This document shows positions 1 through 64,000 of a stretch of 64,000 bases of DNA, piece after piece. Source of the DNA: Marispirochaeta sp. GTDB lineage: Bacteria; Spirochaetota; Spirochaetia; JC444; Marispirochaetaceae. Location of the stretch: the NCBI GenBank assembly GCA_963676835.2, contig CAXXFF010000004.1, positions 517,377 to 581,376 of the forward strand. The letters are read 5' to 3'. The notes beneath the pieces are model-generated. The model saw nothing but the letters and a program-made list of their open reading frames with translations. It had not been told where the DNA came from and made no database searches. Within the stretch, counting starts at the first letter, position 1; every line of letters begins with the position of its first letter. The translations under genes and the position numbers were made by a program.

Positions 1-620
1 ATCTCTTTTTCTATTCGATAGTTGCCGACCAGAGAAATAATCACCGTAGAGCAGAAGTAGACAAGGTTGTTGATTTCAATTGTCCAGGAGCTGATATAAA
101 AAAAGGGCAGCAGAAGAAGATAGATAATAAAAATCCCCATGGAAACAAAAACTGCATGCCAGAAACGCACACGAACCACAATATTGGAAAAAATCAGCAC
201 CAGGGCAATGCCGGGATGATAGGATGTGGTGAAAGGTGACCTGCTGAAAACCAACAAAAAGATCAGACTCAAGCCGGTCAGAAAGATCGCGATCGATTCA
301 ACCAGCTCCCGTACAAAAGGACGAGGATTCCGGTACTGAATGACCATTCCGATCATCATAACCGGAGAAATTACCAGCAGACGAACCAACAGTGCTGCTT
401 TGAAAACATCATGGATCATGAAATAATCTGAAAAAAGAAACAGATTATAGATAAGCAGGGCAAAAAAGCCGGCTATAAAAAGATGCCATGACCGTTCTTT
501 GCGGGTATCTTCGTTAAAATACTCTTCAAGCCGCTGGGGAAAGATCAGCTTACGGGGAAACCTATGGAGAGTGTTGTCGACAACCGAGGCGAGGCTTTCG
601 TTAACTGCGGAAGTATCCAT
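1..620 (-). CDS. Partial multi-pass membrane sensor protein, probably the N-terminal membrane domain of a GGDEF/cyclase-type signalling protein; runs off the window start
   Basis: Not in the ORF track. Hand translation from ATG at 620 gives MDTSAVNESL...LIFPQRLEEYFNEDTRKERSWHLFIAG..., several hydrophobic helices, and ...ISLVGNYRIEKE open at the edge. The catalytic domain is outside the window. Confidence 0.6.
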   Translation of the reverse strand, partial: MDTSAVNESLASVVDNTLHRFPRKLIFPQRLEEYFNEDTRKERSWHLFIAGFFALLIYNLFLFSDYFMIHDVFKAALLVRLLVISPVMMIGMVIQYRNPRPFVRELVESIAIFLTGLSLIFLLVFSRSPFTTSYHPGIALVLIFSNIVVRVRFWHAVFVSMGIFIIYLLLLPFFYISSWTIEINNLVYFCSTVIISLVGNYRIEKE

Positions 621-815
621 GGTACGCTTATAATTATACTGAAAAAAAACGGGTTCCGCCGAGTAATAAGAGAGAAAATTGGTTGAAAATATCTGTGATT
701 GTATATCAGAGAGTCCCCATTCCAATAGACGGGACCCTGTGATAAGTCCCGTTTCCGCATAAGAAAGTGTGACTTTTCTTCACCAAGGTTTTGGAACGGT
801 TTTGTGTAATATCCG

Positions 816-846
816 AAAAAAAGGCCGGGAGACTCATTCCCGGCCC
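816..846 (-). terminator. Rho-independent terminator of the activase gene
   Basis: Minus strand GGCCGGGA-atgagtc-TCCCGGCC followed by T7, just past the stop at 873. Confidence 0.8.
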
Positions 847-872
847 TATTATGATTTAACCTGTAGAAGAGA

Positions 873-3800
873 TCAGCCCTTAAGTACCGGCTCCCGCTCT
901 TCTTCCGCTGAGTTATCAGCTTCTTTAAGCGTGGAAGGATCATCCTTGATAATTACCCGGGAGAGCTTCTTCTCTTCAACTCCTTCATGCTCAATCATGG
1001 AATCCCCGGCCTCTTTATTACGGAACCGGAGAACATTCAGCATGAATATTTCAAGCTTGCCCAGAGTTGACGGCGGCAGCAGGTTGCCGTCAATCTCCAC
1101 GGACATTACCGGGAAGTTTCGTTCCCGCGCCCATGGGGTGTAGATGCCTTCAATTACGCGGCCGATAAGACAGGCAAAGGGAGAGATGTTCACAATTCCG
1201 GAGTAATCATCTTCCATGGCCGTAGCAGCTGCTGCAGTGGAAATGGTAATTTCCGATTTAAGCTCGTGGCTTACAAAGTGCTTTGATGCATTCTTCATAA
1301 TCTTATACATGTCATGGGGAGTATGGGGCACAAGACCGGTTTTGTTGAGAATTCCCATAATCCGGCTTTCAACCCACAGCTTGTAGCGCCGCTCAATGTG
1401 GAAGCGGATAAACCTGGCGAATACAGGACTGAAATACCGCCGGTAGAAAGGAATAAGACTGAGACGTTTCTTGAGATCGTACTCTTTTACGAAATCAAGA
1501 TACCAGATCCACTCGGTAATACCCGCAACCTTGGCCATAATTCCGTGGCTGGCAAACTCTCCAACCAGTTCGTCCACGGCGAAATCATCCCGGCGTACAT
1601 ATATTTCCCCGACAATCAGCACCTTGGGTACATCGTGAAGGTTCTTTTTCAGGGGGATCTTTGCAATTTCCTGAGCAATACCTGTCAGTGTGGGCAGCAT
1701 TTTTGTTGCCCCCTGCCGTTCTGTAACCTCGATCAGCCGGGTCCAGATATGATCAAAGGTTTTCAGGGCTGCGGACGGGTCTTCCGCACAGGTTCTGAGG
1801 GCGGTTTCCACATCTTTCATATAGTCCGATGCAACAAAGGACCACCAGACCTGTTTGGTCAGTCCCGGACCGAGTTCATTATAGGAGTTGTCCGCATCCA
1901 GGGTAAAGACCACCACGTTTTCAAGCTGGAGATCCTTGAAGAGGTTCTGATAGAAGACAAAATACTGACCGGTACGGCAGGGCCCCCTGGTTGTGGGGAC
2001 AAAGAGCATGTAGATCTCGTCCTTGCGGTACTGTTCGGAGTTGAAAAACTTCAGAGCACTTCCCAGAACAAGGTGACTGGGCACGCACTCTTTTCCGGAT
2101 GCGTGGTTTCTGGCCATCTGCAGGGTAAGGTGATCCGCCACGGGCATGGCCATGGCGTTCCATCCGGCACCCCGCATGGCGGCGGCGGTCAACTCAACCC
2201 CGATACGGCCCATGTTGGAAAGCAGGACTTTTACCCTGGGGTTGTTTTTAATCTCTATCCGCTCTCCGGTCTGTTCGTTACGCACGTAAATATCGTCGCC
2301 GTTCTCGTTCATAAAGCGAAGGCCGTTATCGTAGCGCTGATCCCGCAGATCTTTAATCTTGGAACGGTAGCCTTCAATAATATCCAGGAAGGCTTCCACC
2401 CGGGTATCAACTCCCGCATCGGCGCTGTGGCTGTCCAGCTCGAGAATGAGGAAGGGCTTGATGCCCATAATCCACTTGAGGTAATGGAGCATAAAGCTGT
2501 CCGGTGCACAGCTGAAGTTGGTTATCCAGGTCACATAGATATTGGGCTCGTCCTTCAGCAGCTCCGCAGCCTTCATATCGAGCTGACCGTAATACCAGTA
2601 CATGTTGGGGAAGATTTCCCGGTCTTTCATTACCAGAATATCGAAGGGAACAACCGTAAATCCCCGGGAGGTAAACTTGCGGGGAATTCCCATATTGGCG
2701 TCCTGGGTAAAGGCGTTGTAGGGACGGCCCAGGATTGCAATAACCGGTTCTTTCTGTTTGCGGGACCATTCCAGGGCTTCCTGTCCAAGGTCTTCGCACT
2801 GTTTAAAGTAGTTATTCTGCTTTGCCAGGGCTTTATCAAAAGCAGCCTGACCTTCCGCAGCGGTAAATCCAAGATCCTCCGCCAGGGTCTGAAAGTACTC
2901 TCCGGCCTTTTTCAAACCGTACATCAGGCTGACCACGGGGCTGAGAATGCGTTTTTCCTCAATTTCGGGGAAAGCTTTCTTTATATAGTACGGCAGGGTC
3001 TGGGTTATGGGGCAGAAGTTTCCGGGCATTCCCTCTTCCATGGTTTCGAGATCACGGAAGTGAGGAAGAAAGAGGTAGTCTGCTCCCTTGTCGATCATAT
3101 CCTGTACCGCGCCATGGGCTATTTCCGCGGGGAAACAGTAGGCGGACTCCGTTCGCGCAGAACCCTCGGCGCTGATCTCTTCGCTGAGGACAGTTTCAAC
3201 TCCCAGCTCGTGGAAATACCAGCTGTAGAGAGGCCAGAGGGTGTAGACGGAAAAGGCTTTGGGAACGCCTACTATGTAATCCCGGCGCTTGTTGAGAGAT
3301 GCCTTATCGGGAACACAGGTTTCAAAAAGCAGCTTGTTCCGCTCGGCAACCCAGTCGCGGACCGAATCTTCTTCTACAACCTTCTTTCTGCGCATATTGG
3401 CATACTTGTTACAGCGGCCGCCGAACATATATTTGTGTCCGTTTACATTCAGAACCTTGACGGGGCAGTAGTTATCACAGCTGCCGCACTTGAATTCCCG
3501 TTCGTAAACAATCTCTGAATCAAGAATTGCATCCAGATCAAAGCTGCCCTCTTCAAGGAGGCCGTCATTGAACTTCTGCTGGGCCAGCAGGGCAACGCCG
3601 AAACATCCCATTAGTTCCGGGTCCGGGGGAACAAGAATATCCTTGTTCAAAAGCATGGCAAAGGCCATGGGAACCGCCCGGTTTTTGGCAACGCCCCCCT
3701 GGAGAACTATCCGCTGACCAATGGTTCTGTTTCCAACAACCCGGTTCAGATAGTTTGAGACAATAGAGGTAATAAGCCCGGCGGTAATATCTTCTCTGCC

Positions 3801-5258
3801 GGCACCCTGCTGGATAGCATTACGGATGTCGGAGTTGATAAAGGCGGAACAGTGTTCACCGAATTTAAGAGGCTCCGCTGCAGCAATGGCTATGTCCGCA
3901 ATGTCCTCAACATGTTTGATATTGAGGTCTCCCGCGGCAGACTCTTCAAGAAAACTTCCGGTACCGGCGGAACAGGCCTCGTTCATGGCATAGTCGATGG
4001 GCACCTTGTTCTGAAGATGCACATATTTGGCATCCTGCCCGCCTATTTCGAAGATGGTATCGATATTGTCATCGTAGAATGTGGTTCCCACCGCATGGGC
4101 GATAATCTCATTATAAATACCCGGAGTTTCAAGGAAAACTCCCAGAATTTCCCGGGAGGATCCGGTAGTCGCAGCAAGACGGATTTTAACGGTCTCATCC
4201 CCTATGGACTCTTTAATCTGTTTCTTGAGCTCGACAATACAGCCTTTGAGGGCTTTGACCGGATCTCCGTGAGTACGGCCGTAAAAGCTGGCGGCAACCT
4301 CATGGGTTTCCGCATCGATAAGGCAGGCTTTGGTGGTGGTCGATCCGCCGTCAACACCGAGAATATACTCTCTGCCGGATTTTACCGTACCTTTCCGGCT
4401 GGGAATAAAGGTTACCTTGTCTTCGGCAGTTTTAAGACTTTTGAAACGGCTGAAGGCTATCCTGGATTCTTTGACCAGTTCTTCCATGGAGGGAAGTACG
4501 GAACCGCTCTCTTCCGCAATTATTGCCGCACCAAAGGCTTCAAAATAACCTGCTTCGTCGGGAACGATAAACTCCACTTCCGGCAGTTTTTTGCGAATAA
4601 ACTCAATTATATGGCTGTTGAGGGTAATACCACCGGTTAAAAGGACCCGGCCGGAGCTGATACGGGCTTTTTTGAGAAAGTCCATTACCTTGGTTGCCAT
4701 AACATCGGAAAGGGAGAGAACAATGTCCCCCTTGGTGGCTTCGCCCTTGTTCAAACGGTGGGTACAGTCGGATTTCATAAAAACAGAACAGCGGCTGGAG
4801 AGCTTACAGACCTTACTTTCTTCGGGGATTGAGTTAATATCCCCGATCTTCATATCCATACGTCCCAGCTGCTGCTGAAAGAACTCACCGGTTCCGCTGA
4901 AACACTTGTTCCCGGTGAAACTTGTTATAATGCGGTTCTCACTATCAATGGTGTAGACCACCAGGTTCTCACCACCCATGGCAACCACAGCCTGAACATC
5001 CTTCTCTCCAAGATGATTGAGGGCGGCCTCTATGCAGAGGGGTTCGATTGCAGTATTTACATTAACCAGATGACGGCCTTCAGTCCCGGTTGCCAGGGCC
5101 ATAACCTTATCAGGGAGATCCCTGGACTGAAGAATTTTGCGCAGTGTATCGATAAAATTCCCCTCATGGGGCTCGACTACATTCCAGACAACCTTTCCCC
5201 CATCCATCATGGTAACCTTGACGGAGGTAGAACCTATATTAATCCCGAGACTGTTCAT
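873..5258 (-). CDS. Acyl-CoA dehydratase activase fusion (two BcrAD/BadFG ASKHA ATPase domains plus DUF2229-type C-terminal domains)
   Basis: GVDGGSTTTKA, EIGGQDAK, MNEACSAGTGSFLEE and CSAF motifs; second degenerate copy at the N-terminus; CGSCDNYC; ELDSHSADAGVDTRVEAFLD; GPCRTGQY. Confidence 0.85.
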   Translation of the reverse strand: MNSLGINIGSTSVKVTMMDGGKVVWNVVEPHEGNFIDTLRKILQSRDLPDKVMALATGTEGRHLVNVNTAIEPLCIEAALNHLGEKDVQAVVAMGGENLVVYTIDSENRIITSFTGNKCFSGTGEFFQQQLGRMDMKIGDINSIPEESKVCKLSSRCSVFMKSDCTHRLNKGEATKGDIVLSLSDVMATKVMDFLKKARISSGRVLLTGGITLNSHIIEFIRKKLPEVEFIVPDEAGYFEAFGAAIIAEESGSVLPSMEELVKESRIAFSRFKSLKTAEDKVTFIPSRKGTVKSGREYILGVDGGSTTTKACLIDAETHEVAASFYGRTHGDPVKALKGCIVELKKQIKESIGDETVKIRLAATTGSSREILGVFLETPGIYNEIIAHAVGTTFYDDNIDTIFEIGGQDAKYVHLQNKVPIDYAMNEACSAGTGSFLEESAAGDLNIKHVEDIADIAIAAAEPLKFGEHCSAFINSDIRNAIQQGAGREDITAGLITSIVSNYLNRVVGNRTIGQRIVLQGGVAKNRAVPMAFAMLLNKDILVPPDPELMGCFGVALLAQQKFNDGLLEEGSFDLDAILDSEIVYEREFKCGSCDNYCPVKVLNVNGHKYMFGGRCNKYANMRRKKVVEEDSVRDWVAERNKLLFETCVPDKASLNKRRDYIVGVPKAFSVYTLWPLYSWYFHELGVETVLSEEISAEGSARTESAYCFPAEIAHGAVQDMIDKGADYLFLPHFRDLETMEEGMPGNFCPITQTLPYYIKKAFPEIEEKRILSPVVSLMYGLKKAGEYFQTLAEDLGFTAAEGQAAFDKALAKQNNYFKQCEDLGQEALEWSRKQKEPVIAILGRPYNAFTQDANMGIPRKFTSRGFTVVPFDILVMKDREIFPNMYWYYGQLDMKAAELLKDEPNIYVTWITNFSCAPDSFMLHYLKWIMGIKPFLILELDSHSADAGVDTRVEAFLDIIEGYRSKIKDLRDQRYDNGLRFMNENGDDIYVRNEQTGERIEIKNNPRVKVLLSNMGRIGVELTAAAMRGAGWNAMAMPVADHLTLQMARNHASGKECVPSHLVLGSALKFFNSEQYRKDEIYMLFVPTTRGPCRTGQYFVFYQNLFKDLQLENVVVFTLDADNSYNELGPGLTKQVWWSFVASDYMKDVETALRTCAEDPSAALKTFDHIWTRLIEVTERQGATKMLPTLTGIAQEIAKIPLKKNLHDVPKVLIVGEIYVRRDDFAVDELVGEFASHGIMAKVAGITEWIWYLDFVKEYDLKKRLSLIPFYRRYFSPVFARFIRFHIERRYKLWVESRIMGILNKTGLVPHTPHDMYKIMKNASKHFVSHELKSEITISTAAAATAMEDDYSGIVNISPFACLIGRVIEGIYTPWARERNFPVMSVEIDGNLLPPSTLGKLEIFMLNVLRFRNKEAGDSMIEHEGVEEKKLSRVIIKDDPSTLKEADNSAEEEREPVLKG

Positions 5259-5378
5259 GGCTGTTTTTCCTATTGCATTTCAAGAACCGTTACCGGCAGC
5301 ATATTTAAGAATCATTCTTAACGCGCTACGCACGATAAAATATAATCTCACATACATCTGGGCTGTGCAAGTAGCTGT

Positions 5379-7127
5379 TTACAGTGCACTCCGTTTTTCC
5401 AGATAAGAAGATATTATCATATTCCGGGTAATATATCCCGTAATTTCTCCTTTTTCCCTGGCAACAAGAATACTGCAGTGAAGCTGTTTCATGCGGTCCA
5501 GGGCCTCCACCAGATTCCGCTCTGCAGAAATTGAGATGTTCCTTCTGGTATACAGGCCGTCAATGGTTTCCGACGGTTCGACACAGGCTTTATACAGCTC
5601 TTCGTAGCTGATCGTTCCCAGAAGTCGGCCGTCTTCAAGTACCGGAAGAATCCCCAGAGACTTGCTGTGCATAATCTCAAGGACTTTCTCAATGGTCTGA
5701 TTCGGAGAGCAAAACAGCAGCTCATTGCGCAGAATATCAGCAACCTGCATGGTTTTGAAAATGGGGATCTTTTTATCCAGCTGAATCATAATGCCCCGGC
5801 GGGTCAGTTTCTTGGTATAGATAGTCTCACCGTAAAACCGGGCGCTTATAAAATGTGCAACCACAACACTGAGCATGAGGGGCAGCATAATGTTATAGTT
5901 TCTGGTCATCTCAAAGATCATAATTATTGCGGTAAGGCTGGCTCCGGTTACTCCGGAAACCATGGCAGCCATTCCCACAATTGCATAGGCGGATGGCCGG
6001 GCGGTAACATCCGGAAAAAACTCATTTACAAGAAGCCCCAAAGCCGCACCCGTAGCGGCTCCCAGAAAAAGGGAGGGTGCAAAGATACCGCCGCTGCCCC
6101 CGGATGCGAGCGTTAGAGAGGCTGCAAGAATTTTAAGGACAATCAGTCCCAGAACCACCAGCAGATGAGGATGGGCATTGGAGAGAATCTCAGAAAGAAA
6201 AGCATAGCCCACACCGAAAACATAGTACTGTCCAAGCACCTTCAGACAGAAGAGTCCGATACTGCCGACAAGTATGCCCCCGGCAACTGCCTTGACGGTT
6301 GCATGTACACGAATACGGTCAAAAAGATCTTCAACGGCATAAAGAGAGCGAATAAACCCGATCGCAATAAAACCGGCTGCAAGACCCAGAACAAGATAGA
6401 AGATAAGCTCCCAGGATGAGACAAAGGAGTACATGGGCAAAATAAACGCAGGGCTTGCCCCGAGAATGAGAATGGAAATATGAGTGGCAATTATGGAAGA
6501 GATGACCAGAGGCATAATAGTCATAATGCTGTATTCAGGCAGAACCAGTTCAAGGGCAAACATAATACCCCCGATAGGAGCGTTAAAGGTACCGCCGATA
6601 CTGCCTGCCACACCGGCTCCCACAAGAATGATCACCTCCCGGGGAGCAAGCTTCAACATCTGCCCCAGAGAAGAACCGAAGCTTGCGCCTATCTGCACAA
6701 TTGGCCCTTCCCTCCCCACGGAACCTCCGGAGCCGATGGTAATGGCAGAAGCCAGAGATTTAACCAGGGCAACTACAGGACGAATCTTTCCCCGGTTCTC
6801 CATAACAGCCGCCATCACCTCCGGAACACCATGCCCTTTTGCCTCCGGGGCAAAGCGCCGGGTAAGCCAGTCCGCCAGGGCAATACCCACGGCGGGAACC
6901 AGAACGACAAGCCAGCCCCAGCGGCTTATAAAAGGTTCTTCAGAATTATAGCAGACACAGAAAGTTCCATGAAAAAACAGGTTATGAAAAAAACCGATAA
7001 GGTAGCGGAACAGTACAGCACCGAATCCGGAGATTATCCCCACCAGCACTGCGAGAAAACTGATAACAAAGGTACGGTGCAGCCGTTCAAAATCTTCATC
7101 TTTCTGGTACAGATCATTGGTATTCAT
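5379..7127 (-). CDS. ClC family chloride channel/antiporter with C-terminal CBS pair
   Basis: GHGVPEV, GREGP and GGIFAPSL signature motifs, many TM helices, CBS-like tail. Confidence 0.9.
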   Translation of the reverse strand: MNTNDLYQKDEDFERLHRTFVISFLAVLVGIISGFGAVLFRYLIGFFHNLFFHGTFCVCYNSEEPFISRWGWLVVLVPAVGIALADWLTRRFAPEAKGHGVPEVMAAVMENRGKIRPVVALVKSLASAITIGSGGSVGREGPIVQIGASFGSSLGQMLKLAPREVIILVGAGVAGSIGGTFNAPIGGIMFALELVLPEYSIMTIMPLVISSIIATHISILILGASPAFILPMYSFVSSWELIFYLVLGLAAGFIAIGFIRSLYAVEDLFDRIRVHATVKAVAGGILVGSIGLFCLKVLGQYYVFGVGYAFLSEILSNAHPHLLVVLGLIVLKILAASLTLASGGSGGIFAPSLFLGAATGAALGLLVNEFFPDVTARPSAYAIVGMAAMVSGVTGASLTAIIMIFEMTRNYNIMLPLMLSVVVAHFISARFYGETIYTKKLTRRGIMIQLDKKIPIFKTMQVADILRNELLFCSPNQTIEKVLEIMHSKSLGILPVLEDGRLLGTISYEELYKACVEPSETIDGLYTRRNISISAERNLVEALDRMKQLHCSILVAREKGEITGYITRNMIISSYLEKRSAL

Positions 7128-7329
7128 TAAAGAGTCTCACTTTTCTCACCATATAAAGGATGCGGTGCATACTATTACGGGCAAGCTAATTTTCCAGCTA
7201 CTGGATTTTCAAATACCGGAGGGAATTACTGGAAGCCAGAAATCCGCGGTTCGGAATTGCGGTGCCGCCTGGATACTGTTCGAATAGACCGGAGAATCAC
7301 GGAAAACCGGGACACCGATAAACCTGAAC

Positions 7330-7359
7330 AAAAGGAGAACGCCGGAAGAACCCCGGCGT
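7330..7359 (-). terminator. Terminator-like hairpin between the oxidoreductase gene and the clc gene
   Basis: Minus strand ACGCCGG-ggttctt-CCGGCGT followed by tctcctttt. Confidence 0.55.
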
Positions 7360-7372
7360 AGGACCCCATTAC

Positions 7373-7389
7373 AGGTGGTCAGACCACTT
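7373..7389. promoter_or_regulatory. Palindrome resembling a GntR/FadR-subfamily operator
   Basis: GTGGTC-A-GACCAC matches the TGGT-N3-ACCA FadR-type consensus. Confidence 0.4.
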
Positions 7390-7435
7390 CTTTACTGTAC
7401 CATGGATTCTGTGAGGAGAAAAGGATTTTTTAGTA

Positions 7436-8287
7436 TCAGTGCTGATCGGGACTTTTCAGACGGGAGAGTACTTTCTCAAAGGAAGGCAGCTCGGTTTCGC
7501 CCTTGAAAGAAGCAATTCTATCATAGACATCGCGGGCGGCAAGGTGGAAGCCTCCGGGCAGACCGGCAGCAGAGAAGGTAGCAGAAATCTCCTCCATTTC
7601 GCCGGAAAAGCGCCATGCCTTGGCGGTAACCTTGCGTACTTTTTCAACAACCTCATTATAATAGGCGGAACCGTTCCGGCTCCACTGCCGCTTGAGATCA
7701 TCCATAACCCCCAGAGATTCCGCTGCAGCGCTGACAGCACAGAGCAGGGCAATGGTTCCCTTGGTATTGGCGGCAAAACAGATCTTGAGAGCTGAAGCCT
7801 TGCCCGGTTCATCCCCGATGACCTCTGTTTCCAGGGGGCCGTCACGAAAACAGTCGGCAACAGTCGCGGCCTCTTTACCGGACAGATAGAGCCAGGTGGA
7901 ATTACTTGTCCATGCGGGCAGGCCGATAATACCGCCATCGACATAGCGGGCGCCGGCGGCAGTGACAATCTCTCCCACTTCAAGAGAATGTTCTGGAGAC
8001 ACGGCGTTTACATCGGCATAAATACCGGGAAACCCCAGGGATGCAACCTGCCGGGCAAGGTCGAGTGCCGCATGCGGCGGGCAGACACTTACAATAATTT
8101 CACAATATTCACAGAACTCTTTAAGGGATGCAAAGGCTTTGAGGCCGTACTTTTCGGCCCGCATTCTGGTTTCACTGCTGCGGCCTTCGCTGACCCAGCA
8201 GGAAATGCAGCCGGTTTCCACCGCAGAAGAGGCGAGAGAAATACCCATGGCTCCGGGATGCAGAAAACCGATCCGAACCTGCTTCAT
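7436..8287 (-). CDS. NAD(P)-dependent oxidoreductase, 3-hydroxyisobutyrate/6PGD-like with DUF1932-type C-terminus
   Basis: IGFLHPGAMG Rossmann variant, YVDGGIIG, ASALKIC, KAWRFSGEMEEI. Start moved to MKQVRIG, which has an AAAGG RBS upstream. Confidence 0.8.
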   Translation of the reverse strand: MKQVRIGFLHPGAMGISLASSAVETGCISCWVSEGRSSETRMRAEKYGLKAFASLKEFCEYCEIIVSVCPPHAALDLARQVASLGFPGIYADVNAVSPEHSLEVGEIVTAAGARYVDGGIIGLPAWTSNSTWLYLSGKEAATVADCFRDGPLETEVIGDEPGKASALKICFAANTKGTIALLCAVSAAAESLGVMDDLKRQWSRNGSAYYNEVVEKVRKVTAKAWRFSGEMEEISATFSAAGLPGGFHLAARDVYDRIASFKGETELPSFEKVLSRLKSPDQH

Positions 8288-8329
8288 ACCTTTACTCCTT
8301 CTGCTCTTCGGCAGTGTCAACAAAGACTA

Positions 8330-9952
8330 TCAGCTTTCAGTCAGCTGCTGCATTGTAGATTTGAGACTGCCTACATACTCATTGTTTTCATTGCCGATTT
8401 TTCTTACCCCTTCCGCCTCGGCAACAATACCGTCGGCAATCATGGTAAGCTTGAGAAGATCATCGGACAAAAGCCTGATTATCCGGTGTATCTGTTCCTG
8501 ACTTTTCAGCCCCTTCTCAAGCTTCACCTCCATATTCTGGAGAGAGTCGATTACCTCATCATTCATGGAGGAGAGGTTTTCAGTAGATCTGGTTATGGCA
8601 TCCGATTCGCTTACAAGAGCCCGTACCCGGCCGCTGATCTGTCCGATAGCATCCTTAATGGTGCCAACTTTATTTGCCACGTCGGTATAGGTAGCTTTCA
8701 AGCCGGCACTCTGGGCAACGGTTGCATCAATCTGATCTTTGGTACCTTCCAGGGTTTTTCGTACGGCCTCTGAGTTCTGATTGGTCTCTTCAGAGAGCTT
8801 GCGGATCTCTTCGGCTACTACCGCAAAGCCCTTACCCGCCTCACCGGCATGGGCAGCTTCGATGGCGGCGTTCATGGCAAGCATATTTGTTCTGCCTGCA
8901 ATTCCGTCGATAACATCAATTATTTCGAGGATTTCCGATGTATACCGGCCGATCTCCTCTACCTTGTTTGAAGTCTCTTCCGCCTGACTCACACTCTCAT
9001 CCGCGGTGTTAATGAGATCATCCACAACAGAGTTTTTCTCTTCAATCTCTTTCCGAATCCGTTCAGCATGAGAGAGTATAGCCCGGGTTGCATCTACCGT
9101 TGAATTAATGGCGGAAGACTGATTCTCGATGCTTCCCCGCACCTTATCCCGGGCATCGGCTACACCGGTATTCACATCCGCTGCGGTTTCTGAACTTTCC
9201 GTCAGCTCCCCGATTCTGACCTCCATGGAGCCCACACTGGAGCGCATTTCATTGGAGGTTTCAACGGTATTGTGGGCTGAAGTAGAAAGAGCTTCCCCGA
9301 TATTCAGGGCATCCGAAACGGTATCCACCGCATTCTGCAGCCGGTCCAGCCTCTCCAGCGATTCAAGTCTGTCCTTTTCCATGATTTTGAAACTTCGCTG
9401 CTGCATACAGAAAAGCTGAATTACAAAAATTCCGGAAAAAACACTTAAAAGAAATGCGGCGCCCATTTCCTGAAAAACAACCGCTTGTTCGACAGTACTG
9501 ATAATGGGCACCACTTTAACTGTAAAGAGAGCTCCCTCTGTAAGCAGGATCAGACCTACGATGGTATATATCTGCCAGGTGGCATAGGCAAACAGGGACG
9601 AACTGAGCATAACCGGGATAAAATAGGTGGGCAAAGCGAAAAGCTCCAGCTCCGAGACAATATCGCGAATAAAAAAGAGGCCCGCCGCGGCTGAATAAAA
9701 CAGAAAGATATTAACCACCGAAACTATTTTAAACCTGCCCTTAAAAAGGAAAAAAATACCGAGACCAAGAACAGCACTTACCCCGAGTTCCCCGAGTCCC
9801 ATGGCAACATGCCCGCCGGAAAGCCGCAGAATTGCCAGGATCAGAAATCCCCAGAAAATAAACGCGTTTACAAGAAACAGGGCAACAGCCTTTTCCTGTA
9901 TAACTATCCCCGAATGAGAGTAAACACTGCGAAGCTTCTTCAGGATATTCAT
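8330..9952 (-). CDS. Methyl-accepting chemotaxis protein with multi-TM sensor
   Basis: [38 protein letters not shown] signalling hairpin; about 6 N-terminal TM helices; GGAGG before the ATG at 9952. Confidence 0.92.
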
Positions 9953-10064
9953 GCAACCTCCGGAAAATACCTGTTTTGGATTTAAATACACATATTGATT
10001 ATATCATCGGAACAAATAATCGGAAAAAAGAACCCGTTACGAGCTCTTCTCATCATTTAATAAT

Positions 10065-10892
10065 CTAAAAATAGAGACTTACTCCTGTATCATAGCACAT
10101 GAGTTCAGCCGTTTCGGAAGCCAGATAATTTACTCCCCCGAATATTGTGAAGTTTTTCATATGAACATTGAGCCTGCTTTCAATATGTCCAAAGCTGATA
10201 TTCTCAAAACCATAGCCCCCGGCCCGAAAGAAAAGGGAAACAGGCTTAAAGGGCCAGGACCGCAGAACAATTCCCCCGGCTCCTCCGGTTCTGTCGAGCA
10301 TGCCCCCGAAGAAAGCCCCCTGGGCATAGAAAGACATGGAAAACAGATTGGCCTGAACCAGGGGAATATCCAGACCTGCAGTGGTTATATGCAGGGTGCT
10401 GGTCCCGTCGGAGATTACCCTGTAGTTGATATCGGGGCCGAAATACTGATTAAAGCGTCCCTGAAGCGACACCATAGCCCCCGGTTCCATATCTTCCGTA
10501 AGACTGCCGGCAGAAGAGAACTCCAGATAGTGATGTTTACGGGGGATTATGCGGGAATGCCGCCTGCCGTCATCAGCAATATCCAGGCTTTCCCAGTCGT
10601 GATTTATAAAGTTATTATCCTGCGGCTCCAGAGGCAGATAAGGCGCCGGATTGTAGTAAACAGTTCCGTTGTGGGCTACCCAGACCCAGACAGTAATCTG
10701 GAAGAGAAAATCAACAAAAGGATTGCTTCCTCCCCCGGATTGAGAATCATCAGAGCTGCCACCGGAGGATGCATTATCCTGCTCTTCTTTTTTCACGTCA
10801 TCGCCGAAGCCCTGAAGGTCGGCCCAGAGTACTCCCGATGCACCAACAAACAGAATAAGCAGTACGATAAAGACTTTTTCCATTCTCCCCAT
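10065..10892 (-). CDS. Hypothetical exported protein, possible outer-membrane beta-barrel
   Basis: Signal peptide, alternating beta-strand pattern, C-terminal ...GVSLYF. Confidence 0.55.
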   Translation of the reverse strand: MGRMEKVFIVLLILFVGASGVLWADLQGFGDDVKKEEQDNASSGGSSDDSQSGGGSNPFVDFLFQITVWVWVAHNGTVYYNPAPYLPLEPQDNNFINHDWESLDIADDGRRHSRIIPRKHHYLEFSSAGSLTEDMEPGAMVSLQGRFNQYFGPDINYRVISDGTSTLHITTAGLDIPLVQANLFSMSFYAQGAFFGGMLDRTGGAGGIVLRSWPFKPVSLFFRAGGYGFENISFGHIESRLNVHMKNFTIFGGVNYLASETAELMCYDTGVSLYF

Positions 10893-10964
10893 ACCTTAAA
10901 CCTAACCCATGAAATCAGCAATTGCAAGAATCATTCTTGCCTGTCTTCTTATATTCATAAAACA

Positions 10965-11930
10965 TTACTGCCCTTTACGGACAGAACTGATCCAGTCAGG
11001 AGGAGGAGCTTCAAACACTTCAGCAAAAGAACTCTGACTGTCCGGAAGTACAAAGGATAGCCTGCTGCTCTGCAGAGCCTGATGGTCCAGAACAAGGGTT
11101 TGCAAGTCCCCTGGCGTCATTTTCCCTGAAGCAAAGCGAAGAAAAAGAGTCTCATCCCTTCCATAGATTTTATCTCCCACCATGGGAAAGCCCAGGGAGC
11201 AAAGGGTAGCCCGAATCTGGTGAGTTTTTCCGGTGTATAAGGTACAGCGAAGCAGGGAAAAACCAGCCCCCCCTTCGAGGCGGGAAAACCCGGTTCTACA
11301 GTAGCTCCTTGACCCTGCCCCGGCATCGCCGGGATCACGGGCATCGGAATCCTCAATATAGCGGCGCTTTTTACGGATTACACTGTCAGGGTCTTTTTCA
11401 AGCCATCCAGTGGCATCGAGACTCTCGGGAAAATCCCCATGAACCAGGGCCAGATACTCCTTTACTACCTGCCGGTTTTTAAGAATATCAAACATATAGG
11501 TTGCAGCTGCCTTATTCCTGGCGGCGACCATGAGCCCGGAGGTTTCCCGGTCCAGACGGTTTGCCAGGTATATCTCTCCGTAGCGCTCTTTCAGCATGGT
11601 TACCAGGGTGTTATGCAGATAAATACCGCCGGAATGACAGGGAAGATCGGGAGGCTTGTTAATTACCAGGATGTTTGGATCTTCATACACTATGGTGTAA
11701 TTTCTGTTAACCTCCGGCTCGGGTACCGGGGGAGGATCATAGCTGACCTGCATGCCCCGCTTAAGCAGGAGATCCGGCGGGACAAGCTCTCCATCCACAA
11801 GGATCCGTTTATCCCGGATCTCCTCCTCCCAGGCCTCCCTGCTGCGGTAGGTATAACGCCTGGAGAGCCAGAGAGAAAGGAATAGCCCCTCTTCCTGAGG
11901 GGCTATGGTCATATGACGTCGGTTACGCAT
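10965..11930 (-). CDS. RluA-family pseudouridine synthase with S4-like N-terminus
   Basis: VINKPPDLPCH, NRLDRETSG (catalytic Asp), TGKTHQIR, PMVGDKIYG. Confidence 0.92.
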   Translation of the reverse strand: MRNRRHMTIAPQEEGLFLSLWLSRRYTYRSREAWEEEIRDKRILVDGELVPPDLLLKRGMQVSYDPPPVPEPEVNRNYTIVYEDPNILVINKPPDLPCHSGGIYLHNTLVTMLKERYGEIYLANRLDRETSGLMVAARNKAAATYMFDILKNRQVVKEYLALVHGDFPESLDATGWLEKDPDSVIRKKRRYIEDSDARDPGDAGAGSRSYCRTGFSRLEGGAGFSLLRCTLYTGKTHQIRATLCSLGFPMVGDKIYGRDETLFLRFASGKMTPGDLQTLVLDHQALQSSRLSFVLPDSQSSFAEVFEAPPPDWISSVRKGQ

Positions 11931-11948
11931 GTTTTCTGTGACTTGAAA

Positions 11949-13376
11949 TCAGATTGTTTCAATCTTCAGCATATTTGTACTGGGGCTTTCGATAAGGGGA
12001 ATACCGGCAACATAGACCACCTTGTCTCCCCGGCTGACAAATCCCAGATCAAGAGCCTGCTTACGGGCCTTCTGAATAGTGGCGTCAGTTTCTCCTACAT
12101 TATCCATAAGAAGACCTTCCACTCCCCAGAGAATTGAAAGTGACCGGATAACATCCTCATTCTCGGCAAAAGCAAGGATAGGCATGGAAACCCGGTACTT
12201 TGAGAGCATCCGGGCAGTACGGCCCCGCTTGGTAATAACAATAATTGCTGCGGCTTCGGCCTCTTCCGCCATACGGCAGGCAGCATGACAGATACTTTCG
12301 GAATCTGTGAGGGAACCATGGTTTTTAAGATACCCCCCTTTACGAACCAGGGCAGGCTTGCCTTCCGCAGCGGAGACCACCTGATCCATTATCCGGACTG
12401 CATTTGCAGGCCCCACCCCAACGGAAGTTTCCGCAGAAAGCATTACCGCATCGGTGCCGTCAAATACAGCATTGGCCACATCACTGGCCTCCGCTCTGGT
12501 GGGCCTCGGATTGGTAATCATGGACTCAAGCATCTGGGTTGCTGTAATAACCGGAGTATTCGCCTGGTTGCACTTTTCGATGATCATCTTCTGCAGAATA
12601 GGCACTTCCTGGGTAGGCATCTCTACCCCCAGATCGCCCCGGGCAACCATTACAATGTCCGCCTCGGCAATAATGCCGTCCAGATCGGCAATGGCTTCAG
12701 GCTTTTCAATCTTGGCAATAATAGGCAGGGTTTTTCCCCGGTCTTTCATGAGCCAGCGGAGCTCCTTGATATCGTCCCGGTTGCGGACAAAGGAGAGGGC
12801 AACAAAATCTATGGGGTGAGAGATAATAAACTCCAGATCCTGCTTGTCCTTTTCAGAAATAGACGAAGCGCTCACCTTTACTCCGGGAAGGTTCAGTCCC
12901 TTACGGCTTTTAAGCACTCCGTCGTTCATTACTTTACAGCTTACCTTTACCTGATCGGTGGCGAGCACCTCCAGGCGGATAAGTCCGTCATCAATAAGAA
13001 TGGTATCGCCCGGGGTAACATCCTCGGCCAGTTTTTTATAAGCAGTGGGAACGCACTCACGGGTGCCTTTGCATTTTTCTGTAGTAATTATCAGCTCTTC
13101 CCCTTCGGCAACGGGGATTTCATTTTCCAGATCTCCCAGACGGATTTTCGGACCGCAGAGGTCGGCAAGAATTGCGATGGGCCTGCCGGTTCTTGCCGCC
13201 GCTTCTTTAACATTGGCTACAGCCTGTCCGTGAAATTCATAGTCTCCGTGGGAAAAATTCAGCCGGACTATATCCAGTCCTGCATGAATCATCTTTTCGA
13301 GCATAGCCGTCTCTATGGAGGCGGGTCCGACGGTTCCTATGATCTTAGTCTTGGTAAATATCTTATCTCTGTTCAT
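11949..13376 (-). CDS. pyk: Pyruvate kinase
   Basis: TKIIGTVGPAS, RLNFSHG, IIAKIE, MVARGDLGVE, TATQMLESM, PTRAEASDVANA, DAVMLSAET. Confidence 0.97.
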   Translation of the reverse strand: MNRDKIFTKTKIIGTVGPASIETAMLEKMIHAGLDIVRLNFSHGDYEFHGQAVANVKEAAARTGRPIAILADLCGPKIRLGDLENEIPVAEGEELIITTEKCKGTRECVPTAYKKLAEDVTPGDTILIDDGLIRLEVLATDQVKVSCKVMNDGVLKSRKGLNLPGVKVSASSISEKDKQDLEFIISHPIDFVALSFVRNRDDIKELRWLMKDRGKTLPIIAKIEKPEAIADLDGIIAEADIVMVARGDLGVEMPTQEVPILQKMIIEKCNQANTPVITATQMLESMITNPRPTRAEASDVANAVFDGTDAVMLSAETSVGVGPANAVRIMDQVVSAAEGKPALVRKGGYLKNHGSLTDSESICHAACRMAEEAEAAAIIVITKRGRTARMLSKYRVSMPILAFAENEDVIRSLSILWGVEGLLMDNVGETDATIQKARKQALDLGFVSRGDKVVYVAGIPLIESPSTNMLKIETI

Positions 13377-13481
13377 ATCTATAATGGTACAATTCCGTTG
13401 CCGCTATAGCAAGTAGATTGAAATTTATACATGGAGGATTAATCCCTTTTTAACCTTCTCTTTACAGGCTACACTGTAACC

Positions 13482-14165
13482 ATGACAGATAAGAGACAGC
13501 AAACCCGAACCTGGATTGAATCACATATTCCCCTGAAAGCAGAACTTCCAAAAGCAGAAGAGCGGATCAACAGCCTTACCCATGCAGCGGGCCTGCTGCT
13601 TGCTTTGGGAGGAACAGTCCCGCTTATACTGCGGGCACAGGAGGGCGGACTCCCCTGGATGACCTTCTCTGCCATGGCCTTCTCCCTCTCCATGATACTC
13701 CTCTATGGAGCCTCGGCGGTCTATCACATCCTGAACCACGGATTCAGCAAACGAATAGGACGGATATTTGACCATCTTGCTATCTACCTGCTCATTGCCG
13801 GAACCTATACTCCCATTGCCTTTCGAATCTGGGAACCTGAAGGCCCGGTGATTCTGGCTATTCTCTGGGCCCTGGTTGCTGCAGGAATCCTCCTGAAAAT
13901 TTTCTTCTGGCAAAGAATGCGGGCACTGCATACCGCAGTCTACCTGGCCATGGGATGGCTGATTGTATTTTTCTGGAAACCCGTAACCGAAAGAATCCCC
14001 GGGGAATTTCTTCCCTGGGCCCTTGCCGGGGGACTGTCATATACAATTGGTGTAGTTTTCTACGCCTGGAAAAAACTGCCCTGGTCCCACGCCATCTGGC
14101 ATCTTTTTGTACTGGCAGGATCCGTCGCTTTTTATCTGGGGATTTACCGGCATATTCTGGTCTGA
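13482..14165 (+). CDS. Hemolysin III / PAQR family membrane protein
   Basis: EERINSLTH, SAVYH, DHLAIYLLIAGTYTP, HAIWHLFVLAGS; 7 TM helices. Confidence 0.92.
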   Translation: MTDKRQQTRTWIESHIPLKAELPKAEERINSLTHAAGLLLALGGTVPLILRAQEGGLPWMTFSAMAFSLSMILLYGASAVYHILNHGFSKRIGRIFDHLAIYLLIAGTYTPIAFRIWEPEGPVILAILWALVAAGILLKIFFWQRMRALHTAVYLAMGWLIVFFWKPVTERIPGEFLPWALAGGLSYTIGVVFYAWKKLPWSHAIWHLFVLAGSVAFYLGIYRHILV

Positions 14166-14348
14166 TACCGTTGACACTTCTATCCCTTCTTACACTTCTT
14201 CTCCTCCCGCGAGTACGCGGAGTATTCAGGCAAAACCGGGTTTATGGTTATCTGAATAGAACCATTTCACGTTACACTTTCTCATGAAAGAGTTGAATTT
14301 ATGAATGCTGAGTAAGTTCCCGGATTTTACACAAAATATATTTAGAGT

Positions 14349-14405
14349 TTGACAAAATATACTTTACGATACTAAAGTAAAATAAGTAAAAATGTATTTT
14401 ACTTT
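14349..14405 (+). promoter_or_regulatory. Sigma70-like promoter and inverted-repeat operator upstream of the Fic gene
   Basis: TTGACA at 14349; perfect 11-bp inverted repeat AAAGTAAAATA (14374-14384) / TATTTTACTTT (14395-14405). Confidence 0.5.
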
Positions 14406-14416
14406 TGAGGGCATAA

Positions 14417-15553
14417 ATGGACATAAAAGATTTTGTTTCCGGGACTTTCAAAGCGGGATATCAATATAAGTACTTTCTCCCTGAAGCAATAAACCACGAA
14501 TGGATCTGGACTGATGCGACAATAAATTCTCTCCTAGAACGGGCATCACTCCGGCTGGGAGAACTTAATTCATTTTCCCGACTGGTTCCTGATACAGATA
14601 TGTTTATCATTATGCACGTATTCAAGGAAGCAGTAGTCTCAAGCAGAATAGAGGGAACACAAACAAATATTGAAGAAGCACTTACTGATGAAAAGGAAAT
14701 AGATCCGGAGAGAAGGAATGACTGGCTTGAGGTTCATAATTATGTGGAAGCCCTGAATAATGCTATCTCCGAGTTGCAGCGTCTTCCTCTTTCATGCCGT
14801 CTTATAAAAAATACTCATCGGATACTGCTTTCTCATGGCAGGGGTGACACAAAAACCCCTGGGGAGTTTCGTGTATCACAGAACTGGATAGGCGGTGCGA
14901 CTCTTGCTGATGCCGTGTTTATACCTCCCGGTCATGAAGAACTGCCGGATTTACTGTCTGATTTTGAAACATTTCTTAATAATTCTGAACTTTCCATCCC
15001 TCACCTGATCCGGATTGCTATTGCCCATTATCAGTTTGAAACAATACACCCATTTCTTGACGGTAACGGGAGGATCGGAAGATTACTTATAACCCTTTAT
15101 CTTGTCTCTTCAGGAATACTTCATCAACCGCTCCTTTATCTTTCAGATTTTTTTGAGAAAAACAAAACCCTCTATTATGAGAACCTGACTTTTGTGCGCA
15201 CAAAGAATGACCTTGTCCAATGGATCCGTTTCTTTCTGACCGGGGTGGCAGAAACAGCTGCCCGGTCCTGTGAAACCCTTCAGCACATACTGACACTGAA
15301 AGACCGAATAGAAAAAGAGACAATTGTCAGCATGGGGAAACGTTCGCCCCAGGGATTGGCGCTGTTTCAGAAGCTGTTTTCCAAACCAGTATTGACAGTA
15401 CGGGATGCCCGGGAAATGAGCGGATTGTCACTGAAAGCGGCAAATAATCTGGTACAGTTATTTGTTGAAAAAGGTATTTTGCATGAGGTCACAGGCTATA
15501 AGAGAAACCGTATTTTTATGTTTTCTGAATATATAAGGCTGTTCAGCGTTTGA
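14417..15553 (+). CDS. Fic family protein (Fic_N, Fic, C-terminal wHTH)
   Basis: Canonical HPFLDGNGRIGR motif; SSRIEG inhibitory-type motif; TGYKRNRIF tail. Confidence 0.92.
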   Translation: MDIKDFVSGTFKAGYQYKYFLPEAINHEWIWTDATINSLLERASLRLGELNSFSRLVPDTDMFIIMHVFKEAVVSSRIEGTQTNIEEALTDEKEIDPERRNDWLEVHNYVEALNNAISELQRLPLSCRLIKNTHRILLSHGRGDTKTPGEFRVSQNWIGGATLADAVFIPPGHEELPDLLSDFETFLNNSELSIPHLIRIAIAHYQFETIHPFLDGNGRIGRLLITLYLVSSGILHQPLLYLSDFFEKNKTLYYENLTFVRTKNDLVQWIRFFLTGVAETAARSCETLQHILTLKDRIEKETIVSMGKRSPQGLALFQKLFSKPVLTVRDAREMSGLSLKAANNLVQLFVEKGILHEVTGYKRNRIFMFSEYIRLFSV

Positions 15554-15653
15554 CAGTAAAAAGGAGATTCCTGATAGGGTTAGATTGTCTTTGTCTCCTG
15601 CTCAGCATGGAAAATTTCCTCTGCAACTATAATATTTCGTATATTTTAACCAC

Positions 15654-16142
15654 ATGAACTATTCACTTTTTATCGATCTTGACGGTGTTCTGGTTGATTT
15701 TGACCAGGGAGTGCTTCAAAGCACCGGGAAATATCCCGGGGAGCAGAGCCCGGGCCGGATGTGGTCAATTCTGGCCCGAACCGAGGACTTTTATAACATT
15801 CTCGACTGGACACAGGACGGCCGCAGCCTGTGGGATTATGTACAGAACTTCTCCCCGCGGATTCTTACCGGCCTGCCCCGGGGAAAATGGGCGGAACCCC
15901 AGAAACGAAACTGGTGCAGCCGGGAACTTGGGCCGGACGTTCCGGTAACCACCTGCATGTCCAGGGAAAAAGCCTTAAAAGCAAAAGAGCTCACTCCCGA
16001 AGGGCAGATACCGGTACTGGTTGACGACCGTATTCGCCTGAAAGAGGCCTGGGAAGAGATGGGAGGCATTTTTATCCATCATACCTCCGCCGTATCCAGT
16101 ATCGCTGCATTGAGGAACGTTGGCTTGGCCAATTTATCTTAA
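15654..16142 (+). CDS. HAD-superfamily 5'(3')-nucleotidase-like protein
   Basis: FIDLDGVLVDF motif I, ILTG, LVDDR motif IV, GGIFIHH. Confidence 0.8.
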   Translation: MNYSLFIDLDGVLVDFDQGVLQSTGKYPGEQSPGRMWSILARTEDFYNILDWTQDGRSLWDYVQNFSPRILTGLPRGKWAEPQKRNWCSRELGPDVPVTTCMSREKALKAKELTPEGQIPVLVDDRIRLKEAWEEMGGIFIHHTSAVSSIAALRNVGLANLS

Positions 16143-16207
16143 TTTTCTCTATTATTGTATGTTTTTTCTTGTCAAAACACTTGTAATAGATAAAAAAGTA
16201 CTGTAAT

Positions 16208-16325
16208 ATGCACCCATTGTCAGAGAGCTTGCCGGACCAGTTGATCATCAGAAGGCAAGCAGCCGGGGTGCATTCTTATACTTCTAAGCCTGACAAAGCA
16301 CCTCGTTCCGGCGGGCTCTATGACA
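16208..16325 (+). ncRNA. Candidate structured RNA or 5' leader upstream of zwf (family not recognised)
   Basis: 19-bp stem 16218-16236 with 16307-16325 (one mismatch, two G-U), inner stem CGGGGTGC/GCACCTCG, and alternative pairings ATGCACCC/GGGTGCAT and GCTTGCC/GGCAAGC. Confidence 0.35.
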
Positions 16326-16417
16326 TACTTTCCTTAATCTTCCTCACAAACTCCCTTGCCAAGAACAGCTAAACTGCCTATTTTAGTCTCTGTAGATTCT
16401 CAAAACAGGGAGTATCC

Positions 16418-17749
16418 ATGGCTGTAACCAATACTGCAATTCTTATACTCGGGGCGTCCGGAGACCTTGCCAAGCGCAAACTTATCCCCGCCCTTGAACG
16501 TCTGTACAGCAAAGAAGAGATAGACAACAGCTGCAGGATTATAGGCTCCGGCCGGACGGCCTTTACTGACGAAGAGTTCCGAAATCATTTTGAAATTCCT
16601 GAAGACTTCGCGGGGATGCTCCATTACCATCAGGGACTGGCTGGAATTCGGGACTACGTATACAGCCTGAAGCAGTTTGACCGGGTAATTATCTTCTTCT
16701 CCCTGCCCCCCAGAGTATACGGCAGTACAGCGGCAGAACTGAGTGTCGAAGGATTCGGCAAAGAGACTACCCTGATTATAGAAAAGCCCTTCGGCTACGA
16801 TGCAGAAAGTGCCCGGGTACTGAACAGAGAACTCCAGAGCTACTTTGATGAACTGCAGATTTTCCGGATCGACCATTACCTTGCCAAGGAAGCGGTACAG
16901 AACATTCTGGTATTCCGCTTTGCAAATGCCCTTTTTCACCCCTTGTGGAACTCAAAATACATCGAGTCAATTCAGATAAATGCCCTGGAAGATATCGGCG
17001 TGGAAGACCGGGGAGCCTATTTCGATGGTGCCGGCATAATCCGGGATATGATTCAGAATCATCTTATGCAGCTTCTCTGCCTGCTTACTATGGAAGCCCC
17101 GGTAACTCTGGAAGCTGAGGAAATCCGTAACCAGAAAATGCAGGTACTGAAGGCCCTGGAGGTAAAACGCTGGGCAAAAATGCAGTACCAGGGCTACCAC
17201 GACGAAAAAGGTGTGCCGGCGGGCTCCAAAACAGAAACCTATGCTGAAATAGAACTGACCATCAACAACTTCCGCTGGACGGGGATTCCCATCTATGTCC
17301 GTACAGGAAAAGCCGTCGGCCGAAAAGGGACCGAAATAGGCATCCGCTTTAAACAGGGACCGAAACTGCTCTACAACAGCGACGGCGGGGTTCCTCCCAA
17401 CCAGATTATCTTCAATATTCAGCCCGACGCGGGGATTCTCATGGACTTTATGACCAAGGAACCGGGAGCTGACGGCAAGCTCAGCTCCACCAGTATGACC
17501 TTCTGCTACTCCGACAGCTTCCGCGATGCGGACATACCCGAAGCCTACCAGAAACTGCTTTTAGATGCCCTGAAGGGCGACCGAACCCTCTTTGTCAGCG
17601 CGAAGGAGACGGAACTCTCCTGGGAGAAGTTTGCTGAGGCCCTGAAAGAGGAGATGCCCGGAAGTTATCAGCCGGGGCAGCTGCCTGAATCAGCCCTGGG
17701 CATCGACTGGATAGAGTTTGAGAACTACGGGTCTGCCTGCAGATACTAG
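16418..17749 (+). CDS. zwf: Glucose-6-phosphate 1-dehydrogenase
   Basis: GASGDLAKRKLIPAL, IIEKPFG, FRIDHYLAKE, RDMIQNHLMQ, RWTGIPIYVRTGK. Confidence 0.95.
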   Translation: MAVTNTAILILGASGDLAKRKLIPALERLYSKEEIDNSCRIIGSGRTAFTDEEFRNHFEIPEDFAGMLHYHQGLAGIRDYVYSLKQFDRVIIFFSLPPRVYGSTAAELSVEGFGKETTLIIEKPFGYDAESARVLNRELQSYFDELQIFRIDHYLAKEAVQNILVFRFANALFHPLWNSKYIESIQINALEDIGVEDRGAYFDGAGIIRDMIQNHLMQLLCLLTMEAPVTLEAEEIRNQKMQVLKALEVKRWAKMQYQGYHDEKGVPAGSKTETYAEIELTINNFRWTGIPIYVRTGKAVGRKGTEIGIRFKQGPKLLYNSDGGVPPNQIIFNIQPDAGILMDFMTKEPGADGKLSSTSMTFCYSDSFRDADIPEAYQKLLLDALKGDRTLFVSAKETELSWEKFAEALKEEMPGSYQPGQLPESALGIDWIEFENYGSACRY

Positions 17750-17899
17750 GATTTTCTCCATTTTAAAGCCAATTACCGCCAAGCTCTGCCCCTGTTATTT
17801 TTTCGAACATTCATCTATTATTGATTTCTGCTATAGAATTCTGCAATATATAGCATTCAATAATAGACACCGTTTTACAGGGAAGGAGTTTACAGGTCC

Positions 17900-20533
17900 A
17901 TGTCTGAAACCGCACAGAACCTTACAGTACAGGGAAAAGAGTACCGTATTTTTAATGTATCAAAGCTGAATATCCCCGGGGGAATCAAATCTCTCCCCTA
18001 CTCAATAAGAATCCTGCTGGAAAACGTACTGCGGAAAAGCAGCCTCGGCCAGGCAGCGGAAGCTGATATTCAGAAGGTACTGGCATATGCCGAAAAACCG
18101 GGTCAGGATATATCCTACTACCCCGCCAGAGTTCTGATGCAGGACTTTACCGGAGTAGCCGCGGTTGTGGACCTTGCGGCCATGCGGAATGCCATGGTGG
18201 CAAAAGGCGGAGACCCCAAAAAAATCAATCCCCTTATTCCGGTGGACCTGATTATCGACCACTCGGTACAGATCGACTACTGGCAGGGTGGAGATTCTCT
18301 GGCAAAGAACGTCGACATGGAATACACCCGTAACACCGAACGCTACCGGCTCCTCAAATGGGCCTCGGAAAGCATGGATAACTTCCGGGTGGTTCCTCCC
18401 AATTCAGGAATCTGCCACCAGATAAACTTTGAAAACCTCGGACAGATTGTCCGGGAAAACAGCGAAGGCGGCATATCAACCCTGCTGCCTGATTCGGTAA
18501 TCGGCACCGACTCCCACACCACCATGATCGACGGACTGGGTATAATGGGCTGGGGTGTAGGCGGAATTGAAGCAGAAGCAGTTCTTCTGGGACAGGCCTA
18601 TGTAATGCCCGTTCCGGAAGTAATCGGTGTAAAGCTTACCGGCAGTCTTCCCGACGGCGTAACCGCCACCGATGCAGTACTGACCCTTACCCAGATGCTG
18701 CGGAAAGAGGGCGTTGTGGGCAAGTTCGTAGAGTACTTCGGCCCCGGCATGAGTGCCCTGCCCCTTCCCGACCGGGCAACCATTGCCAACATGAGCCCGG
18801 AGTACGGCGCCACCATGGGATTTTTCCCGGTGGATGATAAGACTATCGCCTATCTTAAAGAGACGGGCCGCGAAAAAGAGGCGGCCATCAGTGAAGCATA
18901 TCTGAAAGAGACGGGGATGTTCTTCTCAGCCGACTCAGAACCTGTCTACAACAAGGTCTTAAGCCTGGATCTTTCCACTGTTCAGCCCTCCCTTGCAGGC
19001 CCCTACCGGCCCCAGGACAGAATCAACCTGTCCGATGTTCCCGCAGCCTTTGCAGCGGAACTGGAAAAGGTGAGCCCCGAAACAAAAAGCGCCACCTTCC
19101 CCATGACCATAGACGGAGAAGAAGTACAGGTTCCCCACGGAGCCATTGCCATCGCCTCCATTACCAGCTGTACCAATACCTCCAATCCCTTTGTAATGAT
19201 CGGAGCAGGGCTGCTGGCCAAAAACGCCAGGGCAAAGGGGCTGAAGCCGCCCAAATGGGTAAAACCCTCGGTTGCTCCGGGCTCCCAGGTTGTACTGGAC
19301 TACCTTGACCGCGCGGGCCTCACAGATGAGCTTGAAGGCATCGGCTTTGCGGTTACCGCCCTGGGCTGCGCCACCTGTATTGGAAACTCAGGCCCTCTTC
19401 CCGACTACGTTACCGAAAGTATCGACAAGCACGGCCTTTTAACCGCTTCTGTAGGCTCGGGAAACCGTAACTTTGAAGCCAGGATTCACCAGAAGGTACG
19501 CTTCAACTACCTGATGAGCCCCATCTACGTTGTGGCCTATGCCCTGGCGGGCCGGATGAACCTGGACATGATCAATGAGCCCCTGGGCAAAGATTCCGCC
19601 GGCAACGATGTATTCCTGAAAGATATCCTGCCCTCTTCCGACGAGATTAATGCTGCAATGGCTAAAGCAGTTAAGTCCGAGGACTTCGTAAACCGCTACA
19701 GCAAGATCTACGACGGTGACGAGAAATGGCGGTCCTTGAAGGTAGACAAGAGCGAGCTCTTCCCCTGGGACCCGGATTCCACCTACATCCGCCAGCCGGA
19801 ATTCTTTGACGCACCCGAGGGCGACCCAAGCGTGCTGGAAGGCGCCCGGGCCCTTGGTGTCTTCGGGGATTCCATAACCACCGACCACATAAGCCCCGCC
19901 GGAACCATTGCAGCGGACTACCCTGCAGGCAAGTACCTGCTGGAGAAAGGGGTCAAGAAGAACGACTTCAACAGCTACGGCTCCCGCCGGGGGAACCACG
20001 AAGTAATGATGCGGGGAACCTTTGCCAATATCCGTATAAAAAATCAGCTGGTACCGGAAAAAACCGGCGGCTACACCCGCAGGACAGAAAGCGGCGAGGT
20101 TGAATACATATGGGATGCGGCGGAAAAATACATGGCCGAAAAAACACCCCTTATCGTACTGGCCGGCACCGAGTACGGTACCGGATCCTCCAGGGACTGG
20201 GCCGCAAAAGGCCCGCGCCTGCAGGGAGTACGGGCGGCAATTGCCATGAGCTTTGAGAGAATCCACCGGAGTAACCTGGTAGGCATGGGAATTGTACCGT
20301 TGAAATTTGCAGAAGGTGAGTCCGCAGAAAGTCTGGGACTGACCGGCTTTGAAACCTACTCCATCAAAGGCCTGGGAGATCTGCTGCCGGGGACCGTTGC
20401 GGAGGTAACAGCCACCGATGCTGACGGCAAGACAACCACCTTCAAGGCGGAGCTGATGGTTTATTCAGGAGTCGAGGCTGAGTTTATTAAAAGCGGCGGG
20501 GTGCTGCCCTATGTAATTGAGCAGCTGAAGTAG
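17900..20533 (+). CDS. acnA: Aconitate hydratase A
   Basis: LPYSIRILLEN, RVLMQDFTG, DSHTT, SCTNTSN, GCATCIGNSG, TTDHISPAG, YGTGSSRDWAAKG. Confidence 0.97.
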   Translation: MSETAQNLTVQGKEYRIFNVSKLNIPGGIKSLPYSIRILLENVLRKSSLGQAAEADIQKVLAYAEKPGQDISYYPARVLMQDFTGVAAVVDLAAMRNAMVAKGGDPKKINPLIPVDLIIDHSVQIDYWQGGDSLAKNVDMEYTRNTERYRLLKWASESMDNFRVVPPNSGICHQINFENLGQIVRENSEGGISTLLPDSVIGTDSHTTMIDGLGIMGWGVGGIEAEAVLLGQAYVMPVPEVIGVKLTGSLPDGVTATDAVLTLTQMLRKEGVVGKFVEYFGPGMSALPLPDRATIANMSPEYGATMGFFPVDDKTIAYLKETGREKEAAISEAYLKETGMFFSADSEPVYNKVLSLDLSTVQPSLAGPYRPQDRINLSDVPAAFAAELEKVSPETKSATFPMTIDGEEVQVPHGAIAIASITSCTNTSNPFVMIGAGLLAKNARAKGLKPPKWVKPSVAPGSQVVLDYLDRAGLTDELEGIGFAVTALGCATCIGNSGPLPDYVTESIDKHGLLTASVGSGNRNFEARIHQKVRFNYLMSPIYVVAYALAGRMNLDMINEPLGKDSAGNDVFLKDILPSSDEINAAMAKAVKSEDFVNRYSKIYDGDEKWRSLKVDKSELFPWDPDSTYIRQPEFFDAPEGDPSVLEGARALGVFGDSITTDHISPAGTIAADYPAGKYLLEKGVKKNDFNSYGSRRGNHEVMMRGTFANIRIKNQLVPEKTGGYTRRTESGEVEYIWDAAEKYMAEKTPLIVLAGTEYGTGSSRDWAAKGPRLQGVRAAIAMSFERIHRSNLVGMGIVPLKFAEGESAESLGLTGFETYSIKGLGDLLPGTVAEVTATDADGKTTTFKAELMVYSGVEAEFIKSGGVLPYVIEQLK

Positions 20534-20554
20534 GTTAATCTTAAATTACACGTT

Positions 20555-20583
20555 GCAGGCCGGGATTCCCGGCCTGTTTTTTT
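20555..20583 (+). terminator. Rho-independent terminator of acnA
   Basis: CAGGCCGGG-att-CCCGGCCTG followed by T7. Confidence 0.85.
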
Positions 20584-20587
20584 ATGT

Positions 20588-20776
20588 GGTGGTTTCGACA
20601 TTTCGACCGCTTCGGCTTCGCTCAGCACCAGTCCGCTCAGTGCGGGCATTTCGACGTTGCTCAATACGAGCTTCGCTCAATATGGTGATAATCTGCCTGA
20701 TAGGTGGTTTCGACTTCGCTCAACCACCGCATTAATAAAGTGTTATGCTGAGCTAAGAGGAAATGGTCGAAACCAC
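20588..20776. repeat. Nested REP-like element, copy 1, with an inverted terminal half-site
   Basis: GGTGGTTTCGAC...TTCGAC...GCTCAG...GGTGGTTTCGACTTCGCTCAACCACCGCAT (20588-20732) plus inverted GTCGAAACCAC at 20766-20776; near-identical to 23030-23157. Confidence 0.8.
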
Positions 20777-20852
20777 TATTTCCTAAACATATGTAACAGT
20801 GTAATGATCTACCAAAATGTTGTATTATAGAAGGAAATACCAAGGAGGACAC

Positions 20853-21053
20853 ATGCAGACACTAGTTGAGACCATGGTAAAGAAACTGGATCATATGTCT
20901 CCTGAACGACTTGCAGAAGTTGACGACTTTATTGATTTCCTCATTCAGAGGGACAGGGATACTCAATTATATAAAGATTTTGCTCAAGCCTCGGAATCAG
21001 TATTCGAAAAAGTTTGGGACAATGATGATGACGCCGTCTACGATTCATTATAG
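20853..21053 (+). CDS. DUF2281-like antitoxin
   Basis: GGAGG RBS; LAEVDDFIDFL and acidic FEKVWDNDDDAVYDSL tail; overlaps the toxin start. Confidence 0.75.
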   Translation: MQTLVETMVKKLDHMSPERLAEVDDFIDFLIQRDRDTQLYKDFAQASESVFEKVWDNDDDAVYDSL

Positions 21054-21393
21054 TTTTGGCGACATAGTGCTGGTAAAATTCCCTTTTACCAACCTTCAGG
21101 CTACAAAGCAGCGTCCGGCAGTTATTATCAGCAGCCAACTTTATAATATAAACAGACCTGATATTATTCTTATGGCTGTGACCAGCCGTATCCCAACTCC
21201 CTTATCTCCGGATGAGGCAAAAATTCAAAAATGGAAAGAAGCCGGATTAGTTAAGCCTTCTGTTTTTAAACCACTTATTGCAACAATTGAGAAAAATCAG
21301 ATTATTAGAACCCTTGGAAATATCACATCTGAAGACAAGTCGCGATTAACTGAAATACTTGATACCATTCTCGGAAAAGGTAAAGAGGAATAG
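21022..21393 (+). CDS. PemK/MazF family endoribonuclease toxin
   Basis: GDIVLVKFPFTNLQATKQRPAVIIS, ILMAVTS, GLVKPSV. Confidence 0.9.
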   Translation: MMMTPSTIHYSFGDIVLVKFPFTNLQATKQRPAVIISSQLYNINRPDIILMAVTSRIPTPLSPDEAKIQKWKEAGLVKPSVFKPLIATIEKNQIIRTLGNITSEDKSRLTEILDTILGKGKEE

Positions 21394-21418
21394 TATCCCC
21401 AGCAATCTCAATACTCCT

Positions 21419-21535
21419 CATTCACGTACATGAATATTCACACAACTCCTCTCGATCAAAGACCATAATATTCACGAACACGAATATTCTTGATTTATTC
21501 AATATATAAACATATAATATTCATGTACACGAATA
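21419..21535 (+). promoter_or_regulatory. hipBA promoter with three HipB-type operators
   Basis: Three (T)ATTC-N8-GAATA palindromes spaced about 50 bp apart; -35 TTGATT (21490) + 17 bp + -10 TATAAT (21513). Confidence 0.8.
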
Positions 21536-21562
21536 TATTTTTATATTCAGGAGAACAGGATA

Positions 21563-21799
21563 ATGCCCTTGCCGGTACAGTCAGCTGCACAAATAGGAGA
21601 ACTCATTCGTTTAGAACGGAAGCGGCAGAAAATTCTGCAGCAAGATCTGGCAGATCTTAGCGGTGTAAGTCTTCATTTTTTGTCTAATCTTGAAAACGGT
21701 AAGGAAACAGTTGAGTTTCAGAAGATGCTGCTGGTTTTGAACACCCTTGGTATAGAAATGGAATTGAAAACCCGGGTTTCCAATGGCGGCAATATATGA
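21563..21799 (+). CDS. hipB: HipB-like XRE HTH antitoxin
   Basis: IRLERKRQKILQQDLADLSGVSLHFLSNLENGK; ATGA overlap with hipA. Confidence 0.85.
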   Translation: MPLPVQSAAQIGELIRLERKRQKILQQDLADLSGVSLHFLSNLENGKETVEFQKMLLVLNTLGIEMELKTRVSNGGNI

Positions 21800-23028
21800 A
21801 GCTTAAAGTACTGTATGAAAGCTACCTGGTCGGCATTCTTCATCAGGATACTGGCGGCAGAATCAATTTTGACTACAGCACTGAATGGAAAAACTCACAT
21901 GAATCCTTTCCCGTTTCACACAGCCTGCCGCTGTCAGGTAATTTTGAAAAGGGCATAATCGATCATCAATTTTTTGCCAATCTGTTACCAGAAGCGGCTG
22001 CCAGAGAAACAATCTGCCGGGGACTCGGAATTTCAAGAGATAATGATTTTGAGCTGTTAGCAGCAATAGGCGGGGAATGCGCTGGTGCACTTCAGATTAT
22101 GCCGGAAGAAACTGATCAGCCGCATGATTGCGATTATGAACCTATCAGTGATACTGACCTAAAGAAAGCCCTGGAAACACGCATTCCCTACACCAGACTC
22201 TCACCCGGAGGAAAACTCAGACTGTCTCTCGCCGGGGCACAGGATAAATGGCCGGTTTATGTTGAAGATGGAAAACTCTACTGGCCGATCGGCAGTGCCC
22301 CAAGTTCCCATATTCTCAAGTTTACAAACCGGGACTTTAAAGGACTTCACTGGAATGAAGCGTACACAAGCTTTTTAGCGCGGAAAACAAGCCTTCCGGT
22401 GGTGGATGTAACAATCGGAGACGGGTATTCCCTGACCAGACGATATGATCGTCTGCCGGATAATACCGGGACAATTTCACGGCTTCATCAGGAAGATTTT
22501 TGTCAGGCCCTTGGGTATCCATACTATAAGAAATACGAGAGCGACGGAGGTCCGGTTTTCAGCGACTGTATAAATCTTGTCAGAAACATTAGCGTTTCTC
22601 CTGCGAAAGACCAACTCAATCTGCTTCAATGGCAGATACTCAATATTCTTCTGGGCAACGCCGACGGGCATGCAAAAAATCTTTCCATACTCTACAGCAA
22701 AACAGGACCCGTTCTTTCACCTTTTTATGATTTTGTTTGTACAGCGGTTTATCCGGGAATCAGCAGGGATCTTGCTCTATCTGTAGGCGGAAATGCAGAT
22801 CCGGGACAAATTCGTATTCAGGATTGGAACAAACTGGCTGATGAACTTGGAATACGCCCCAGAGTAATTCTGAACAGTTTTGATACTCTCAGTCAGTTGC
22901 TGCAGGATTCTCTTACTGCCTATTATAATGAATTCGTCGAGATGAACGGCTCACATCCTGTACTTGAGTGGATAAATCAGGTAATTAATAAACGGATCAG
23001 GCGGGTGCGAACTCTATTGAAAGAGTAA
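21796..23028 (+). CDS. hipA: HipA family Ser/Thr kinase toxin
   Basis: FFANLLPE, LSLAGAQDK, HILK, RRYDR, RLHQEDFCQALG, GNADGHAKNLS, LSPFYD. Confidence 0.93.
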   Translation: MKLKVLYESYLVGILHQDTGGRINFDYSTEWKNSHESFPVSHSLPLSGNFEKGIIDHQFFANLLPEAAARETICRGLGISRDNDFELLAAIGGECAGALQIMPEETDQPHDCDYEPISDTDLKKALETRIPYTRLSPGGKLRLSLAGAQDKWPVYVEDGKLYWPIGSAPSSHILKFTNRDFKGLHWNEAYTSFLARKTSLPVVDVTIGDGYSLTRRYDRLPDNTGTISRLHQEDFCQALGYPYYKKYESDGGPVFSDCINLVRNISVSPAKDQLNLLQWQILNILLGNADGHAKNLSILYSKTGPVLSPFYDFVCTAVYPGISRDLALSVGGNADPGQIRIQDWNKLADELGIRPRVILNSFDTLSQLLQDSLTAYYNEFVEMNGSHPVLEWINQVINKRIRRVRTLLKE

Positions 23029-23029
23029 A

Positions 23030-23157
23030 GGTGGTTTCGACACTTCGACCGCTACGGCTTCGCTCAGCACCAGTCCGCTCAGTGCGGGCATTTCGACCAG
23101 CTCAATACGGTGATAATCTGCCTGACAGGTGGTTTCGACTTCGCTCAACCACCGCAT
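23030..23157. repeat. Nested REP-like element, copy 2 (direct repeat of 20588-20732)
   Basis: Same sequence with a few substitutions; lacks one ~17 nt internal GCTCAATA-containing unit; starts 2 nt after the hipA stop. Confidence 0.8.
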
Positions 23158-23194
23158 CTATGTTGCAGGATGCTGAGAGGTGACCAGAATATGA

Positions 23195-23455
23195 TCATCC
23201 ATTCTTTAGCTTTCGCAGCGTATTCTCTGCAGTCTTCTTTGCATGTTCTATAAGACTGGCTGTATTTTCGCCAGAGATATAATCTCCTCTTTCGATCCCT
23301 TCTATCAAATCCCGTTCTTCCTCATCCAGAGGTTCAAAATGTTTTGCTTCAAGCTTACCTTTCAGTTTTGTTTTGTATGTTTCCGAGAGATCAGTATCCG
23401 ATGAGTACTTTCCAAAAATCTGTTTTCCAAGCTCAAAGGGTGTCTTTTTGTTCAT
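23195..23455 (-). CDS. Hypothetical protein; apparent chimera of two antitoxin fragments
   Basis: AGGA RBS. The N-half TPFELGKQIFGKYSS...KLEAKH and the C-half LDEEERDLIEGIERG...AENTLRK each resemble parts of small antitoxins; no DNA-binding RHH segment. Confidence 0.45.
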   Translation of the reverse strand: MNKKTPFELGKQIFGKYSSDTDLSETYKTKLKGKLEAKHFEPLDEEERDLIEGIERGDYISGENTASLIEHAKKTAENTLRKLKNG

Positions 23456-23461
23456 AAATTC

Positions 23462-23722
23462 CTACTCATAATGCGTCCACATCCTTAAGATTTTCACTGC
23501 CTTTTCTTCTTCCACCACCTGATAGACAATCCTGTGCTGGATATTAATACGGCGGGAAAAAGCTCCGGTTAAATCTCCCAGAAGCTTTTCATAGGGTGGG
23601 TACTCTATAAAAGGATCGTTTTCCAGGATTTCAAGGATCTCCTCAGCCTTTTTTTTAAGGTTGGACGAAGTTAGTTTCTTTGCATCTTTCTGAGCCTGTT
23701 TTGTGAAAAAAAGCCTATACAC
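23462..23722 (-). CDS. yoeB: Txe/YoeB family toxin
   Basis: FTKQAQKD, PPYEKLLGDLTGAFSRRINIQHRIVY, LRMWTHYE. Confidence 0.93.
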   Translation of the reverse strand: MYRLFFTKQAQKDAKKLTSSNLKKKAEEILEILENDPFIEYPPYEKLLGDLTGAFSRRINIQHRIVYQVVEEEKAVKILRMWTHYE

Positions 23723-23964
23723 TACCAGTCCAGATTTTCATCAAGTTCTGACGTCGGAGTATTGATTCCTTCCAAAATCGATTCTCTCATCCCCGGAATG
23801 GAGGTGAGAAACAGGGTCGCCTGGATACTGCGCCAATCCTCTTCTCCTACCAGAACAGCAGAAGAATCTTTTCCAGTAATTTCAACCGGTTCGTGGGTTT
23901 CGTTAACCCGCTGCAGGATTTTGTATAGATCCTTTCTCGCATTGGTTACATTGATACTGCTCAT
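23722..23964 (-). CDS. yefM: Phd/YefM family antitoxin
   Basis: INVTNARKDLY, HEPVEITGK, AVLVGEEDWRSIQATLFLTSIPGM; 1-nt overlap with the toxin gene. Confidence 0.9.
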   Translation of the reverse strand: MSSINVTNARKDLYKILQRVNETHEPVEITGKDSSAVLVGEEDWRSIQATLFLTSIPGMRESILEGINTPTSELDENLDW

Positions 23965-23972
23965 GGCACCTC

Positions 23973-23990
23973 CGTACGGTATAGCGTACG
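23973..23990. promoter_or_regulatory. YefM-type operator
   Basis: Two CGTACG palindromes 12 bp apart just upstream of the yefM RBS, analogous to the paired TGTACA cores of E. coli yefM-yoeB. Confidence 0.6.
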
Positions 23991-24044
23991 TAACAATACA
24001 TCTTCATGGCATATAAGTCCAGTCTGCTGGAAGGTGGTTTCTGG

Positions 24045-24068
24045 TTATTCTTCAGCCTGCTTTTTCAT
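24045..24068 (-). pseudogene. Possible remnant 5' end of a HEPN toxin gene
   Basis: ATG overlapping the MNT 3' end gives MKKQAEE*, which is the usual position and start of the HEPN partner. Confidence 0.35.
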
Positions 24069-24411
24069 ATAAGACTTTGCCGGTTTCGTGAATTTCCCTT
24101 TGAAATGAATTCATATTGTTCTTAACTTTTTCATACTGCGGGATTGTGTATACTAACAAATCGATTGCGAACTTATTGTTTATCTCTCTTAGAACCCGCC
24201 GGACAATGAGTTTCTTTTGCTGCCACTCATCATAGGTTCCGGGATCATCATAGTCTTCCAACACAACCAGAAGATCTATGTCACTATCCGGTGTGACCTG
24301 TCCTTTTGCATATGAACCAAAAAGCAAAACTTTACGAATTGGTAAAGATAAGAGACTGGAGACAATACTATTTAAAACAGATTCTATTTTCCGCTCTTCT
24401 TCAGTTACCAT
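24052..24411 (-). CDS. Minimal nucleotidyltransferase (MNT/MntA-like antitoxin)
   Basis: LLFGSYAKG...DSDIDLLVV, IDLLVYT, GKVLYE. Start at MVTEE has a GAGGTGG RBS-like sequence. Confidence 0.85.
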   Translation of the reverse strand: MVTEEERKIESVLNSIVSSLLSLPIRKVLLFGSYAKGQVTPDSDIDLLVVLEDYDDPGTYDEWQQKKLIVRRVLREINNKFAIDLLVYTIPQYEKVKNNMNSFQREIHETGKVLYEKAG

Positions 24412-24459
24412 AGCTAAATAGTAGTCCACCTCAGGCAATATGTCGAGAGTATTACTTCC

Positions 24460-25839
24460 CTACACCATCTTCTCAGGCTTCACCCAGGCGTCAAACTCAT
24501 CGGAGGTAAGGAATCCCAGACTGACGCCGGCTTCCTTCAGGGTTACGTCCTCTTTAAAGGCCTTCTTGGCAATTTGAGCAGATTTATCGTAGCCGATATG
24601 GGGATTCAGTGCTGTTACAACCATGAGAGTGCGGTCGAGATATTCGCCGATTTTCTCTTCGTTAGGCGTAAGCCCCTCGAGGCATCGGATACGGAAGCTA
24701 TCCATGCCGTCGGCAAGGAGACGGATGGACTGGAGAATGTTATAGATAATTACGGGTTTGTAGACGTTGAGCTCGAAGTTTCCCTGGGAGCAGGCGAAGG
24801 AAACTGCTGCGTTATTGCCGAGAACCTGAACACAGAGCATGGTGAGGGCTTCGGACTGGGTGGGGTTTACTTTGCCGGGCATGATGGAGCTGCCGGGTTC
24901 GTTCTCCGGCAGGTTGAGCTCACCGATGCCGCAGCGGGGGCCGGAACCGAGCCAGCGGACGTCGTTGGCTATTTTTGTGAGAGCCGCTGCCAGTGTGGTG
25001 AGTGATCCGGATAAGGCTGCCATACCGTCGTGGGCAGCCAGGAGGGCGAACTTGTTGGCATTGCAGGCGTACTTGTCGGAAGTAAGGCCTTCAAGTTCCG
25101 TACATACGGCCTCGGCAAAGCCCTCAGGGGCGTTAAGGCCGGTTCCGACGGCAGTGCCGCCGATGGGGAGTTCCAGCAGTTCTTCTGTGGATGTTTCAAT
25201 ACGTGAGAGAGCCTGGCGGACCTGTGCGGCATAGCCGGAAAATTCCTGACCGAGGCTGATGGGGACTGCATCCTGCAGGTGGGTTCGGCCTACTTTGATA
25301 ATACCTGCGTATGCAGCAGCTTTGCTTTCAAGCTCTTCGGCGAAAGCATTTCCAGCCGTAAGCAGCCGCCGGCGTACCATGGTAACCGCGGCAATGTGCA
25401 TGGCCGTGGGAAAGGAGTCGTTGGAGGATTGGGAACGGTTTACATCGTCGTTGGGATGGACCAAAGATTTATCGCCCGGACTGCCGCCGAGGATCTCCGC
25501 GGCCCTGTTGGCGATAACCTCATTGAGGTTCATGTTGGTCTGGGTACCGCTGCCGGTCTGCCAGACTACCAGGGGGAAATGTTCGGATAGACTACCGTTG
25601 ATTACCTCGTCACAGGCGGAGATAAGGGCGTTGAGTTTGGATTGTTCCCAGGTTGCGGATGGGGCATTGGCAAGAACGCAGGCTTTTTTAAGAACACCGT
25701 AGGCGGTTATCAGCTCCGGCTGAAAACGTTCACCGCCGATGGGGAAATTCTCCACCGAGCGCTGGGTCTGGGAACCCCAGTAGCGGCAGGATTCGACCTG
25801 GACTTCGCCCATTGTGTCGCGTTCTGTTCTGTATGTCAT
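24460..25839 (-). CDS. fumC: Class II fumarate hydratase
   Basis: RTERDTMG, WQTGSGTQTNMN, GRTHLQDAVP, GSSIMPGKVNPTQSE. Confidence 0.97.
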   Translation of the reverse strand: MTYRTERDTMGEVQVESCRYWGSQTQRSVENFPIGGERFQPELITAYGVLKKACVLANAPSATWEQSKLNALISACDEVINGSLSEHFPLVVWQTGSGTQTNMNLNEVIANRAAEILGGSPGDKSLVHPNDDVNRSQSSNDSFPTAMHIAAVTMVRRRLLTAGNAFAEELESKAAAYAGIIKVGRTHLQDAVPISLGQEFSGYAAQVRQALSRIETSTEELLELPIGGTAVGTGLNAPEGFAEAVCTELEGLTSDKYACNANKFALLAAHDGMAALSGSLTTLAAALTKIANDVRWLGSGPRCGIGELNLPENEPGSSIMPGKVNPTQSEALTMLCVQVLGNNAAVSFACSQGNFELNVYKPVIIYNILQSIRLLADGMDSFRIRCLEGLTPNEEKIGEYLDRTLMVVTALNPHIGYDKSAQIAKKAFKEDVTLKEAGVSLGFLTSDEFDAWVKPEKMV

Positions 25840-25961
25840 GAGTATGCTCCTCCGTGGGGGGTGTAGGAGGAGTGTAGCAGAAAAGGGGGGTATGGGGGAG
25901 AGGGGAGAGGGAAAAGAGAAGCTACCTATGAAAGCAGGGAATTTCCTGATAAGATAGACTC

Positions 25962-26162
25962 ATGAAGAAAGGTAAAAGCAGGACAAAGAATCCCCCTCCA
26001 GACCAATCATCATTTAACCCATCGAAAAGAAACAATCAGACAACTATGCCTGAAAGACTAAACACAACGATAAAATTCCGTGGGGAAAGAGGCAATCTGG
26101 ATAAATTCATGGCAGTTCTAGATAAGGTTAAAGATGTACCGCCTGATGAATACGATGCATAG
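25962..26162 (+). CDS. Small hypothetical protein whose C-terminus resembles a HicB-like/RHH antitoxin tail; possibly a remnant
   Basis: RGERGNLDKFMAVLDKVKDVPPDEYDA tail; N-terminal half is low-complexity and unconvincing. Confidence 0.3.
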   Translation: MKKGKSRTKNPPPDQSSFNPSKRNNQTTMPERLNTTIKFRGERGNLDKFMAVLDKVKDVPPDEYDA

Positions 26163-26187
26163 ACAGGTTCCTGTTGCCTCGACATGC

Positions 26188-27162
26188 TCAGGTGTTTCGG
26201 CAATATACCTTCCAGGAAGTTTCAATCAATGACTCAGCACTGCTGAACCGTGCTTCCCAGCCTAACAGCTCCTTTGCCAGTGCGGATGAAGCCACCAGCT
26301 TTTCCGGGTCCCCCACCCGCCTGGGGGCAATTTCCGCGGGAATCGCTTTTCCGGTAACTCGACGAGCGGTTTCCAGCATCTCCGTAACGCTTAATCCGTT
26401 TTCACTTCCCAGATTCACTGTAAGAGAACTGTTGTTCTGAACAAGATACTGAAATGCTTTGTAATGGGCTGCGGCCAGGTCACTTACATGGACATAATCG
26501 CGGATGCAGGTGCCGTCGGGGGTGTTGTAATCATTTCCGAAGATCTGCAGTTTCTCACGGGTTCCCGCGGCAACTTCCATAATAATTGGAAGAAGGTTGG
26601 CGGGGTTCATTTCGAGGCCTGAAACCCGCGCTGCCGCGTCGTATCCTGCTGCGTTGAAATAACGCAGAGCGGTAAACTTTATTCCTTTGAGCTTATCGTA
26701 CCAGGCAAGAATGCGCTCAATTTCCAGCTTGGTGAAGCCATAGTAATTTTCAGGTATAGATGGATGCTTCTCATCTATAGGCAGGTATGCAGGTTCACCG
26801 TAGACCGCTGCAGAGGAGCTGAAGACGACACGCTTTATTCCTGCTTCAGATGCGGCATTCAGGATGTTCAGGGTACCGGTTAAGTTATTTACAGAGTATT
26901 TTTCGGGTAGAAGCATTGATTCTCCGGCGGCCTTCAATGCCGCCAGATGGATGAGACCGTCGAAGTCTGCCCCGGACATTACCCCGCGAAGGGCCTCTGT
27001 ATCGAGTATGGTGCCATGGACAAACCCGGCTTCGGGGAAAAGGTTCGATCGGAGACCGGAAGAGAGGTTATCGAATACGGTAACTTTTGCTCCGTTGTCG
27101 AGTAATTCACGTACTACGTGGCTGCCGATGTAGCCGGCGCCGCCTATTACTAAAATGTGCAT
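26188..27162 (-). CDS. galE: UDP-glucose 4-epimerase
   Basis: GGAGYIGSH, FSSSAAVYG, YGFTK, LRYFNAAG, DGTCIRDYVHVSDLA. Confidence 0.95.
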   Translation of the reverse strand: MHILVIGGAGYIGSHVVRELLDNGAKVTVFDNLSSGLRSNLFPEAGFVHGTILDTEALRGVMSGADFDGLIHLAALKAAGESMLLPEKYSVNNLTGTLNILNAASEAGIKRVVFSSSAAVYGEPAYLPIDEKHPSIPENYYGFTKLEIERILAWYDKLKGIKFTALRYFNAAGYDAAARVSGLEMNPANLLPIIMEVAAGTREKLQIFGNDYNTPDGTCIRDYVHVSDLAAAHYKAFQYLVQNNSSLTVNLGSENGLSVTEMLETARRVTGKAIPAEIAPRRVGDPEKLVASSALAKELLGWEARFSSAESLIETSWKVYCRNT

Positions 27163-27398
27163 ACTATTTTGCCTCATATGGATGTCTTAACTTAGGAAAG
27201 AGAATACTTACTGCTGTGTTGTAGTTCAAGGGGGAGTAAGTTAAACTTTACTGGTAAGTTATCGAAAAATCTTTCAAATACGAAACCACAATAAAATAAT
27301 GACTATACTATGAAAATCAGACGATTTGCTGGTAGTATTATAAATGCCGTAGGTAAAGACAAATTACAACTTGATTTATTATAATATGGAACTTGGAA

Positions 27399-28550
27399 AT
27401 GTATTTAAAGAACACCCGAATGTCATTAAATAGCTTTATCGCTCTGCTTGCTTCTCTCGTACTTATTATATCCTGCTCAGACATGATGGATAACTCAGAT
27501 GCCGATGATAATCATCCAGACTCTGATTACATTATCTTCACTTCAGAAGGATCATCATTCAGTCCGGTGATCATTGTTGATGGCAGTCCGGAAATAGAAT
27601 GGGTGTGGGATGATGGAAACACCGACAGCTCCACAACACCAACAAAGGATTATGGTTCAACTGGAACAAGAATTAATAAACTAAGAGTGGATCCATGGAG
27701 CTCACTTGTAAGAATTAACATCGGTTATGACGGTGGTGATGGAGGTTCCGCTCTTATAGAACATGTAGCAAATCAGAATATAAGCTCTGTGGAGAATCTA
27801 AACCTGGCAGCACCCTATTTGCAATACTGGTGTTCATCATATAATTCCATTCCAAATCTTGATTTCAGTAATTTTATTGCTCTTGATACAATAGAGTGCT
27901 TTAAATCGACAAGTTTGCAGAATGTTGAATTACGCAATACCCCAGCATTGAAGCGGGCATGTTTTGAGGATTGCGATCTGATATCTCTTGATTTATCAGA
28001 TTGTATTAGTCTGGAAGATTTGCGAGGAGCTCTGAATTCATATCCGACGATTGATTTCGGTGGAATAGGAACAAATACATGGCACATCTGTATTCGGGAT
28101 AATCCGCAGTTTACAAATAATCTCTTTGCAGATATGACAAATTACCCCAATATTGAAGAGCTTTTTCTCTGGCGAGATAATCAGAATGGGAATCTGCTTA
28201 TTCCTTCAACCGGAAATTCAAGGAATGTTGATATACAGGTTTACCAGAACGGTTATGAGTATGTTGACCTACGGGGAGCATTGCAGAATACCAGTAGAAA
28301 TGGCTATATCGATCTGAGTGATAATAATATTTCAGAAATATATATTGACGGCTGCTCTCAGATTAACTATCTGGATCTTGAAAATAACGCACTGGGTTCA
28401 GCACAAATCAATACGATTCTAAGCCTGCTGGACAGCTTCGGCAGGATAAACGGAACCCTAAATCTTACCGGAAATACTCCACCGTCAACCGACAGTTCTA
28501 CAACAATTGCATCTCTCCAGGGAAAGGGATGGACTGTTACAACTGACTAA
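27399..28550 (+). CDS. Lipoprotein with leucine-rich-repeat-like solenoid
   Basis: Lipobox LIIS-C; repeated LxxLDLSxN-like units; exact start uncertain (27393, 27399 or 27420). Confidence 0.65.
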   Translation: MYLKNTRMSLNSFIALLASLVLIISCSDMMDNSDADDNHPDSDYIIFTSEGSSFSPVIIVDGSPEIEWVWDDGNTDSSTTPTKDYGSTGTRINKLRVDPWSSLVRINIGYDGGDGGSALIEHVANQNISSVENLNLAAPYLQYWCSSYNSIPNLDFSNFIALDTIECFKSTSLQNVELRNTPALKRACFEDCDLISLDLSDCISLEDLRGALNSYPTIDFGGIGTNTWHICIRDNPQFTNNLFADMTNYPNIEELFLWRDNQNGNLLIPSTGNSRNVDIQVYQNGYEYVDLRGALQNTSRNGYIDLSDNNISEIYIDGCSQINYLDLENNALGSAQINTILSLLDSFGRINGTLNLTGNTPPSTDSSTTIASLQGKGWTVTTD

Positions 28551-28573
28551 GTCCTGCCATAAATACGGTATAG

Positions 28574-29071
28574 TTATATTCTGTACCCCAGAATAATACC
28601 AAAGTCGCTATCAGTGTTATAGCCTCTATAAGCCCGGCTGAAATAAAATTCAAGAACCATATTGTAAAGTATAATCTCGGAACCTGAAGTAATGTACAAA
28701 GAATCAGTATTATGGGCGTCGGAGCGATAATACTCGATACCCACACCGCCGAAAACTGATAAGCCAGCTTTCGAGTTTTGATCTGCAACAATCGCTAAAT
28801 TGACCAAACCAGGGATCCGAATCATTGAAATTCGGTCATTCCATAGGAACGAAGGCTTAGTACTGAGATAAGGGAATTCTTTTGGTGATACAGTACACTG
28901 GACATGAGCCAAATACTGTTCGATACCGTAAGGAGCCACATCAACAAGAATTCCTACTCCGGGGGTGATTGATACTGGTGAGGCAGAAGTAACCGTAAGA
29001 TTTATACCGACAAAAAAGCAGATTGAGAATATAAATCTGCTTTTTCTTGAAAAACTTAAACCAATCCCCAT
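28574..29071 (-). CDS. Hypothetical exported protein, possible small beta-barrel
   Basis: Starts 3 nt after the upstream stop; signal-like N-terminus; ends FGIILGYRI. Confidence 0.5.
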   Translation of the reverse strand: MGIGLSFSRKSRFIFSICFFVGINLTVTSASPVSITPGVGILVDVAPYGIEQYLAHVQCTVSPKEFPYLSTKPSFLWNDRISMIRIPGLVNLAIVADQNSKAGLSVFGGVGIEYYRSDAHNTDSLYITSGSEIILYNMVLEFYFSRAYRGYNTDSDFGIILGYRI

Positions 29072-29073
29072 AC

Positions 29074-30078
29074 TTATAAGTTATTCCATTCAGCAATTTT
29101 AGCCGCCATAACCCAAAGCCCTTTCGCAAGTTGAATACAGGCTTCCTGAGTTATATGAGACTCCCCCTGGCCACCGTTATAACTTAAATCATCATAGGCC
29201 AGATTTATCCCGTTCCAGGTATTCCCGTTCCAACTTTCAGTAAATCTTAGATTATTGGTGTAGTCCCAGGAAAGAATGTCTGCATAATCAAATAGAACAC
29301 CCCCATTATTCCGGACAAACTCACGTATTTTTTCATGCTTCAGCCAACGCTGATAGCCAAGTTCTGAATTATAGGTACCATCGCCATTATCATCATCAAC
29401 TGGTCCTGTTGTAAATATTGTAATTACATCTGGAACAGCCTTGTTATATGCTGTAACTGTGGTCAGATAATCATCCAGGCTGAGGCTGTTTCCTGTAATA
29501 CCTCCATCTTGTGCATCAAGCCCCCATGGAAGATTGCCATCAGGCCCACCTACCGAGCTTCCCGCCCAGCCGGTTCCATATAACGGATCCTGTTCCGAGG
29601 TAACACCGTTTAACCAGGTCATATCCCAGCACCATCCGAAACCAAGGATAATCGTCCCAGCGTAACTCGAAGCAATTGTGTTCAAGCCGGTTATGACATC
29701 ATTTTTAGCGGCTGAATTAGTCCAGAAATCTTCTTCCCCCATCTCTGAGGCCCAGGTTGCATCATCGAGATATGCCCGATTCCACCGGAGGGCATCTGTT
29801 CTATAATTTTCGGCTGCGCCAGACCAGTTGGTAGATGAGGAATAAGCACTGTCTGCAGCTTCAAGCAATTCCAGACCATATCCATAAGCGCGACCATGGG
29901 ACTCTCCGCTGATTATCATCAGTACTTTTTTCGCATCTTCAATTTGGGCGAGGGTAAGAAAATCAAAATCCTGTACAGAGGTATGATCAATTATCAGAGA
30001 GTTTATGGAATCTCCATCCAGTCCGGAACAGGAGAATAATAAATATGGCAGTACAACAATCAATAAAATCTTTCTCAC
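29074..30078 (-). CDS. Lipoprotein with SGNH-like domain
   Basis: Lipobox LFS-C; GESHG, FTTGP, VLFDYADI and SHI motifs; paralog of the next gene. Confidence 0.65.
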   Translation of the reverse strand: MRKILLIVVLPYLLFSCSGLDGDSINSLIIDHTSVQDFDFLTLAQIEDAKKVLMIISGESHGRAYGYGLELLEAADSAYSSSTNWSGAAENYRTDALRWNRAYLDDATWASEMGEEDFWTNSAAKNDVITGLNTIASSYAGTIILGFGWCWDMTWLNGVTSEQDPLYGTGWAGSSVGGPDGNLPWGLDAQDGGITGNSLSLDDYLTTVTAYNKAVPDVITIFTTGPVDDDNGDGTYNSELGYQRWLKHEKIREFVRNNGGVLFDYADILSWDYTNNLRFTESWNGNTWNGINLAYDDLSYNGGQGESHITQEACIQLAKGLWVMAAKIAEWNNL

Positions 30079-30098
30079 AGTAATTTCCCTTCACAATT

Positions 30099-31676
30099 TC
30101 ACAAATCTAATTCTGCAACCTTTGCAGCCAGAACCCAGAGGCCTTTCGCAAGCTGAACACAGGCATCTTCTGAAATATGGCAGCTGCCGTCACCGCCATC
30201 ATATTCACCCACAAAATCTGTGTTAATTCCATTCCAGGTGTTTCCGTTCCAGCTTTCTGTTATCCGCTGATCATTATCATAGTCGTAGGATAAGATATCC
30301 GCATAATCAAAAAGAACCCCGCCGTTTTCCTGAACATATTCCCTGATTGCTTCATGCTTAAGCCAGCGCTGATATCCGTTTTCATTATTAAGGTTCCCGT
30401 CTACAGGGCCAGTGGTAAATAAAGTGATGACACCGGAAGTATGGGCATTATACTCATCCACTGCAGCAAGGTAATCCTGCAAACTCAGACTGTTACCGGT
30501 GATAGTTCCATCTGCAGCATCCAATCCCCATGGCTTATCTCCGTCTGCCCCGGCCACCGTGCTTCCCGCCCAACCACAGCCGTATACAGGGTCTTTCTCT
30601 GTAGTCGGAGAGTTATGCCAGGTGGCATCCCAGCACCAGCCGAATCCAAACAGAACCGTTCCACTGTAACTGGCGGCAACTGTCGTTAAGCCTGTTTTAA
30701 CATCGTTTTTCGCGCTGGTATTGGTCCAGAAGTCTTCCTCACCCATGCTCGTATTCCAGGAAGTTCCATCCAGATATGCGCGGTTCCAGCGCAAAGCGTC
30801 AGTCCGATAGCTTTCGGCCGCACCGGACCAGGTTGTTGATGCATCATACATACTGTTATCCGCTTCCAGTGATTCCAGACCATAACCGTAGCCACGACCA
30901 TGGGACTCTCCGCTGATTATCATCAATACTTTTTTCGCCTCTTCTATCTGCCCCGAGGTAAGGGTATCAAACTCCAGCACAGATGAATGGTCAACTATAA
31001 GAAATATGCTTTCCGGGTCCGTTACAGCAGAATCAGTATTTGAATAATCCGAATACCCAACACTATTATATGCCCGTATACGGTAATAATATTCTGTTTC
31101 AGACTCCAGCAATGTATTTTCGTATGTTTCAACTCCCTCAAGCACCGTGTCAATAATGCTATAACTACTGCCATCCAATGATATTTCTATACTGAATCCG
31201 TCTTCGTTAGCGGAAGTATCATTCCAGGTAAGCAGGATTCGTGATGAAGAGACAGCAGTCGCAGTGACACTGGAAGGTGCTGCAGGCGCAATATCAGACG
31301 TTTCACCAACGGCAATATTGGAGTATTCAGAGACTATACTACTATTATATGCCTGCACTCTGTAGTAGTACTCTGTTGCCGGATCCAGCCCGCTAATTTC
31401 ATAAGAAACAGTATCCACCAAAACCTCAGAAATGAGATCATAGTTTGTCCCGTCAAGAGACTGCTCTATCCGAAAACCATCTTCATTATCGGACATGTCA
31501 TCCCAGGATAAATCAATCCTTCCAGAAGAAATTACAGTGGCGATCAGGTTATCCGGCGGATTCACAACAATAACAGTTGGAGAGGAGGCACCTCCTGCAG
31601 AGGCTCCCGGATCCTCACATGCAAAGAATAGTGACACACTAATCAGAATAACTGTTAAAAATATATGTTTTTTCAT
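30099..31676 (-). CDS. Lipoprotein with two fibronectin type III domains and an SGNH-like domain
   Basis: Lipobox FFA-C; two FN3 repeats (LSWDDMSDNEDGF...YYYRVQAYN; LTWNDTSANEDGF...YYYRIRAYN); C-domain highly similar to 29074-30078. Confidence 0.75.
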   Translation of the reverse strand: MKKHIFLTVILISVSLFFACEDPGASAGGASSPTVIVVNPPDNLIATVISSGRIDLSWDDMSDNEDGFRIEQSLDGTNYDLISEVLVDTVSYEISGLDPATEYYYRVQAYNSSIVSEYSNIAVGETSDIAPAAPSSVTATAVSSSRILLTWNDTSANEDGFSIEISLDGSSYSIIDTVLEGVETYENTLLESETEYYYRIRAYNSVGYSDYSNTDSAVTDPESIFLIVDHSSVLEFDTLTSGQIEEAKKVLMIISGESHGRGYGYGLESLEADNSMYDASTTWSGAAESYRTDALRWNRAYLDGTSWNTSMGEEDFWTNTSAKNDVKTGLTTVAASYSGTVLFGFGWCWDATWHNSPTTEKDPVYGCGWAGSTVAGADGDKPWGLDAADGTITGNSLSLQDYLAAVDEYNAHTSGVITLFTTGPVDGNLNNENGYQRWLKHEAIREYVQENGGVLFDYADILSYDYDNDQRITESWNGNTWNGINTDFVGEYDGGDGSCHISEDACVQLAKGLWVLAAKVAELDL

Positions 31677-31890
31677 TATTATGCTCCGTCAGCTACGTTG
31701 ACATATGGGCAGCTCTAAAAACTACTCTTTTCTCTATATCCTGTGACGTCATGATTTCCCACGTCCCTCAACTCCTGTTACAGCAGAAGTTTGCAGGCGC
31801 TATATAACCTATCCTTCTTGGCTCTGTTAAAATAACCAAGTTTTCGGAAGTGCCCATAGATAAAAATATACCCGGCGTTACAGAAAAACC

Positions 31891-31925
31891 AAAAAAAAAG
31901 CCCCTGCCTGTTTCCAGACAGAGGC
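31891..31925 (-). terminator. Rho-independent terminator after the wza-like gene
   Basis: Minus strand GCCTCTGTCTG-gaaa-CAGGCAGGGGC followed by T9. Confidence 0.85.
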
Positions 31926-31942
31926 CAATGGTAAACATTGGT

Positions 31943-33157
31943 TTACTGATTTGATAAAGTAATAATTGAAATAATAGTAGCGATAAAGGCAAATCCGGTA
32001 GAAACTACCGGGAAATACCGATTGAAATTATAAACGAAGTTATTATTTAAAACTGTAATAGTATCACCCGCAGCAATAGGATATGTAGGATCTTTCTCAT
32101 TTCCGAAGCGGTCGGTTATCAGTACTTCATTACCTGCATTCCGTTCGAAATCAATACCTCCGGCCAGGTTCGCATAATACATGTATGTTTCGGGAGGGGT
32201 ATACTGGTATCTACCGGGGTTAAAGACCGCTCCAACAACTGTAACCATGAGTGTATTATCTCTCTTTGAAGGTACGGTAATAATATCACGGTCTTCAAAT
32301 TCGAAGCTGCCCTCATAATCTTCAAAATCCAGAATAATAAGTTCAGGATGAGCATCGGTGTATCTTTCTATGGTGACCCTCTCCAGGTCGGCCAGGGGTG
32401 TAAAACCTCCGGAAAAAAACTTAATATCACCAAGACTTTCGCCATCCTTCAGTTGGTATACTCCCGGACGATAAACTTCTCCACTTATCCGGATTTCCTT
32501 TGTCACCCGGGAAATCTCAACCCTGTCTCCAGGCTGGACATAGGGGTTCTGCATAAGATCGCCCTTATATCTAGCCATCCAGATATCATAAATACGTACA
32601 CTGCCATCTTTTGATAACACCTTTACATTACGTATTGACGAATGCCTGCCAAGAGCTCCGGAAATAACTTCACTTAAACGGGAGAGCCCCCATGCCATGA
32701 CATAGCGAGTCTGTGGAATCTCACCAACAACCGGAACCTGGAAGGTTCCGGTTGAAATCATAGTGACTGAAGGTATGCTGCGCGGATATCCTTCCATAAT
32801 CATTCTTTCGATGGTCCGCTTCAGCTGAGGAAAACTCATTCCTTTAACATCAACCGATCCCATGGCGCCAAGATTAACAGAATAATCACTCTCCACGATC
32901 AGCTGGTTTGAGATAAGGTTACCTGCGGTCGTAAAAGTGAGACGATAAATATCCCCTGGAGTTGCCGGATAATTCTCATTCGAGATGGCCAGTTGAAGCC
33001 GGTCTACCGAGTTTTCAACCAGTTCCTCTTCCTGTGCTGCTTCAGGAGAACCTGCAGCAGGTTGAGCTGCCAGGATTTCCTGCTCAAGTGTCATGGTCTG
33101 AGAAAAAAGAGCAACAGACAATAAAAAACAATAAATACTGATCAATACCTTTTTCAT
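31943..33157 (-). CDS. Polysaccharide export protein with SLBB domains (Wza/OPX-like)
   Basis: Signal peptide, YPATPGDIY, repeated V.GEVYRPG.Y and GAVFNPG SLBB motifs, C-terminal amphipathic helix. Confidence 0.85.
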   Translation of the reverse strand: MKKVLISIYCFLLSVALFSQTMTLEQEILAAQPAAGSPEAAQEEELVENSVDRLQLAISNENYPATPGDIYRLTFTTAGNLISNQLIVESDYSVNLGAMGSVDVKGMSFPQLKRTIERMIMEGYPRSIPSVTMISTGTFQVPVVGEIPQTRYVMAWGLSRLSEVISGALGRHSSIRNVKVLSKDGSVRIYDIWMARYKGDLMQNPYVQPGDRVEISRVTKEIRISGEVYRPGVYQLKDGESLGDIKFFSGGFTPLADLERVTIERYTDAHPELIILDFEDYEGSFEFEDRDIITVPSKRDNTLMVTVVGAVFNPGRYQYTPPETYMYYANLAGGIDFERNAGNEVLITDRFGNEKDPTYPIAAGDTITVLNNNFVYNFNRYFPVVSTGFAFIATIISIITLSNQ

Positions 33158-33165
33158 GGAGATAC

Positions 33166-34383
33166 TTACCTTTTTCCCTTGAGCAAATCCGTTTTTGACG
33201 GATCATCTTTAATCTTGATAATCAGGTCCCAGAACAGAGCACCGCCGAGACTGATGAAAAATCCAAGTACAGTGGCGATCATACAGATTTGACTTCTACG
33301 CGGTCTGGATTTTTCTTCAGGAACTTCTGCAGGTTCCAGAATACTGAAAGGCGATGTTCCACTGGTTGCAGTAAGCTTCTGAACTTCATACTGCTCCTTG
33401 AGATTCTGGAAAATGCGCATCTGAATTTCATGATTCATCTGCAGATGTGAAAACTCAATTGCCAGGGTTGAGAGCTCCTCACGAGAGGGCATTTCACGCA
33501 TACCGCCGGTACCCTGCCCTCGTTCAATCTGCTGAATAAGCGCCTGCAGGCTGTCCCGTCGTGCTTGAAGCTGAATAAGTTCCTGGTCCTGGATAGTTGA
33601 GAAGCCTGCGTAATTTCTGATGGCTACCTCTGTCTGGATCAACTGAGTCTGCAGATCATTAATCATATTTGCCTGGGCCTCTGCCAATTGTTCTACCGAG
33701 AAAACCCCATACTCAGTTTGAAACCTGGAGATTTCTCCCTCCAGTCGACGAATCTCCTGAGTTACTTCTTCAAGTTTAATTTCCATTGCCTTCAAATTTT
33801 GACTTGAGCTGGTGCCTTCCCACTGCTGAAACCATTTCTGAAGATTATCCACCATGCTGTTCACCACATCCCGGGCAAACTGGGGACTTGTATCCTCATA
33901 ACTTATCCGGAGGCTCCCGGTCCGACTGTCGAATCCGAAACTGCTGTTGCCAAGGATAACGTTCCGTGAGGACGTTTTTACTTTGTTTACAATTCCATAT
34001 TTCTCAATAATCCCGTTTTCCTCAACAATGGTATCAAGGAAAGGGCGGCTCTGAAGTACCCTTACTCCCAGCTCACCATAATTCATATCGCTTTGAGGCG
34101 CCTGGATACCGATTGCAGCAAGCATTGATCCCATATCGCCGCCTCCGCCCCCTTCTCCGGCAATCAGGACAGCGTAAGATATATAATGGTTCGGGAGAGG
34201 ACTTTTGTCCGGCGGGAGCAAAATAGTCATAAGGGAGAATACAACACTCCCGACTGCTGCTATTGCTGTTCCTATTACAACAACTTTAATATGCTTAATG
34301 AGAAAAGAAAGGTAATACAGAATCCCCTCCAGCAATGTGCGCTCCTGGGATTCCTGTGATGGTTCTATCTGGTTATTTTCCAT
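33166..34383 (-). CDS. Polysaccharide co-polymerase (Wzz/GumC-like, no kinase domain)
   Basis: Two TM helices around a long coiled coil; ILEPAEVPEEKSRPRRS proline motif before TM2. Confidence 0.85.
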   Translation of the reverse strand: MENNQIEPSQESQERTLLEGILYYLSFLIKHIKVVVIGTAIAAVGSVVFSLMTILLPPDKSPLPNHYISYAVLIAGEGGGGGDMGSMLAAIGIQAPQSDMNYGELGVRVLQSRPFLDTIVEENGIIEKYGIVNKVKTSSRNVILGNSSFGFDSRTGSLRISYEDTSPQFARDVVNSMVDNLQKWFQQWEGTSSSQNLKAMEIKLEEVTQEIRRLEGEISRFQTEYGVFSVEQLAEAQANMINDLQTQLIQTEVAIRNYAGFSTIQDQELIQLQARRDSLQALIQQIERGQGTGGMREMPSREELSTLAIEFSHLQMNHEIQMRIFQNLKEQYEVQKLTATSGTSPFSILEPAEVPEEKSRPRRSQICMIATVLGFFISLGGALFWDLIIKIKDDPSKTDLLKGKR

Positions 34384-34442
34384 TGTGCCTCAGTGTATAA
34401 AGAAATTCTCTATATGTAAATGATTCACCCGATAGGTGAAAT

Positions 34443-35348
34443 TTATTTAACAGCTTCCATAAAGAGAGCTACATCGTTCCAGAGCCAGTCAAAATAGTTT
34501 CGGTTACGCATAACCGGAGCCAGGCTTTGGCCTGGTGACAATGTATGAACAGTTTTAAATCCGGCCTGCCGCAGAAACCTACCCAGCTTTGCATAATTCC
34601 ACCAGTTGATATGATTCTGACGGTAGATTTTCTGCTTTTCCAGACTGCACCGGGATGTACACAAATCCATGGCGGTCTCAAATGGATTTGCCCTCATGAT
34701 ATTGTCAAGTTCTGTATCTTCAATGGGATTTTCTATACCATCCGCATGAATTGTTGACGCGTTTGCAGCGAAATGTACAAGAAAAACCTGCTGAAGGGAC
34801 GCCTTATTTAAGGGAATACGGTACTTCATGAGCTGCATCATTTCTGGACGGCTGAAATTTTCGATCCAGCTGAAATAATGGTAATCCTGCTTCTTGTAGG
34901 CAATATAATCGAGTTCCAGATTGGGTATAATAAACCTTACAACGCCGTTCTTTTTTAGACAGCGGTAAATATCCCGGAGTAAATACTCTGCGTGAGTATC
35001 AGTTATATGCTCCATAGCAAAGCGGGAGTGAAAAAGCTCGGCGGAAGCATCGTCTATGGGAAGAGGTTTACAGTCGAAAGGGTCATAGGCAATATCACAT
35101 TCGGGATTGTACATGGGAGTTAGATCGTATTTCCTGTCTACATCTATATTTGTCCACAGAGGGTGGAAAAAGCTCCCTCCAAACCCAAAATGACCGCCGG
35201 CAGATATATTATAAAAGGCTTTTCTTTTTATACTGTCTTCCGGGTAGTTTAGTCTGTAGAGTTGAGAATCATCTTCCAACCGTCTTGTTTTAGTAAGCTG
35301 GTAACCGGATTTTCCCAGTATTTTTTGAATTATCTGTTTCATTGACAT
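34443..35348 (-). CDS. Class I SAM-dependent methyltransferase-like protein
   Basis: WTNIDVD, LPIDDASAELFHSRFAMEHI, IYRCLKKNGVVRFIIP; motif I is atypical. Confidence 0.65.
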   Translation of the reverse strand: MSMKQIIQKILGKSGYQLTKTRRLEDDSQLYRLNYPEDSIKRKAFYNISAGGHFGFGGSFFHPLWTNIDVDRKYDLTPMYNPECDIAYDPFDCKPLPIDDASAELFHSRFAMEHITDTHAEYLLRDIYRCLKKNGVVRFIIPNLELDYIAYKKQDYHYFSWIENFSRPEMMQLMKYRIPLNKASLQQVFLVHFAANASTIHADGIENPIEDTELDNIMRANPFETAMDLCTSRCSLEKQKIYRQNHINWWNYAKLGRFLRQAGFKTVHTLSPGQSLAPVMRNRNYFDWLWNDVALFMEAVK

Positions 35349-35400
35349 ACCTTATCTTCACTTCCTTGATACAATTTATCTTTACCGTTATACAATAACC

Positions 35401-36330
35401 ATGAATTATAGGACTTTTTTAAGCAGATGCTTTGTACTTATATTCTTATACATTTCATCCGGGTGCGGGAATCCCGATATCAAATACATTCAGGATAATA
35501 ATATGCTGAAGGCAATCCATTACACTTCCGACACTATTGAGAATCTCAATTATACGGTTTATGAACCTGTTAATAATGAACCAGCCGGACTTCTGATCTT
35601 TTTTCATGGCGCCGGCGGGAGTGCTGATTCGTGGCAGAGCTTCGGAAGGAACATTGAAAATTACTGGAAGAAAGAAGGAATGGCTCCTCCTCTGGTCGTC
35701 TCAATTTCCCGGGGGCCAGTCTGGTTTCTCACAGGAGAAACATCTCTCATTTCCCAAGATTTAATCAATGTGGTGAGGGAAGAAATTCTTCTTCCGCTGG
35801 AAACACAATATAAACTGCCGGAAAAGCGTACATTGATCGGATTATCCATGGGAGGTTTCAACGCACTTTCCTTTTATGTCTCAGATCCAGATTATTTCAA
35901 CCGGATACTACTGATCAGTCCGGCTCTGATAACAGTTTCACCATTCAGTTCAAGTAAAGAAGTTGACGATTATGCAGCACGAACACAAGCATATTCTTTC
36001 AAGCAGAAGATAAAGACTTTACTGGCAGGGAAAAAAATCTATACCGGGAATATCAACACTATTATTTCCAACCTCAAAACCGCAGCAGCCACAGAGGAGG
36101 ACTGGGAATTAATTAATCCCTTACAAAAACTTGAAAAAATGAAGGAAATCCCCGGTAAATTTCTAATAGCCTCGGCAAAAAAGGATATCTATGGGTTTCA
36201 GGAAGGAATAGAAGAGCTCCGCCTGCTTTTAATAAAAGAAAATGCTTTAACAGATTTTATCGAGGTAGACGACACCAGGCATTTGCTTACCCTACCGGAA
36301 GAAGCGTTATCCTTTATTGCCTTTCCGTAA
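35401..36330 (+). CDS. Alpha/beta hydrolase (esterase), probably a lipoprotein
   Basis: FFHGAGG, GLSMGG nucleophile elbow, C-terminal His; ISSG-C lipobox-like; 3' end overlaps the PKS stop. Confidence 0.8.
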   Translation: MNYRTFLSRCFVLIFLYISSGCGNPDIKYIQDNNMLKAIHYTSDTIENLNYTVYEPVNNEPAGLLIFFHGAGGSADSWQSFGRNIENYWKKEGMAPPLVVSISRGPVWFLTGETSLISQDLINVVREEILLPLETQYKLPEKRTLIGLSMGGFNALSFYVSDPDYFNRILLISPALITVSPFSSSKEVDDYAARTQAYSFKQKIKTLLAGKKIYTGNINTIISNLKTAAATEEDWELINPLQKLEKMKEIPGKFLIASAKKDIYGFQEGIEELRLLLIKENALTDFIEVDDTRHLLTLPEEALSFIAFP

Positions 36331-39300
36331 TAGCTGCAATATCATTTCTGAGAATCTTTGAAATCATTTCACCGCTTATTTTGCCATGTTCACTGAGCCG
36401 GGAGATATGATTTCCCGGTACTACATGTACATCCATTGAAGGAAATATTTTCGTATCCCAACCCAGATTTTTTCTGCGACGATCCCACTCCTGGTTGACA
36501 AGCAGGGTAACTAATCCGGTATATCTCCGGGGACGATAGCTCAGTAATTTTCTCTGATAGAACAGACTGCTTTCCAGCACCTGACGGATCTGTTTCTGGC
36601 GGGGTGTGACTGCGAATAAAACATTGCCCAGTTCAGAAAATGAATGCACTATTCCTTTAATACAGTTACAGCTGCTCTGTTTGCTGAAATTACGGAGCAG
36701 GAGTTTTTTTATCCACTGTTTATAATAAAAAAGTTCTTCACTGATAAATTTTCCAAGCCCCGGACGGGGAGTATCCATAAGAACAAGATGGGCCACGGTT
36801 TCCCCGGCTGCAGACAACTGCCTGGCAATTTCTATAGCAATCATCCCGCCTACACACTCCCCCCCAATATAGTAAGGGCCTTCAGGCTGCACTTTTTTCA
36901 ACTCTTCAATATAGACTGCTGCCATAGTCTCGACATTTCGGTGCATGGTTTCGCCAAAACGAATGCCCCGGGGGCGAAAACCATAAATAGGCTGATCCTT
37001 CCCGAGAAAGCCAATAAGACTGGAAAAATAGCGAAGAAAATCCTCCTCATAGCTGGAGGTCATTTTTTCACGGTCGTAATAGCGGTTTTCATGGGCTCCT
37101 GCAACAAGAAATAATCTGGGAAGACTGCCTTTCGCCTGCACCGGAAACAGTAGGGGAAATTCATCCGCTTCGCTGCAACTGTCGGAGCATCCCTGAGAAA
37201 CAACATCCAGCATATCCTGAAAGACAGGATTAAGCAGAATATCATTCAGTCTGATCGTTATGCCGAACTCCGCGTTGATTTTTTTCACCAGCTCGGCTGA
37301 CATCAACGAATCACCGCCCAGATCAAAAAAATTGGCATCTGCAGAGATATTCTCATAGCCAAGAACCTGCTGCCAGACTTTACTTAGACGTGGTAAAACA
37401 TCTTTATTTTTATTCCCAGTATCACCTGTATCTTGTGTCAGGCTTATCTGCGAGTCCGGGTTATGAGCTGAGTTATTGATTTTAAGGTCCGGCAATATCC
37501 AGTGTTCCGTCTTTTTAAATGCGTAGGTGGGAAGATTAAGAGTTTTACCGTTCTTAATACTGTTAATTCCACCAAGATCAACACATCCACCGGCGCGCCA
37601 TATATTTCCCAATCCCTTAAGAAAGAAAAACTCTTCATTGATATCGCTTCCAGAGCCGGGCAGGGTCTGAACAAGGATTTTTTCTTTTCGGGTATCGATT
37701 GTTCTTACCAGCCGGGAAAGAACTGCTCCAGGACCAACCTCCACGTAGAGACTCTCCGACTCTATTTTAATTGATAAAATACCCTGATAAAAAAGGACAG
37801 TACTCCTTAGATGGTTCATCCAGTACTCGGGAGTATACACATACCCTTTATTCAGTTTTTCTCCACTGAGGTTACTGATAACATCCAGCTGCAAAGGGTT
37901 GAAAGAAATAGTCTGCAAAATCTCTTCAAATCCCGGCAGAATCTGATCCATCAGGCGACTGTGAAATCCGGACCGTGAAGACAGCATCTTACAGCTAATA
38001 TTTTTCTCAGTAAAAAATCCTTTGCAGTTCTCAATGGCTTCGGGCTCACCTGAAAGGACAACCTGCCCGGGACCGTTTATACCGGCAACATCCACATAAT
38101 CCGGGATTAGACCGGCAATATTTTCATATTCAGCAAAAACTGCAAGAAGCCTGCCCTCATCCGCCTGAGACATTATTTCGCCTCTACGGGAAACAAGGCG
38201 AACACCATCCTCCAGACTAAAAGCACCAGCAAGGCAGGCCGCTGTAAACTCGCCCAGGCTGTGACCTGTCATGGCATCACATTGAACACCATAAGAGAAG
38301 AGAGTTTTTGCTATTGCCCATTCAACCGAAAAAAGCAGAGGCTGAATATAGGCTGTATCCGCAAGCTTTGTCTCTGCATCCGGATCTGTTCCAAAGATTA
38401 TACTCCCGGAGTTCCAGCTGTTGACAGCATCAACAAGCTCGAGGGCAGTATCAAGAAAACCGGCAAAAACTTCATTGTTCTCATAAAGGGACCGACACAT
38501 ACCTGCATACTGTGTCCCCTGTCCGGGAAATAGAAAAATCGTATAGGGCTTTACCGTCGCTTTTCTGCTTGAACAGACAGCTTCAGACTGACCATCCTTT
38601 TCATGAAAAGGGACTGTCAGAAATCCCCGGAATGGCAATGTACTTCTACGGGTCATCATAGTCCAGACTGCATTAACCCGGTCTGTTCTACTTAAGGTAT
38701 TCAGGTAATCGGCTATTCTGTCCGCATACATTTTCAGAGATTCAGAGCTTTTCGCTGAAACAGGGCATAACATAAACCTGGCAGCGGTTGAATCTGCGCC
38801 GGTTGCCCCTCGACCAGGAGGCTCCCAGGATTCCAGGACAACATGAGCATTGGTCCCACCAATACCAAAAGAACTGACACCGGCGATCCTTCGTCCGTTC
38901 ACCGATTCCCACCTCCGGAGCTCAGTATTTACCTTAAAAGGAGTCTGCTCAATTTTCATTTCGGGGTTTGGCCGGGTGAAGTTAATGGAAGGCGGGAGTT
39001 TGCGATTTTTCAAAGATAATGCTGTTTTGATCAGCCCTATTATACCAGCTGCAGCATCAAGATGACCGATATTGGATTTTACGGAACCGATATAGCAGGG
39101 ATGCTCTCTGTTCTCATTGTTCCCAAAACTCTTTGTCAGCCCGGCAATTTCAATGGGATCACCCAGAATAGTCCCTGTTCCATGGGCTTCTACATATGAA
39201 ACCTCATCAGGGGAAATTCCTGCAAGACCAAGAGCATCATTGATAACCTCTGCCTGGCCATCGACACTGGGTGCGGTATATCCGATTTTCGCAGCGCCGT

Positions 39301-41917
39301 CATTATTAATTGCAGCTCCGCGGATCAGGGCGATAATCTGGTCGCCATTTTTTACCGCATCTTTAAGTCTCTTCAGTACAACCATACCAATTCCGGAACC
39401 GAAAACTGTACCTGAAGCATCCGCATCGAAGGGCCTGCAGAGTCCATCGGAGCTTAGAATAGTACCTTCACTGTATAGATAGCCTTCTTTAACCGGAACA
39501 TTCAGGCTTATTCCGCCACATAAAGCGACATCACATTGGTAGTTCAGAAGGCTCTGATATCCCATCTGGACAGCCACCAGAGAGGTAGAACACGCTGTCT
39601 GCACAGTAATAGCAGGACCTTTCAAGTCCAGTTTATACGCCACCCTGGAGGCCAGGAAATCATTACTGTTTCCCACCATGGTCTGAAAATCTGATACATC
39701 GTTTTTTTCAGAGCTGAAAAGAATATTTTTCAGCTGGTATTTATTCTGCCCGCAACCGGCAAAAACTGCAACTCTGCCTGATTCTCTCCCCGGGATGATA
39801 CCGGCGGACTCAAGTGCTGCCCATGAATGCTCCAGCATCAGCCGCTGCTGAGGATCCATAAAACGGGCCTCCCTTGGGGAGTATCCGAAAAACTCATTAT
39901 CAAAGAAGGGAGTAGACGGCAGCGGCCCCGATCGTCTTATATAACGGGTATCAGAAACCAGAGCAGGATCAAGCCCCTGCTCCACCAGTTCTTCAATGGT
40001 ATATTCCGACAACCCACTTCGTCCGGCAGCAAGAAGATCCCAGAACTCTTCACTGTTTTCTGCTCCGGGAACAGCGCAGGAAATTCCTGTTATAGCAAGG
40101 GTAAATTCATCATAGTCTGATTCGTTATTATTCATATTATTTTCTATGCTGCTAACAGGATTGTCTCCGAACTCAACATCAACAGCTCTGGTTAGAGCAG
40201 AAATTGTAGGATTCTGAAAAAACACAAGCGGCTCTACTGCAAACCCGAGAAAATCCGAAAGATGTTTTAACAGCCGAATTACCTGTATGGACTGCCCTCC
40301 GGCATCAAAGAAATTCACCGTATCATCAAAATCTTTATGACCCAGCTCACGTTCCCAGAGACTACGGATCATCGCATGTAAGGACAAGGGCGTTTCCACG
40401 CTTACTTGATCATATTCAATTTCCGGAAACTGCTTTCTGTCTACCTTACGGTTTGGCGTATACGGAAAATCATCGAGCCGTTTAAAAACCGCCGGAATCA
40501 TGTATGAAGGCAGCTTCTGAGAAACTGCATTATGGAGAACATCTGGCTGGAGATCCTTTTCTCCCCGGTAAAATGCGGCCAGGATAGTATCACCTTCGGG
40601 GGATTTTCTCGGAAGAACCACTGTTTCCTCCACACCCTCCACTGCCGACAGAACTGCTTCGATTTCTCCAGCATCAATTCGCAGGCCCCGCATTTTTATC
40701 TGAGTATCCCGGCGCCCCAGAAAAGAAATTGTACCATCCTCAGTTTCCCTTACATAATCACCGGTATTGTACATACCATCCCGAAAGACTTCAGCAGTCA
40801 GATCCGGATGGTGCCAGTACCCTTCCGCAAGCCCATCTCCGCTTATCCACAGAAGACCCTCTTCTCCGGTAATTACCGGCTGCTGATCTTCATCTAAAAT
40901 ATGCAAACCGGTATTATTAATTGGCATACCTATAGGAGGGGCCACCTGTAAACCCGGCTCCAGCTTGCACAGCGACGACCAGATTGTCGTTTCCGTCGGT
41001 CCATACATATTCCATACATCACATCCGGTTTTTGTAAGCTTTGCCGCAAGATCAGCAGACAAAGCTTCTCCTCCACAGAGGATCTTCAGTCCTTCTTTCC
41101 CGGAAAAACCGGCTTCCAGAAGAAGCTGCCAGACAGAAGGAGTTGTCTGAACAAGTGAAACAGCGGTGTCCTGTACAAGAGCAACGAGCGCGGCAGGGTT
41201 ATACACGGCATCTTCTCTGACAAGCCTTATACCACCGCCGCAGATAAGCGGAAGAAACAACTCAAGCCCTGCAATATCAAAGGATATAGTGGTTAAGCCA
41301 AGGACCTGATCTTCAGTAGAGATTCCCGGGTCATCCTTCATGGAAAGAAGAAAATTAAGAAAAGCCCGGTGAGAAACATAAACTCCCTTGGGATTTCCAG
41401 TTGAACCGGATGTATAGAGAATATATGCATAAGCAGAAGACTTTACAGCAGGAAGAGAGTCAGGAGACTCAACAGGTTCAGCATTGAGAGCAGAGCAGAA
41501 AACTACACCTTCAAGGTCTCTGAAGGCTGCAGGCCTTTCAGAATCATCACAAAAAATAAAATCAATACCGGAGTCCGAGGCCATAAAAGCAAGTCGGGCA
41601 GAAGGGAAAGATGGATCCAGAGGAAGATATCCTTTACCCGCTTTCTGTATGCCTATCAGGGCAGCAAGCATATACGGCGATCGCTGCATGCTCACACCAA
41701 CAAAAGGTGCATCCTCGCTGCAGTTTTCAGTTACCATTCGGGCAAACCAGTTGGAGAGCTGGTCCAGTCCGGCATAGCTAAGAGTTTCCTCTTCGAAAAT
41801 CAAAGCATCTGCTTCGGGTTGTTTTTCTACCTGATTTCCAAACAGCTCCAGCCAGGTACCGAATCCGACTTCCGGTCCATTATTAATCCATGATGATACT
41901 TTTTTTTGCAGTGACAC
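36314..41917 (-). CDS. Hybrid NRPS-PKS: A(Gly)-T-KS-AT-ACP-TE
   Basis: A: YTSGSTGNPKG, YGPTE, GDY, NRKVDR. T: FFDAGGQS. KS: DPQQR, QTACSTS, HGTGT, GHLDAAAG. AT: FPGQG, GHSLGE, GFHS. ACP: FFDLGGDS. TE: GECVGG and GNH. Confidence 0.93.
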   Translation of the reverse strand: MSLQKKVSSWINNGPEVGFGTWLELFGNQVEKQPEADALIFEEETLSYAGLDQLSNWFARMVTENCSEDAPFVGVSMQRSPYMLAALIGIQKAGKGYLPLDPSFPSARLAFMASDSGIDFIFCDDSERPAAFRDLEGVVFCSALNAEPVESPDSLPAVKSSAYAYILYTSGSTGNPKGVYVSHRAFLNFLLSMKDDPGISTEDQVLGLTTISFDIAGLELFLPLICGGGIRLVREDAVYNPAALVALVQDTAVSLVQTTPSVWQLLLEAGFSGKEGLKILCGGEALSADLAAKLTKTGCDVWNMYGPTETTIWSSLCKLEPGLQVAPPIGMPINNTGLHILDEDQQPVITGEEGLLWISGDGLAEGYWHHPDLTAEVFRDGMYNTGDYVRETEDGTISFLGRRDTQIKMRGLRIDAGEIEAVLSAVEGVEETVVLPRKSPEGDTILAAFYRGEKDLQPDVLHNAVSQKLPSYMIPAVFKRLDDFPYTPNRKVDRKQFPEIEYDQVSVETPLSLHAMIRSLWERELGHKDFDDTVNFFDAGGQSIQVIRLLKHLSDFLGFAVEPLVFFQNPTISALTRAVDVEFGDNPVSSIENNMNNNESDYDEFTLAITGISCAVPGAENSEEFWDLLAAGRSGLSEYTIEELVEQGLDPALVSDTRYIRRSGPLPSTPFFDNEFFGYSPREARFMDPQQRLMLEHSWAALESAGIIPGRESGRVAVFAGCGQNKYQLKNILFSSEKNDVSDFQTMVGNSNDFLASRVAYKLDLKGPAITVQTACSTSLVAVQMGYQSLLNYQCDVALCGGISLNVPVKEGYLYSEGTILSSDGLCRPFDADASGTVFGSGIGMVVLKRLKDAVKNGDQIIALIRGAAINNDGAAKIGYTAPSVDGQAEVINDALGLAGISPDEVSYVEAHGTGTILGDPIEIAGLTKSFGNNENREHPCYIGSVKSNIGHLDAAAGIIGLIKTALSLKNRKLPPSINFTRPNPEMKIEQTPFKVNTELRRWESVNGRRIAGVSSFGIGGTNAHVVLESWEPPGRGATGADSTAARFMLCPVSAKSSESLKMYADRIADYLNTLSRTDRVNAVWTMMTRRSTLPFRGFLTVPFHEKDGQSEAVCSSRKATVKPYTIFLFPGQGTQYAGMCRSLYENNEVFAGFLDTALELVDAVNSWNSGSIIFGTDPDAETKLADTAYIQPLLFSVEWAIAKTLFSYGVQCDAMTGHSLGEFTAACLAGAFSLEDGVRLVSRRGEIMSQADEGRLLAVFAEYENIAGLIPDYVDVAGINGPGQVVLSGEPEAIENCKGFFTEKNISCKMLSSRSGFHSRLMDQILPGFEEILQTISFNPLQLDVISNLSGEKLNKGYVYTPEYWMNHLRSTVLFYQGILSIKIESESLYVEVGPGAVLSRLVRTIDTRKEKILVQTLPGSGSDINEEFFFLKGLGNIWRAGGCVDLGGINSIKNGKTLNLPTYAFKKTEHWILPDLKINNSAHNPDSQISLTQDTGDTGNKNKDVLPRLSKVWQQVLGYENISADANFFDLGGDSLMSAELVKKINAEFGITIRLNDILLNPVFQDMLDVVSQGCSDSCSEADEFPLLFPVQAKGSLPRLFLVAGAHENRYYDREKMTSSYEEDFLRYFSSLIGFLGKDQPIYGFRPRGIRFGETMHRNVETMAAVYIEELKKVQPEGPYYIGGECVGGMIAIEIARQLSAAGETVAHLVLMDTPRPGLGKFISEELFYYKQWIKKLLLRNFSKQSSCNCIKGIVHSFSELGNVLFAVTPRQKQIRQVLESSLFYQRKLLSYRPRRYTGLVTLLVNQEWDRRRKNLGWDTKIFPSMDVHVVPGNHISRLSEHGKISGEMISKILRNDIAAITERQ

Positions 41918-41919
41918 GA

Positions 41920-42921
41920 TTATTCTGTAAACCTGAGTTCCTTTTTAATATGTTCAAACTGCTCTCTGGACTGGTCTTCGAGCTTTTCAACAGCTTCTTC
42001 TCTGGTCAGTTGATTTTTCAGTATAAGATGACTCAATTCAAGCTCATACGGGCTATAGCCATATTTTTGTGTGTGAATAAAATTATTGAAGGTATTGAGT
42101 CGACAGTTGGATGAACATCCGTCCACATCCCCCGGACGCTCCCAGCCCAGGGGAGAAATCTTCCTGACAATTTCAGCCTCGGTAATATCTTCCAGGCAGA
42201 GAAGATTGATAACCCAGGGATAGTCTGACACAAGACTCTGCAGGCGGGGCGAAATCCGCAGGTATTCGTTAACCTGACTGCCTGCCGCCGCTTCAAGCAT
42301 CGAATGGCTTCTTTTTCTGCTTTCTTCAAAAAAAGGATAATTGTTCTGGTAAAGCACACTGTTTGCGGGAATCTGTCCCAGAGTGAATCCTGCGAGAATA
42401 TAGGGAATATCTTTTTCTATTGCTGTTTTAAGAGCAATATTATTCACTATGGAAATACAGGTATTACAACCGGAGGAGATTCGTCTCAGACTGGATCGGG
42501 CATACACCTGTTCCCGTGCGCTGGTAACTATCATTTTATTGAACACCGGCTTCGACGGCCGGAAGGTAAAGTGGTCTACTCCCAGTGCATCAACAACCTT
42601 GTTTATATTCTCGAATGCCTTTGTCGAAATATAGCCGTTATCCAAAGTAAAGGAGAGAACTTTAAGATTATACTTCTCCACTGCCAGCTTGAGGGTGTAG
42701 GTGGAATCCTTTCCCCCACTGTATGCAACAACTGCATCATAGGCATGACGTCCACGCTCTTTTTCAAACATACCCTCGACAGTGTGTGCCGCTTCCGATA
42801 TTACCCGGGCTTCTGTCTTCTGAACAGTTTCGTCCCTGCAGAAATTACAGACGCCATGAGCATCAAACTCTATTCCAGGAAAAGACGACGAAAGTACACA
42901 CCTGGTACAACGTTCGGGCAT
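41920..42921 (-). CDS. Cys-rich PP-loop (adenine nucleotide alpha-hydrolase) enzyme; candidate thioamide synthetase or amidotransferase
   Basis: N-terminal CTRC...CNFC, YSGGKDS PP-loop, central CNTC, late DGCSSNC; overlaps the ACP stop. Confidence 0.75.
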   Translation of the reverse strand: MPERCTRCVLSSSFPGIEFDAHGVCNFCRDETVQKTEARVISEAAHTVEGMFEKERGRHAYDAVVAYSGGKDSTYTLKLAVEKYNLKVLSFTLDNGYISTKAFENINKVVDALGVDHFTFRPSKPVFNKMIVTSAREQVYARSSLRRISSGCNTCISIVNNIALKTAIEKDIPYILAGFTLGQIPANSVLYQNNYPFFEESRKRSHSMLEAAAGSQVNEYLRISPRLQSLVSDYPWVINLLCLEDITEAEIVRKISPLGWERPGDVDGCSSNCRLNTFNNFIHTQKYGYSPYELELSHLILKNQLTREEAVEKLEDQSREQFEHIKKELRFTE

Positions 42922-43160
42922 CAGGCACCCCTGCTTTCTGTATATGCTACAATCTTATGAACCGATCCAAAGTTATCCCGGGTCATATCGCCCTGGGAGG
43001 TCTCAACCCCATACTCTTTTTTCAAAAACGAAGAGATCTCCACAAGACCGAAAGAATCGATAATTCCCTGGTCTACCAGGGAAGAACCGAGGTCGATTTC
43101 ATCTTCCTCGACCATGAAATTACGACAAATAAAATCTATCAGCTTTGACTGAATATCCAA
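42921..43160 (-). CDS. Stand-alone acyl/peptidyl carrier protein
   Basis: 79 aa, acidic, GIIDSFG phosphopantetheine-Ser motif. Confidence 0.9.
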   Translation of the reverse strand: MDIQSKLIDFICRNFMVEEDEIDLGSSLVDQGIIDSFGLVEISSFLKKEYGVETSQGDMTRDNFGSVHKIVAYTESRGA

Positions 43161-43162
43161 GA

Positions 43163-45139
43163 TTACGCCTCTGTTACGCTAATTTTCTGTTTTCTTCGGT
43201 CAATAGTCCGGGATTCCGGATTGCGGATCCGGGACTCCAGAATCTGGTTGGATAAAATGAAAGAGATAAGCATATTATCCCTGTATCCTGCAGAGGTAAG
43301 CCCCCGACGTTCTATTTTAAACAGCAGCCTTTCAACCATTTTGCGGTCATACAGACCATACTCGTCTATTATATCGCTGTTGAGAAAGCTTTTCACTAGG
43401 TCTCCCCTTTTTCCTTGAGGAAAAAAAGAAGCAAGATCCGGAGCCATATATGGTCGCTTAGGCCGGTTCAGTATTGGTTCGGGTAGTTCTTTTTTAAAAG
43501 CCTGCTTCAGCAGATCCTTCGCGGAATATCCGTTCAGCTTCGTTTCGTCCGGCAGGGTCAGAACCCACTCAATAAGAGTATGATCAAGGAAAGGAAACCG
43601 CCCTTCCACACTGTGAGCCATGGCCATACGGTCACCCTGGGCAGAAAGCAGGTAGCCTGAAAGAAGGGTTTTCATTTCCCAATACTGGTTCCGTTTGAGT
43701 ATTGACCACTCTTTAACATGCACGGGAGTGAGAGCTTCGATTTTATCTGCGAGAGTGTCAAAATTGAACTCCAGCCCCCAGTCACGGTTGAACATCTTCG
43801 TGAGCACCTGATTGTTGCTCACCCTCATGGCAAGGCCGGCAAGGGGGCCGGAAAAACGGTCAAGGAATCCTTCGTAATACATCTTCAGAAAGCCAAGCTG
43901 CTCCGCATCTCTATAATGGTCCAGATGGGGATAGAGCTGTCCGAGGATACTCATAACAGCTGTATCTGACAACCCGTTTTTCCAGGAGCTCAGCAGTTTG
44001 AGTTCCTTGTAGGTATCATAACCAAACAGGATTTCGTCTGCCGCCTCGCCGGTAAGAACTACCTTTATATCCTGTTCCCGGACCTTTTTCGACAGCATGT
44101 AAAGCGGCACCGGAGCTGTCCGGAATATTGGACGCTCAAAGTGTCCTGCGGCATCTACAAAATTCTCCGCGATATCTGTTCCATCAACGGTTACGGAATA
44201 GTGATCAGAATCTATGGAATTCACCATCATCTGCTGAAATTCCGATTCATCAAATCCGGTATCGGTAAAGGCAACGGAAAAACTTTTAAACCGGTGATTA
44301 TTAATCTTTTTTGCAAGGTAGGAAGTAACCGAAGAGTCGAGACCACCACTTAAATAGCATCCGACGGGGACATCACTTCTGAGGCGCAGTTTAACTGATT
44401 CTTCCAGCTTCTGCCGAAAAAGAGCAACCTGATCCGGAAGGCACAGGCTTGTTTCCGGCCCGGATTCCTCTCCTAGGGTATAATAAGCTTCCGGTCCGGA
44501 TGTTCCGTTATGGGTAAAGTACTGGTAATGCCCGCCTTCCAGGGAAAAAATACCCTTGAAAACCGTATTGCCGCCAAGGGTATTCCAGAGCAGACCATGT
44601 TCCAGAAGATTCTCCGGCGACCACTGCCTCCGTCCTTCACCAATATGATCAAAAACCCTCAGTTCCGATGAAAAGTAAACTGCACCGGATGAAGCAGGAT
44701 AATAGTAGAGAGGACGTATGCCATACCGATCCCGGGCGGCCAGAAGTTTCTGCTGTTTTTTATCCCAGAAGAGAAGGGCAAACTGGCCGTTGAAGCGCCT
44801 GAAAGCATCCGGGCCCCACCACTCTATTGCCCGCTGAACCACCTCAGTATCCGATGTTGTTTCAAAACGGGCGCCAAGGTTCTGGAGTTCTGCTTTCAGT
44901 TCAATATAGTTATACACTTCTCCGTTATAGACCAGTACAGACCTGTCGGAGATCATAGGCTGATGACCACCGGCAAGATCAATGATACTGAGGCGGGAAT
45001 GCCCAAGACCTATACCGGGAGCACCATAACTGCCATACTCATCGGGACCCCTGTGGTCGATGTATGGGATAAGTGATTCTGCTAGTGATTTCAATTCTCC
45101 GGCTGGTGCCGGTTTCAGTATTCCTACTATTCCGCACAT
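43163..45139 (-). CDS. asnB: Asparagine synthase (glutamine-hydrolysing)-like amidotransferase
   Basis: N-terminal MCGIVG Ntn Cys, HRGPD, RLSIID, NGEVYN, LSGGLDSS, TGEAADE, RFPFLD. Confidence 0.92.
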   Translation of the reverse strand: MCGIVGILKPAPAGELKSLAESLIPYIDHRGPDEYGSYGAPGIGLGHSRLSIIDLAGGHQPMISDRSVLVYNGEVYNYIELKAELQNLGARFETTSDTEVVQRAIEWWGPDAFRRFNGQFALLFWDKKQQKLLAARDRYGIRPLYYYPASSGAVYFSSELRVFDHIGEGRRQWSPENLLEHGLLWNTLGGNTVFKGIFSLEGGHYQYFTHNGTSGPEAYYTLGEESGPETSLCLPDQVALFRQKLEESVKLRLRSDVPVGCYLSGGLDSSVTSYLAKKINNHRFKSFSVAFTDTGFDESEFQQMMVNSIDSDHYSVTVDGTDIAENFVDAAGHFERPIFRTAPVPLYMLSKKVREQDIKVVLTGEAADEILFGYDTYKELKLLSSWKNGLSDTAVMSILGQLYPHLDHYRDAEQLGFLKMYYEGFLDRFSGPLAGLAMRVSNNQVLTKMFNRDWGLEFNFDTLADKIEALTPVHVKEWSILKRNQYWEMKTLLSGYLLSAQGDRMAMAHSVEGRFPFLDHTLIEWVLTLPDETKLNGYSAKDLLKQAFKKELPEPILNRPKRPYMAPDLASFFPQGKRGDLVKSFLNSDIIDEYGLYDRKMVERLLFKIERRGLTSAGYRDNMLISFILSNQILESRIRNPESRTIDRRKQKISVTEA

Positions 45140-45186
45140 ATCATTCTTCCTGAAACTGTTTCAATAAACCTTTATGCACTTGTCTT

Positions 45187-48100
45187 TTATCGCGTGCGTC
45201 TGTTTCTTCCAGCCATACGCTTCATCTGCTCACGCTGAACGGATGCTCTTCCTGCTTCAGATGATTCATCTTTCCCGCCGATAAGCGCAGCCTGAGCTGC
45301 TACTGTAGGATACCGGAAAAGATCCATCAACGATACAGATTTCCCCGTAAGACCTTGCAATTTTTTCTGGAGTACCGGAAGCTGAAGGGAATGACCGCCG
45401 AGGTCGAAAAAGCTTACGCCGCTGTCAACCTCCGGAACATTGAGCAGCTCGCACCAGATCTTTTCAATCCCGGAAAATATATCAGTCATTTTTTCTGAAG
45501 AATGCGAATCCAAGGCCTGCTCTGCTTCCGTGAAATTCCCCGCAGCCAGAGCCTTACGATCAATTTTACCACTGGGCAGCATGGGAAAAGTATCAATAAA
45601 ATGGAACTTATCGGGAATCATATATCCCGGAAGCCTGCGTATCAGTTCAGTTTTAACCGTGGAGGGGTTCTCTCCCTCTTTTACTGCAAGATAGGCATGG
45701 AGAGTCATATCCCCCGAGCTTTTTTCCGGGATCAGTACAACCGCAATTGATACAGAATCGATAGTCTCAAGGTTCCGTTCAATTTCTGCAAGCTCAATTC
45801 TTATACCGTTAATCTTTACCTGGGTATCCATTCGGCCGGAGTACCAGAAAACACCCTCATTATCGTAATAGCCGATGTCACCGGTACAATAGACTGTTTC
45901 CTGTCCCCATCCCCAATCGCCCCGGATAAAAGCTTTCTCTGTTAGTTCCGGATTGTTTATATACCCCGGTGAAACATTTACACCGGCTATGGCAATTTCC
46001 CCCCGTACCCAGGAAGAGCATAGCCTGCGGTATTTATCGAGAACCAGAATCCGTGTATTTGCGATCGGCCGGCCGATGGGGATCTGTTCTCTTTCCAGAT
46101 CTGCTTCTGTACATTCCCAGGCTGTGACATCTATAGATGCCTCCGTAGGGCCGTAGAGATTATGAAGCCTGACTCCTCCGGTTTTTTCCCCAGTCTCCCG
46201 CACCAGAGAAACATCCAAAGCCTCTCCCGAACAGATAATACCCTTGAGATCCGGAAAGTGAAAATTCCCTGCGTTATCAAGAAACTTGCGCAGAAGTGAG
46301 GGCACAAAATGAATATAGCTGATTTTCTGCTCTCTTACGGTATCCGCAAGGTAGACATCATCAAGATGTCGTCCCTGTTCCGGGATAAACAGTGACGCCC
46401 CGAAGAGAAATGGCCAGAATATTTCCCACATAGAGACATCGAAAGTATAGGGCACCTTGTGAATAAGGGTATCACCCGGTGCAAGAGGAAAGGTTTCCTG
46501 CATCCACCAGAGCCTGTTTACCATTCCCTGCCCCGGAATCGCCACTCCCTTTGGATTTCCGGTGCTTCCGGAGGTGTAGAGGACTGCTATTGTCTCATGA
46601 TCGGAAATTTCACTCTGCTCCTGGTTTTCAGGCACAAAAGCTGTCAGTATATCCGGAGTGAATAATCCTGAAGTATTCTGAAACCGCTGCTGAATACGGG
46701 GTTCGATTATTCCGAATACGGCTCCTGAATTGGAAAAAATATACTCTACCCTGGAAACCGGCCAGTTAGGATCTACCGGAACATATGCATTACCGGAAAC
46801 TACAATGGCGTGAATAAGCGTCAGTCTCTCTAAGCTGTTATCCAGAGCCACAAGGATTTTCCTGCCTCTGCCGGCTTTTTCCTTTAACAATTGGCTCAGG
46901 TTGCGAACATTACGCTCCAGATCCTTATAGGTTAATGCCTGCTCTTCGTCGGTGAGAGCTATCTTGCTCCCATACCGGCTGTAGGACGATAAAAGATGCT
47001 CCCTGAACGGGATCTCCAGGGGGTATTTTCTGGTCCGTTCATTATTCTGATATTTTAAAAGCGACAGCTGATCCTGCATAATCAGCGGAAGATCTTTCAC
47101 TACTGTTTCAGGTTTGGTTCCAGATACTGCAACAATATTCTGCCATATCCGGGACCACCCCTCGGCCTGGTCCTGAGTAAAAGCAGAGGTGTTGAACTCT
47201 ATCCGTGCAGATAGTCCGTCCGCATTGTCCCAATACGTAAGGAACAGATCCATCTGTGCGCCTTCGGGGCGAATGTTTATTGGTGTGACGCTGCATCCGT
47301 CAAGGTTAAGCATAAAGGGCTCTTCACGGGTAAAGCCGGCCTGCAGAAAATAAGGGATCCGTGGATCACGGGACCCCTTATAGAGTCCGGCAATTTCCAG
47401 GAAGGGCAGCTCCTGATTCCGGTGCAGCAGCAGCATATCCTTTCGAATCTGATTGTACAGATGCAGAAAGCTCTCTTCCGGATTAATGGTGACTTTTAAA
47501 GGAAGAATGTTAACAAAGGGCCCATACATATTTTCCCGTTCAGGGTTCCTGCGGTTGGGAAATGGTACCCCGATAAAGAACTCCAGCTGACCGCTTAAAG
47601 CATTAAGCAGGAGAGCATATGAGGTCAGCAGATGAAGAAAGGGTTGAAGTTCTCGTTCTGATCCCTGCTGTAAAGCAGTATTAGTATTTTCATTTACCTT
47701 AAAAAAGAAGGTGTTCCCTTCCCCAGTAAAATAATCTCTGGAAGATCTGGATGGGGGAAGTACCAACGAATCCGGCGGGTTTTCAAGATACTTTCTCCAG
47801 AAACCTTCCTGCCTTTTTACCTTGTCATCCTGTTCTCCCAGACCTGCTTCAGTGTATGGAATCAGTTGTATATCCAACTTTTTTCCGTTGTATTCAGAGG
47901 ATATCAGACGTGAAAGCAGCTCTTTTGAATGAAGATCTATGCCGGTATGGTGCTGCACTGCACAAAAATAAAAACATGACTCGGTTAATTTAAAAAGACA
48001 GGCTTCAATTCTTTCAGGTTCATCGGCATCAAGCGGCAAATCCGCCACTTGCCGGATACCCGCAAGAGCTTCTTCTTCGGTGAAACATTGGTCTGTATAT

Positions 48101-48279
48101 AAGTTAAGAGCAATTCTTATATCGGTTATTCTTTTGCCCGCTTTTTGCAGAGAATCACAAAACTTACGTACATCAAGCTTACCCTCTATTCTTACAGCAA
48201 GAATAATATTGTAGGCCCGTGATTGTGGGTAAAATATTGAAGCAGTTTTAAAATGGTTCTGGATTCCGTTACTCAGCAT
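45187..48279 (-). CDS. Single-module NRPS: C-A(Ser)-T
   Basis: HHTGID condensation motif, YTSGSTGNPKG, FDVSMWE, NLYGPTE, TGD, SGKIDR, FFDLGGHS; basic C-terminal docking-like tail. Confidence 0.92.
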   Translation of the reverse strand: MLSNGIQNHFKTASIFYPQSRAYNIILAVRIEGKLDVRKFCDSLQKAGKRITDIRIALNLYTDQCFTEEEALAGIRQVADLPLDADEPERIEACLFKLTESCFYFCAVQHHTGIDLHSKELLSRLISSEYNGKKLDIQLIPYTEAGLGEQDDKVKRQEGFWRKYLENPPDSLVLPPSRSSRDYFTGEGNTFFFKVNENTNTALQQGSERELQPFLHLLTSYALLLNALSGQLEFFIGVPFPNRRNPERENMYGPFVNILPLKVTINPEESFLHLYNQIRKDMLLLHRNQELPFLEIAGLYKGSRDPRIPYFLQAGFTREEPFMLNLDGCSVTPINIRPEGAQMDLFLTYWDNADGLSARIEFNTSAFTQDQAEGWSRIWQNIVAVSGTKPETVVKDLPLIMQDQLSLLKYQNNERTRKYPLEIPFREHLLSSYSRYGSKIALTDEEQALTYKDLERNVRNLSQLLKEKAGRGRKILVALDNSLERLTLIHAIVVSGNAYVPVDPNWPVSRVEYIFSNSGAVFGIIEPRIQQRFQNTSGLFTPDILTAFVPENQEQSEISDHETIAVLYTSGSTGNPKGVAIPGQGMVNRLWWMQETFPLAPGDTLIHKVPYTFDVSMWEIFWPFLFGASLFIPEQGRHLDDVYLADTVREQKISYIHFVPSLLRKFLDNAGNFHFPDLKGIICSGEALDVSLVRETGEKTGGVRLHNLYGPTEASIDVTAWECTEADLEREQIPIGRPIANTRILVLDKYRRLCSSWVRGEIAIAGVNVSPGYINNPELTEKAFIRGDWGWGQETVYCTGDIGYYDNEGVFWYSGRMDTQVKINGIRIELAEIERNLETIDSVSIAVVLIPEKSSGDMTLHAYLAVKEGENPSTVKTELIRRLPGYMIPDKFHFIDTFPMLPSGKIDRKALAAGNFTEAEQALDSHSSEKMTDIFSGIEKIWCELLNVPEVDSGVSFFDLGGHSLQLPVLQKKLQGLTGKSVSLMDLFRYPTVAAQAALIGGKDESSEAGRASVQREQMKRMAGRNRRTR

Positions 48280-48339
48280 GTTTTTCCAATGGCATATTGA
48301 TTTCTTAATACAATACAGTATCTAATACTAAACTATAGC

Positions 48340-49035
48340 ATGGTTAATATCTTTTTGATTAACACAAGTGGAGGCATGCCGGATTCAGTTTATGAAACCT
48401 GGCTTTCCTGTCTTCCCCCGGAAAAACAGGAAAAAGTAAGGAAAAAGATTCGAATACCGGACCGCATTACGACTCTGGCCACTCATTACATGCTCAGATT
48501 TGTACTGGAGCATTTTTTGCATATCCCCGGGGAGAAACAAAAATATTCAACAGGGAAATATGGCAAGCCTTTTCTGTTGAATTACCCTGATGTCTATTTC
48601 AGTCTTTCCCATTCGTCAGGATGGGGGGTTGTTGCTGTTTCTGATTCAGAAGTTGGAGTAGATATAGAAGAGTATCGTAACTTTAAGTTAAACGATTTTA
48701 AAAATATACTCAATGAAAACGAAATGCGGTATATTTTAGATACAAACAGCAGTTATGGTACTTCTGCGGACAGGTTCTTTCAGATATGGACAATGAAAGA
48801 GGCTTATCTAAAAGCTATGGGCACAGGATTCTTAAATGCCCAAAATAACAATAGTCTGGTGCAAATGGTAAACAATGACTACATTATAAAAAACCAGATA
48901 AACAATTTCTCTGTAAATAATATTCTAAAGAATGCTTCTCTATTTTTAAGCGTCTGCTCAAGTGGTACAAAGCAGATATTCACATCAACTCCATTAGAAA
49001 TGCAGAAGGTATTTACCAGTCAGGTTACACAGTAG
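48340..49035 (+). CDS. Sfp-type 4'-phosphopantetheinyl transferase
   Basis: GKYGKP, FSLSHS, VGVDIE, WTMKEAYLKAMGTG; divergent from the NRPS. Confidence 0.92.
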   Translation: MVNIFLINTSGGMPDSVYETWLSCLPPEKQEKVRKKIRIPDRITTLATHYMLRFVLEHFLHIPGEKQKYSTGKYGKPFLLNYPDVYFSLSHSSGWGVVAVSDSEVGVDIEEYRNFKLNDFKNILNENEMRYILDTNSSYGTSADRFFQIWTMKEAYLKAMGTGFLNAQNNNSLVQMVNNDYIIKNQINNFSVNNILKNASLFLSVCSSGTKQIFTSTPLEMQKVFTSQVTQ

Positions 49036-50032
49036 ATACTTTTTTATTACCGACAATAAAAGGCATCCATCTATTTACAATATGTACCACTGGTATCAAT
49101 ATCAGTATCTGAAGGAGTGAAGCAACTGCTGCATAGAGGAATGTATCCATGTGGAAAACGCTAATTTTATTGAGCAAAGGTTTAACAAAGGTATAAGCTC
49201 TCATATGGAAAACGTATATAAGCAGCGAGTTTGCCGCAAGGTAAAAAGATATTTTATTAGTCGGTATTAAAGTAGATACTATAAGGTAAAAAAAGATGCC
49301 TGCAAATGCTGAAAGGTAAAAATAGGGAATAATGTGAAAAATACCCTGATATACATCTATTCTGCCGTTATTGATTAGAAAGAAGAATACATTGACAAAC
49401 AAGAATATGCCAGCGCCGGGAACCTTTTTATAAATCCCCAGCCTTTCGACTTCCTTGAATTGGGGTTGAAAATAAAAACCTGAAAGAAAGAATACAATCA
49501 TTGAGGGGACAATATTTAAACTCCAGGGCAGATTAAATTCGTGCGTAATGGTCCAAATATGAGACGCAACAAGCAGTAATGATAGCATTAAGACCATCAG
49601 CCATGGTCTAAGCTTTAAAATGCCAAATGCCCCTATGTGTACAAGGTACAAACAGGGTAGAAACCACATTTGTACGCCCCATCCCATATACTTAAGCTGC
49701 CCCTGGGCATAAAAGATTCCGACAAGTCCTTTTGCATAGGACGATTCTTTCAGTACTCCCGGTTCGACTAGGGATAAAACTGCCCAGAAAAGATATAACA
49801 AAATAGACAGCAGCAGGTATGGAATAATAAGCCGTTTAAACTTCGACACGGCCAGGGATTTAAAAGTTGTATGTTGTCTATTTTTAAACAGAAACCCGGA
49901 GATGAAGAAAAAAAGAGGCATATGAAAGGAATAGATATAGTAATATAGGAAGTGGCGGTGGTGCCCAAGTATTACAAACACGAGCCCGAATGCCTTAAGT
50001 GTGTCTATTGCACTATACCGCTCAGATTTCAT
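49025..50032 (-). CDS. Acyltransferase_3 family membrane O-acyltransferase
   Basis: IDTLKAFGLVFVILGH, YSFHMPLFFFISG, KFKRLIIPY, MWFLPCLY; about 10 TM helices. Confidence 0.9.
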   Translation of the reverse strand: MKSERYSAIDTLKAFGLVFVILGHHRHFLYYYIYSFHMPLFFFISGFLFKNRQHTTFKSLAVSKFKRLIIPYLLLSILLYLFWAVLSLVEPGVLKESSYAKGLVGIFYAQGQLKYMGWGVQMWFLPCLYLVHIGAFGILKLRPWLMVLMLSLLLVASHIWTITHEFNLPWSLNIVPSMIVFFLSGFYFQPQFKEVERLGIYKKVPGAGIFLFVNVFFFLINNGRIDVYQGIFHIIPYFYLSAFAGIFFYLIVSTLIPTNKISFYLAANSLLIYVFHMRAYTFVKPLLNKISVFHMDTFLYAAVASLLQILILIPVVHIVNRWMPFIVGNKKVSTV

Positions 50033-50042
50033 ATAGAGTATT

Positions 50043-50873
50043 TTATTTTTCGAGACCTGCCAGGAACTTTATAAGTTCTGAGGCAACAAGCTTCTGTCCT
50101 TCCTCATTAAGATGCCCGCCATCCCAGGTATATAAGGGGTAAAGGGCAGGCACCATCTTTCCGTTTGCTTCCGCATAGTATTCTTTACCGTCTGGTGTAG
50201 TAGATTCAATTTCAGCCAGATCGAATAATCGTCCTGTACCGGATTTTGAATCTCTTAGTAAAGTATTAAAGATATTACGGGGAATATTTTCAACGGTACC
50301 AGTGTCGACTTTCTTTAAGCGGCCGAGAATATTTTTTGCCCAGTTTTTTATGCCTTTATCCATTGGAGAGGTTAGCGGCATGGTAACATAGACAAATGTA
50401 GTTTCAGGATACTGCTTCTCTAATGTTTCCATAGTCGACACATATTCTTTATAAATCTCTTCCGGAGAATTATCGCGGTATGTGTCTACATAGCAGAATT
50501 TCATTAAGGCAATATCCGGTAGGTTTTCTTGATTATTTGAGAAGAAGGTTTGAAAATCGGATATCTTAGTTGATGGGTATTCGTTTTCTCCGATGTTTTG
50601 ATGGATAATCCCTAACTCTAAAACATTCTCTTGGTTGGGATTATATTCTTCAATTTTAATACTTTTATCTAAACCATTCGATACATAATATATGCCGGAT
50701 AAAATATTTCGCCCCACTGATTGATGTCCGAAAAAAATTGCTTTTTTACCAAGATTGTCCAAAGCGGAAACAATATACTCTCTATTTTTCATATCACCAC
50801 CTACACAGGATACAGTTATAACAGACATTAAAATTACCAATAAAGCCAAAATATATTTAGCAAGTTTTTTCAT
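50043..50873 (-). CDS. Lipoprotein with SGNH-like hydrolase/acyltransferase fold
   Basis: TVS-C lipobox; FFGHQSVG, MKFCYVD, LFDLAEIES, DGGHLNEEG (DxxH). Confidence 0.7.
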   Translation of the reverse strand: MKKLAKYILALLVILMSVITVSCVGGDMKNREYIVSALDNLGKKAIFFGHQSVGRNILSGIYYVSNGLDKSIKIEEYNPNQENVLELGIIHQNIGENEYPSTKISDFQTFFSNNQENLPDIALMKFCYVDTYRDNSPEEIYKEYVSTMETLEKQYPETTFVYVTMPLTSPMDKGIKNWAKNILGRLKKVDTGTVENIPRNIFNTLLRDSKSGTGRLFDLAEIESTTPDGKEYYAEANGKMVPALYPLYTWDGGHLNEEGQKLVASELIKFLAGLEK

Positions 50874-50877
50874 CTTC

Positions 50878-51474
50878 CTATACCTTGTAGTTTACATGCT
50901 CTTGCGCCGCATTATCTGTCGCCACTATTCTCCCAGGAACCCCGAAAACTGTAGCATTAGAAGGTATGTCTTTTATAACGACTGTATTTGCACCAATGAC
51001 AACATTATCACCTATTGTAACATTGCCCAATATTTTTGCACCGGGGCCTATATATACATTATCGCCAACTTTTTTAGGAGTTCCTTTATGTGGACCTCTA
51101 TTAACCCACCCAAAAATTACTCCCTGAGCTATAGTCAGATTTTTCCCCACAACAAGACCTGGACTAAAAACCGTACCGCCAGGATGAGCAATCCTAAGAC
51201 CAGGACCGACTTGGGCAGTAACGTGAATATCTATACCGTATTTTATATCTGTACTTCTTTTTAATGTTTTTATTAAAGGATATATCGTAAACTTTGTTAT
51301 TTTTTTTGTTCGTAAAAAGCTAGCCCAACGATATAGGATTATTGATCTCACCCATGGGTAGTGATAGTATACATTTAGCACATTGTATAAAAATCTGTTA
51401 GAAGACGCTCTGGACATTCGAAAAATATCTTTTTTAATTAAGTATTTTGTTTTTCTAAATCCTGACTCCTTCAC
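50878..51474 (-). CDS. Serine O-acetyltransferase-like left-handed beta-helix acetyltransferase
   Basis: GIDIHVTAQVGPGLRIAH, VGDNVYIGPGAKILGNVTIGDNVVIGAN, GVPGR. Confidence 0.88.
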   Translation of the reverse strand: MKESGFRKTKYLIKKDIFRMSRASSNRFLYNVLNVYYHYPWVRSIILYRWASFLRTKKITKFTIYPLIKTLKRSTDIKYGIDIHVTAQVGPGLRIAHPGGTVFSPGLVVGKNLTIAQGVIFGWVNRGPHKGTPKKVGDNVYIGPGAKILGNVTIGDNVVIGANTVVIKDIPSNATVFGVPGRIVATDNAAQEHVNYKV

Positions 51475-51491
51475 ATTACTCTCCTATAGAC

Positions 51492-52625
51492 CTAGATATC
51501 TTTCTTCACTATATCAACTATCTGTTTTGCTCTAGTTTCCCATCTAAAACTTTCCAAAGCACGGGCTTTGCCATATGCACCCATTTCCTTTGCTTTTTCG
51601 GGTGTAGATAGTATCTTGTTTATACAAAATGCTACTTCCTCAATATTTGAAGAATCTACAAGATAACCGGTCTTCCCATCCTCTATTGCATCTGGTACAC
51701 CACCAGCATTACCGCCTATAACTGGTAATCCATATAGATTTGCTTCCAAGAAAACGATCCCAAAACCTTCCATATCTCCGTTTTCTAAATCTCTATTTGG
51801 CATTATAAACAACTGTGCGTTTTCTAAATACATTCTTTTTTCATGATCCGATACATAGCCAGTAAAAAGTACATTATCAGTAACGCCTAATTCTTTCACT
51901 AAGCTTTCTAAACGAAAACGATCTGGACCATCACTGGTTATAACGTAAATAATGTTTGGAAAATTTTTGACTACCATAGGTAACGCCTTTATAACAGTAT
52001 CAAAACCTTTTCGTTCAATAAGCCTGCCAACTGACACCAAAACTCTCTTATTCCTCAATAAAGCTGGAGTTTCATATTTGGTAGAACAATTAGTCTCTCC
52101 CCCTTCAATTGTTACACCAGGAGTTATACGATATATTTTCTCTTTTTTAACACCTATTTTATTAACGATAGTTTCCGTTTTCTTACTATTGGCAAATATA
52201 CCAGTTGAATTTGATAAAATATGTCGTTTTAACTTTTCATGTCTTGCTTTTCTCTTCAGTGAGACGTCAAGACCGTGAACGTAAACAAAAAAAGGGATTT
52301 TCATAATCTTCGCAACTCTAAATGCGTAAACCGTTAACCTATCATAAGTGTTACAAACAACAATGTCTGGTCTTAATAGATTAAACTCCCTATAAAAATA
52401 GTTATACAAAATTATCTTTTTTATGAACGCATTAATTCGAGGGTCTATGTTTCTTCTAACGACCTTATACTCTTGCTTATAATCAAAACTATTATCACCA
52501 ATGTTTGTGAAAAGAACAACATCATTATTCAACAAACTTAGTTCATGCATCAAACAATGTGTTAGTTCTGCAATTCCACCTTTATTTGGCTTAGAGTCTA
52601 ATCCTATAAACAAAATTTTCATCAT
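51492..52625 (-). CDS. GT4 glycosyltransferase
   Basis: VGRLIERKG, EGFGIVFLEA, GGVPDAIEDGKTG. Confidence 0.92.
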   Translation of the reverse strand: MMKILFIGLDSKPNKGGIAELTHCLMHELSLLNNDVVLFTNIGDNSFDYKQEYKVVRRNIDPRINAFIKKIILYNYFYREFNLLRPDIVVCNTYDRLTVYAFRVAKIMKIPFFVYVHGLDVSLKRKARHEKLKRHILSNSTGIFANSKKTETIVNKIGVKKEKIYRITPGVTIEGGETNCSTKYETPALLRNKRVLVSVGRLIERKGFDTVIKALPMVVKNFPNIIYVITSDGPDRFRLESLVKELGVTDNVLFTGYVSDHEKRMYLENAQLFIMPNRDLENGDMEGFGIVFLEANLYGLPVIGGNAGGVPDAIEDGKTGYLVDSSNIEEVAFCINKILSTPEKAKEMGAYGKARALESFRWETRAKQIVDIVKKDI

Positions 52626-54130
52626 TTACCCTTTATTTTCAAAAAAGCAAGCCCATTTACAATTAAGTGCAATTGCTTCCTGCCACGTTTACTTATAAAA
52701 TACAACCCGAGGTACAAGACTATAGTAAAAGGAAGTGAGATTAACATCCGGGCAATATCAGTCAGGCAAAATAATTTTGAAAAAACATAATAAATAAGAC
52801 CTATCGCAGTAAGTGAAATGATTAAAGGATATGCAATTTCCAGAAAAAATGATTTTATTTTTATTGGTGTACCATGAAAAGCATAAATAATCTGAGGAAA
52901 GCTACTGACCAAATTTAATACTACATAACTAATGGCTACCCCTTTTATACCCCAAGGGATCCCGATGATAAAAGAAACAACCGTAAACAAACCAACAAAA
53001 ATTCCCAGCTTCATAAACCTTTTTGACTTACCACTTGAAAGCATCACCATACCGATGGTACCTACAACAGGCTGAACAGCAGCTGCAATGGACAATACTT
53101 TAAATACAAAAGCGGCTTCATCCCATCCTTTGCCTAATATTAAATATATTAGTTCATAAGAATATGCGCCTAAGAACAAGGCCATTGGAATTGAGAAAAA
53201 CGCAATAATTGTAGTTAATGAAATGTAATAGTGTGCATAAGATTCTGGCTCATCCTGCAAACGACTCAATGCAGGCATACCGACACTTATTAACGGAGTT
53301 CTTATTTGGCGAATTGGCATCATCATAAGATTATATGCACGACTATAATAACCCAGCATTTCTGAACCCAAAAACTTTCCTATTAAAATGTTATCAGCAT
53401 TTCGTGAGAAATAATTCACTATATTATGTATTGTAACATGACTGCCAAAGAGTAAATGCTTACCAATGCTTTTCGCTTGTCTATCCGGCATCGAAGGTCT
53501 CCAAGGAGTAAAGATCCAAAAACAGATAGCAAGAATAATAGGGTTACTTAAATGCATTACAACTAAGGCCCAGTAACCAGCACCTCTAAAGCCAAAAATA
53601 ATAGCTAAGCTTACACTTAGAGCATAACTTATTACTTCTATGACACTAATCGTAACAAATCTCAGATTCCTAGATAAAAGCGCCCTATGTTGAACGGCAC
53701 AACCGCTAAAAAAGAATGAAAATGAAAGCAAAATAGTTACTTTAACTAAACGAGAATCTTTATAAAAATATGCAATAAAAGGCGATAGTCCCATAAATAT
53801 GATAGTAAATATTATACCAAAAGCTAAATTCACCCAAAAGAGATTACTAACCTCTGAATGTGTTATTTTTTTTTGTTGTATCGTCGCTGCTGACAATCCA
53901 AGTTCGCCCATCATAACAGCGAAATTAGTAATAGCTAAAACCATTGCTATCAAACCAAAATCTTCTGGAAATAAGATTCTTCCCAAAACCGCGGTTGACA
54001 ATATTTGCAACAAGGTTCTTACTATTTGAGAACCAACAGTCGTTACTCCACCTCTAACAGATCTTTTATTTATATCTAAATTATTATCTACGCTGAAAGA
54101 TGTTTCCTGATATTTTCGCTCACGCATCAC
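52622..54130 (-). CDS. wzx: Wzx-type polysaccharide flippase
   Basis: LGRILFPEDFGL, ELGLSAATIQ, NADNILIGKFLG...LGYYSRAY; about 12 TM helices. Confidence 0.88.
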   Translation of the reverse strand: MMRERKYQETSFSVDNNLDINKRSVRGGVTTVGSQIVRTLLQILSTAVLGRILFPEDFGLIAMVLAITNFAVMMGELGLSAATIQQKKITHSEVSNLFWVNLAFGIIFTIIFMGLSPFIAYFYKDSRLVKVTILLSFSFFFSGCAVQHRALLSRNLRFVTISVIEVISYALSVSLAIIFGFRGAGYWALVVMHLSNPIILAICFWIFTPWRPSMPDRQAKSIGKHLLFGSHVTIHNIVNYFSRNADNILIGKFLGSEMLGYYSRAYNLMMMPIRQIRTPLISVGMPALSRLQDEPESYAHYYISLTTIIAFFSIPMALFLGAYSYELIYLILGKGWDEAAFVFKVLSIAAAVQPVVGTIGMVMLSSGKSKRFMKLGIFVGLFTVVSFIIGIPWGIKGVAISYVVLNLVSSFPQIIYAFHGTPIKIKSFFLEIAYPLIISLTAIGLIYYVFSKLFCLTDIARMLISLPFTIVLYLGLYFISKRGRKQLHLIVNGLAFLKIKGK

Positions 54131-54389
54131 AAATAATTATTCCTTTTGTACAACCTATGAATTATTTAGTTTTTTACTCTATCGTTAATCTTCAGAAAAG
54201 TACTATACTTAGATATTTTCTCTAAGATTTTATATACTCTTATAGACAACATATTCCTCATTAACATATACATAGGTTAGACATCAACTCAAAAAAGTGT
54301 TGGTTTATATCATAACCCAGAAGATCTTAACGAGGATTTACCATCTACTTTATTTTTTACTTTTTATCAAATCATCATGATCAAAAGTA

Positions 54390-55619
54390 CTAACTACCAT
54401 CAACGCATGCAATTTTATTGTAAATAGAACTATATTCTTTAGCTATTGTGGTAGTAGAAAACTGATTTCTTAGCAATAAACAATTTTCTTTATACACTGT
54501 CAAATTTTGGCACAGTTCAATAATGGTTTCAATATTGTTATTATCATTAAGAACTGCACCAATTTTATATTTTTTAATCATTTCCTGTAAAGCAATCATT
54601 GTCTCAGTCACCAACAGGGGTATCCCCATTGAGATGTATTCAACTGTTTTTATACTTAATCGGTAATCATTATCCTGCATAAAGTTTATACCAATATCTG
54701 CAATAGCCAAATATCCAGACATATTCTTGTGCTCCACACTAAATGCAAGAAATTTCTGCTTATCTATTCCTTTGTTTATAAAAAACAAATTAACATCTTC
54801 TACCTGTGGAGTTAAGAAAACTATTTGATACTTTATTCCTGTATTATCAAGAAGATCAAACAAAGGAAGATAGTTTTCGGGATCATTCCAAGAGTTTTTC
54901 ATTAAACTCCCACTGTATAAGAAAACCATGCAATCTTCACTTATTCTTAACTGTTCACGATAATATTCTCTGCTTTTCTGATTCATTGTAAACATGGATA
55001 TATCCACATTATTAGGAATTACTGATAGTTGATTCATTTTTTTGATTTCAAAAGCAGTCTTTATCGAGCTAGTTACTACAATAGTAGAATCTAGACTTTC
55101 AATCGACTTTGTTTCTATTTTTTTCCACATACGAAAACTTAGAGAGTTCAATCCCCAACGCTTTAATCTAACACCTTCTTCAGGGAAAGAAGATCTAGTA
55201 TCAAATACAATTTTGAGTTTTTTTCGAATCTTTTTCAATAATACTCCAGAATAAACTATTGGATATGAACGATAGTGAAATATATCATATCCCCTTTTCC
55301 ATTGTAGGCAAAGAAGACTTAGTGTTGATACAAATAATGGGTATAGTGCCATGTGCCATTTATAAAAAAACAGATTGCTTATTCTTGGAATAAAGAAAAC
55401 TGGAATAACCTTTACATTTATCTTTAAATCAGAGAGCGATTTGGAAAACTGCCTCATACTTCGATAATTTTTAAATAGTTTAATAATTTGACAAAAATAT
55501 ATTATATCAACAACGTAATCTGGATTTTGTTTTTTTATTTCCGACAACAAATCTATAACTTGTGTCTTTATTATAGTTCCTTCTATATCTTCAAGCCAAA
55601 TAATATAACCGATTTTCAT
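54390..55619 (-). CDS. GT-B (GT4-like) glycosyltransferase
   Basis: VIPNNVD, FLYSGS, YLAIADIG, SIKTVEYISMGIPLL. Confidence 0.8.
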   Translation of the reverse strand: MKIGYIIWLEDIEGTIIKTQVIDLLSEIKKQNPDYVVDIIYFCQIIKLFKNYRSMRQFSKSLSDLKINVKVIPVFFIPRISNLFFYKWHMALYPLFVSTLSLLCLQWKRGYDIFHYRSYPIVYSGVLLKKIRKKLKIVFDTRSSFPEEGVRLKRWGLNSLSFRMWKKIETKSIESLDSTIVVTSSIKTAFEIKKMNQLSVIPNNVDISMFTMNQKSREYYREQLRISEDCMVFLYSGSLMKNSWNDPENYLPLFDLLDNTGIKYQIVFLTPQVEDVNLFFINKGIDKQKFLAFSVEHKNMSGYLAIADIGINFMQDNDYRLSIKTVEYISMGIPLLVTETMIALQEMIKKYKIGAVLNDNNNIETIIELCQNLTVYKENCLLLRNQFSTTTIAKEYSSIYNKIACVDGS

Positions 55620-56024
55620 AATACCCTTTCTAAACCCTTATAGATCAACAAAACACTCCCGTCCATAAATAAATCCCCCAAAATACTAATTTAGTATTTT
55701 ATATCATTGTAAAATTTTTAATTTTGAATTTAATCAGTACCGAATCACAGCTCTTTACCTTAACAGACTTACACTATCAAAAACTTAAGGAATAAAATAC
55801 ATTTATGTTAGTTTGTAATATTACAAATGAAGTTGATATTCTATACGATATAATCCTAATATCATGCAGAAACACAATCCGTAAAATTACACAAAAAAAT
55901 ATTATTACTTGAAAATAATTTCTTAGATAAAAAAATGATAGTAAGTAATAATATTTTCATATGAAAAATAGGATTGAACTCAGTTAGTAACTATTTATCA
56001 TTTAGGGGTATTGCTTATTGCATT

Positions 56025-57038
56025 TTATTCACCAAATAGAATATCTATTAACTTGGTACTTGCGGCAAGTGAATAATGAGTTCTTGAAAATTCTATTCCA
56101 TTCTTCCTTAATTCATCCTGCAAATAAGGATCTTCGATTAACCTAATAATAACTGTCTTCAGATTTTGTGCATCTGAATGTTCTACTATTAATGAGTTTA
56201 CTTCATTTATCAAATAGTCATTAGTGCCAGGCAATAAAGTAGCTATTAGTGGGGTACCAAAAATCATAGCCTGAGCGAAGGCAATATGTCCATTAGCGAT
56301 AATATCTGAAAGTAAAGGAACAACACAAATCTTTGCATTGGCTATGATTTGACAAAATTTTTCCTCTGATACGCCGGACACAACTTCGACATTATTAGGT
56401 ATATGTATATTTTTTAAAACATGAGGATATGTTAAGAAAATAAAACGATATGGCAAGTGTGCCGCAACTTTTGATATAGTACTAAAATCCCTTCCTGAAT
56501 AGCCTGGCACCACAACATAGTCGTTCATGCACTTTTCTTTAAATATCTGTCTATATGTATCGTCTTCGGCATAAGGAGCATCTATTAGCTTAAAAACAAT
56601 TTTCCGTGAAGGGATCTTAAACATTTTTTCATATATCTCTTTTTCATGTTGAGAATAGACAACAATACAGCGGACATATTGATAAGCAAATTTGGCAAGC
56701 CCCAATAGTGGTTGACGATAAGTACCACCGATATTAAATGGCCAGATGACTATCCGTAAAGGCAAGTGAAAAATACGAGAAAACGCACAGACAAAGAGCC
56801 CTTCTCTTGGTGATGAGACAATCACATCTCGGGTCCTTCGTGTTAAAGCAACATAAATAATTTTAACTGCCGTGGACAACTGATTCAGAGCCCATAATAC
56901 CCGCCGATTTCTATTTTTAGTAAACAACCTTATTGAACCAATCTTAACTATTCGAAATAATTTATTATCAATCCCATCAACTAACGTTAGGCGATTAGAC
57001 CTACCATTTAAGTCTGAATAAAACAAAATATTTTTCAC
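56025..57038 (-). CDS. GT-B (GT4-like) glycosyltransferase
   Basis: GRDF, IANAKICVVPL, GHIAFAQAMIFGTPLIAT; GTG start. Confidence 0.8.
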   Translation of the reverse strand: MKNILFYSDLNGRSNRLTLVDGIDNKLFRIVKIGSIRLFTKNRNRRVLWALNQLSTAVKIIYVALTRRTRDVIVSSPREGLFVCAFSRIFHLPLRIVIWPFNIGGTYRQPLLGLAKFAYQYVRCIVVYSQHEKEIYEKMFKIPSRKIVFKLIDAPYAEDDTYRQIFKEKCMNDYVVVPGYSGRDFSTISKVAAHLPYRFIFLTYPHVLKNIHIPNNVEVVSGVSEEKFCQIIANAKICVVPLLSDIIANGHIAFAQAMIFGTPLIATLLPGTNDYLINEVNSLIVEHSDAQNLKTVIIRLIEDPYLQDELRKNGIEFSRTHYSLAASTKLIDILFGE

Positions 57039-57044
57039 GTAAAA

Positions 57045-58355
57045 TCATCCCTTTATTTTAATTTTCTCAGTAGATAAAGAAGATAAGACACCTGATAGGC
57101 CAAGTGATAAATACCACAACATGTTGATTTGTCCAAAATATGTAACTCCAATAAAATTCATACAATGAACAAATATTGATACACCAATTGACCATATGAA
57201 GAATTCTTCTTCTTTATTACCCTTGAATACCTTCAGTGATTTTCCAATCGCAGAAAATGAGGCAGCTATGAGTATCATAAAAATAATTAGAGTAATAAAA
57301 CCACCACTAATACCTTCAGCAACATATTGATTAGTTATATCGTTAGCAAAGATGTTCCAATGATCAATATTTACAACTCCCTTTAACCACCATTCGCTGA
57401 AATGAGTAATTGTCTGATCGATCAGATGAAACCGATGATACCCGGTAGAACTTCCAGTTAAGTTGACCCTTGCAATCAGATGCCAAACTGGAGCTTTCAT
57501 CATTAAATGAAGGCCGATGATAGTCGTTAATATCGCAATTCGAATCCCGCCCATAAAAGTTCGTAGAGGAAAAATTAACAATGCCAATAACCCCATTGCA
57601 AAACCCATCAAGGGTGTACTAGAAGCCGTCAAAAAAATTATAATCACCGCAGAAACAACTCCTATAGCCATTAGTAAACTTTCCTGTCTATTCCTTTTAC
57701 ATCTCCAAAAAGAAATCATCATTGGAAAGATCACTGCCCAAAAACATCCGGCCAAAATAGGATGAGAGAAAGCTCCCTGTACACGGAGCCTACCATCGCG
57801 AATCACTGTTTGTATTGGCACACCTCCAAAAACGCTGAATAAATTATAACCGGTTTGCCACTCCACCATGAAGAAAACAACAACCGGAATTGCTATTAAG
57901 GAGAGATGTTTCGCTATATTTTTGACATCATCAATAGTTCGGATTACACTTCTAAAATAAAAATAAAATCCAATTTTATCGAACGAACTACCTAATTTAG
58001 AAATAAATGCAACAGTAGTCCCCTGTTGCCACGTATGAAAAAAAATGGTAGATAAACACCAAGCTAATATTAAATAGTCTAAAGTTATCCATTTTATCCA
58101 TACAATTTCACGCATCAGAATGATACGCAACCAACCAAACAATACCAGTATTCTCAACAGATCAAAATCAATGCCTGCCACAACGATTCGCTGGGCCGAA
58201 GGGATAAAACATGCAAGCAATAGCATTGGTAAAGTAGCATGTTTTCTTTGGACGGTTAAAATAGTAATGCCCAAAATCATCACAATCAAAGCTGCAAGTG
58301 GGTGGATAAGTGTACTTGTATGCGAGGAGTAAATATCCATGTAATCACGGTGCAT
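57045..58355 (-). CDS. Wzy/O-antigen ligase-like polymerase
   Basis: Multi-TM; RDGRLRVQGAFSHPILAG; SSTP; periplasmic loop with HR and DITNQY. Confidence 0.75.
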   Translation of the reverse strand: MHRDYMDIYSSHTSTLIHPLAALIVMILGITILTVQRKHATLPMLLLACFIPSAQRIVVAGIDFDLLRILVLFGWLRIILMREIVWIKWITLDYLILAWCLSTIFFHTWQQGTTVAFISKLGSSFDKIGFYFYFRSVIRTIDDVKNIAKHLSLIAIPVVVFFMVEWQTGYNLFSVFGGVPIQTVIRDGRLRVQGAFSHPILAGCFWAVIFPMMISFWRCKRNRQESLLMAIGVVSAVIIIFLTASSTPLMGFAMGLLALLIFPLRTFMGGIRIAILTTIIGLHLMMKAPVWHLIARVNLTGSSTGYHRFHLIDQTITHFSEWWLKGVVNIDHWNIFANDITNQYVAEGISGGFITLIIFMILIAASFSAIGKSLKVFKGNKEEEFFIWSIGVSIFVHCMNFIGVTYFGQINMLWYLSLGLSGVLSSLSTEKIKIKG

Positions 58356-58357
58356 AA

Positions 58358-59512
58358 TTATTTCCCACTATCACTCTCAAGCATATTTTCCTCAAGATAG
58401 TCCACGACATTTGACCACATATAATTTTCAAGAATATGTTTCCTAGCAGCATCACCCATAGCTTGAGCGATATCAGGCTTCCTGTGTAATTCAATTATCG
58501 TATGTGCTAATTGATCAACATCAGGCTCCAAAAGAGAGAATCCTGATTCCGCAGGGAAAATTTTATCACGCCCCTGGCCTGACAATAAAATGCAAGGGAG
58601 CCCCCATAGACCTGCTTCCATATATACAATTCCTGTAGACTCCCAATGTGATGGCATACAAAAAACTGTCGCCTTCCGATAACAAGCTGTCAATATATCC
58701 TTTCCCGATTTGGTACTAGTATCAATATACCCTACAATTTCAATACCATCTGCATCCATAATAGGAGGAGTACATCCAACTATCGTCAATTTAGCGTTAT
58801 TATTATATTTTTTTATTTCTTCAAATGCACTTAAAAGAAGCGGGCCACCTTTTCTTTCCCAGTCCTTGCCAACAAACAGAATATTCAACTCATCCCATTT
58901 TCTATTTACAAGGCCAGGATCATCGACACCCACACCAGGCGGATAGATAACCACCTTAGAGGGATCTATTCCTGTCTCATACAAGGTTTGTGCAGTCCAT
59001 TCCGTATTGGTCCAAATTTTAGTGCAACGCTGTAAAAATCTTAGCTCCCCTTCAATAGCTTCAAATTTATGTCTCTTGCTATGCCCCGAAAATCCATATG
59101 CAGGACCAAAGATGGGGGAATCCATCGCTGCACTCACTGAAATTTCGACATGAGCATAAAGTTTTTTATCCGAAGGAGGCAATGCTCCAACACCAATCTG
59201 AAAAACTGATTCATAATGGGGATATTTTCTCAGATATTTAGCCAATCGGTGTGTTAACGAATTCATACCAACAGGTCGATAACGCCACAATGAATCTTTT
59301 CTAGGCGATAGATTCTTTAACGAACGACGCCAATCTACAATAGAGCTAAAAATATCAACTGGTTTTACTATAAAACTATTAACACGTCCTACTAACATGG
59401 AACGGTTTTCAAGTTCCTGAAAAAGGCGTACCGGAACGCCTGAGTAGGTCGATGTAGAATATGGATCTCCCAAAGAAGACCCGACTATAAACCTGTTGGT
59501 AGCTTTAGACAT
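58358..59512 (-). CDS. GT4 glycosyltransferase
   Basis: ILFVGKDWERKGG, FCMPSHWESTGIVYMEA. Confidence 0.88.
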   Translation of the reverse strand: MSKATNRFIVGSSLGDPYSTSTYSGVPVRLFQELENRSMLVGRVNSFIVKPVDIFSSIVDWRRSLKNLSPRKDSLWRYRPVGMNSLTHRLAKYLRKYPHYESVFQIGVGALPPSDKKLYAHVEISVSAAMDSPIFGPAYGFSGHSKRHKFEAIEGELRFLQRCTKIWTNTEWTAQTLYETGIDPSKVVIYPPGVGVDDPGLVNRKWDELNILFVGKDWERKGGPLLLSAFEEIKKYNNNAKLTIVGCTPPIMDADGIEIVGYIDTSTKSGKDILTACYRKATVFCMPSHWESTGIVYMEAGLWGLPCILLSGQGRDKIFPAESGFSLLEPDVDQLAHTIIELHRKPDIAQAMGDAARKHILENYMWSNVVDYLEENMLESDSGK

Positions 59513-59654
59513 TTATTAAGGCTCCTTACATTGATACTATTTTAAATTATTTGGTTTAACACTTTTTACATTATCATGGAATGCTTATTTCAAATTATTA
59601 ACGTACAAGTATGATAACGTTAGTTGAGAGTAATATAGTTAGACAAAAATACGT

Positions 59655-59691
59655 GATTTATCTAATCTCAATAATTAAGATTAGATAAATC
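59655..59691. repeat. Perfect 14-bp inverted repeat with 9-nt spacer
   Basis: GATTTATCTAATCT-caataatta-AGATTAGATAAATC in a ~400-bp AT-rich intergenic region. Confidence 0.75.
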
Positions 59692-59913
59692 GGTAAATAT
59701 ACATAGCGATTTACAAAATCACTGGTTCTGATAAATTATGACATCGAGAAGCGGGTGATTTTTAATATCAACTTTCATATAATCAATATACTAAACTATA
59801 ATATCCTTAAAGATTGCAGAACTTAAAAACTATAAAATAATTACACTATAGTCCTATTATTATATATTTAAAATTGTTGTTAACTTCATTTAAGAAAATT
59901 ATTGTTGATAAAA

Positions 59914-61464
59914 TTATGGTTGAGTATAATAGCTACTCCAATACTGGTCAAACATTGCTTCTCCCCAAGTTCCTCGTCCGTCTTGGTACCAAGATCGCCA
60001 ACCATCTCGTTCGTCAAGAGTCGGTCGAGTAGGAACTTCAGAATATCCAAGAGAAACAGCAAAAGGATCAGGATCACCATTTGCCATAGCCATATAACGA
60101 TGGACATAATCGAAGAATGCATCATGATTCCATAGTGATGCCCCAATAAGCATTCTTGCAGCTAATGCATATCCACCACCAAATGAAGCGCCATTAAGTA
60201 AACGATAAGGATGCCCCCAACTCCGATTATAGTTATATGGCAAATCCTCATCTTTGTTACCACCACCCCACTCAGGCATACCGATATTATCACTGAAGTA
60301 TGGATGGTATTCGCTCGCTCTAGGATCTGTCCTCCAACTGCCTGTTAATGTGGAAATAGACGGGTAATCAGAAACAAACTGAGACCAGGCACTAGGATAG
60401 TTTGCCTGTAATTCCGATTTCAACCATGATGACATACCACCTGTAGTACCATCCACAGTTTGCTGATTAACATAGAATGTCTGATCATCTTCTTGGATCC
60501 GCTCTGAAATAGAACCAAATCCTTTCATGTCATTATCATTCAACATTACACCAGCAAACAATACAGGGAGCTTCCTACCACTTTTGTGTCCTCCATCAGC
60601 AAGCCAAGGAAATGTACGATTATTTGCTACATAATCAGTATAAACTCCATATAAATCAATTCCTCGTTGAATCATATAAACCAGTAGCTGCTTTTTATCT
60701 GCCAATGAGTAATTGCAACTAAGTTTCAATGCAACTGCCCCCATCATAACGGAAAGATCTCTTCCATAATGATAACCATTATGATTGTTAGATAAAACAT
60801 CACCAAGCTTCCATCCAGGGAAATAGTCGATATAAGGTCTGGATATCATTTCCTCTAAGATTTCAAATGCAGGAGGCGAACCTACAGGAGTAAGATTTGG
60901 AAGTAACGAAGTCTCCACATCAAAAAAACTAAACTCAGAAGTCTTGTCAGTACCACAATAGGGAGGACGAAATGACATTGAAATAGGAGGAGTGGAGACA
61001 ATAGTGAGTACAGCAAATGTATCGATCAAAGCATAAGTCGACTCATCAAGATCTGAGATACAGGAAACGAGGGATCCCGAAGAGACGATCAAAGGATCAT
61101 CTTCCGTTACTCCCATTGCGACATTGTATGAATAATTATATGCGCCACCGCCGTCATCAAAACCTGAGACAGGCATACCTCCTGGAGGGTTTAACATCGA
61201 TCCGTTTATAATTCGACCAGATACAGATGTGGAATGTGGCGAAATACTTATAATCTCTACTGGCCCAACTACCCAGTAATCACCATTAATATATGTCCCA
61301 TACTCAACAGGCTCACTGAATGTCCAGGTAATTCCATACTGAGAAATTTCAGTTGTCTTAGAAGCAGTTATAACTTTAAGCCCTGAAAGCTTAGGTTGTG
61401 CAAATAATAAAATAGTACTAGAAAGTATTAGAAGACTGATAATGCCCAGGCATTTTTTTCTCAT
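59914..61464 (-). CDS. Secreted hypothetical protein, aromatic-rich
   Basis: GGAGG RBS, signal peptide, SQYGITWTF...NGDYWVVGP, GGHKSGRK, WNHDAFFDYVHRY. Confidence 0.7.
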   Translation of the reverse strand: MRKKCLGIISLLILSSTILLFAQPKLSGLKVITASKTTEISQYGITWTFSEPVEYGTYINGDYWVVGPVEIISISPHSTSVSGRIINGSMLNPPGGMPVSGFDDGGGAYNYSYNVAMGVTEDDPLIVSSGSLVSCISDLDESTYALIDTFAVLTIVSTPPISMSFRPPYCGTDKTSEFSFFDVETSLLPNLTPVGSPPAFEILEEMISRPYIDYFPGWKLGDVLSNNHNGYHYGRDLSVMMGAVALKLSCNYSLADKKQLLVYMIQRGIDLYGVYTDYVANNRTFPWLADGGHKSGRKLPVLFAGVMLNDNDMKGFGSISERIQEDDQTFYVNQQTVDGTTGGMSSWLKSELQANYPSAWSQFVSDYPSISTLTGSWRTDPRASEYHPYFSDNIGMPEWGGGNKDEDLPYNYNRSWGHPYRLLNGASFGGGYALAARMLIGASLWNHDAFFDYVHRYMAMANGDPDPFAVSLGYSEVPTRPTLDERDGWRSWYQDGRGTWGEAMFDQYWSSYYTQP

Positions 61465-61595
61465 TTTTCTCCTCCAAAAGTATTATCAGCCTTAAAGATA
61501 TACCGTTTTTTTAATATGACTGCAGAAAAACTGAAATTAGTATTAGAAACTAAACATCCTGCTTAACACCTGTAAGCAGTTATCAGGATTTCTGC

Positions 61596-62090
61596 CTACC
61601 GACTACTCTTGATACTTCCACTTATAAAGTCGCGAAGATGCCCGGTAAGAGAATCCGACGCGAATCTGGAAATACCCTTCCCATTGTCAGCATCCATTGC
61701 CGCATCCAGCAGTTCGGGCAGCTGGTGTTCATCCGATGCGACATACACTCCTGCATACTTCCCGAACTTTTCTGCCGTATGAACCTGATGATCATTTCTA
61801 TGCTCACCATATTTTTTAAGCCGGGGAAGAATAACCACCGGTTTCGCGAGTTCCAAGCCCTTAAGTATAGTACCCATACCAGCATGTCCAACAATAATAT
61901 CAGCCTGGTTTATATAGCCTTCAAACTGATCCGGACTGAGAAATTCTGAAGCGGTAAAACCTTCCGGAAGCAAACCTTCTGGACCAGACTGAAACACAAT
62001 ATCAGTTAACCCCTGTTTTCCAGCCCAGACTGCAACAGAGCGTATAAGTCTATCGAATGGCAGCTGCGTACCGACAGTAACAAAAATCAT
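61596..62090 (-). CDS. PssE/Cps14G-like glycosyltransferase (GT28 C-terminal/Alg13-like half)
   Basis: MIFVTVGTQLPFDRL, GHAGMGTI, PR...GEHRNDHQ. Confidence 0.9.
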   Translation of the reverse strand: MIFVTVGTQLPFDRLIRSVAVWAGKQGLTDIVFQSGPEGLLPEGFTASEFLSPDQFEGYINQADIIVGHAGMGTILKGLELAKPVVILPRLKKYGEHRNDHQVHTAEKFGKYAGVYVASDEHQLPELLDAAMDADNGKGISRFASDSLTGHLRDFISGSIKSSR

Positions 62091-62536
62091 ACCACAGCAC
62101 CCCGATAATCAGGGCCGCCGGATTGAGCCAGATCCTCCCACTGAGTGAGCCATTGATCGGCAAAGGGCCTAGCCAGCTTACCGGACATGGACAGCTTTTC
62201 AACATTAGCTATACTATCAAGCCACACAGTTCTCGCTCCGAGGACTTTTCCAAAAATAAGAGCAAATAATCCCGGGGCGGCTCCTGTGGTAATAACAACC
62301 CGCGGCCTGATTTTTAGAATAAGCCATAGAGACGCAAACATGCATTTGATCAACGATATTTTTGTCCATCTGTTGGCATCGGGGATAACAAAAAAGGGAT
62401 TATCACCAGTATCTATCTTTGACCCGGGATTAACCGTAGCATACACAACATTGAAGCCTTCCCAGGATTTCCTTAAGCGCAGAAGCTGTATCCAGTGCCC
62501 CCCGCCGGAAGAAACTGCTAAAACTTTATCTCTCAT
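62087..62536 (-). CDS. PssD/Cps14F-like glycosyltransferase (Alg14-like half)
   Basis: SSGGGHWIQL, RPRVVITTGAAPG, DSIAN, LTQW. Confidence 0.9.
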   Translation of the reverse strand: MRDKVLAVSSGGGHWIQLLRLRKSWEGFNVVYATVNPGSKIDTGDNPFFVIPDANRWTKISLIKCMFASLWLILKIRPRVVITTGAAPGLFALIFGKVLGARTVWLDSIANVEKLSMSGKLARPFADQWLTQWEDLAQSGGPDYRGAVV

Positions 62537-62550
62537 AGGATTTTTACCTT

Positions 62551-63393
62551 TTATTGTTCGATTATCCGGGACGAGTCATCCCGGGCCCACTTCTTTTTTC
62601 CCGACAGCTGATTAGCCCGGCCCTTAATCTTTGCCACAAGAGAGACGTAAATGTAAATCAGGGCATCGATGGGTGAAACCTTTTTCTGAAAAATCCGTCT
62701 CAGACTTAAAGATGGTGCGGCAGTTTCATTCTGAAAAAGTTCAGGAAATTTCTGCTTAAGCTCAAAAGTCCCTCCATGGGACCTGACTTTAATCTTGATC
62801 AAATTGGCCAGATTCCTCGGAGTTGTTACAACAACCTTGCTTTCCTTTACTGTTTTTCGTTCAGCAGGACTGTACTGCAGCCGGACAAAACCGTCATCGG
62901 CGGTTACATCAGGGAAGAGGCCGAATCTTTCTCTTCCCTCTTTTGTAAGCCCGTATGCACCGGCAATCCGCCCTGATTCAAAATAGGGCATCTGTTTCCA
63001 GACACGGTAATATGCTTTAACGGCAAAGCTTGCCCTGGAATCATCAAATACAAAATCGGGTGCAGCTGCCAGAATACCTTCCGATTCAAGTTCTTCAGCA
63101 ACCTTCACCATATCGCTGTAGGAAAAAATCAGGTCCGAATCCACATAAAAACGGGGGAATCCGGATACATAACTTTCCCCGATATTCAGAGAACTGACCT
63201 TGGAGGGGATATCCGATTCTATTACTGTAATAGGACCGGGAATACGACGGGCAACAGAAGCAGTATTGTCGGTGCACCCATTACACACAACAACCACCTC
63301 AATCTCACCATCCACGGATCCTTCGGTAATCGCTCTTAAAGATTTTTCAATGAAGGCTTCTTCATTATGAGCAGGCATAACCACAGAAATCAT
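62551..63393 (-). CDS. GT2 glycosyltransferase
   Basis: SVVMPAHNE, VVCNGCTDNT, YVDSD (DXD), ADDGFV; start placed at MISVV, directly after the upstream stop. Confidence 0.88.
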   Translation of the reverse strand: MISVVMPAHNEEAFIEKSLRAITEGSVDGEIEVVVVCNGCTDNTASVARRIPGPITVIESDIPSKVSSLNIGESYVSGFPRFYVDSDLIFSYSDMVKVAEELESEGILAAAPDFVFDDSRASFAVKAYYRVWKQMPYFESGRIAGAYGLTKEGRERFGLFPDVTADDGFVRLQYSPAERKTVKESKVVVTTPRNLANLIKIKVRSHGGTFELKQKFPELFQNETAAPSLSLRRIFQKKVSPIDALIYIYVSLVAKIKGRANQLSGKKKWARDDSSRIIEQ

Positions 63394-63394
63394 A

Positions 63395-64000
63395 TCAGGG
63401 CAACCCCCACTCTTTTCTTCGCTTCCAAACCGTTCTCCATGAATCAAAAGATGCATAGCTTGCTTTTTTCACCAGTGAAACACCCCCCAACGCAGTCATC
63501 CTGGAGAATGTCCACATTTTCAGCATGCATACCGCATACTTGGCTTTTAACCCTTTCCAGTGCTTTCTGAAGAGCTGAACCTTTGCAGTTAACAGGCGAA
63601 CCATTTTATCTGCCCGGACTTTTTCAGAAGCCCCGCCGTAATGTACTATTCCGGCTTCGGGAACCAGCACGCAGGCTTTCCCCATTGCCGCAGACCGAAG
63701 ACTGATATCAGCATCCTCGCCGTACATTTTAAACTGCAGATCAAACCCCTGAAGAGATTTCCAGTGATCGGTTTTCATCAGCATAAAACAGCCGGTAACA
63801 ATATCCACCTTCCGGGGTTTGTCCCAGGACCATGATGCCAGGGATTCCGGATTAAAGATTCCGGATTTCCTGAATATGGAACTTAAGCCGGATGCAGTAC
63901 ATAACAGGCTCCATACTGTTGCCATGTTCCATCCGGCAGTTGGATTTCTACTCATATCACCGAAATAATTTGAACCACCGTATATTCCCCATTCAGGATT
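63395..64000 (-). CDS. GT2 glycosyltransferase, partial (5' end outside the window)
   Basis: Frame is open to the window edge (NPEWGIYGGSN...); VDIVTGCFML, GFDLQFKMYGEDAD, HYGGAS. Confidence 0.85.
   Translation of the reverse strand, partial: NPEWGIYGGSNYFGDMSRNPTAGWNMATVWSLLCTASGLSSIFRKSGIFNPESLASWSWDKPRKVDIVTGCFMLMKTDHWKSLQGFDLQFKMYGEDADISLRSAAMGKACVLVPEAGIVHYGGASEKVRADKMVRLLTAKVQLFRKHWKGLKAKYAVCMLKMWTFSRMTALGGVSLVKKASYASFDSWRTVWKRRKEWGLP

Follow-up and report, generated by a model that had tools for sequence, protein, structure and literature searches.

The window, a 64,000-nucleotide stretch from Marispirochaeta sp., carries a complete NRPS/PKS gene set at 34443–50873 in a polysaccharide locus (Table 1). 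All ORFs of the set are unbroken and each catalytic motif inspected is intact. Pfam, NCBIfam and a small-ORF scan bore out every gene and domain call of the original prediction, from the PPTase to the esterase together with the AT3 and SGNH-like genes. The region 34443–50032 is best explained as an accessory thiotemplate cassette in a variable slot, with the SGNH-like gene on one side and wzz on the other, and the hexapeptide gene is probably part of it too. Further glycosyltransferases lie beyond Wzx, on the hexapeptide/GT4 side. The right end of the window is the end of contig C4, where the polysaccharide locus is cut; no initiating sugar transferase was seen in the window, and between 26 and 64 kb Pfam revealed neither a regulator nor a transporter besides Wzx and Wza.

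The methyltransferase-like gene is an addition to the cassette, having been missing from the list first drawn up. It shares the strand of wzz and lies 59 nt upstream of that gene, and the nearest atlas clusters of its product are Methyltransf_11 (score 0.97–0.98). Of 35 related loci, 10 have a homologue (40–49% identity) beside the PP-loop gene, and the gene counts among the conserved members of this family of cassettes.

Table 1. Genes of the cassette and of the surrounding polysaccharide locus
Feature	Coordinates	Strand	Evidence
Wza-like outer-membrane polysaccharide export protein, conserved frame	31943..33157	-	Pfam SLBB 43.8 bits, Poly_export 32.9 bits
Wzz/PCP-like chain-length protein, conserved frame	33166..34383	-	Pfam GNVR 30.8 bits
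Class I SAM methyltransferase-like	34443..35348	-	Pfam Methyltransf_23/11, weak, under cutoff
Alpha/beta-hydrolase, PF00756 "putative esterase", lipoprotein-type signal	35401..36330	+	Pfam Esterase 37.2 bits
Hybrid NRPS-PKS, A(Gly-type)-T-KS-AT-ACP-TE(Cys), 1867 aa	36314..41917	-	Pfam domains
PP-loop ATPase, N-acetyl sugar amidotransferase (NASAT/WbuX) kind	41920..42921	-	TIGR03573 146.5 bits, cutoff 203.2, full length
Free ACP, 79 aa	42921..43160	-	PP-binding 27.7 bits, cutoff 20.8
Glutamine-dependent AsnB-type amidotransferase	43163..45139	-	TIGR01536 441 bits, cutoff 267; GATase_7 + Asn_synthase
NRPS module, C-A(Ser-type)-T	45187..48279	-	Pfam domains
Sfp-type PPTase	48340..49035	+	Pfam ACPS 48.8 bits, cutoff 25; AASDHPPT_N
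Membrane acyltransferase family 3 (AT3)	49025..50032	-	Acyl_transf_3 89.9 bits, cutoff 31
SGNH/GDSL-like lipoprotein, conserved frame	50043..50873	-	Pfam Lipase_GDSL 26.7 bits, cutoff 23.6
Hexapeptide-repeat acyltransferase, CysE/EpsC/WcaB-like	50878..51474	-	NF041874 112 bits, cutoff 150; Pfam Hexapep
GT4 glycosyltransferase, conserved frame	51492..52625	-	Pfam Glycos_transf_1 143 bits
Wzx-type MOP flippase	52622..54130	-	Pfam Polysacc_synt_3 273.7 bits
Candidate Wzy polymerase, 436 aa	57045..58355	-	Ten hydrophobic segments; no family match in Pfam or NCBIfam

The polysaccharide frame in congeners

Two congeners, G001 and G003, have a GT4-SGNH-Wzz-Wza frame with nothing inserted. The Wza-like protein of the window is 68–71% identical to its counterparts in these two genomes and in the nearest congener, G002, and the Wzz-like protein, which has two hydrophobic segments, is 65–74% identical to those of the same three; the GT4 shares 45% identity with a G003 gene adjoining SGNH, Wzx shares 56% with a G002 protein, and homologues of the candidate Wzy (37–42%) occur in the G002 and G003 loci. 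In G001 and G003, SGNH-like genes (45–47% identity) separate GT4 from wzz, and others (33–42%) are found in L004, L121, L124 and L126; the window gene, whose product has a lipoprotein-type N-terminus ending in Cys and a C-terminal DGGH, belongs to the conserved polysaccharide frame and is not specific to the cassette. AT3 is absent from the G001/G003 frame and is 31% identical to one G002 AT3. AT3 and SGNH had been proposed to act as a pair, but they are not co-inherited, G001 and G003 having the SGNH-like gene with neither AT3 nor NRPS/PKS genes, and the idea of a relay between them is weakened because SGNH is part of the frame. The hexapeptide gene is not at this position in G001 and G003; its product is 44% identical to that of a hexapeptide gene inside the L004 thiotemplate operon.

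At the same slot, G002 carries a different, larger PKS-NRPS with its own PPTase, AT3s and PF00756 esterase, the last 26% identical to that of the window and in an analogous place. Its Cys-type TEs are 39–42% identical to that of the window, and a Cys-TE is common to both of these different assembly lines in one polysaccharide slot of the genus. GtrA, YdjC, GT2 and GT87 genes are interleaved with the G002 synthase genes on a shared strand. The PP-loop gene was not found in the five congeners examined and is present in one of the six genomes of the genus. Close relatives sharing the locus but lacking the cluster had been named as evidence against a role in the polysaccharide, and this holds in part, for G001 and G003; such cassette-free congeners are not decisive, because genes specific to a serotype will by nature be lacking in relatives.

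The core genes have a GC content of 42–48%, near the 48.4% of the genome, and the PPTase, AT3, SGNH, hexapeptide, GT and Wzx genes one of 30–38% (the PPTase gene, divergent from the NRPS gene, has 37.2% vs 46.6%), so that core and glycan block have separate histories. This counts against the reading that we tentatively favour and put at somewhat less than an even chance, namely that the accessory, serotype-variable cassette most likely provides the polysaccharide with an amidated acyl unit built from Ser, Gly and malonate. The fact that the SGNH-like gene is not cassette-specific counts against it as well. The main rival is an ordinary mobile cluster that makes a small molecule, free and probably secreted, and that landed in a recombination-prone polysaccharide variable region, which we regard as possible if on balance doubtful, so that the caveat raised earlier, an inserted cassette with a diffusible product, stays live. 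The neighbourhood would then be a hot spot, or at most reflect co-regulation with matrix production, with no covalent link. The GC content of the core suits this rival, as does the absence of the PP-loop gene from all five congeners, and two plus-strand genes (esterase and PPTase) break the minus-strand run and set the core apart from its neighbours. Against a free molecule stand the unrelated second PKS-NRPS in the G002 slot, with sugar-carrier genes among its synthases, and the Pfam survey of the window, which found no efflux pump, regulator or resistance gene beside the cassette.

Assembly line and proposed starter amidation and release

The NRPS has HHTGID in its C domain and GGHS in its T domain, and the hybrid NRPS-PKS has TACSTS, HGTGT, NIGH, GHSLG, GGDS and, in the TE, GGECVGG, with Cys as the nucleophile. 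The A-domain codes are DVWHISLIDK in the C-A-T module and DILQLGMIWK in the hybrid, which we take to be of the serine and glycine types; the guess of Gly/Ser/malonate building blocks made at the outset fits. Of the 46 A domains of the family, 21 have serine-type and 11 have glycine-type codes. The second C domain of other lineages is absent from the A-T-KS module of the window, and with a single C domain the Ser and Gly steps cannot be put in order unless an unusual step is invoked, a point against an acyl tag. This absence, and the presence of the cassette in just one genome of the genus, would also suit a chance adjacency with a decaying or silent cassette; we consider that highly improbable, given the unbroken reading frames and complete motifs, and the C-less architecture is retained in L117 and in L004, where the hybrid protein has an identical architecture at 46% identity, which argues for selection.

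The AsnB-type enzyme begins with MCGI and has its glutaminase Cys intact. The ACP gene, flanked in most related loci by the genes for AsnB and the PP-loop enzyme, overlaps the PP-loop gene start with its stop codon, and the I-D-S motif of the ACP is invariant across 27 homologues. An AsnB homologue acting with an ACP has a precedent in gladiolin GbnA/B/C, which amidates a carrier-bound carboxylate, and glutarimide starter enzymes likewise yield an amide, malonamyl-ACP, according to an excerpt of the source (bioRxiv 10.64898/2026.04.24.720606).

The PP-loop enzyme resembles NASATs (WbuX, WbpG and PseA types; Legionella 8WEX), whose motif is given in an excerpt of PMC10607449 as CXXCXn[GN]XCXXC plus SGGXDS: C5, C8, C25, C28 and SGGKDS are invariant among its homologues, the N-terminal tetracysteine includes G-x-C-x-x-C, TIGR03573 matches over the full length, and the family profile finds PDB 8wex with an E value of 1.3e-12. 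This structure is also the best fold match of the predicted model (pLDDT 88.9), with a TM score of 0.66–0.69 as against about 0.35 for the TtuA fold. Unlike NASATs, the enzyme scores below the family cutoff, is about 20% identical to 8WEX, belongs to a family with three to four conserved cysteines beyond the tetracysteine, and is always accompanied by ACP and AsnB, usually with NRPS/PKS genes, and not by sugar-nucleotide genes. Its substrate is probably carrier-bound. The unit had been predicted to be amidated or thioamidated; the intact glutaminase Cys of AsnB supports the former, and thioamidation by the PP-loop enzyme appears less likely than amidine formation because the modelled fold is that of NASAT, not TtuA, although the three extra conserved cysteines keep a sulfur option open.

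In the proposed route, the AT domain would load malonate (or another dicarboxylate) onto the free ACP, AsnB would amidate the free carboxylate of the bound dicarboxylate, and the NASAT-like enzyme would adenylate the resulting ACP-bound amide and convert it further, most likely to an amidine, with a nitrile or thioamide also possible. The C domain would couple this starter to seryl-S-T, the glycine/malonate module would add the terminus, and the Cys-thioesterase would release the product, which might be passed to the polysaccharide or a lipid-linked repeat unit via the Cys-TE, the hexapeptide acyltransferase or AT3. The lipoprotein hydrolases would act outside the cytoplasm; the PF00756 protein, encoded convergently with the PKS gene, has an N-terminus ending ...ISSGC, of lipoprotein type, and a GLSMGG nucleophile elbow. 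If this is correct, the cassette defines a serotype-like polymer variant. The TE at the end of the line speaks against such a tag and for release, as does a self-contained core with its own PPTase and methyltransferase-like gene, and no sugar aminotransferase, deacetylase or NeuD/PglD-type N-acyltransferase (for an acceptor amine) was seen in the window, cut as it is by the contig end. A free product would likely be an amidated acyl-Ser-Gly chain with a tetramate- or methoxypyrrolinone-like ring end.

Recurrence of the cassette family

The core (C-A-T, AsnB, ACP, PP-loop, A-T-KS-AT-ACP-TE, methyltransferase-like gene and PPTase) is a widespread uncharacterised cassette family, and its hallmark is the trio of AsnB, free ACP and NASAT-like PP-loop enzyme. 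The malonate-extending KS-AT-ACP-TE module of the family is joined in the window to a glycine-type A-T. The PP-loop enzyme has 929 homologues at E<=1e-10; of the 35 related loci (at least 5 kb), 29 encode AsnB and 31 have NRPS or PKS genes, and in one lineage there is also a fused acetyl-CoA-carboxylase-like gene, in keeping with a demand for malonate.

The link to glycan loci, first drawn from the window, recurs well beyond it. Polysaccharide genes adjoin the cassette in three of the four close-subfamily genome loci (window, G041, G090, G219), the exception being G219, with none near the cassette on its 23-kb contig; in G090 the cassette abuts an initiating sugar transferase. Of 16 metagenome lineages, 6 have clear polysaccharide genes no more than 10 kb away from it. 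In the MAG locus L004 it continues an EPS operon (Bac_transf, Wzx, six GTs) on one strand, with AT3, hexapeptide and SGNH-like genes coming after it. The cassette has glycan export, flippase or exosortase genes as neighbours in the window, L004, L042, L044, L060/62 and L072, which by a rough estimate is far above chance for a locus type making up ~1% of a genome. AT3 genes lie inside or beside it in L004, L060/62, L067 and L068/69/87, and are interleaved among cassette genes (L060/62, L068/69/87) only in lineages with polysaccharide genes. A simpler sister module of AsnB, ACP, PP-loop, a free-standing adenylating enzyme, an NAD-synthase-like gene and an SGNH-like gene adjoins sugar-nucleotide, GT, Wza or Wzy genes in eight of nine annotated loci from the phylum of the window. 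The adjacencies, the AT3 interleaving and the setting of the sister module all weigh against a free molecule.

Other loci favour one. The original prediction held that homologous clusters lying mostly outside glycan loci would speak against it, and in the remaining 10 metagenome lineages, as in G219, no polysaccharide gene was found near the cassette, with IS or transposase genes flanking it in L044, L064, L070 and L084; the 10 lineages are not decisive, because many flanks are short. Loci that lack glycan genes show the same conserved architecture and A-domain codes as loci that have them, and building blocks and core genes that are equal in any context are what a self-contained product would be expected to show. 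The AT3 of the window is not orthologous to those of other cassettes, having no BLAST match to them at 1e-5 among the related loci, which again tells against an acyl tag.

A further alternative, which we judge unlikely, is that the product serves a separate surface glycoconjugate as its aglycone or head group, the serine hydroxyl of the product being glycosylated by neighbouring GTs, with Wzx and the lipoprotein hydrolases handling export and trimming. Mycobacterial glycopeptidolipids are a precedent for glycosylated peptide hydroxyls, and their loci contain AT3-type acetyltransferases, which we count in favour, along with the conservation of the serine module, the glycosyltransferases directly adjoining synthase genes in L004 and L087, and the GT2, GT87 and GtrA genes among the G002 synthases. 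Against it, the locus holds a full polymer set (Wzz, Wza, Wzx and candidate Wzy), G001 and G003 have the polymer frame but no cassette, Pfam shows no fatty-acyl loading part for a membrane anchor, and half of the lineages have no nearby glycosyltransferase.

Comparison with known systems

ObiF1 and SulM are reportedly thioesterases with a Cys nucleophile that form a beta-lactone or beta-lactam. The cassette TE shares with them and with Acinetobacter AB3403 (PDB 4ZXH, where GGWCFGG aligns with GGECVGG) a GxCxG in place of GxSxG; those enzymes form beta-lactones or beta-lactams, or their product is unknown, whereas the cassette Cys-TE follows a PKS ACP. Reutericyclin, an N-acyl tetramic acid, has a comparable terminus of amino acid plus malonyl PKS unit. 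For althiomycin-type methoxypyrrolinone ends, which occur on free antibiotics, an excerpt of PMC11085572 describes a proposed origin from an amino acid, a malonyl module and a stand-alone O-methyltransferase, a further point for a free product; the cassette likewise has C-A-T followed by KS-AT-ACP-TE, a stand-alone methyltransferase-like gene and glycine/serine extended by one malonate. It differs from both in a starter from the AsnB/ACP/PP-loop trio, a Cys nucleophile in the TE and a polysaccharide-locus setting.

By gene layout, the pairing of a free ACP with an adjoining AsnB homologue that depends on glutamine, heading an assembly line whose AT is of the malonate type, recalls GbnA/GbnC of gladiolin and the glutarimide malonamyl-ACP system. 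The cassette has no separate loading AT gene, has an extra NASAT-like enzyme after the ACP, and feeds a cis-AT NRPS-PKS line of two modules only. As in Dlt and AT3-SGNH (OafA/OatA) systems, genes for an adenylating enzyme, a small carrier, a membrane acyltransferase and an SGNH-type protein outside the cytoplasm are grouped; here, no MBOAT occurs in the window, AT3 and SGNH are encoded separately and differ in history, and, the line ending in a TE, the carrier need not reach a membrane enzyme.

Acyl groups made on carrier proteins and placed on glycans are known from the viosamine island (vioS, vioR, acp, vioB) of Pseudomonas syringae and the tetronate on perosamine of Vibrio cholerae O1, as described in excerpts of PMC3927599 and PMC3441752, respectively. 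The cassette resembles these in combining an ACP with condensing or adenylating enzymes in a glycan locus, in the making there of a non-standard sugar acyl group, putative in this case, and in a hexapeptide-repeat acyltransferase. It is distinguished by an entire NRPS module along with a type I PKS module and a TE, by a hexapeptide protein that is CysE/WcaB-like and not VioB-like, and by a window in which no amino-sugar genes were seen.

Gene order in the window and its congeners

All genes named in the original prediction were present by open reading frame (ORF) listing and family scans, and its statement that no efflux pump or regulator accompanies them agreed with our scan of 26-64 kb, where none was detected besides Wzx and Wza. 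The polysaccharide set identified in the window by family scan comprised Wzx, Wzz-like, and Wza-like genes. No initiating sugar transferase was found within the window. Its right edge coincides with the end of contig C4, which cuts off the locus on its glycosyltransferase side. We considered the start of contig C2 as a continuation of the window and rejected it: the ORF cut at the edge is a GT2, and C2 opens inside an NAD-synthase-like ORF.

Genes of the locus, listed in minus-strand transcription order
Gene	Coordinates	Strand	Remark
Several glycosyltransferases			first in order
Candidate Wzy		-	called from its 10 hydrophobic segments; no family hit
Wzx	52622-54130	-	
GT4		-	between Wzx and the hexapeptide gene
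Hexapeptide acyltransferase	50878-51474	-	CysE/WcaB-like
SGNH/GDSL-like protein	50043-50873	-	
AT3 membrane acyltransferase	49025-50032	-	
PPTase	48340-49035	+	Sfp-type
C-A-T	45187-48279	-	
AsnB	43163-45139	-	
ACP	42921-43160	-	79 aa
PP-loop ATPase	41920-42921	-	
A-T-KS-AT-ACP-TE	36314-41917	-	
Alpha/beta-hydrolase (esterase)	35401-36330	+	PF00756
Methyltransferase-like gene	34443-35348	-	
Wzz-like, then Wza-like		-	last in order

To place the cassette relative to its surroundings, we compared DNA and proteins with congener genomes. In none of five congeners, 94-98% complete, was the PP-loop gene found. In two congener genomes, G001 and G003, genes for GT4, an SGNH-like protein (45-47% identical), Wzz (72-74%), and Wza (~70%) are consecutive, without a synthase. 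Relative to these, the window has gained 34443-50032 (AT3 to methyltransferase) between the SGNH gene and wzz, and a hexapeptide gene between GT4 and SGNH. The nearest relative, G002 (92% DNA identity in the fumarase gene), carries in its wzz-wzx slot a different, larger PKS-NRPS set of ~33 kb (L027-L029, G002:C1:1794000-1849999). Its genes include a PPTase, two AT3 acyltransferases, and a PF00756 esterase, and its synthases are two KS-AT-ACP-C-A-T-TE proteins, one C-T, and one methyltransferase-T; two of its A domains have a glycine-type code. GtrA, YdjC, GT2, and GT87 genes are interspersed among the synthase genes on the same strand, a layout that recalls lipid-carrier sugar modification pathways such as Arn, and another AT3, an MBOAT, and an SGNH protein lie further along. 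That the product is a separate glycoconjugate is a minor option, which we consider improbable.

In repeat and tRNA scans, the window's cassette was flanked by neither direct nor inverted repeats and no tRNA genes were found; there is no insertion scar. Across 33000-52000, promoter-like sites numbered 33 (34.5 expected) and terminator-like sites 29 (18.1 expected), with none of the latter placed informatively. GC content is 42-48% in the core genes versus 48.4% for the genome, and 30-38% in the PPTase, AT3, SGNH, hexapeptide, GT, and Wzx genes.

Three further features were observed outside the cassette. A dispersed repeat of ~150 nt (31703-31855), between wza and an fn3 gene, is present in 20 copies across the window's genome (70-83% identical), with dozens more in congeners, and matched no Rfam family. 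A single 823-aa ORF of G003 corresponds to two adjacent ORFs in the window, 29074-30078 (334 aa, 70% identical) and 30099-31676 (525 aa, with fn3 domains, 59% identical), indicating that the gene is split or frameshifted in the window. Finally, 21056-23463, which holds a HipA-family kinase gene (21796-23028) and small ORFs, has no DNA match in the otherwise syntenic G002 and is probably a strain-specific toxin-antitoxin insertion.

Enzymes of the assembly line

The NRPS elongation module has its expected motifs: HHTGID in the C domain, whose best PDB sequence match is at E 8e-22; FDVS...NLYGPTE and SGKIDR in the A domain, including the A10 lysine; and GGHS in the T domain. The PKS elongation module is likewise complete (KS TACSTS, EAHGTGT, and SNIGH; AT GHSLG; ACP GGDS), and the serine is kept in all three carrier sites and in the free ACP. 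Using motif anchors and alignments to extract the A-domain pocket residues, we obtained the specificity codes DVWHISLIDK for C-A-T, which we take to be serine-type, and DILQLGMIWK for the PKS-fused A domain, which we take to be glycine-type. The TE nucleophile motif is GGECVGG, with Cys replacing the Ser of GxSxG, and the domain still scores 75.7 bits with Pfam Thioesterase; by its sequence, it is a Cys variant of the type I thioesterase fold. PDB chain 4ZXH has a cysteine aligned at the same nucleophile site, and the TEs of G002, 39-42% identical to the window's, are also Cys-type. The SGNH-like protein and the esterase both have a lipoprotein-like start, a hydrophobic signal ending in cysteine. 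The methyltransferase-like protein falls under Pfam cutoffs; the Atlas clusters closest to it, at 0.97-0.98, are those of class I methyltransferases.

AsnB has the N-terminal MCGI with its nucleophile Cys, as well as GATase and Asn_synthase domains, and scores 441 bits with TIGR01536 (cutoff 267.1); against the XrtA-associated subfamily, it is below cutoff (377.9 vs 816.9). For the PP-loop enzyme, TIGR03573, the N-acetyl sugar amidotransferase (NASAT) model, gave 146.5 bits, under the curated cutoff of 203.2, with an alignment spanning residues 4-327 of 333. Marks of the NASAT family described for the Legionella enzyme (PMC10607449) include CXXCXn[GN]XCXXC and SGGXDS. The window's enzyme has both: C5, C8, G23, C25, and C28 are invariant in an alignment of 30 homologues, giving the tetracysteine motif, and SGGKDS (S68-S73) is invariant in 30/30 aligned homologues and in 14/14 sequences from both subfamilies. 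C152, C155, C269, and C273 are also invariant among the 30; a sister subfamily retains C152, C155, and C273 but lacks C269. The family profile matched 8WEX, the Legionella NASAT, in the PDB at E 1.3e-12, and the predicted structure (mean pLDDT 88.9) had 8WEX at Foldseek ranks 1-2 (E 1.6e-14, TM 0.66-0.69), followed by TtuA, NcsA, LarE, and carbapenam synthetase at TM 0.29-0.39 (TtuA ~0.35). Because this predicted fold is NASAT-like rather than TtuA-like, thioamide formation, for which we considered closthioamide CtaC as the precedent, is reduced to a minor option. The gene context points to an ACP-bound substrate for the enzyme and not a sugar N-acetyl group; complex predictions for the PP-loop and ACP families scored 0.13 and 0.27 against a mark of 0.32, which speaks neither for nor against an interaction. 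Homologues of the PP-loop enzyme number 929 at E<=1e-10, many of them 55-60% identical and labelled Bacteroidales, Marinilabiliaceae, Desulfoluna, or Polyangiales.

Recurrence of the cassette family

We found no description of the cassette in open-access papers and preprints on this gene set or on NRPS/PKS genes inside Wzx loci. The genome collection contained one close relative, L004, a metagenome-assembled genome labelled Spirochaetales (70% identity), which shares with the window the order C-A-T, AsnB, ACP, PP-loop, A-T-KS-AT-ACP-TE; a metagenome scan, with the alignment of PP-loop homologues as query, gave 66 loci. Counting L004 and 34 metagenome loci, 35 related loci span at least 5 kb. 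AsnB occurs in 29/35 of them, NRPS or PKS genes in 31/35, and methyltransferase-like homologues in 10/35, and an alpha/beta-hydrolase frequently follows the PP-loop gene. Most commonly, the line has one or two C-A-T modules together with KS-AT-ACP-TE; A-T fused to KS without a second C domain was seen in the window, L004, and L117. Of 46 distinct A-domain codes, 21 are serine-type and 11 glycine-type. Architecture and codes are thus conserved, and therefore so is the expected family product: a starter, serine, often glycine, and malonate.

Two fusions were observed within the family. In the metagenome locus L046 (10012-11877), the PP-loop enzyme and the usual alpha/beta-hydrolase form one 621-aa ORF, which argues that the two work together in the cytoplasm in this lineage. 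In another lineage, a fused biotin carboxylase/BCCP/carboxyltransferase of up to 1764 aa follows the PPTase (L063:15701-20992, L052:9391-13566), suggesting a dedicated malonyl-CoA supply.

The original prediction asked whether such sets recur inside glycan loci across taxa. Of the metagenome lineages, 6/16 have clear polysaccharide genes within 10 kb and 10/16 do not. These lineages are metagenome loci of at least 8 kb with at least one annotated non-core ORF, grouped by eye on gene order; the flankless loci L043, L071, and L078 and shorter loci were excluded from the count. The six positive lineages have Wza and Wzc near the cassette (L042); Wza beyond an IS (L044); two AT3, Wzx, and a sulfotransferase (L060/62); two AT3 and an alginate lyase (L067); GT1, GT2, hexapeptide, and AT3 genes (L068/69/87); and DegT, exosortase, GNAT, and Wzc-like genes (L072). 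Clear polysaccharide genes were not found within 10 kb in L040/41, L046, L049/82, L051/52/63, L055, L064/84, L070, L073, L077, and L091. An AT3 gene among the cassette genes occurs only in lineages with polysaccharide genes nearby. A free-metabolite cluster that landed in a variable region of the polysaccharide locus, the diffusible product allowed for at the outset, is a serious contender, if one we hold to be somewhat less than probable.

In L004, genes for a LuxR/VpsT-like regulator, PilZ, an initiating sugar transferase, Wzx, a weak Wzy_C match, and six glycosyltransferases lie upstream on the same strand, with Wza- and Wzz-like genes close by on the opposite strand. A hexapeptide gene within the synthase operon shares 44% identity with that of the window, and downstream are an AT3, a second hexapeptide gene, an NAD-synthase-like gene, an SGNH-like gene (38% identical to the window's), and another AsnB. 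Among 401 genomes of the window's phylum, the close PP-loop subfamily was found in two besides the window: in G090, an initiating sugar transferase abuts the cassette, and in G219, no glycan gene was found on its 23-kb contig. A further 13 genomes of the phylum (loci L120-L129) carry PP-loop enzymes of a second subfamily, with 33-38% identity to the window's enzyme, in a sister module of AsnB, ACP, the NASAT-like PP-loop enzyme, a free-standing adenylating enzyme of ~520 aa, and an NAD-synthase-like gene. Within the 14-20 kb analyzed around each locus, genes for sugar-nucleotide enzymes, glycosyltransferases, Wza, Wzy_C, or hexapeptide proteins accompany eight of the nine annotated sister loci and are lacking only in L128; three sister loci encode an SGNH-like protein homologous to that of the window at 33-42% identity. 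The cassette family is thus tied to surface-polysaccharide loci, not obligatorily and most strongly in the window's phylum. Chance adjacency or decay is a minor option that we consider very improbable.

A sister-type set was also observed in the window's own genome, at the start of contig C2 (1-7300), with an NAD-synthase-like ORF, an ACP, an initiating sugar transferase, AsnB (45% identical), and an adenylating enzyme (44%); a PP-loop gene was not detected among them.

Possible polysaccharide decoration and known systems

Because the tie to polysaccharide loci is real but not obligatory, we favor decoration over a free metabolite: the window's synthase may well be an accessory, serotype-variable decoration cassette of the polysaccharide, a reading to which we give nearly even weight. 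The line would have to join Ser and Gly with a single C domain. A more specific version, speculative and on balance unlikely, is a fixed slot beside wzz, shared by polysaccharide loci of this bacterial group, that takes up swappable thiotemplate cassettes: nothing occupies it in G001 and G003, the window's Ser/Gly/malonate line would be one such cassette, and the larger line of G002, with its sugar-carrier genes, another, each cassette writing a different peptide-polyketide acyl tag on the surface polymer. The NASAT-family enzyme would have shifted from sugars to a carrier protein, converting an AsnB-made, ACP-bound amide to an amidine (or nitrile or thioamide) starter, and the cysteine TE would transfer the finished chain to a sugar acceptor.

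Antibiotics are the best-known products of modular peptide-polyketide synthases. Should the product here be joined to the polymer, such synthases would also serve to diversify bacterial surface glycans. Serotype variation would gain a further layer, and NASAT-type enzymes, Cys-thioesterases, and AT3 acyltransferases would gain a new class of substrate; there would also be a new explanation for the many "orphan" NRPS/PKS clusters without a free metabolite. If the product is free, the conserved AsnB/ACP/NASAT-like trio would still mark uncharacterized starter-unit chemistry, in a family whose hundreds of members come from sediments, peat, and host-associated bacteria.

Carrier-protein-made acyl groups on glycans are known in simple form from the systems outlined in PMC3927599 and PMC3441752. 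The window does not fit the Dlt-type relay that the original prediction cites as a precedent: the Dlt system consists of a DltA-like ligase, the DltC carrier, the MBOAT protein DltB, and DltD, whereas the window has no MBOAT (one is present in the G002 locus) and its ACP is below cutoff against DltC models (32.5 vs 68 bits). Of the proposed AT3 and SGNH pair, both families are present, 10 nt apart, and in G001 and G003 the SGNH-like gene stands at the same place without any AT3; in OafA/OatA-type systems, the AT3 membrane domain and a partner SGNH domain act as one unit, and the window has two separate genes. The rest of the line resembles the amino acid, malonyl module, and methyltransferase termini of free antibiotics, as outlined in PMC11085572. 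In the trio, AsnB and ACP resemble the ACP and AsnB-homologue pair outlined in bioRxiv 10.64898/2026.04.24.720606, which amidates a starter unit, and the window goes beyond it with an additional enzyme, whose relatives convert amide to amidine.

Follow-up and report, generated by a model that had tools for sequence, protein, structure and literature searches.

A conserved AsnB, carrier and PP-loop cassette within a spirochaete NRPS-PKS locus, with a possible role in forming a nitrile from a carrier-bound amide

Introduction

One enzyme family seems to convert an adenylated amide to very different products: WbuX yields an amidine and CtaC a thioamide, AMDH gives a nitrile or an iso-amide, and OzmP perhaps forms an oxazole. 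The AMDH domains of CysH (cystobactamid) and AlbIV (albicidin) span about 340 residues, are inserted in Asn-activating A domains and act on a carrier-bound primary amide. The AMDH of CysH, dark brown once purified, converts T-bound Asn to β-cyanoalanine in vitro (PMC7966384), and it also rearranges the amide to an iso-amide. CtaC works on PCP-bound substrates only, and its known substrates are secondary amides, which are unable to lose water to a nitrile. WbuX, WbpG and LpNASAT (TIGR03573, PDB 8WEX) occur in polysaccharide contexts, and the N-terminal tetracysteine is a zinc site in the NASAT family. OzmP, CongE and PtxD are SGGKDS enzymes adjoining a Gly A-T and a KS, although the oxazole role of OzmP/CongE is itself only proposed.

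Here we describe a small free-standing member of this family, encoded with its own carrier and an amide-making partner. Such a clean system could help to establish what decides the outcome, and could also address the role of the metal in AMDH, a question left by the cystobactamid paper.

Results

The window, the whole stretch of 64,000 nucleotides from a Marispirochaeta sp. that was analysed, contains all three ORFs reported in the initial annotation, on the minus strand:

41920..42921, minus strand: AANH (PP-loop) enzyme of 333 aa, with a NASAT fold and an AMDH/CtaC-type CxxC and late Cys
42921..43160, minus strand: free-standing carrier protein of 79 aa, with a TTG start and GIIDSF; a DltC/PigG/AmcB-like type II carrier
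43163..45139, minus strand: AsnB-type glutamine amidotransferase of 658 aa, with an intact N-terminal Cys2 and SGGLDS loop

They are as tightly packed as had been described: 2 bases separate the AsnB stop from the carrier start, and the carrier stop and PP-loop start overlap by 1 base (TGATG). AsnB combines GATase_7 and Asn_synthase domains (Pfam), scores 441 bits against TIGR01536 (cut-off 267.1) and has a C2 that is invariant in 25 orthologues. The carrier matches PP-binding (Pfam); its top models are AmcB and DltC, both under the cut-off, and its top structure matches are PCP and D-alanyl carrier structures.

To assess linkage we used 69 related loci chosen by the PP-loop protein alone, several of them near-duplicates. 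Loci with 350 nt or more upstream were scored for the carrier, which is present in 58 of 60; those with 1000 nt or more were scored for AsnB, which is present in 44 of 45. The three genes are thus a conserved cassette that recurs in dozens of further bacterial sequences, with Desulfoluna among its cultured hosts. A Ser/Gly NRPS-PKS is the usual companion; in several loci the Ser module alone is seen, one locus (L063) has the triad without any NRPS/PKS, and some sister-clade loci have a ligase only and no NRPS/PKS. Sister-clade loci carry an added loader, either a VinN-like Asp-type enzyme or a second ligase type, which is 42-44% identical to the ligase in this genome and has malonyl- and oxalyl-CoA synthetases as its top single-domain structures. 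The open-access literature searched does not describe a cassette of free-standing AsnB, carrier and AANH proteins. Its presence in spirochaetes, Bacteroidota and sulfate reducers marks a family of NRPS-PKS products that is undescribed.

In the window, the triad is surrounded by assembly-line and polysaccharide genes:

31943..34383, minus strand: Wza-like export and Wzz-like chain-length genes (Poly_export/SLBB and GNVR, Pfam), the other flank of the polysaccharide locus
34443..35348, minus strand: methyltransferase-like protein (Pfam)
35401..36330, plus strand: alpha/beta esterase (Pfam)
36314..41917, minus strand: A-T-KS-AT-T-TE protein (Pfam), with a Gly-like A domain and without C domain or KR/DH
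45187..48279, minus strand: NRPS C-A-T (Pfam), with a Ser-like A domain and a C domain with HHxxxDL
48340..49035, plus strand: Sfp-type phosphopantetheinyl transferase (ACPS and AASDHPPT_N, Pfam)
49025..51474, minus strand: AT3 membrane acyltransferase, SGNH/GDSL protein and hexapeptide acyltransferase (Pfam), a candidate acyl-transfer set
51492..54130, minus strand: GT4 glycosyltransferase and Wzx flippase (Pfam/family models) of the surrounding polysaccharide locus

The top single-A structures for the A domain of the C-A-T protein are Txo2, Txo1, FscH and EntF, all for Ser, and those for the Gly-like A domain are DhbF and 4ZXH, for Gly. The C-domain motif was read across loci, and KS, AT and TE motifs accompany the Pfam matches of the longer protein. 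The TE has Cys at its nucleophile site (GGECVGG).

The motifs first noted in the PP-loop protein are present, namely SGGKDS at residues 68-73, C152xxC155 (CNTC) and C269-SSN-C273, and its N-terminal CxxC pair consists of C5xxC8 and C25xxC28. Among the 120 nearest homologues, C25, C28, C152, C155 and C273 are kept in all, and C5, C8 and C269 in 119. The predicted structure (pLDDT 89.6) has 8wex as its top fold match (Z 23.3, rmsd 4.1, 312 aligned, 20% identity), which is also the sole clear match in PDB sequence searches with the protein and its profile; matches in the ESM Atlas are limited to unnamed, QueC-labelled or NASAT clusters.

Similar to the AMDH of CysH in length, the PP-loop protein also shares with it the two N-terminal CxxC, SGGKDS, the central CxxC (CNGC in CysH) and a late S[ST]NC (STNC in CysH). 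Comparison by eye with the printed CysH alignment reveals the near-identical stretches SGGKDSTY, FTLDNGYIS, LGVDH and RP.D..STNC. However, the remaining core motifs of AMDH differ, as GFTLGQ, GCSSNC and YELELSH stand against GLSRGQ, GRSTNC and YSWDVR, and Cys269 is extra, Arg being found there in AMDH. Of the best 150 representatives retrieved with a query-clade profile, 45 are large multidomain proteins, and 23 of these carry the AMDH core motifs. The PP-loop protein is 27-37% identical to these 23 AMDH-type domains, and their profile gives it 183 bits, a similarity that is inflated given that the 23 proxies are top matches of the query profile; four HisH/HisF-linked amidotransferases give 66-83 bits and 23-25% identity. 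Three quick trees (subsets of 58, 44 and 20 rows, with fragments and duplicates omitted and 25 of 113 rows dropped) place the query apart from HisH/HisF-linked members, and the query clade falls with the sister clade and the embedded domains on one side of a branch, opposite HisH/HisF-linked WbuX (SH-aLRT 93 and 90), but the separation is not significant in an AU test (p 0.128).

The host A domains start with DLT in 22 of 23 AMDH-type proteins and 12 of 18 second-type proteins. As DLT-type host A domains are Asn-specific according to the cystobactamid paper, these relatives probably act on primary amides. Free-standing PP-loop forms adjoin AsnB, a maker of primary amides. Because most embedded relatives lie in Asn-type A domains and AsnB accompanies the free-standing forms, the substrate of the PP-loop enzyme is itself likely to be a primary amide. 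We predict that the enzyme likely O-adenylates it.

Discussion

Gene content, linkage, motifs, fold and relationships lead us to propose, tentatively and at a little under an even chance, that a diacid or Asp on the carrier is amidated by AsnB and that the PP-loop enzyme would adenylate the resulting amide to yield a nitrile, or a rearrangement product. The predicted likeness to AMDH lies in the carrier-bound primary amide; whereas AMDH is embedded in its A domain, the PP-loop protein is a free-standing ORF that has, unlike AMDH, a type II carrier and AsnB as partners. A nitrile is likely a better account of the triad than a swap of oxygen for sulfur. Thus, the initial proposal that an AANH enzyme, a free carrier and AsnB act on a tethered amide is supported, but its reading of the cysteine pattern as pointing to a thioamide is not, because the nitrile-forming AMDH of CysH carries the same pattern. 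Several observations count against a nitrile, among them the free-standing form, the extra Cys269, the AU test and the small share of related loci with polysaccharide-type genes. The window contains no carrier loader, a C domain is lacking in the Gly module, which leaves the order of the assembly line ambiguous, and CtaC, with the same three-Cys spacing, could be equally near.

In a thioamide synthetase, C152, C155 and C273 would hold a [4Fe-4S] cluster, and a carrier-bound amide would be adenylated and its oxygen replaced by sulfide as in CtaC, which we consider unlikely. The resemblance to CtaC is nonetheless considerable. Both are AANH enzymes with a PP-loop and a dependence on, or linkage to, carriers, and D72, S73, C152, C155 and C273 are spaced like D77, S78, C154, C157 and C284, the residues tested in CtaC, an arrangement that resembles TtcA/TtuA. 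The context of C284, read from primers (SSGCKL), resembles SSNCRL of the PP-loop protein, and Cys269 provides an extra conserved cysteine. The CtaC family is rich in anaerobes, in which many homologues lie near NRPS/PKS genes, and the named hosts of the query clade belong mostly to groups that we take to be anaerobic. However, the primer-derived CtaC sequence near the PP-loop and CxxC differs from that of the PP-loop protein, and the cysteine motif is not diagnostic, being carried by AMDH and by 116 of 126 scorable representatives. It is not specific to thioamide formation either because L073, one of the HisH/HisF-linked amidotransferases, also has the CxxC and late Cys. As the motif does not separate the outcomes known in this family, caution is warranted in calling thioamide clusters from it alone. 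The partner families of cta (ATP-grasp, PLP decarboxylase, papain-like transacylase and transglutaminase) are absent from a Pfam scan of 39 window proteins. Conversely, cta has no AsnB: the asparagine-synthetase homologue initially ascribed to the closthioamide cluster is not in the CtaA-K list, and the main text of PMC7183216 has 0 occurrences of 'asparagine'. Further, AsnB makes a primary amide, in contrast to the secondary amides used by CtaC. Neither a sulfur carrier nor a desulfurase turned up when the 69 loci were scanned crudely, a weak point given that cta also lacks them. Finally, a primer-derived CtaC motif set gave no regex match over the retrieved proteins. As for the nearness of CtaC itself, a homologue search from P0276, which is CtaC-like at two motifs, did not return CtaC, and Table S5 of the CtaC paper contains none of the accessions listed for 10 clusters.

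It is more doubtful still that the enzyme is a WbuX-like amidine synthetase, which would exchange the amide oxygen of a carrier-bound unit or an N-acyl sugar for ammonia released by the AsnB glutaminase domain. WbuX/NASAT proteins are the top family and fold matches, sharing the N-terminal tetracysteine and PP-loop, and the triad lies within a polysaccharide locus. An AU test does not reject a grouping of the query with WbuX (p 0.128). Yet the PP-loop protein scores 146.5 bits against TIGR03573, under the cut-off of 203.2, its central and late cysteines are missing from most of the WbuX/WbpG/LpNASAT group (three of the four HisH/HisF-linked proteins have D-H / H-x-E-S instead), its carrier linkage is near-invariant, and AsnB keeps its own synthetase site. 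HisH/HisF partners are absent, as initially observed, with none in the window (Pfam) or the 69 loci, and the sole pair in this genome is on another contig; however, glutaminase-fused NASAT forms exist (L072, L114), so such partners are not required. Together, the score under the cut-off and the lack of HisH/HisF support the view that, as judged from sequence, this is not a typical WbuX.

We regard as improbable an oxazole-forming cyclodehydratase like OzmP/CongE, which would activate the amide of an N-acyl-Gly-ketide for cyclization. The shared SGGKDS and the position of the PP-loop gene, 2 nt upstream of an A(Gly)-T-KS without KR, recall ozmO-ozmP-ozmQ, but the Gly module has no formylation domain (Pfam, window), the PP-loop protein has the free carrier as its tight partner, and there are loci of the triad with the Ser module only, without any NRPS/PKS, or, in sister loci, with a ligase only. 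As described, the OzmP/CongE/PtxD clusters have no AsnB or free carrier. YcfA (6-thioguanine), initially named beside CtaC as a thioamide synthetase, is remote: this 222-residue protein shares only the AANH core (12% identity, at a Z of 10.5 that many unrelated AANH rows equal), is unlisted up to E 10 in PDB sequence searches with the PP-loop protein and profile, and uses cysteine and a C-S lyase (YcfC) in its reaction on guanine nucleotides, with no PLP lyase found in the window (Pfam).

In the nitrile pathway that we favour, the phosphopantetheinyl transferase would first prime the carriers, and an enzyme outside the triad, perhaps an acyl-AMP ligase elsewhere in the genome, at 5775-7307 of contig C2, or the PKS AT, would load the free carrier with a dicarboxylic acid or aspartate. 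AsnB would then amidate the free carboxyl with nitrogen from glutamine, and the PP-loop enzyme would adenylate the amide oxygen and eliminate AMP to leave a nitrile of the cyanoacetyl or cyanoalanyl type or, alternatively, rearrange it to an iso-amide as CysH does. The C-A(Ser)-T module would take this starter, followed by Gly and one malonate, and in the weakest step the Cys-type TE would release the product or hand it on, possibly to polysaccharide. There are precedents for parts of this scheme, each without a following AANH step: OxyD is an AsnB-type enzyme that makes a malonamyl starter for a PKS, and AlmE-type LPS glycylation uses an NRPS-like A domain in surface-glycan modification.

A small peptide-polyketide product may decorate the surface polysaccharide of the cell, and the AT3, SGNH/GDSL and hexapeptide proteins would presumably work with the cassette. 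The fuller version, a widespread anaerobe cassette by which an acyl-Ser-(Gly)-ketide capped with a nitrile or thioamide is put on exopolysaccharide via the Cys-type TE and these acyltransferases, seems to us unlikely, but if true the glycan would bear a reactive nitrile or thioamide peptide. We considered and rejected a universal EPS link of the cassette: polysaccharide-type genes were matched in just 5 of the 25 related loci of at least 10 kb (phmmer), and a Pfam scan of 90 selected ORFs adds L044 and L104.

A structure search found no solved relative of the methyltransferase-like protein, and a BioC/BioH-like role for it was weighed and left unsupported. Its orthologues (40-49% identity) adjoin the triad in 7 of the 25 long loci, and the esterase is found in 12.

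The triad and its surroundings

Our analysis points to what would be a new arrangement, a free-standing AANH (PP-loop) enzyme of the AMDH/CtaC/NASAT group that appears to be coupled to AsnB and a carrier protein and to feed a Ser/Gly NRPS-PKS; a search of open-access literature returned no description of such a member. Re-reading the sequence confirmed three open reading frames, separated by a 2-nt gap and a 1-nt overlap, and all the motifs ascribed to them in the initial annotation:

41920..42921, minus strand, PP-loop protein (333 aa)
42921..43160, minus strand, carrier protein
43163..45139, minus strand, AsnB

By domain scan of the window, the triad is flanked by an NRPS gene (C-A-T) and an A-T-KS-AT-T-TE gene, and genes for a PPTase, an esterase and a methyltransferase-like protein lie close by. 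One A domain is Ser-like and the other Gly-like, the KS is intact by motif reading, and the AT is presumably malonyl-like, also by motif. In the TE encoded within 36314-41917, the nucleophile position is occupied by Cys (G-E-C-V-G), as in 4 of 15 TE matches in related loci (L001, L023, L024 and L035); this TE may be a transacylase. Cassette C domains, encoded here within 45187-48279, have HHxxxDL, not HHxxxDG, in most related loci.

Family, fold and cysteines

The top family for the PP-loop protein was WbuX (TIGR03573), at 146.5 bits, below the cut-off of 203.2. Its structural model (pLDDT 89.6) matched LpNASAT (8wex) with a Z score of 23.3 over 312 residues, above a background of NcsA (12.0), LarE (11.7), TtuA (10.6) and YcfA (10.5). 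The cysteine pattern, initially taken as a sign of sulfur insertion, supports that idea only in part. C273 and the central CxxC are spaced like the Fe-S ligands of CtaC, the closthioamide thioamide synthetase (PMC6772006), but the N-terminal tetracysteine is a zinc site in NASATs (PMC10607449) and thus uninformative on sulfur, and in CysH the AMDH domain carries this same set, in a local sequence closer than that of CtaC (PMC7966384). Compared by eye, CysH (central motif CNGC) contains stretches nearly identical to those of our protein, namely SGGKDSTY, FTLDNGYIS, LGVDH and RP.D..STNC (PMC7966384).

A profile search over 1.84 billion representatives gave 4673 matches, and the best 150 included 45 proteins of at least 800 residues; 23 carried AMDH core motifs and 18, which retain the extra Cys, a second motif type. 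CxxC and the late Cys occurred in 116 of 126 scorable matches and in one HisH/HisF-linked protein. Identity to the 23 AMDH-type proteins was 27-37%, biased upward because these were picked as top matches, and 23-25% to four HisH/HisF-linked proteins. In three quick trees, built without a CtaC row, the query clade stood apart from HisH/HisF-linked WbuX; both trees with AMDH-type rows joined it to its sister clade and the embedded domains (SH-aLRT 93 and 90), and an AU test did not reject a WbuX grouping (p 0.128). The enzyme probably acts as AMDH or CtaC does, but membership tests set it apart from AMDH proper, the closthioamide (cta) cluster, YcfA and, by family score and the absence of HisH/HisF partners in the 69 loci gathered, WbuX.

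The second motif type (P0247, P0249, P0257, P0270 and 14 more) is an NRPS-embedded AANH domain with GFCS[ST]NC, sister to AMDH and hosted by Asn-, Gln- or Asp-type A domains; the literature searched described no characterised example.

Conservation of the cassette

A single search found 952 homologues of the PP-loop protein. Among 69 loci gathered with this protein alone, 60 had enough upstream DNA to score the carrier, and 58 of these encode it; for AsnB, 45 could be scored and 44 encode it. The 25 loci of at least 10 kb encoded A domains (22), C domains (22), KS (20), esterase (12), methyltransferase (7) and polysaccharide-type genes (5), counts that are not independent because several loci are near-copies. 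The cassette occurs sporadically: of 31 genomes among relatives, one has it, and of 301 in the phylum, 23 have any family member, with the close form in three of those, counting our own genome. Among the hosts that have names are Desulfoluna, Carboxylicivirga, Prolixibacteraceae, Marinilabiliaceae and Polyangiales.

Members of a sister clade, at 33-38% identity, keep the carrier and often AsnB, with an AMP-forming ligase in place of the NRPS-PKS. One contig (L103:275-19860) has an NRPS-PKS triad and a sister triad with a VinN-like ligase in tandem. A Bacillus thuringiensis plasmid cluster (L069:10834-23721) encodes a hydrolase, carrier, sister-clade AANH, two ligases, a type II KS set, asnB, PPTase and radical SAM. 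At L063:5352-12169, a triad without NRPS/PKS precedes genes for an AAA_28 kinase-like protein, an AvrD-family protein, an MFS transporter and a porin. In a Ralstonia plasmid region (L112:8159-13125), which resembles a locus for ribosomal-peptide modification, a 531-aa ORF of GxQ triplet repeats precedes genes for a related AANH and a radical SAM protein. At L070:8436-10951, the layout is reminiscent of YcfA/YcfC: a related AANH adjoins genes for a PLP enzyme and for an S66 peptidase.

Substrate and loader

A domains hosting the embedded relatives start DLT in 22 of 23 AMDH-type and 12 of 18 second-type cases. We take DLT to mark Asn/Asp and DAS-Q to mark Gln. A Streptomyces plasmid locus combines asnB, A-T, an AANH-C fusion and a racemase. 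AMDH host A domains are reported to be Asn-type (PMC7966384). Two sister-clade loci have a VinN-like ligase, and VinN binds methyl-Asp and Asp (PMC11253843); the other ligases are of a second type. Our genome has one second-type ligase, 42-44% identical to the sister-clade ones; the structures that match it best as single domains are those of malonyl- and oxalyl-CoA synthetases. It belongs to a second module, with its own carrier and AsnB, at the very start of another contig of this genome:

G000:C2:1-7840 (L115:1-7840), NadE-like (PRK00876), carrier, sugar transferase, AsnB, acyl-AMP ligase and ACPS-like genes

As the window is the end of its own contig (C4), position and strand suggest that the two may be one locus, with the polysaccharide genes of the window perhaps carrying on across a contig gap, and the module may supply the loader for the triad carrier. 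For a malonamyl starter made by an AsnB-type enzyme, OxyD offers a precedent (PMC13607094).

Possible chemistry

Every branch of the family is best read as adenylating an amide oxygen, with differing fates. AsnB would make a primary amide, which, once adenylated, could eliminate to a nitrile without an added nucleophile. Because the nearest characterised relative does so too, we tentatively favour nitrile formation or an AMDH-type rearrangement by the PP-loop enzyme, although we infer every chemical step. CysH converts T-bound Asn to beta-cyanoalanine, also isomerises it, and is a brown protein (PMC7966384); ATP-dependent conversion of amide to nitrile is reported for ArtA/NitB, CalN and AsnB-like PesC (PMC13060819), and for AlbIV (PMC8949500).

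A thioamide, the product first proposed, is unlikely. Besides the CtaC-like spacing, the cta cluster does have free carriers (two), but the asparagine synthetase attributed to it is absent from the cluster as described in PMC6772006 and PMC7183216; YcfA, the other parallel, shares the AANH fold at background level and works with cysteine and the lyase YcfC (PMC12494993). An amidine is quite unlikely. An oxazole, the proposed role of the SGGKDS enzymes OzmP, CongE and PtxD (PMC4504003, PMC5764310, PMC9057759), is improbable, as is some other outcome.

Transfer to polysaccharide is the weakest link, drawn from context in a minority of loci. Here the triad region lies within a polysaccharide locus, with Wzx, GT4, AT3, SGNH and hexapeptide transferase genes on one side and Wzz-/Wza-like genes on the other; its nearest named relative, in a Spirochaetales genome, has 70% identity and identical gene order. 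GC content drops to 28-35% at 54000-58000, from about 46% at the triad, which suggests that the polysaccharide locus is a mosaic. Elsewhere in the window, Fic-domain and HipA-like genes (14417-15553 and 21796-23028) are of ordinary toxin-antitoxin type and bear no relation to the triad.
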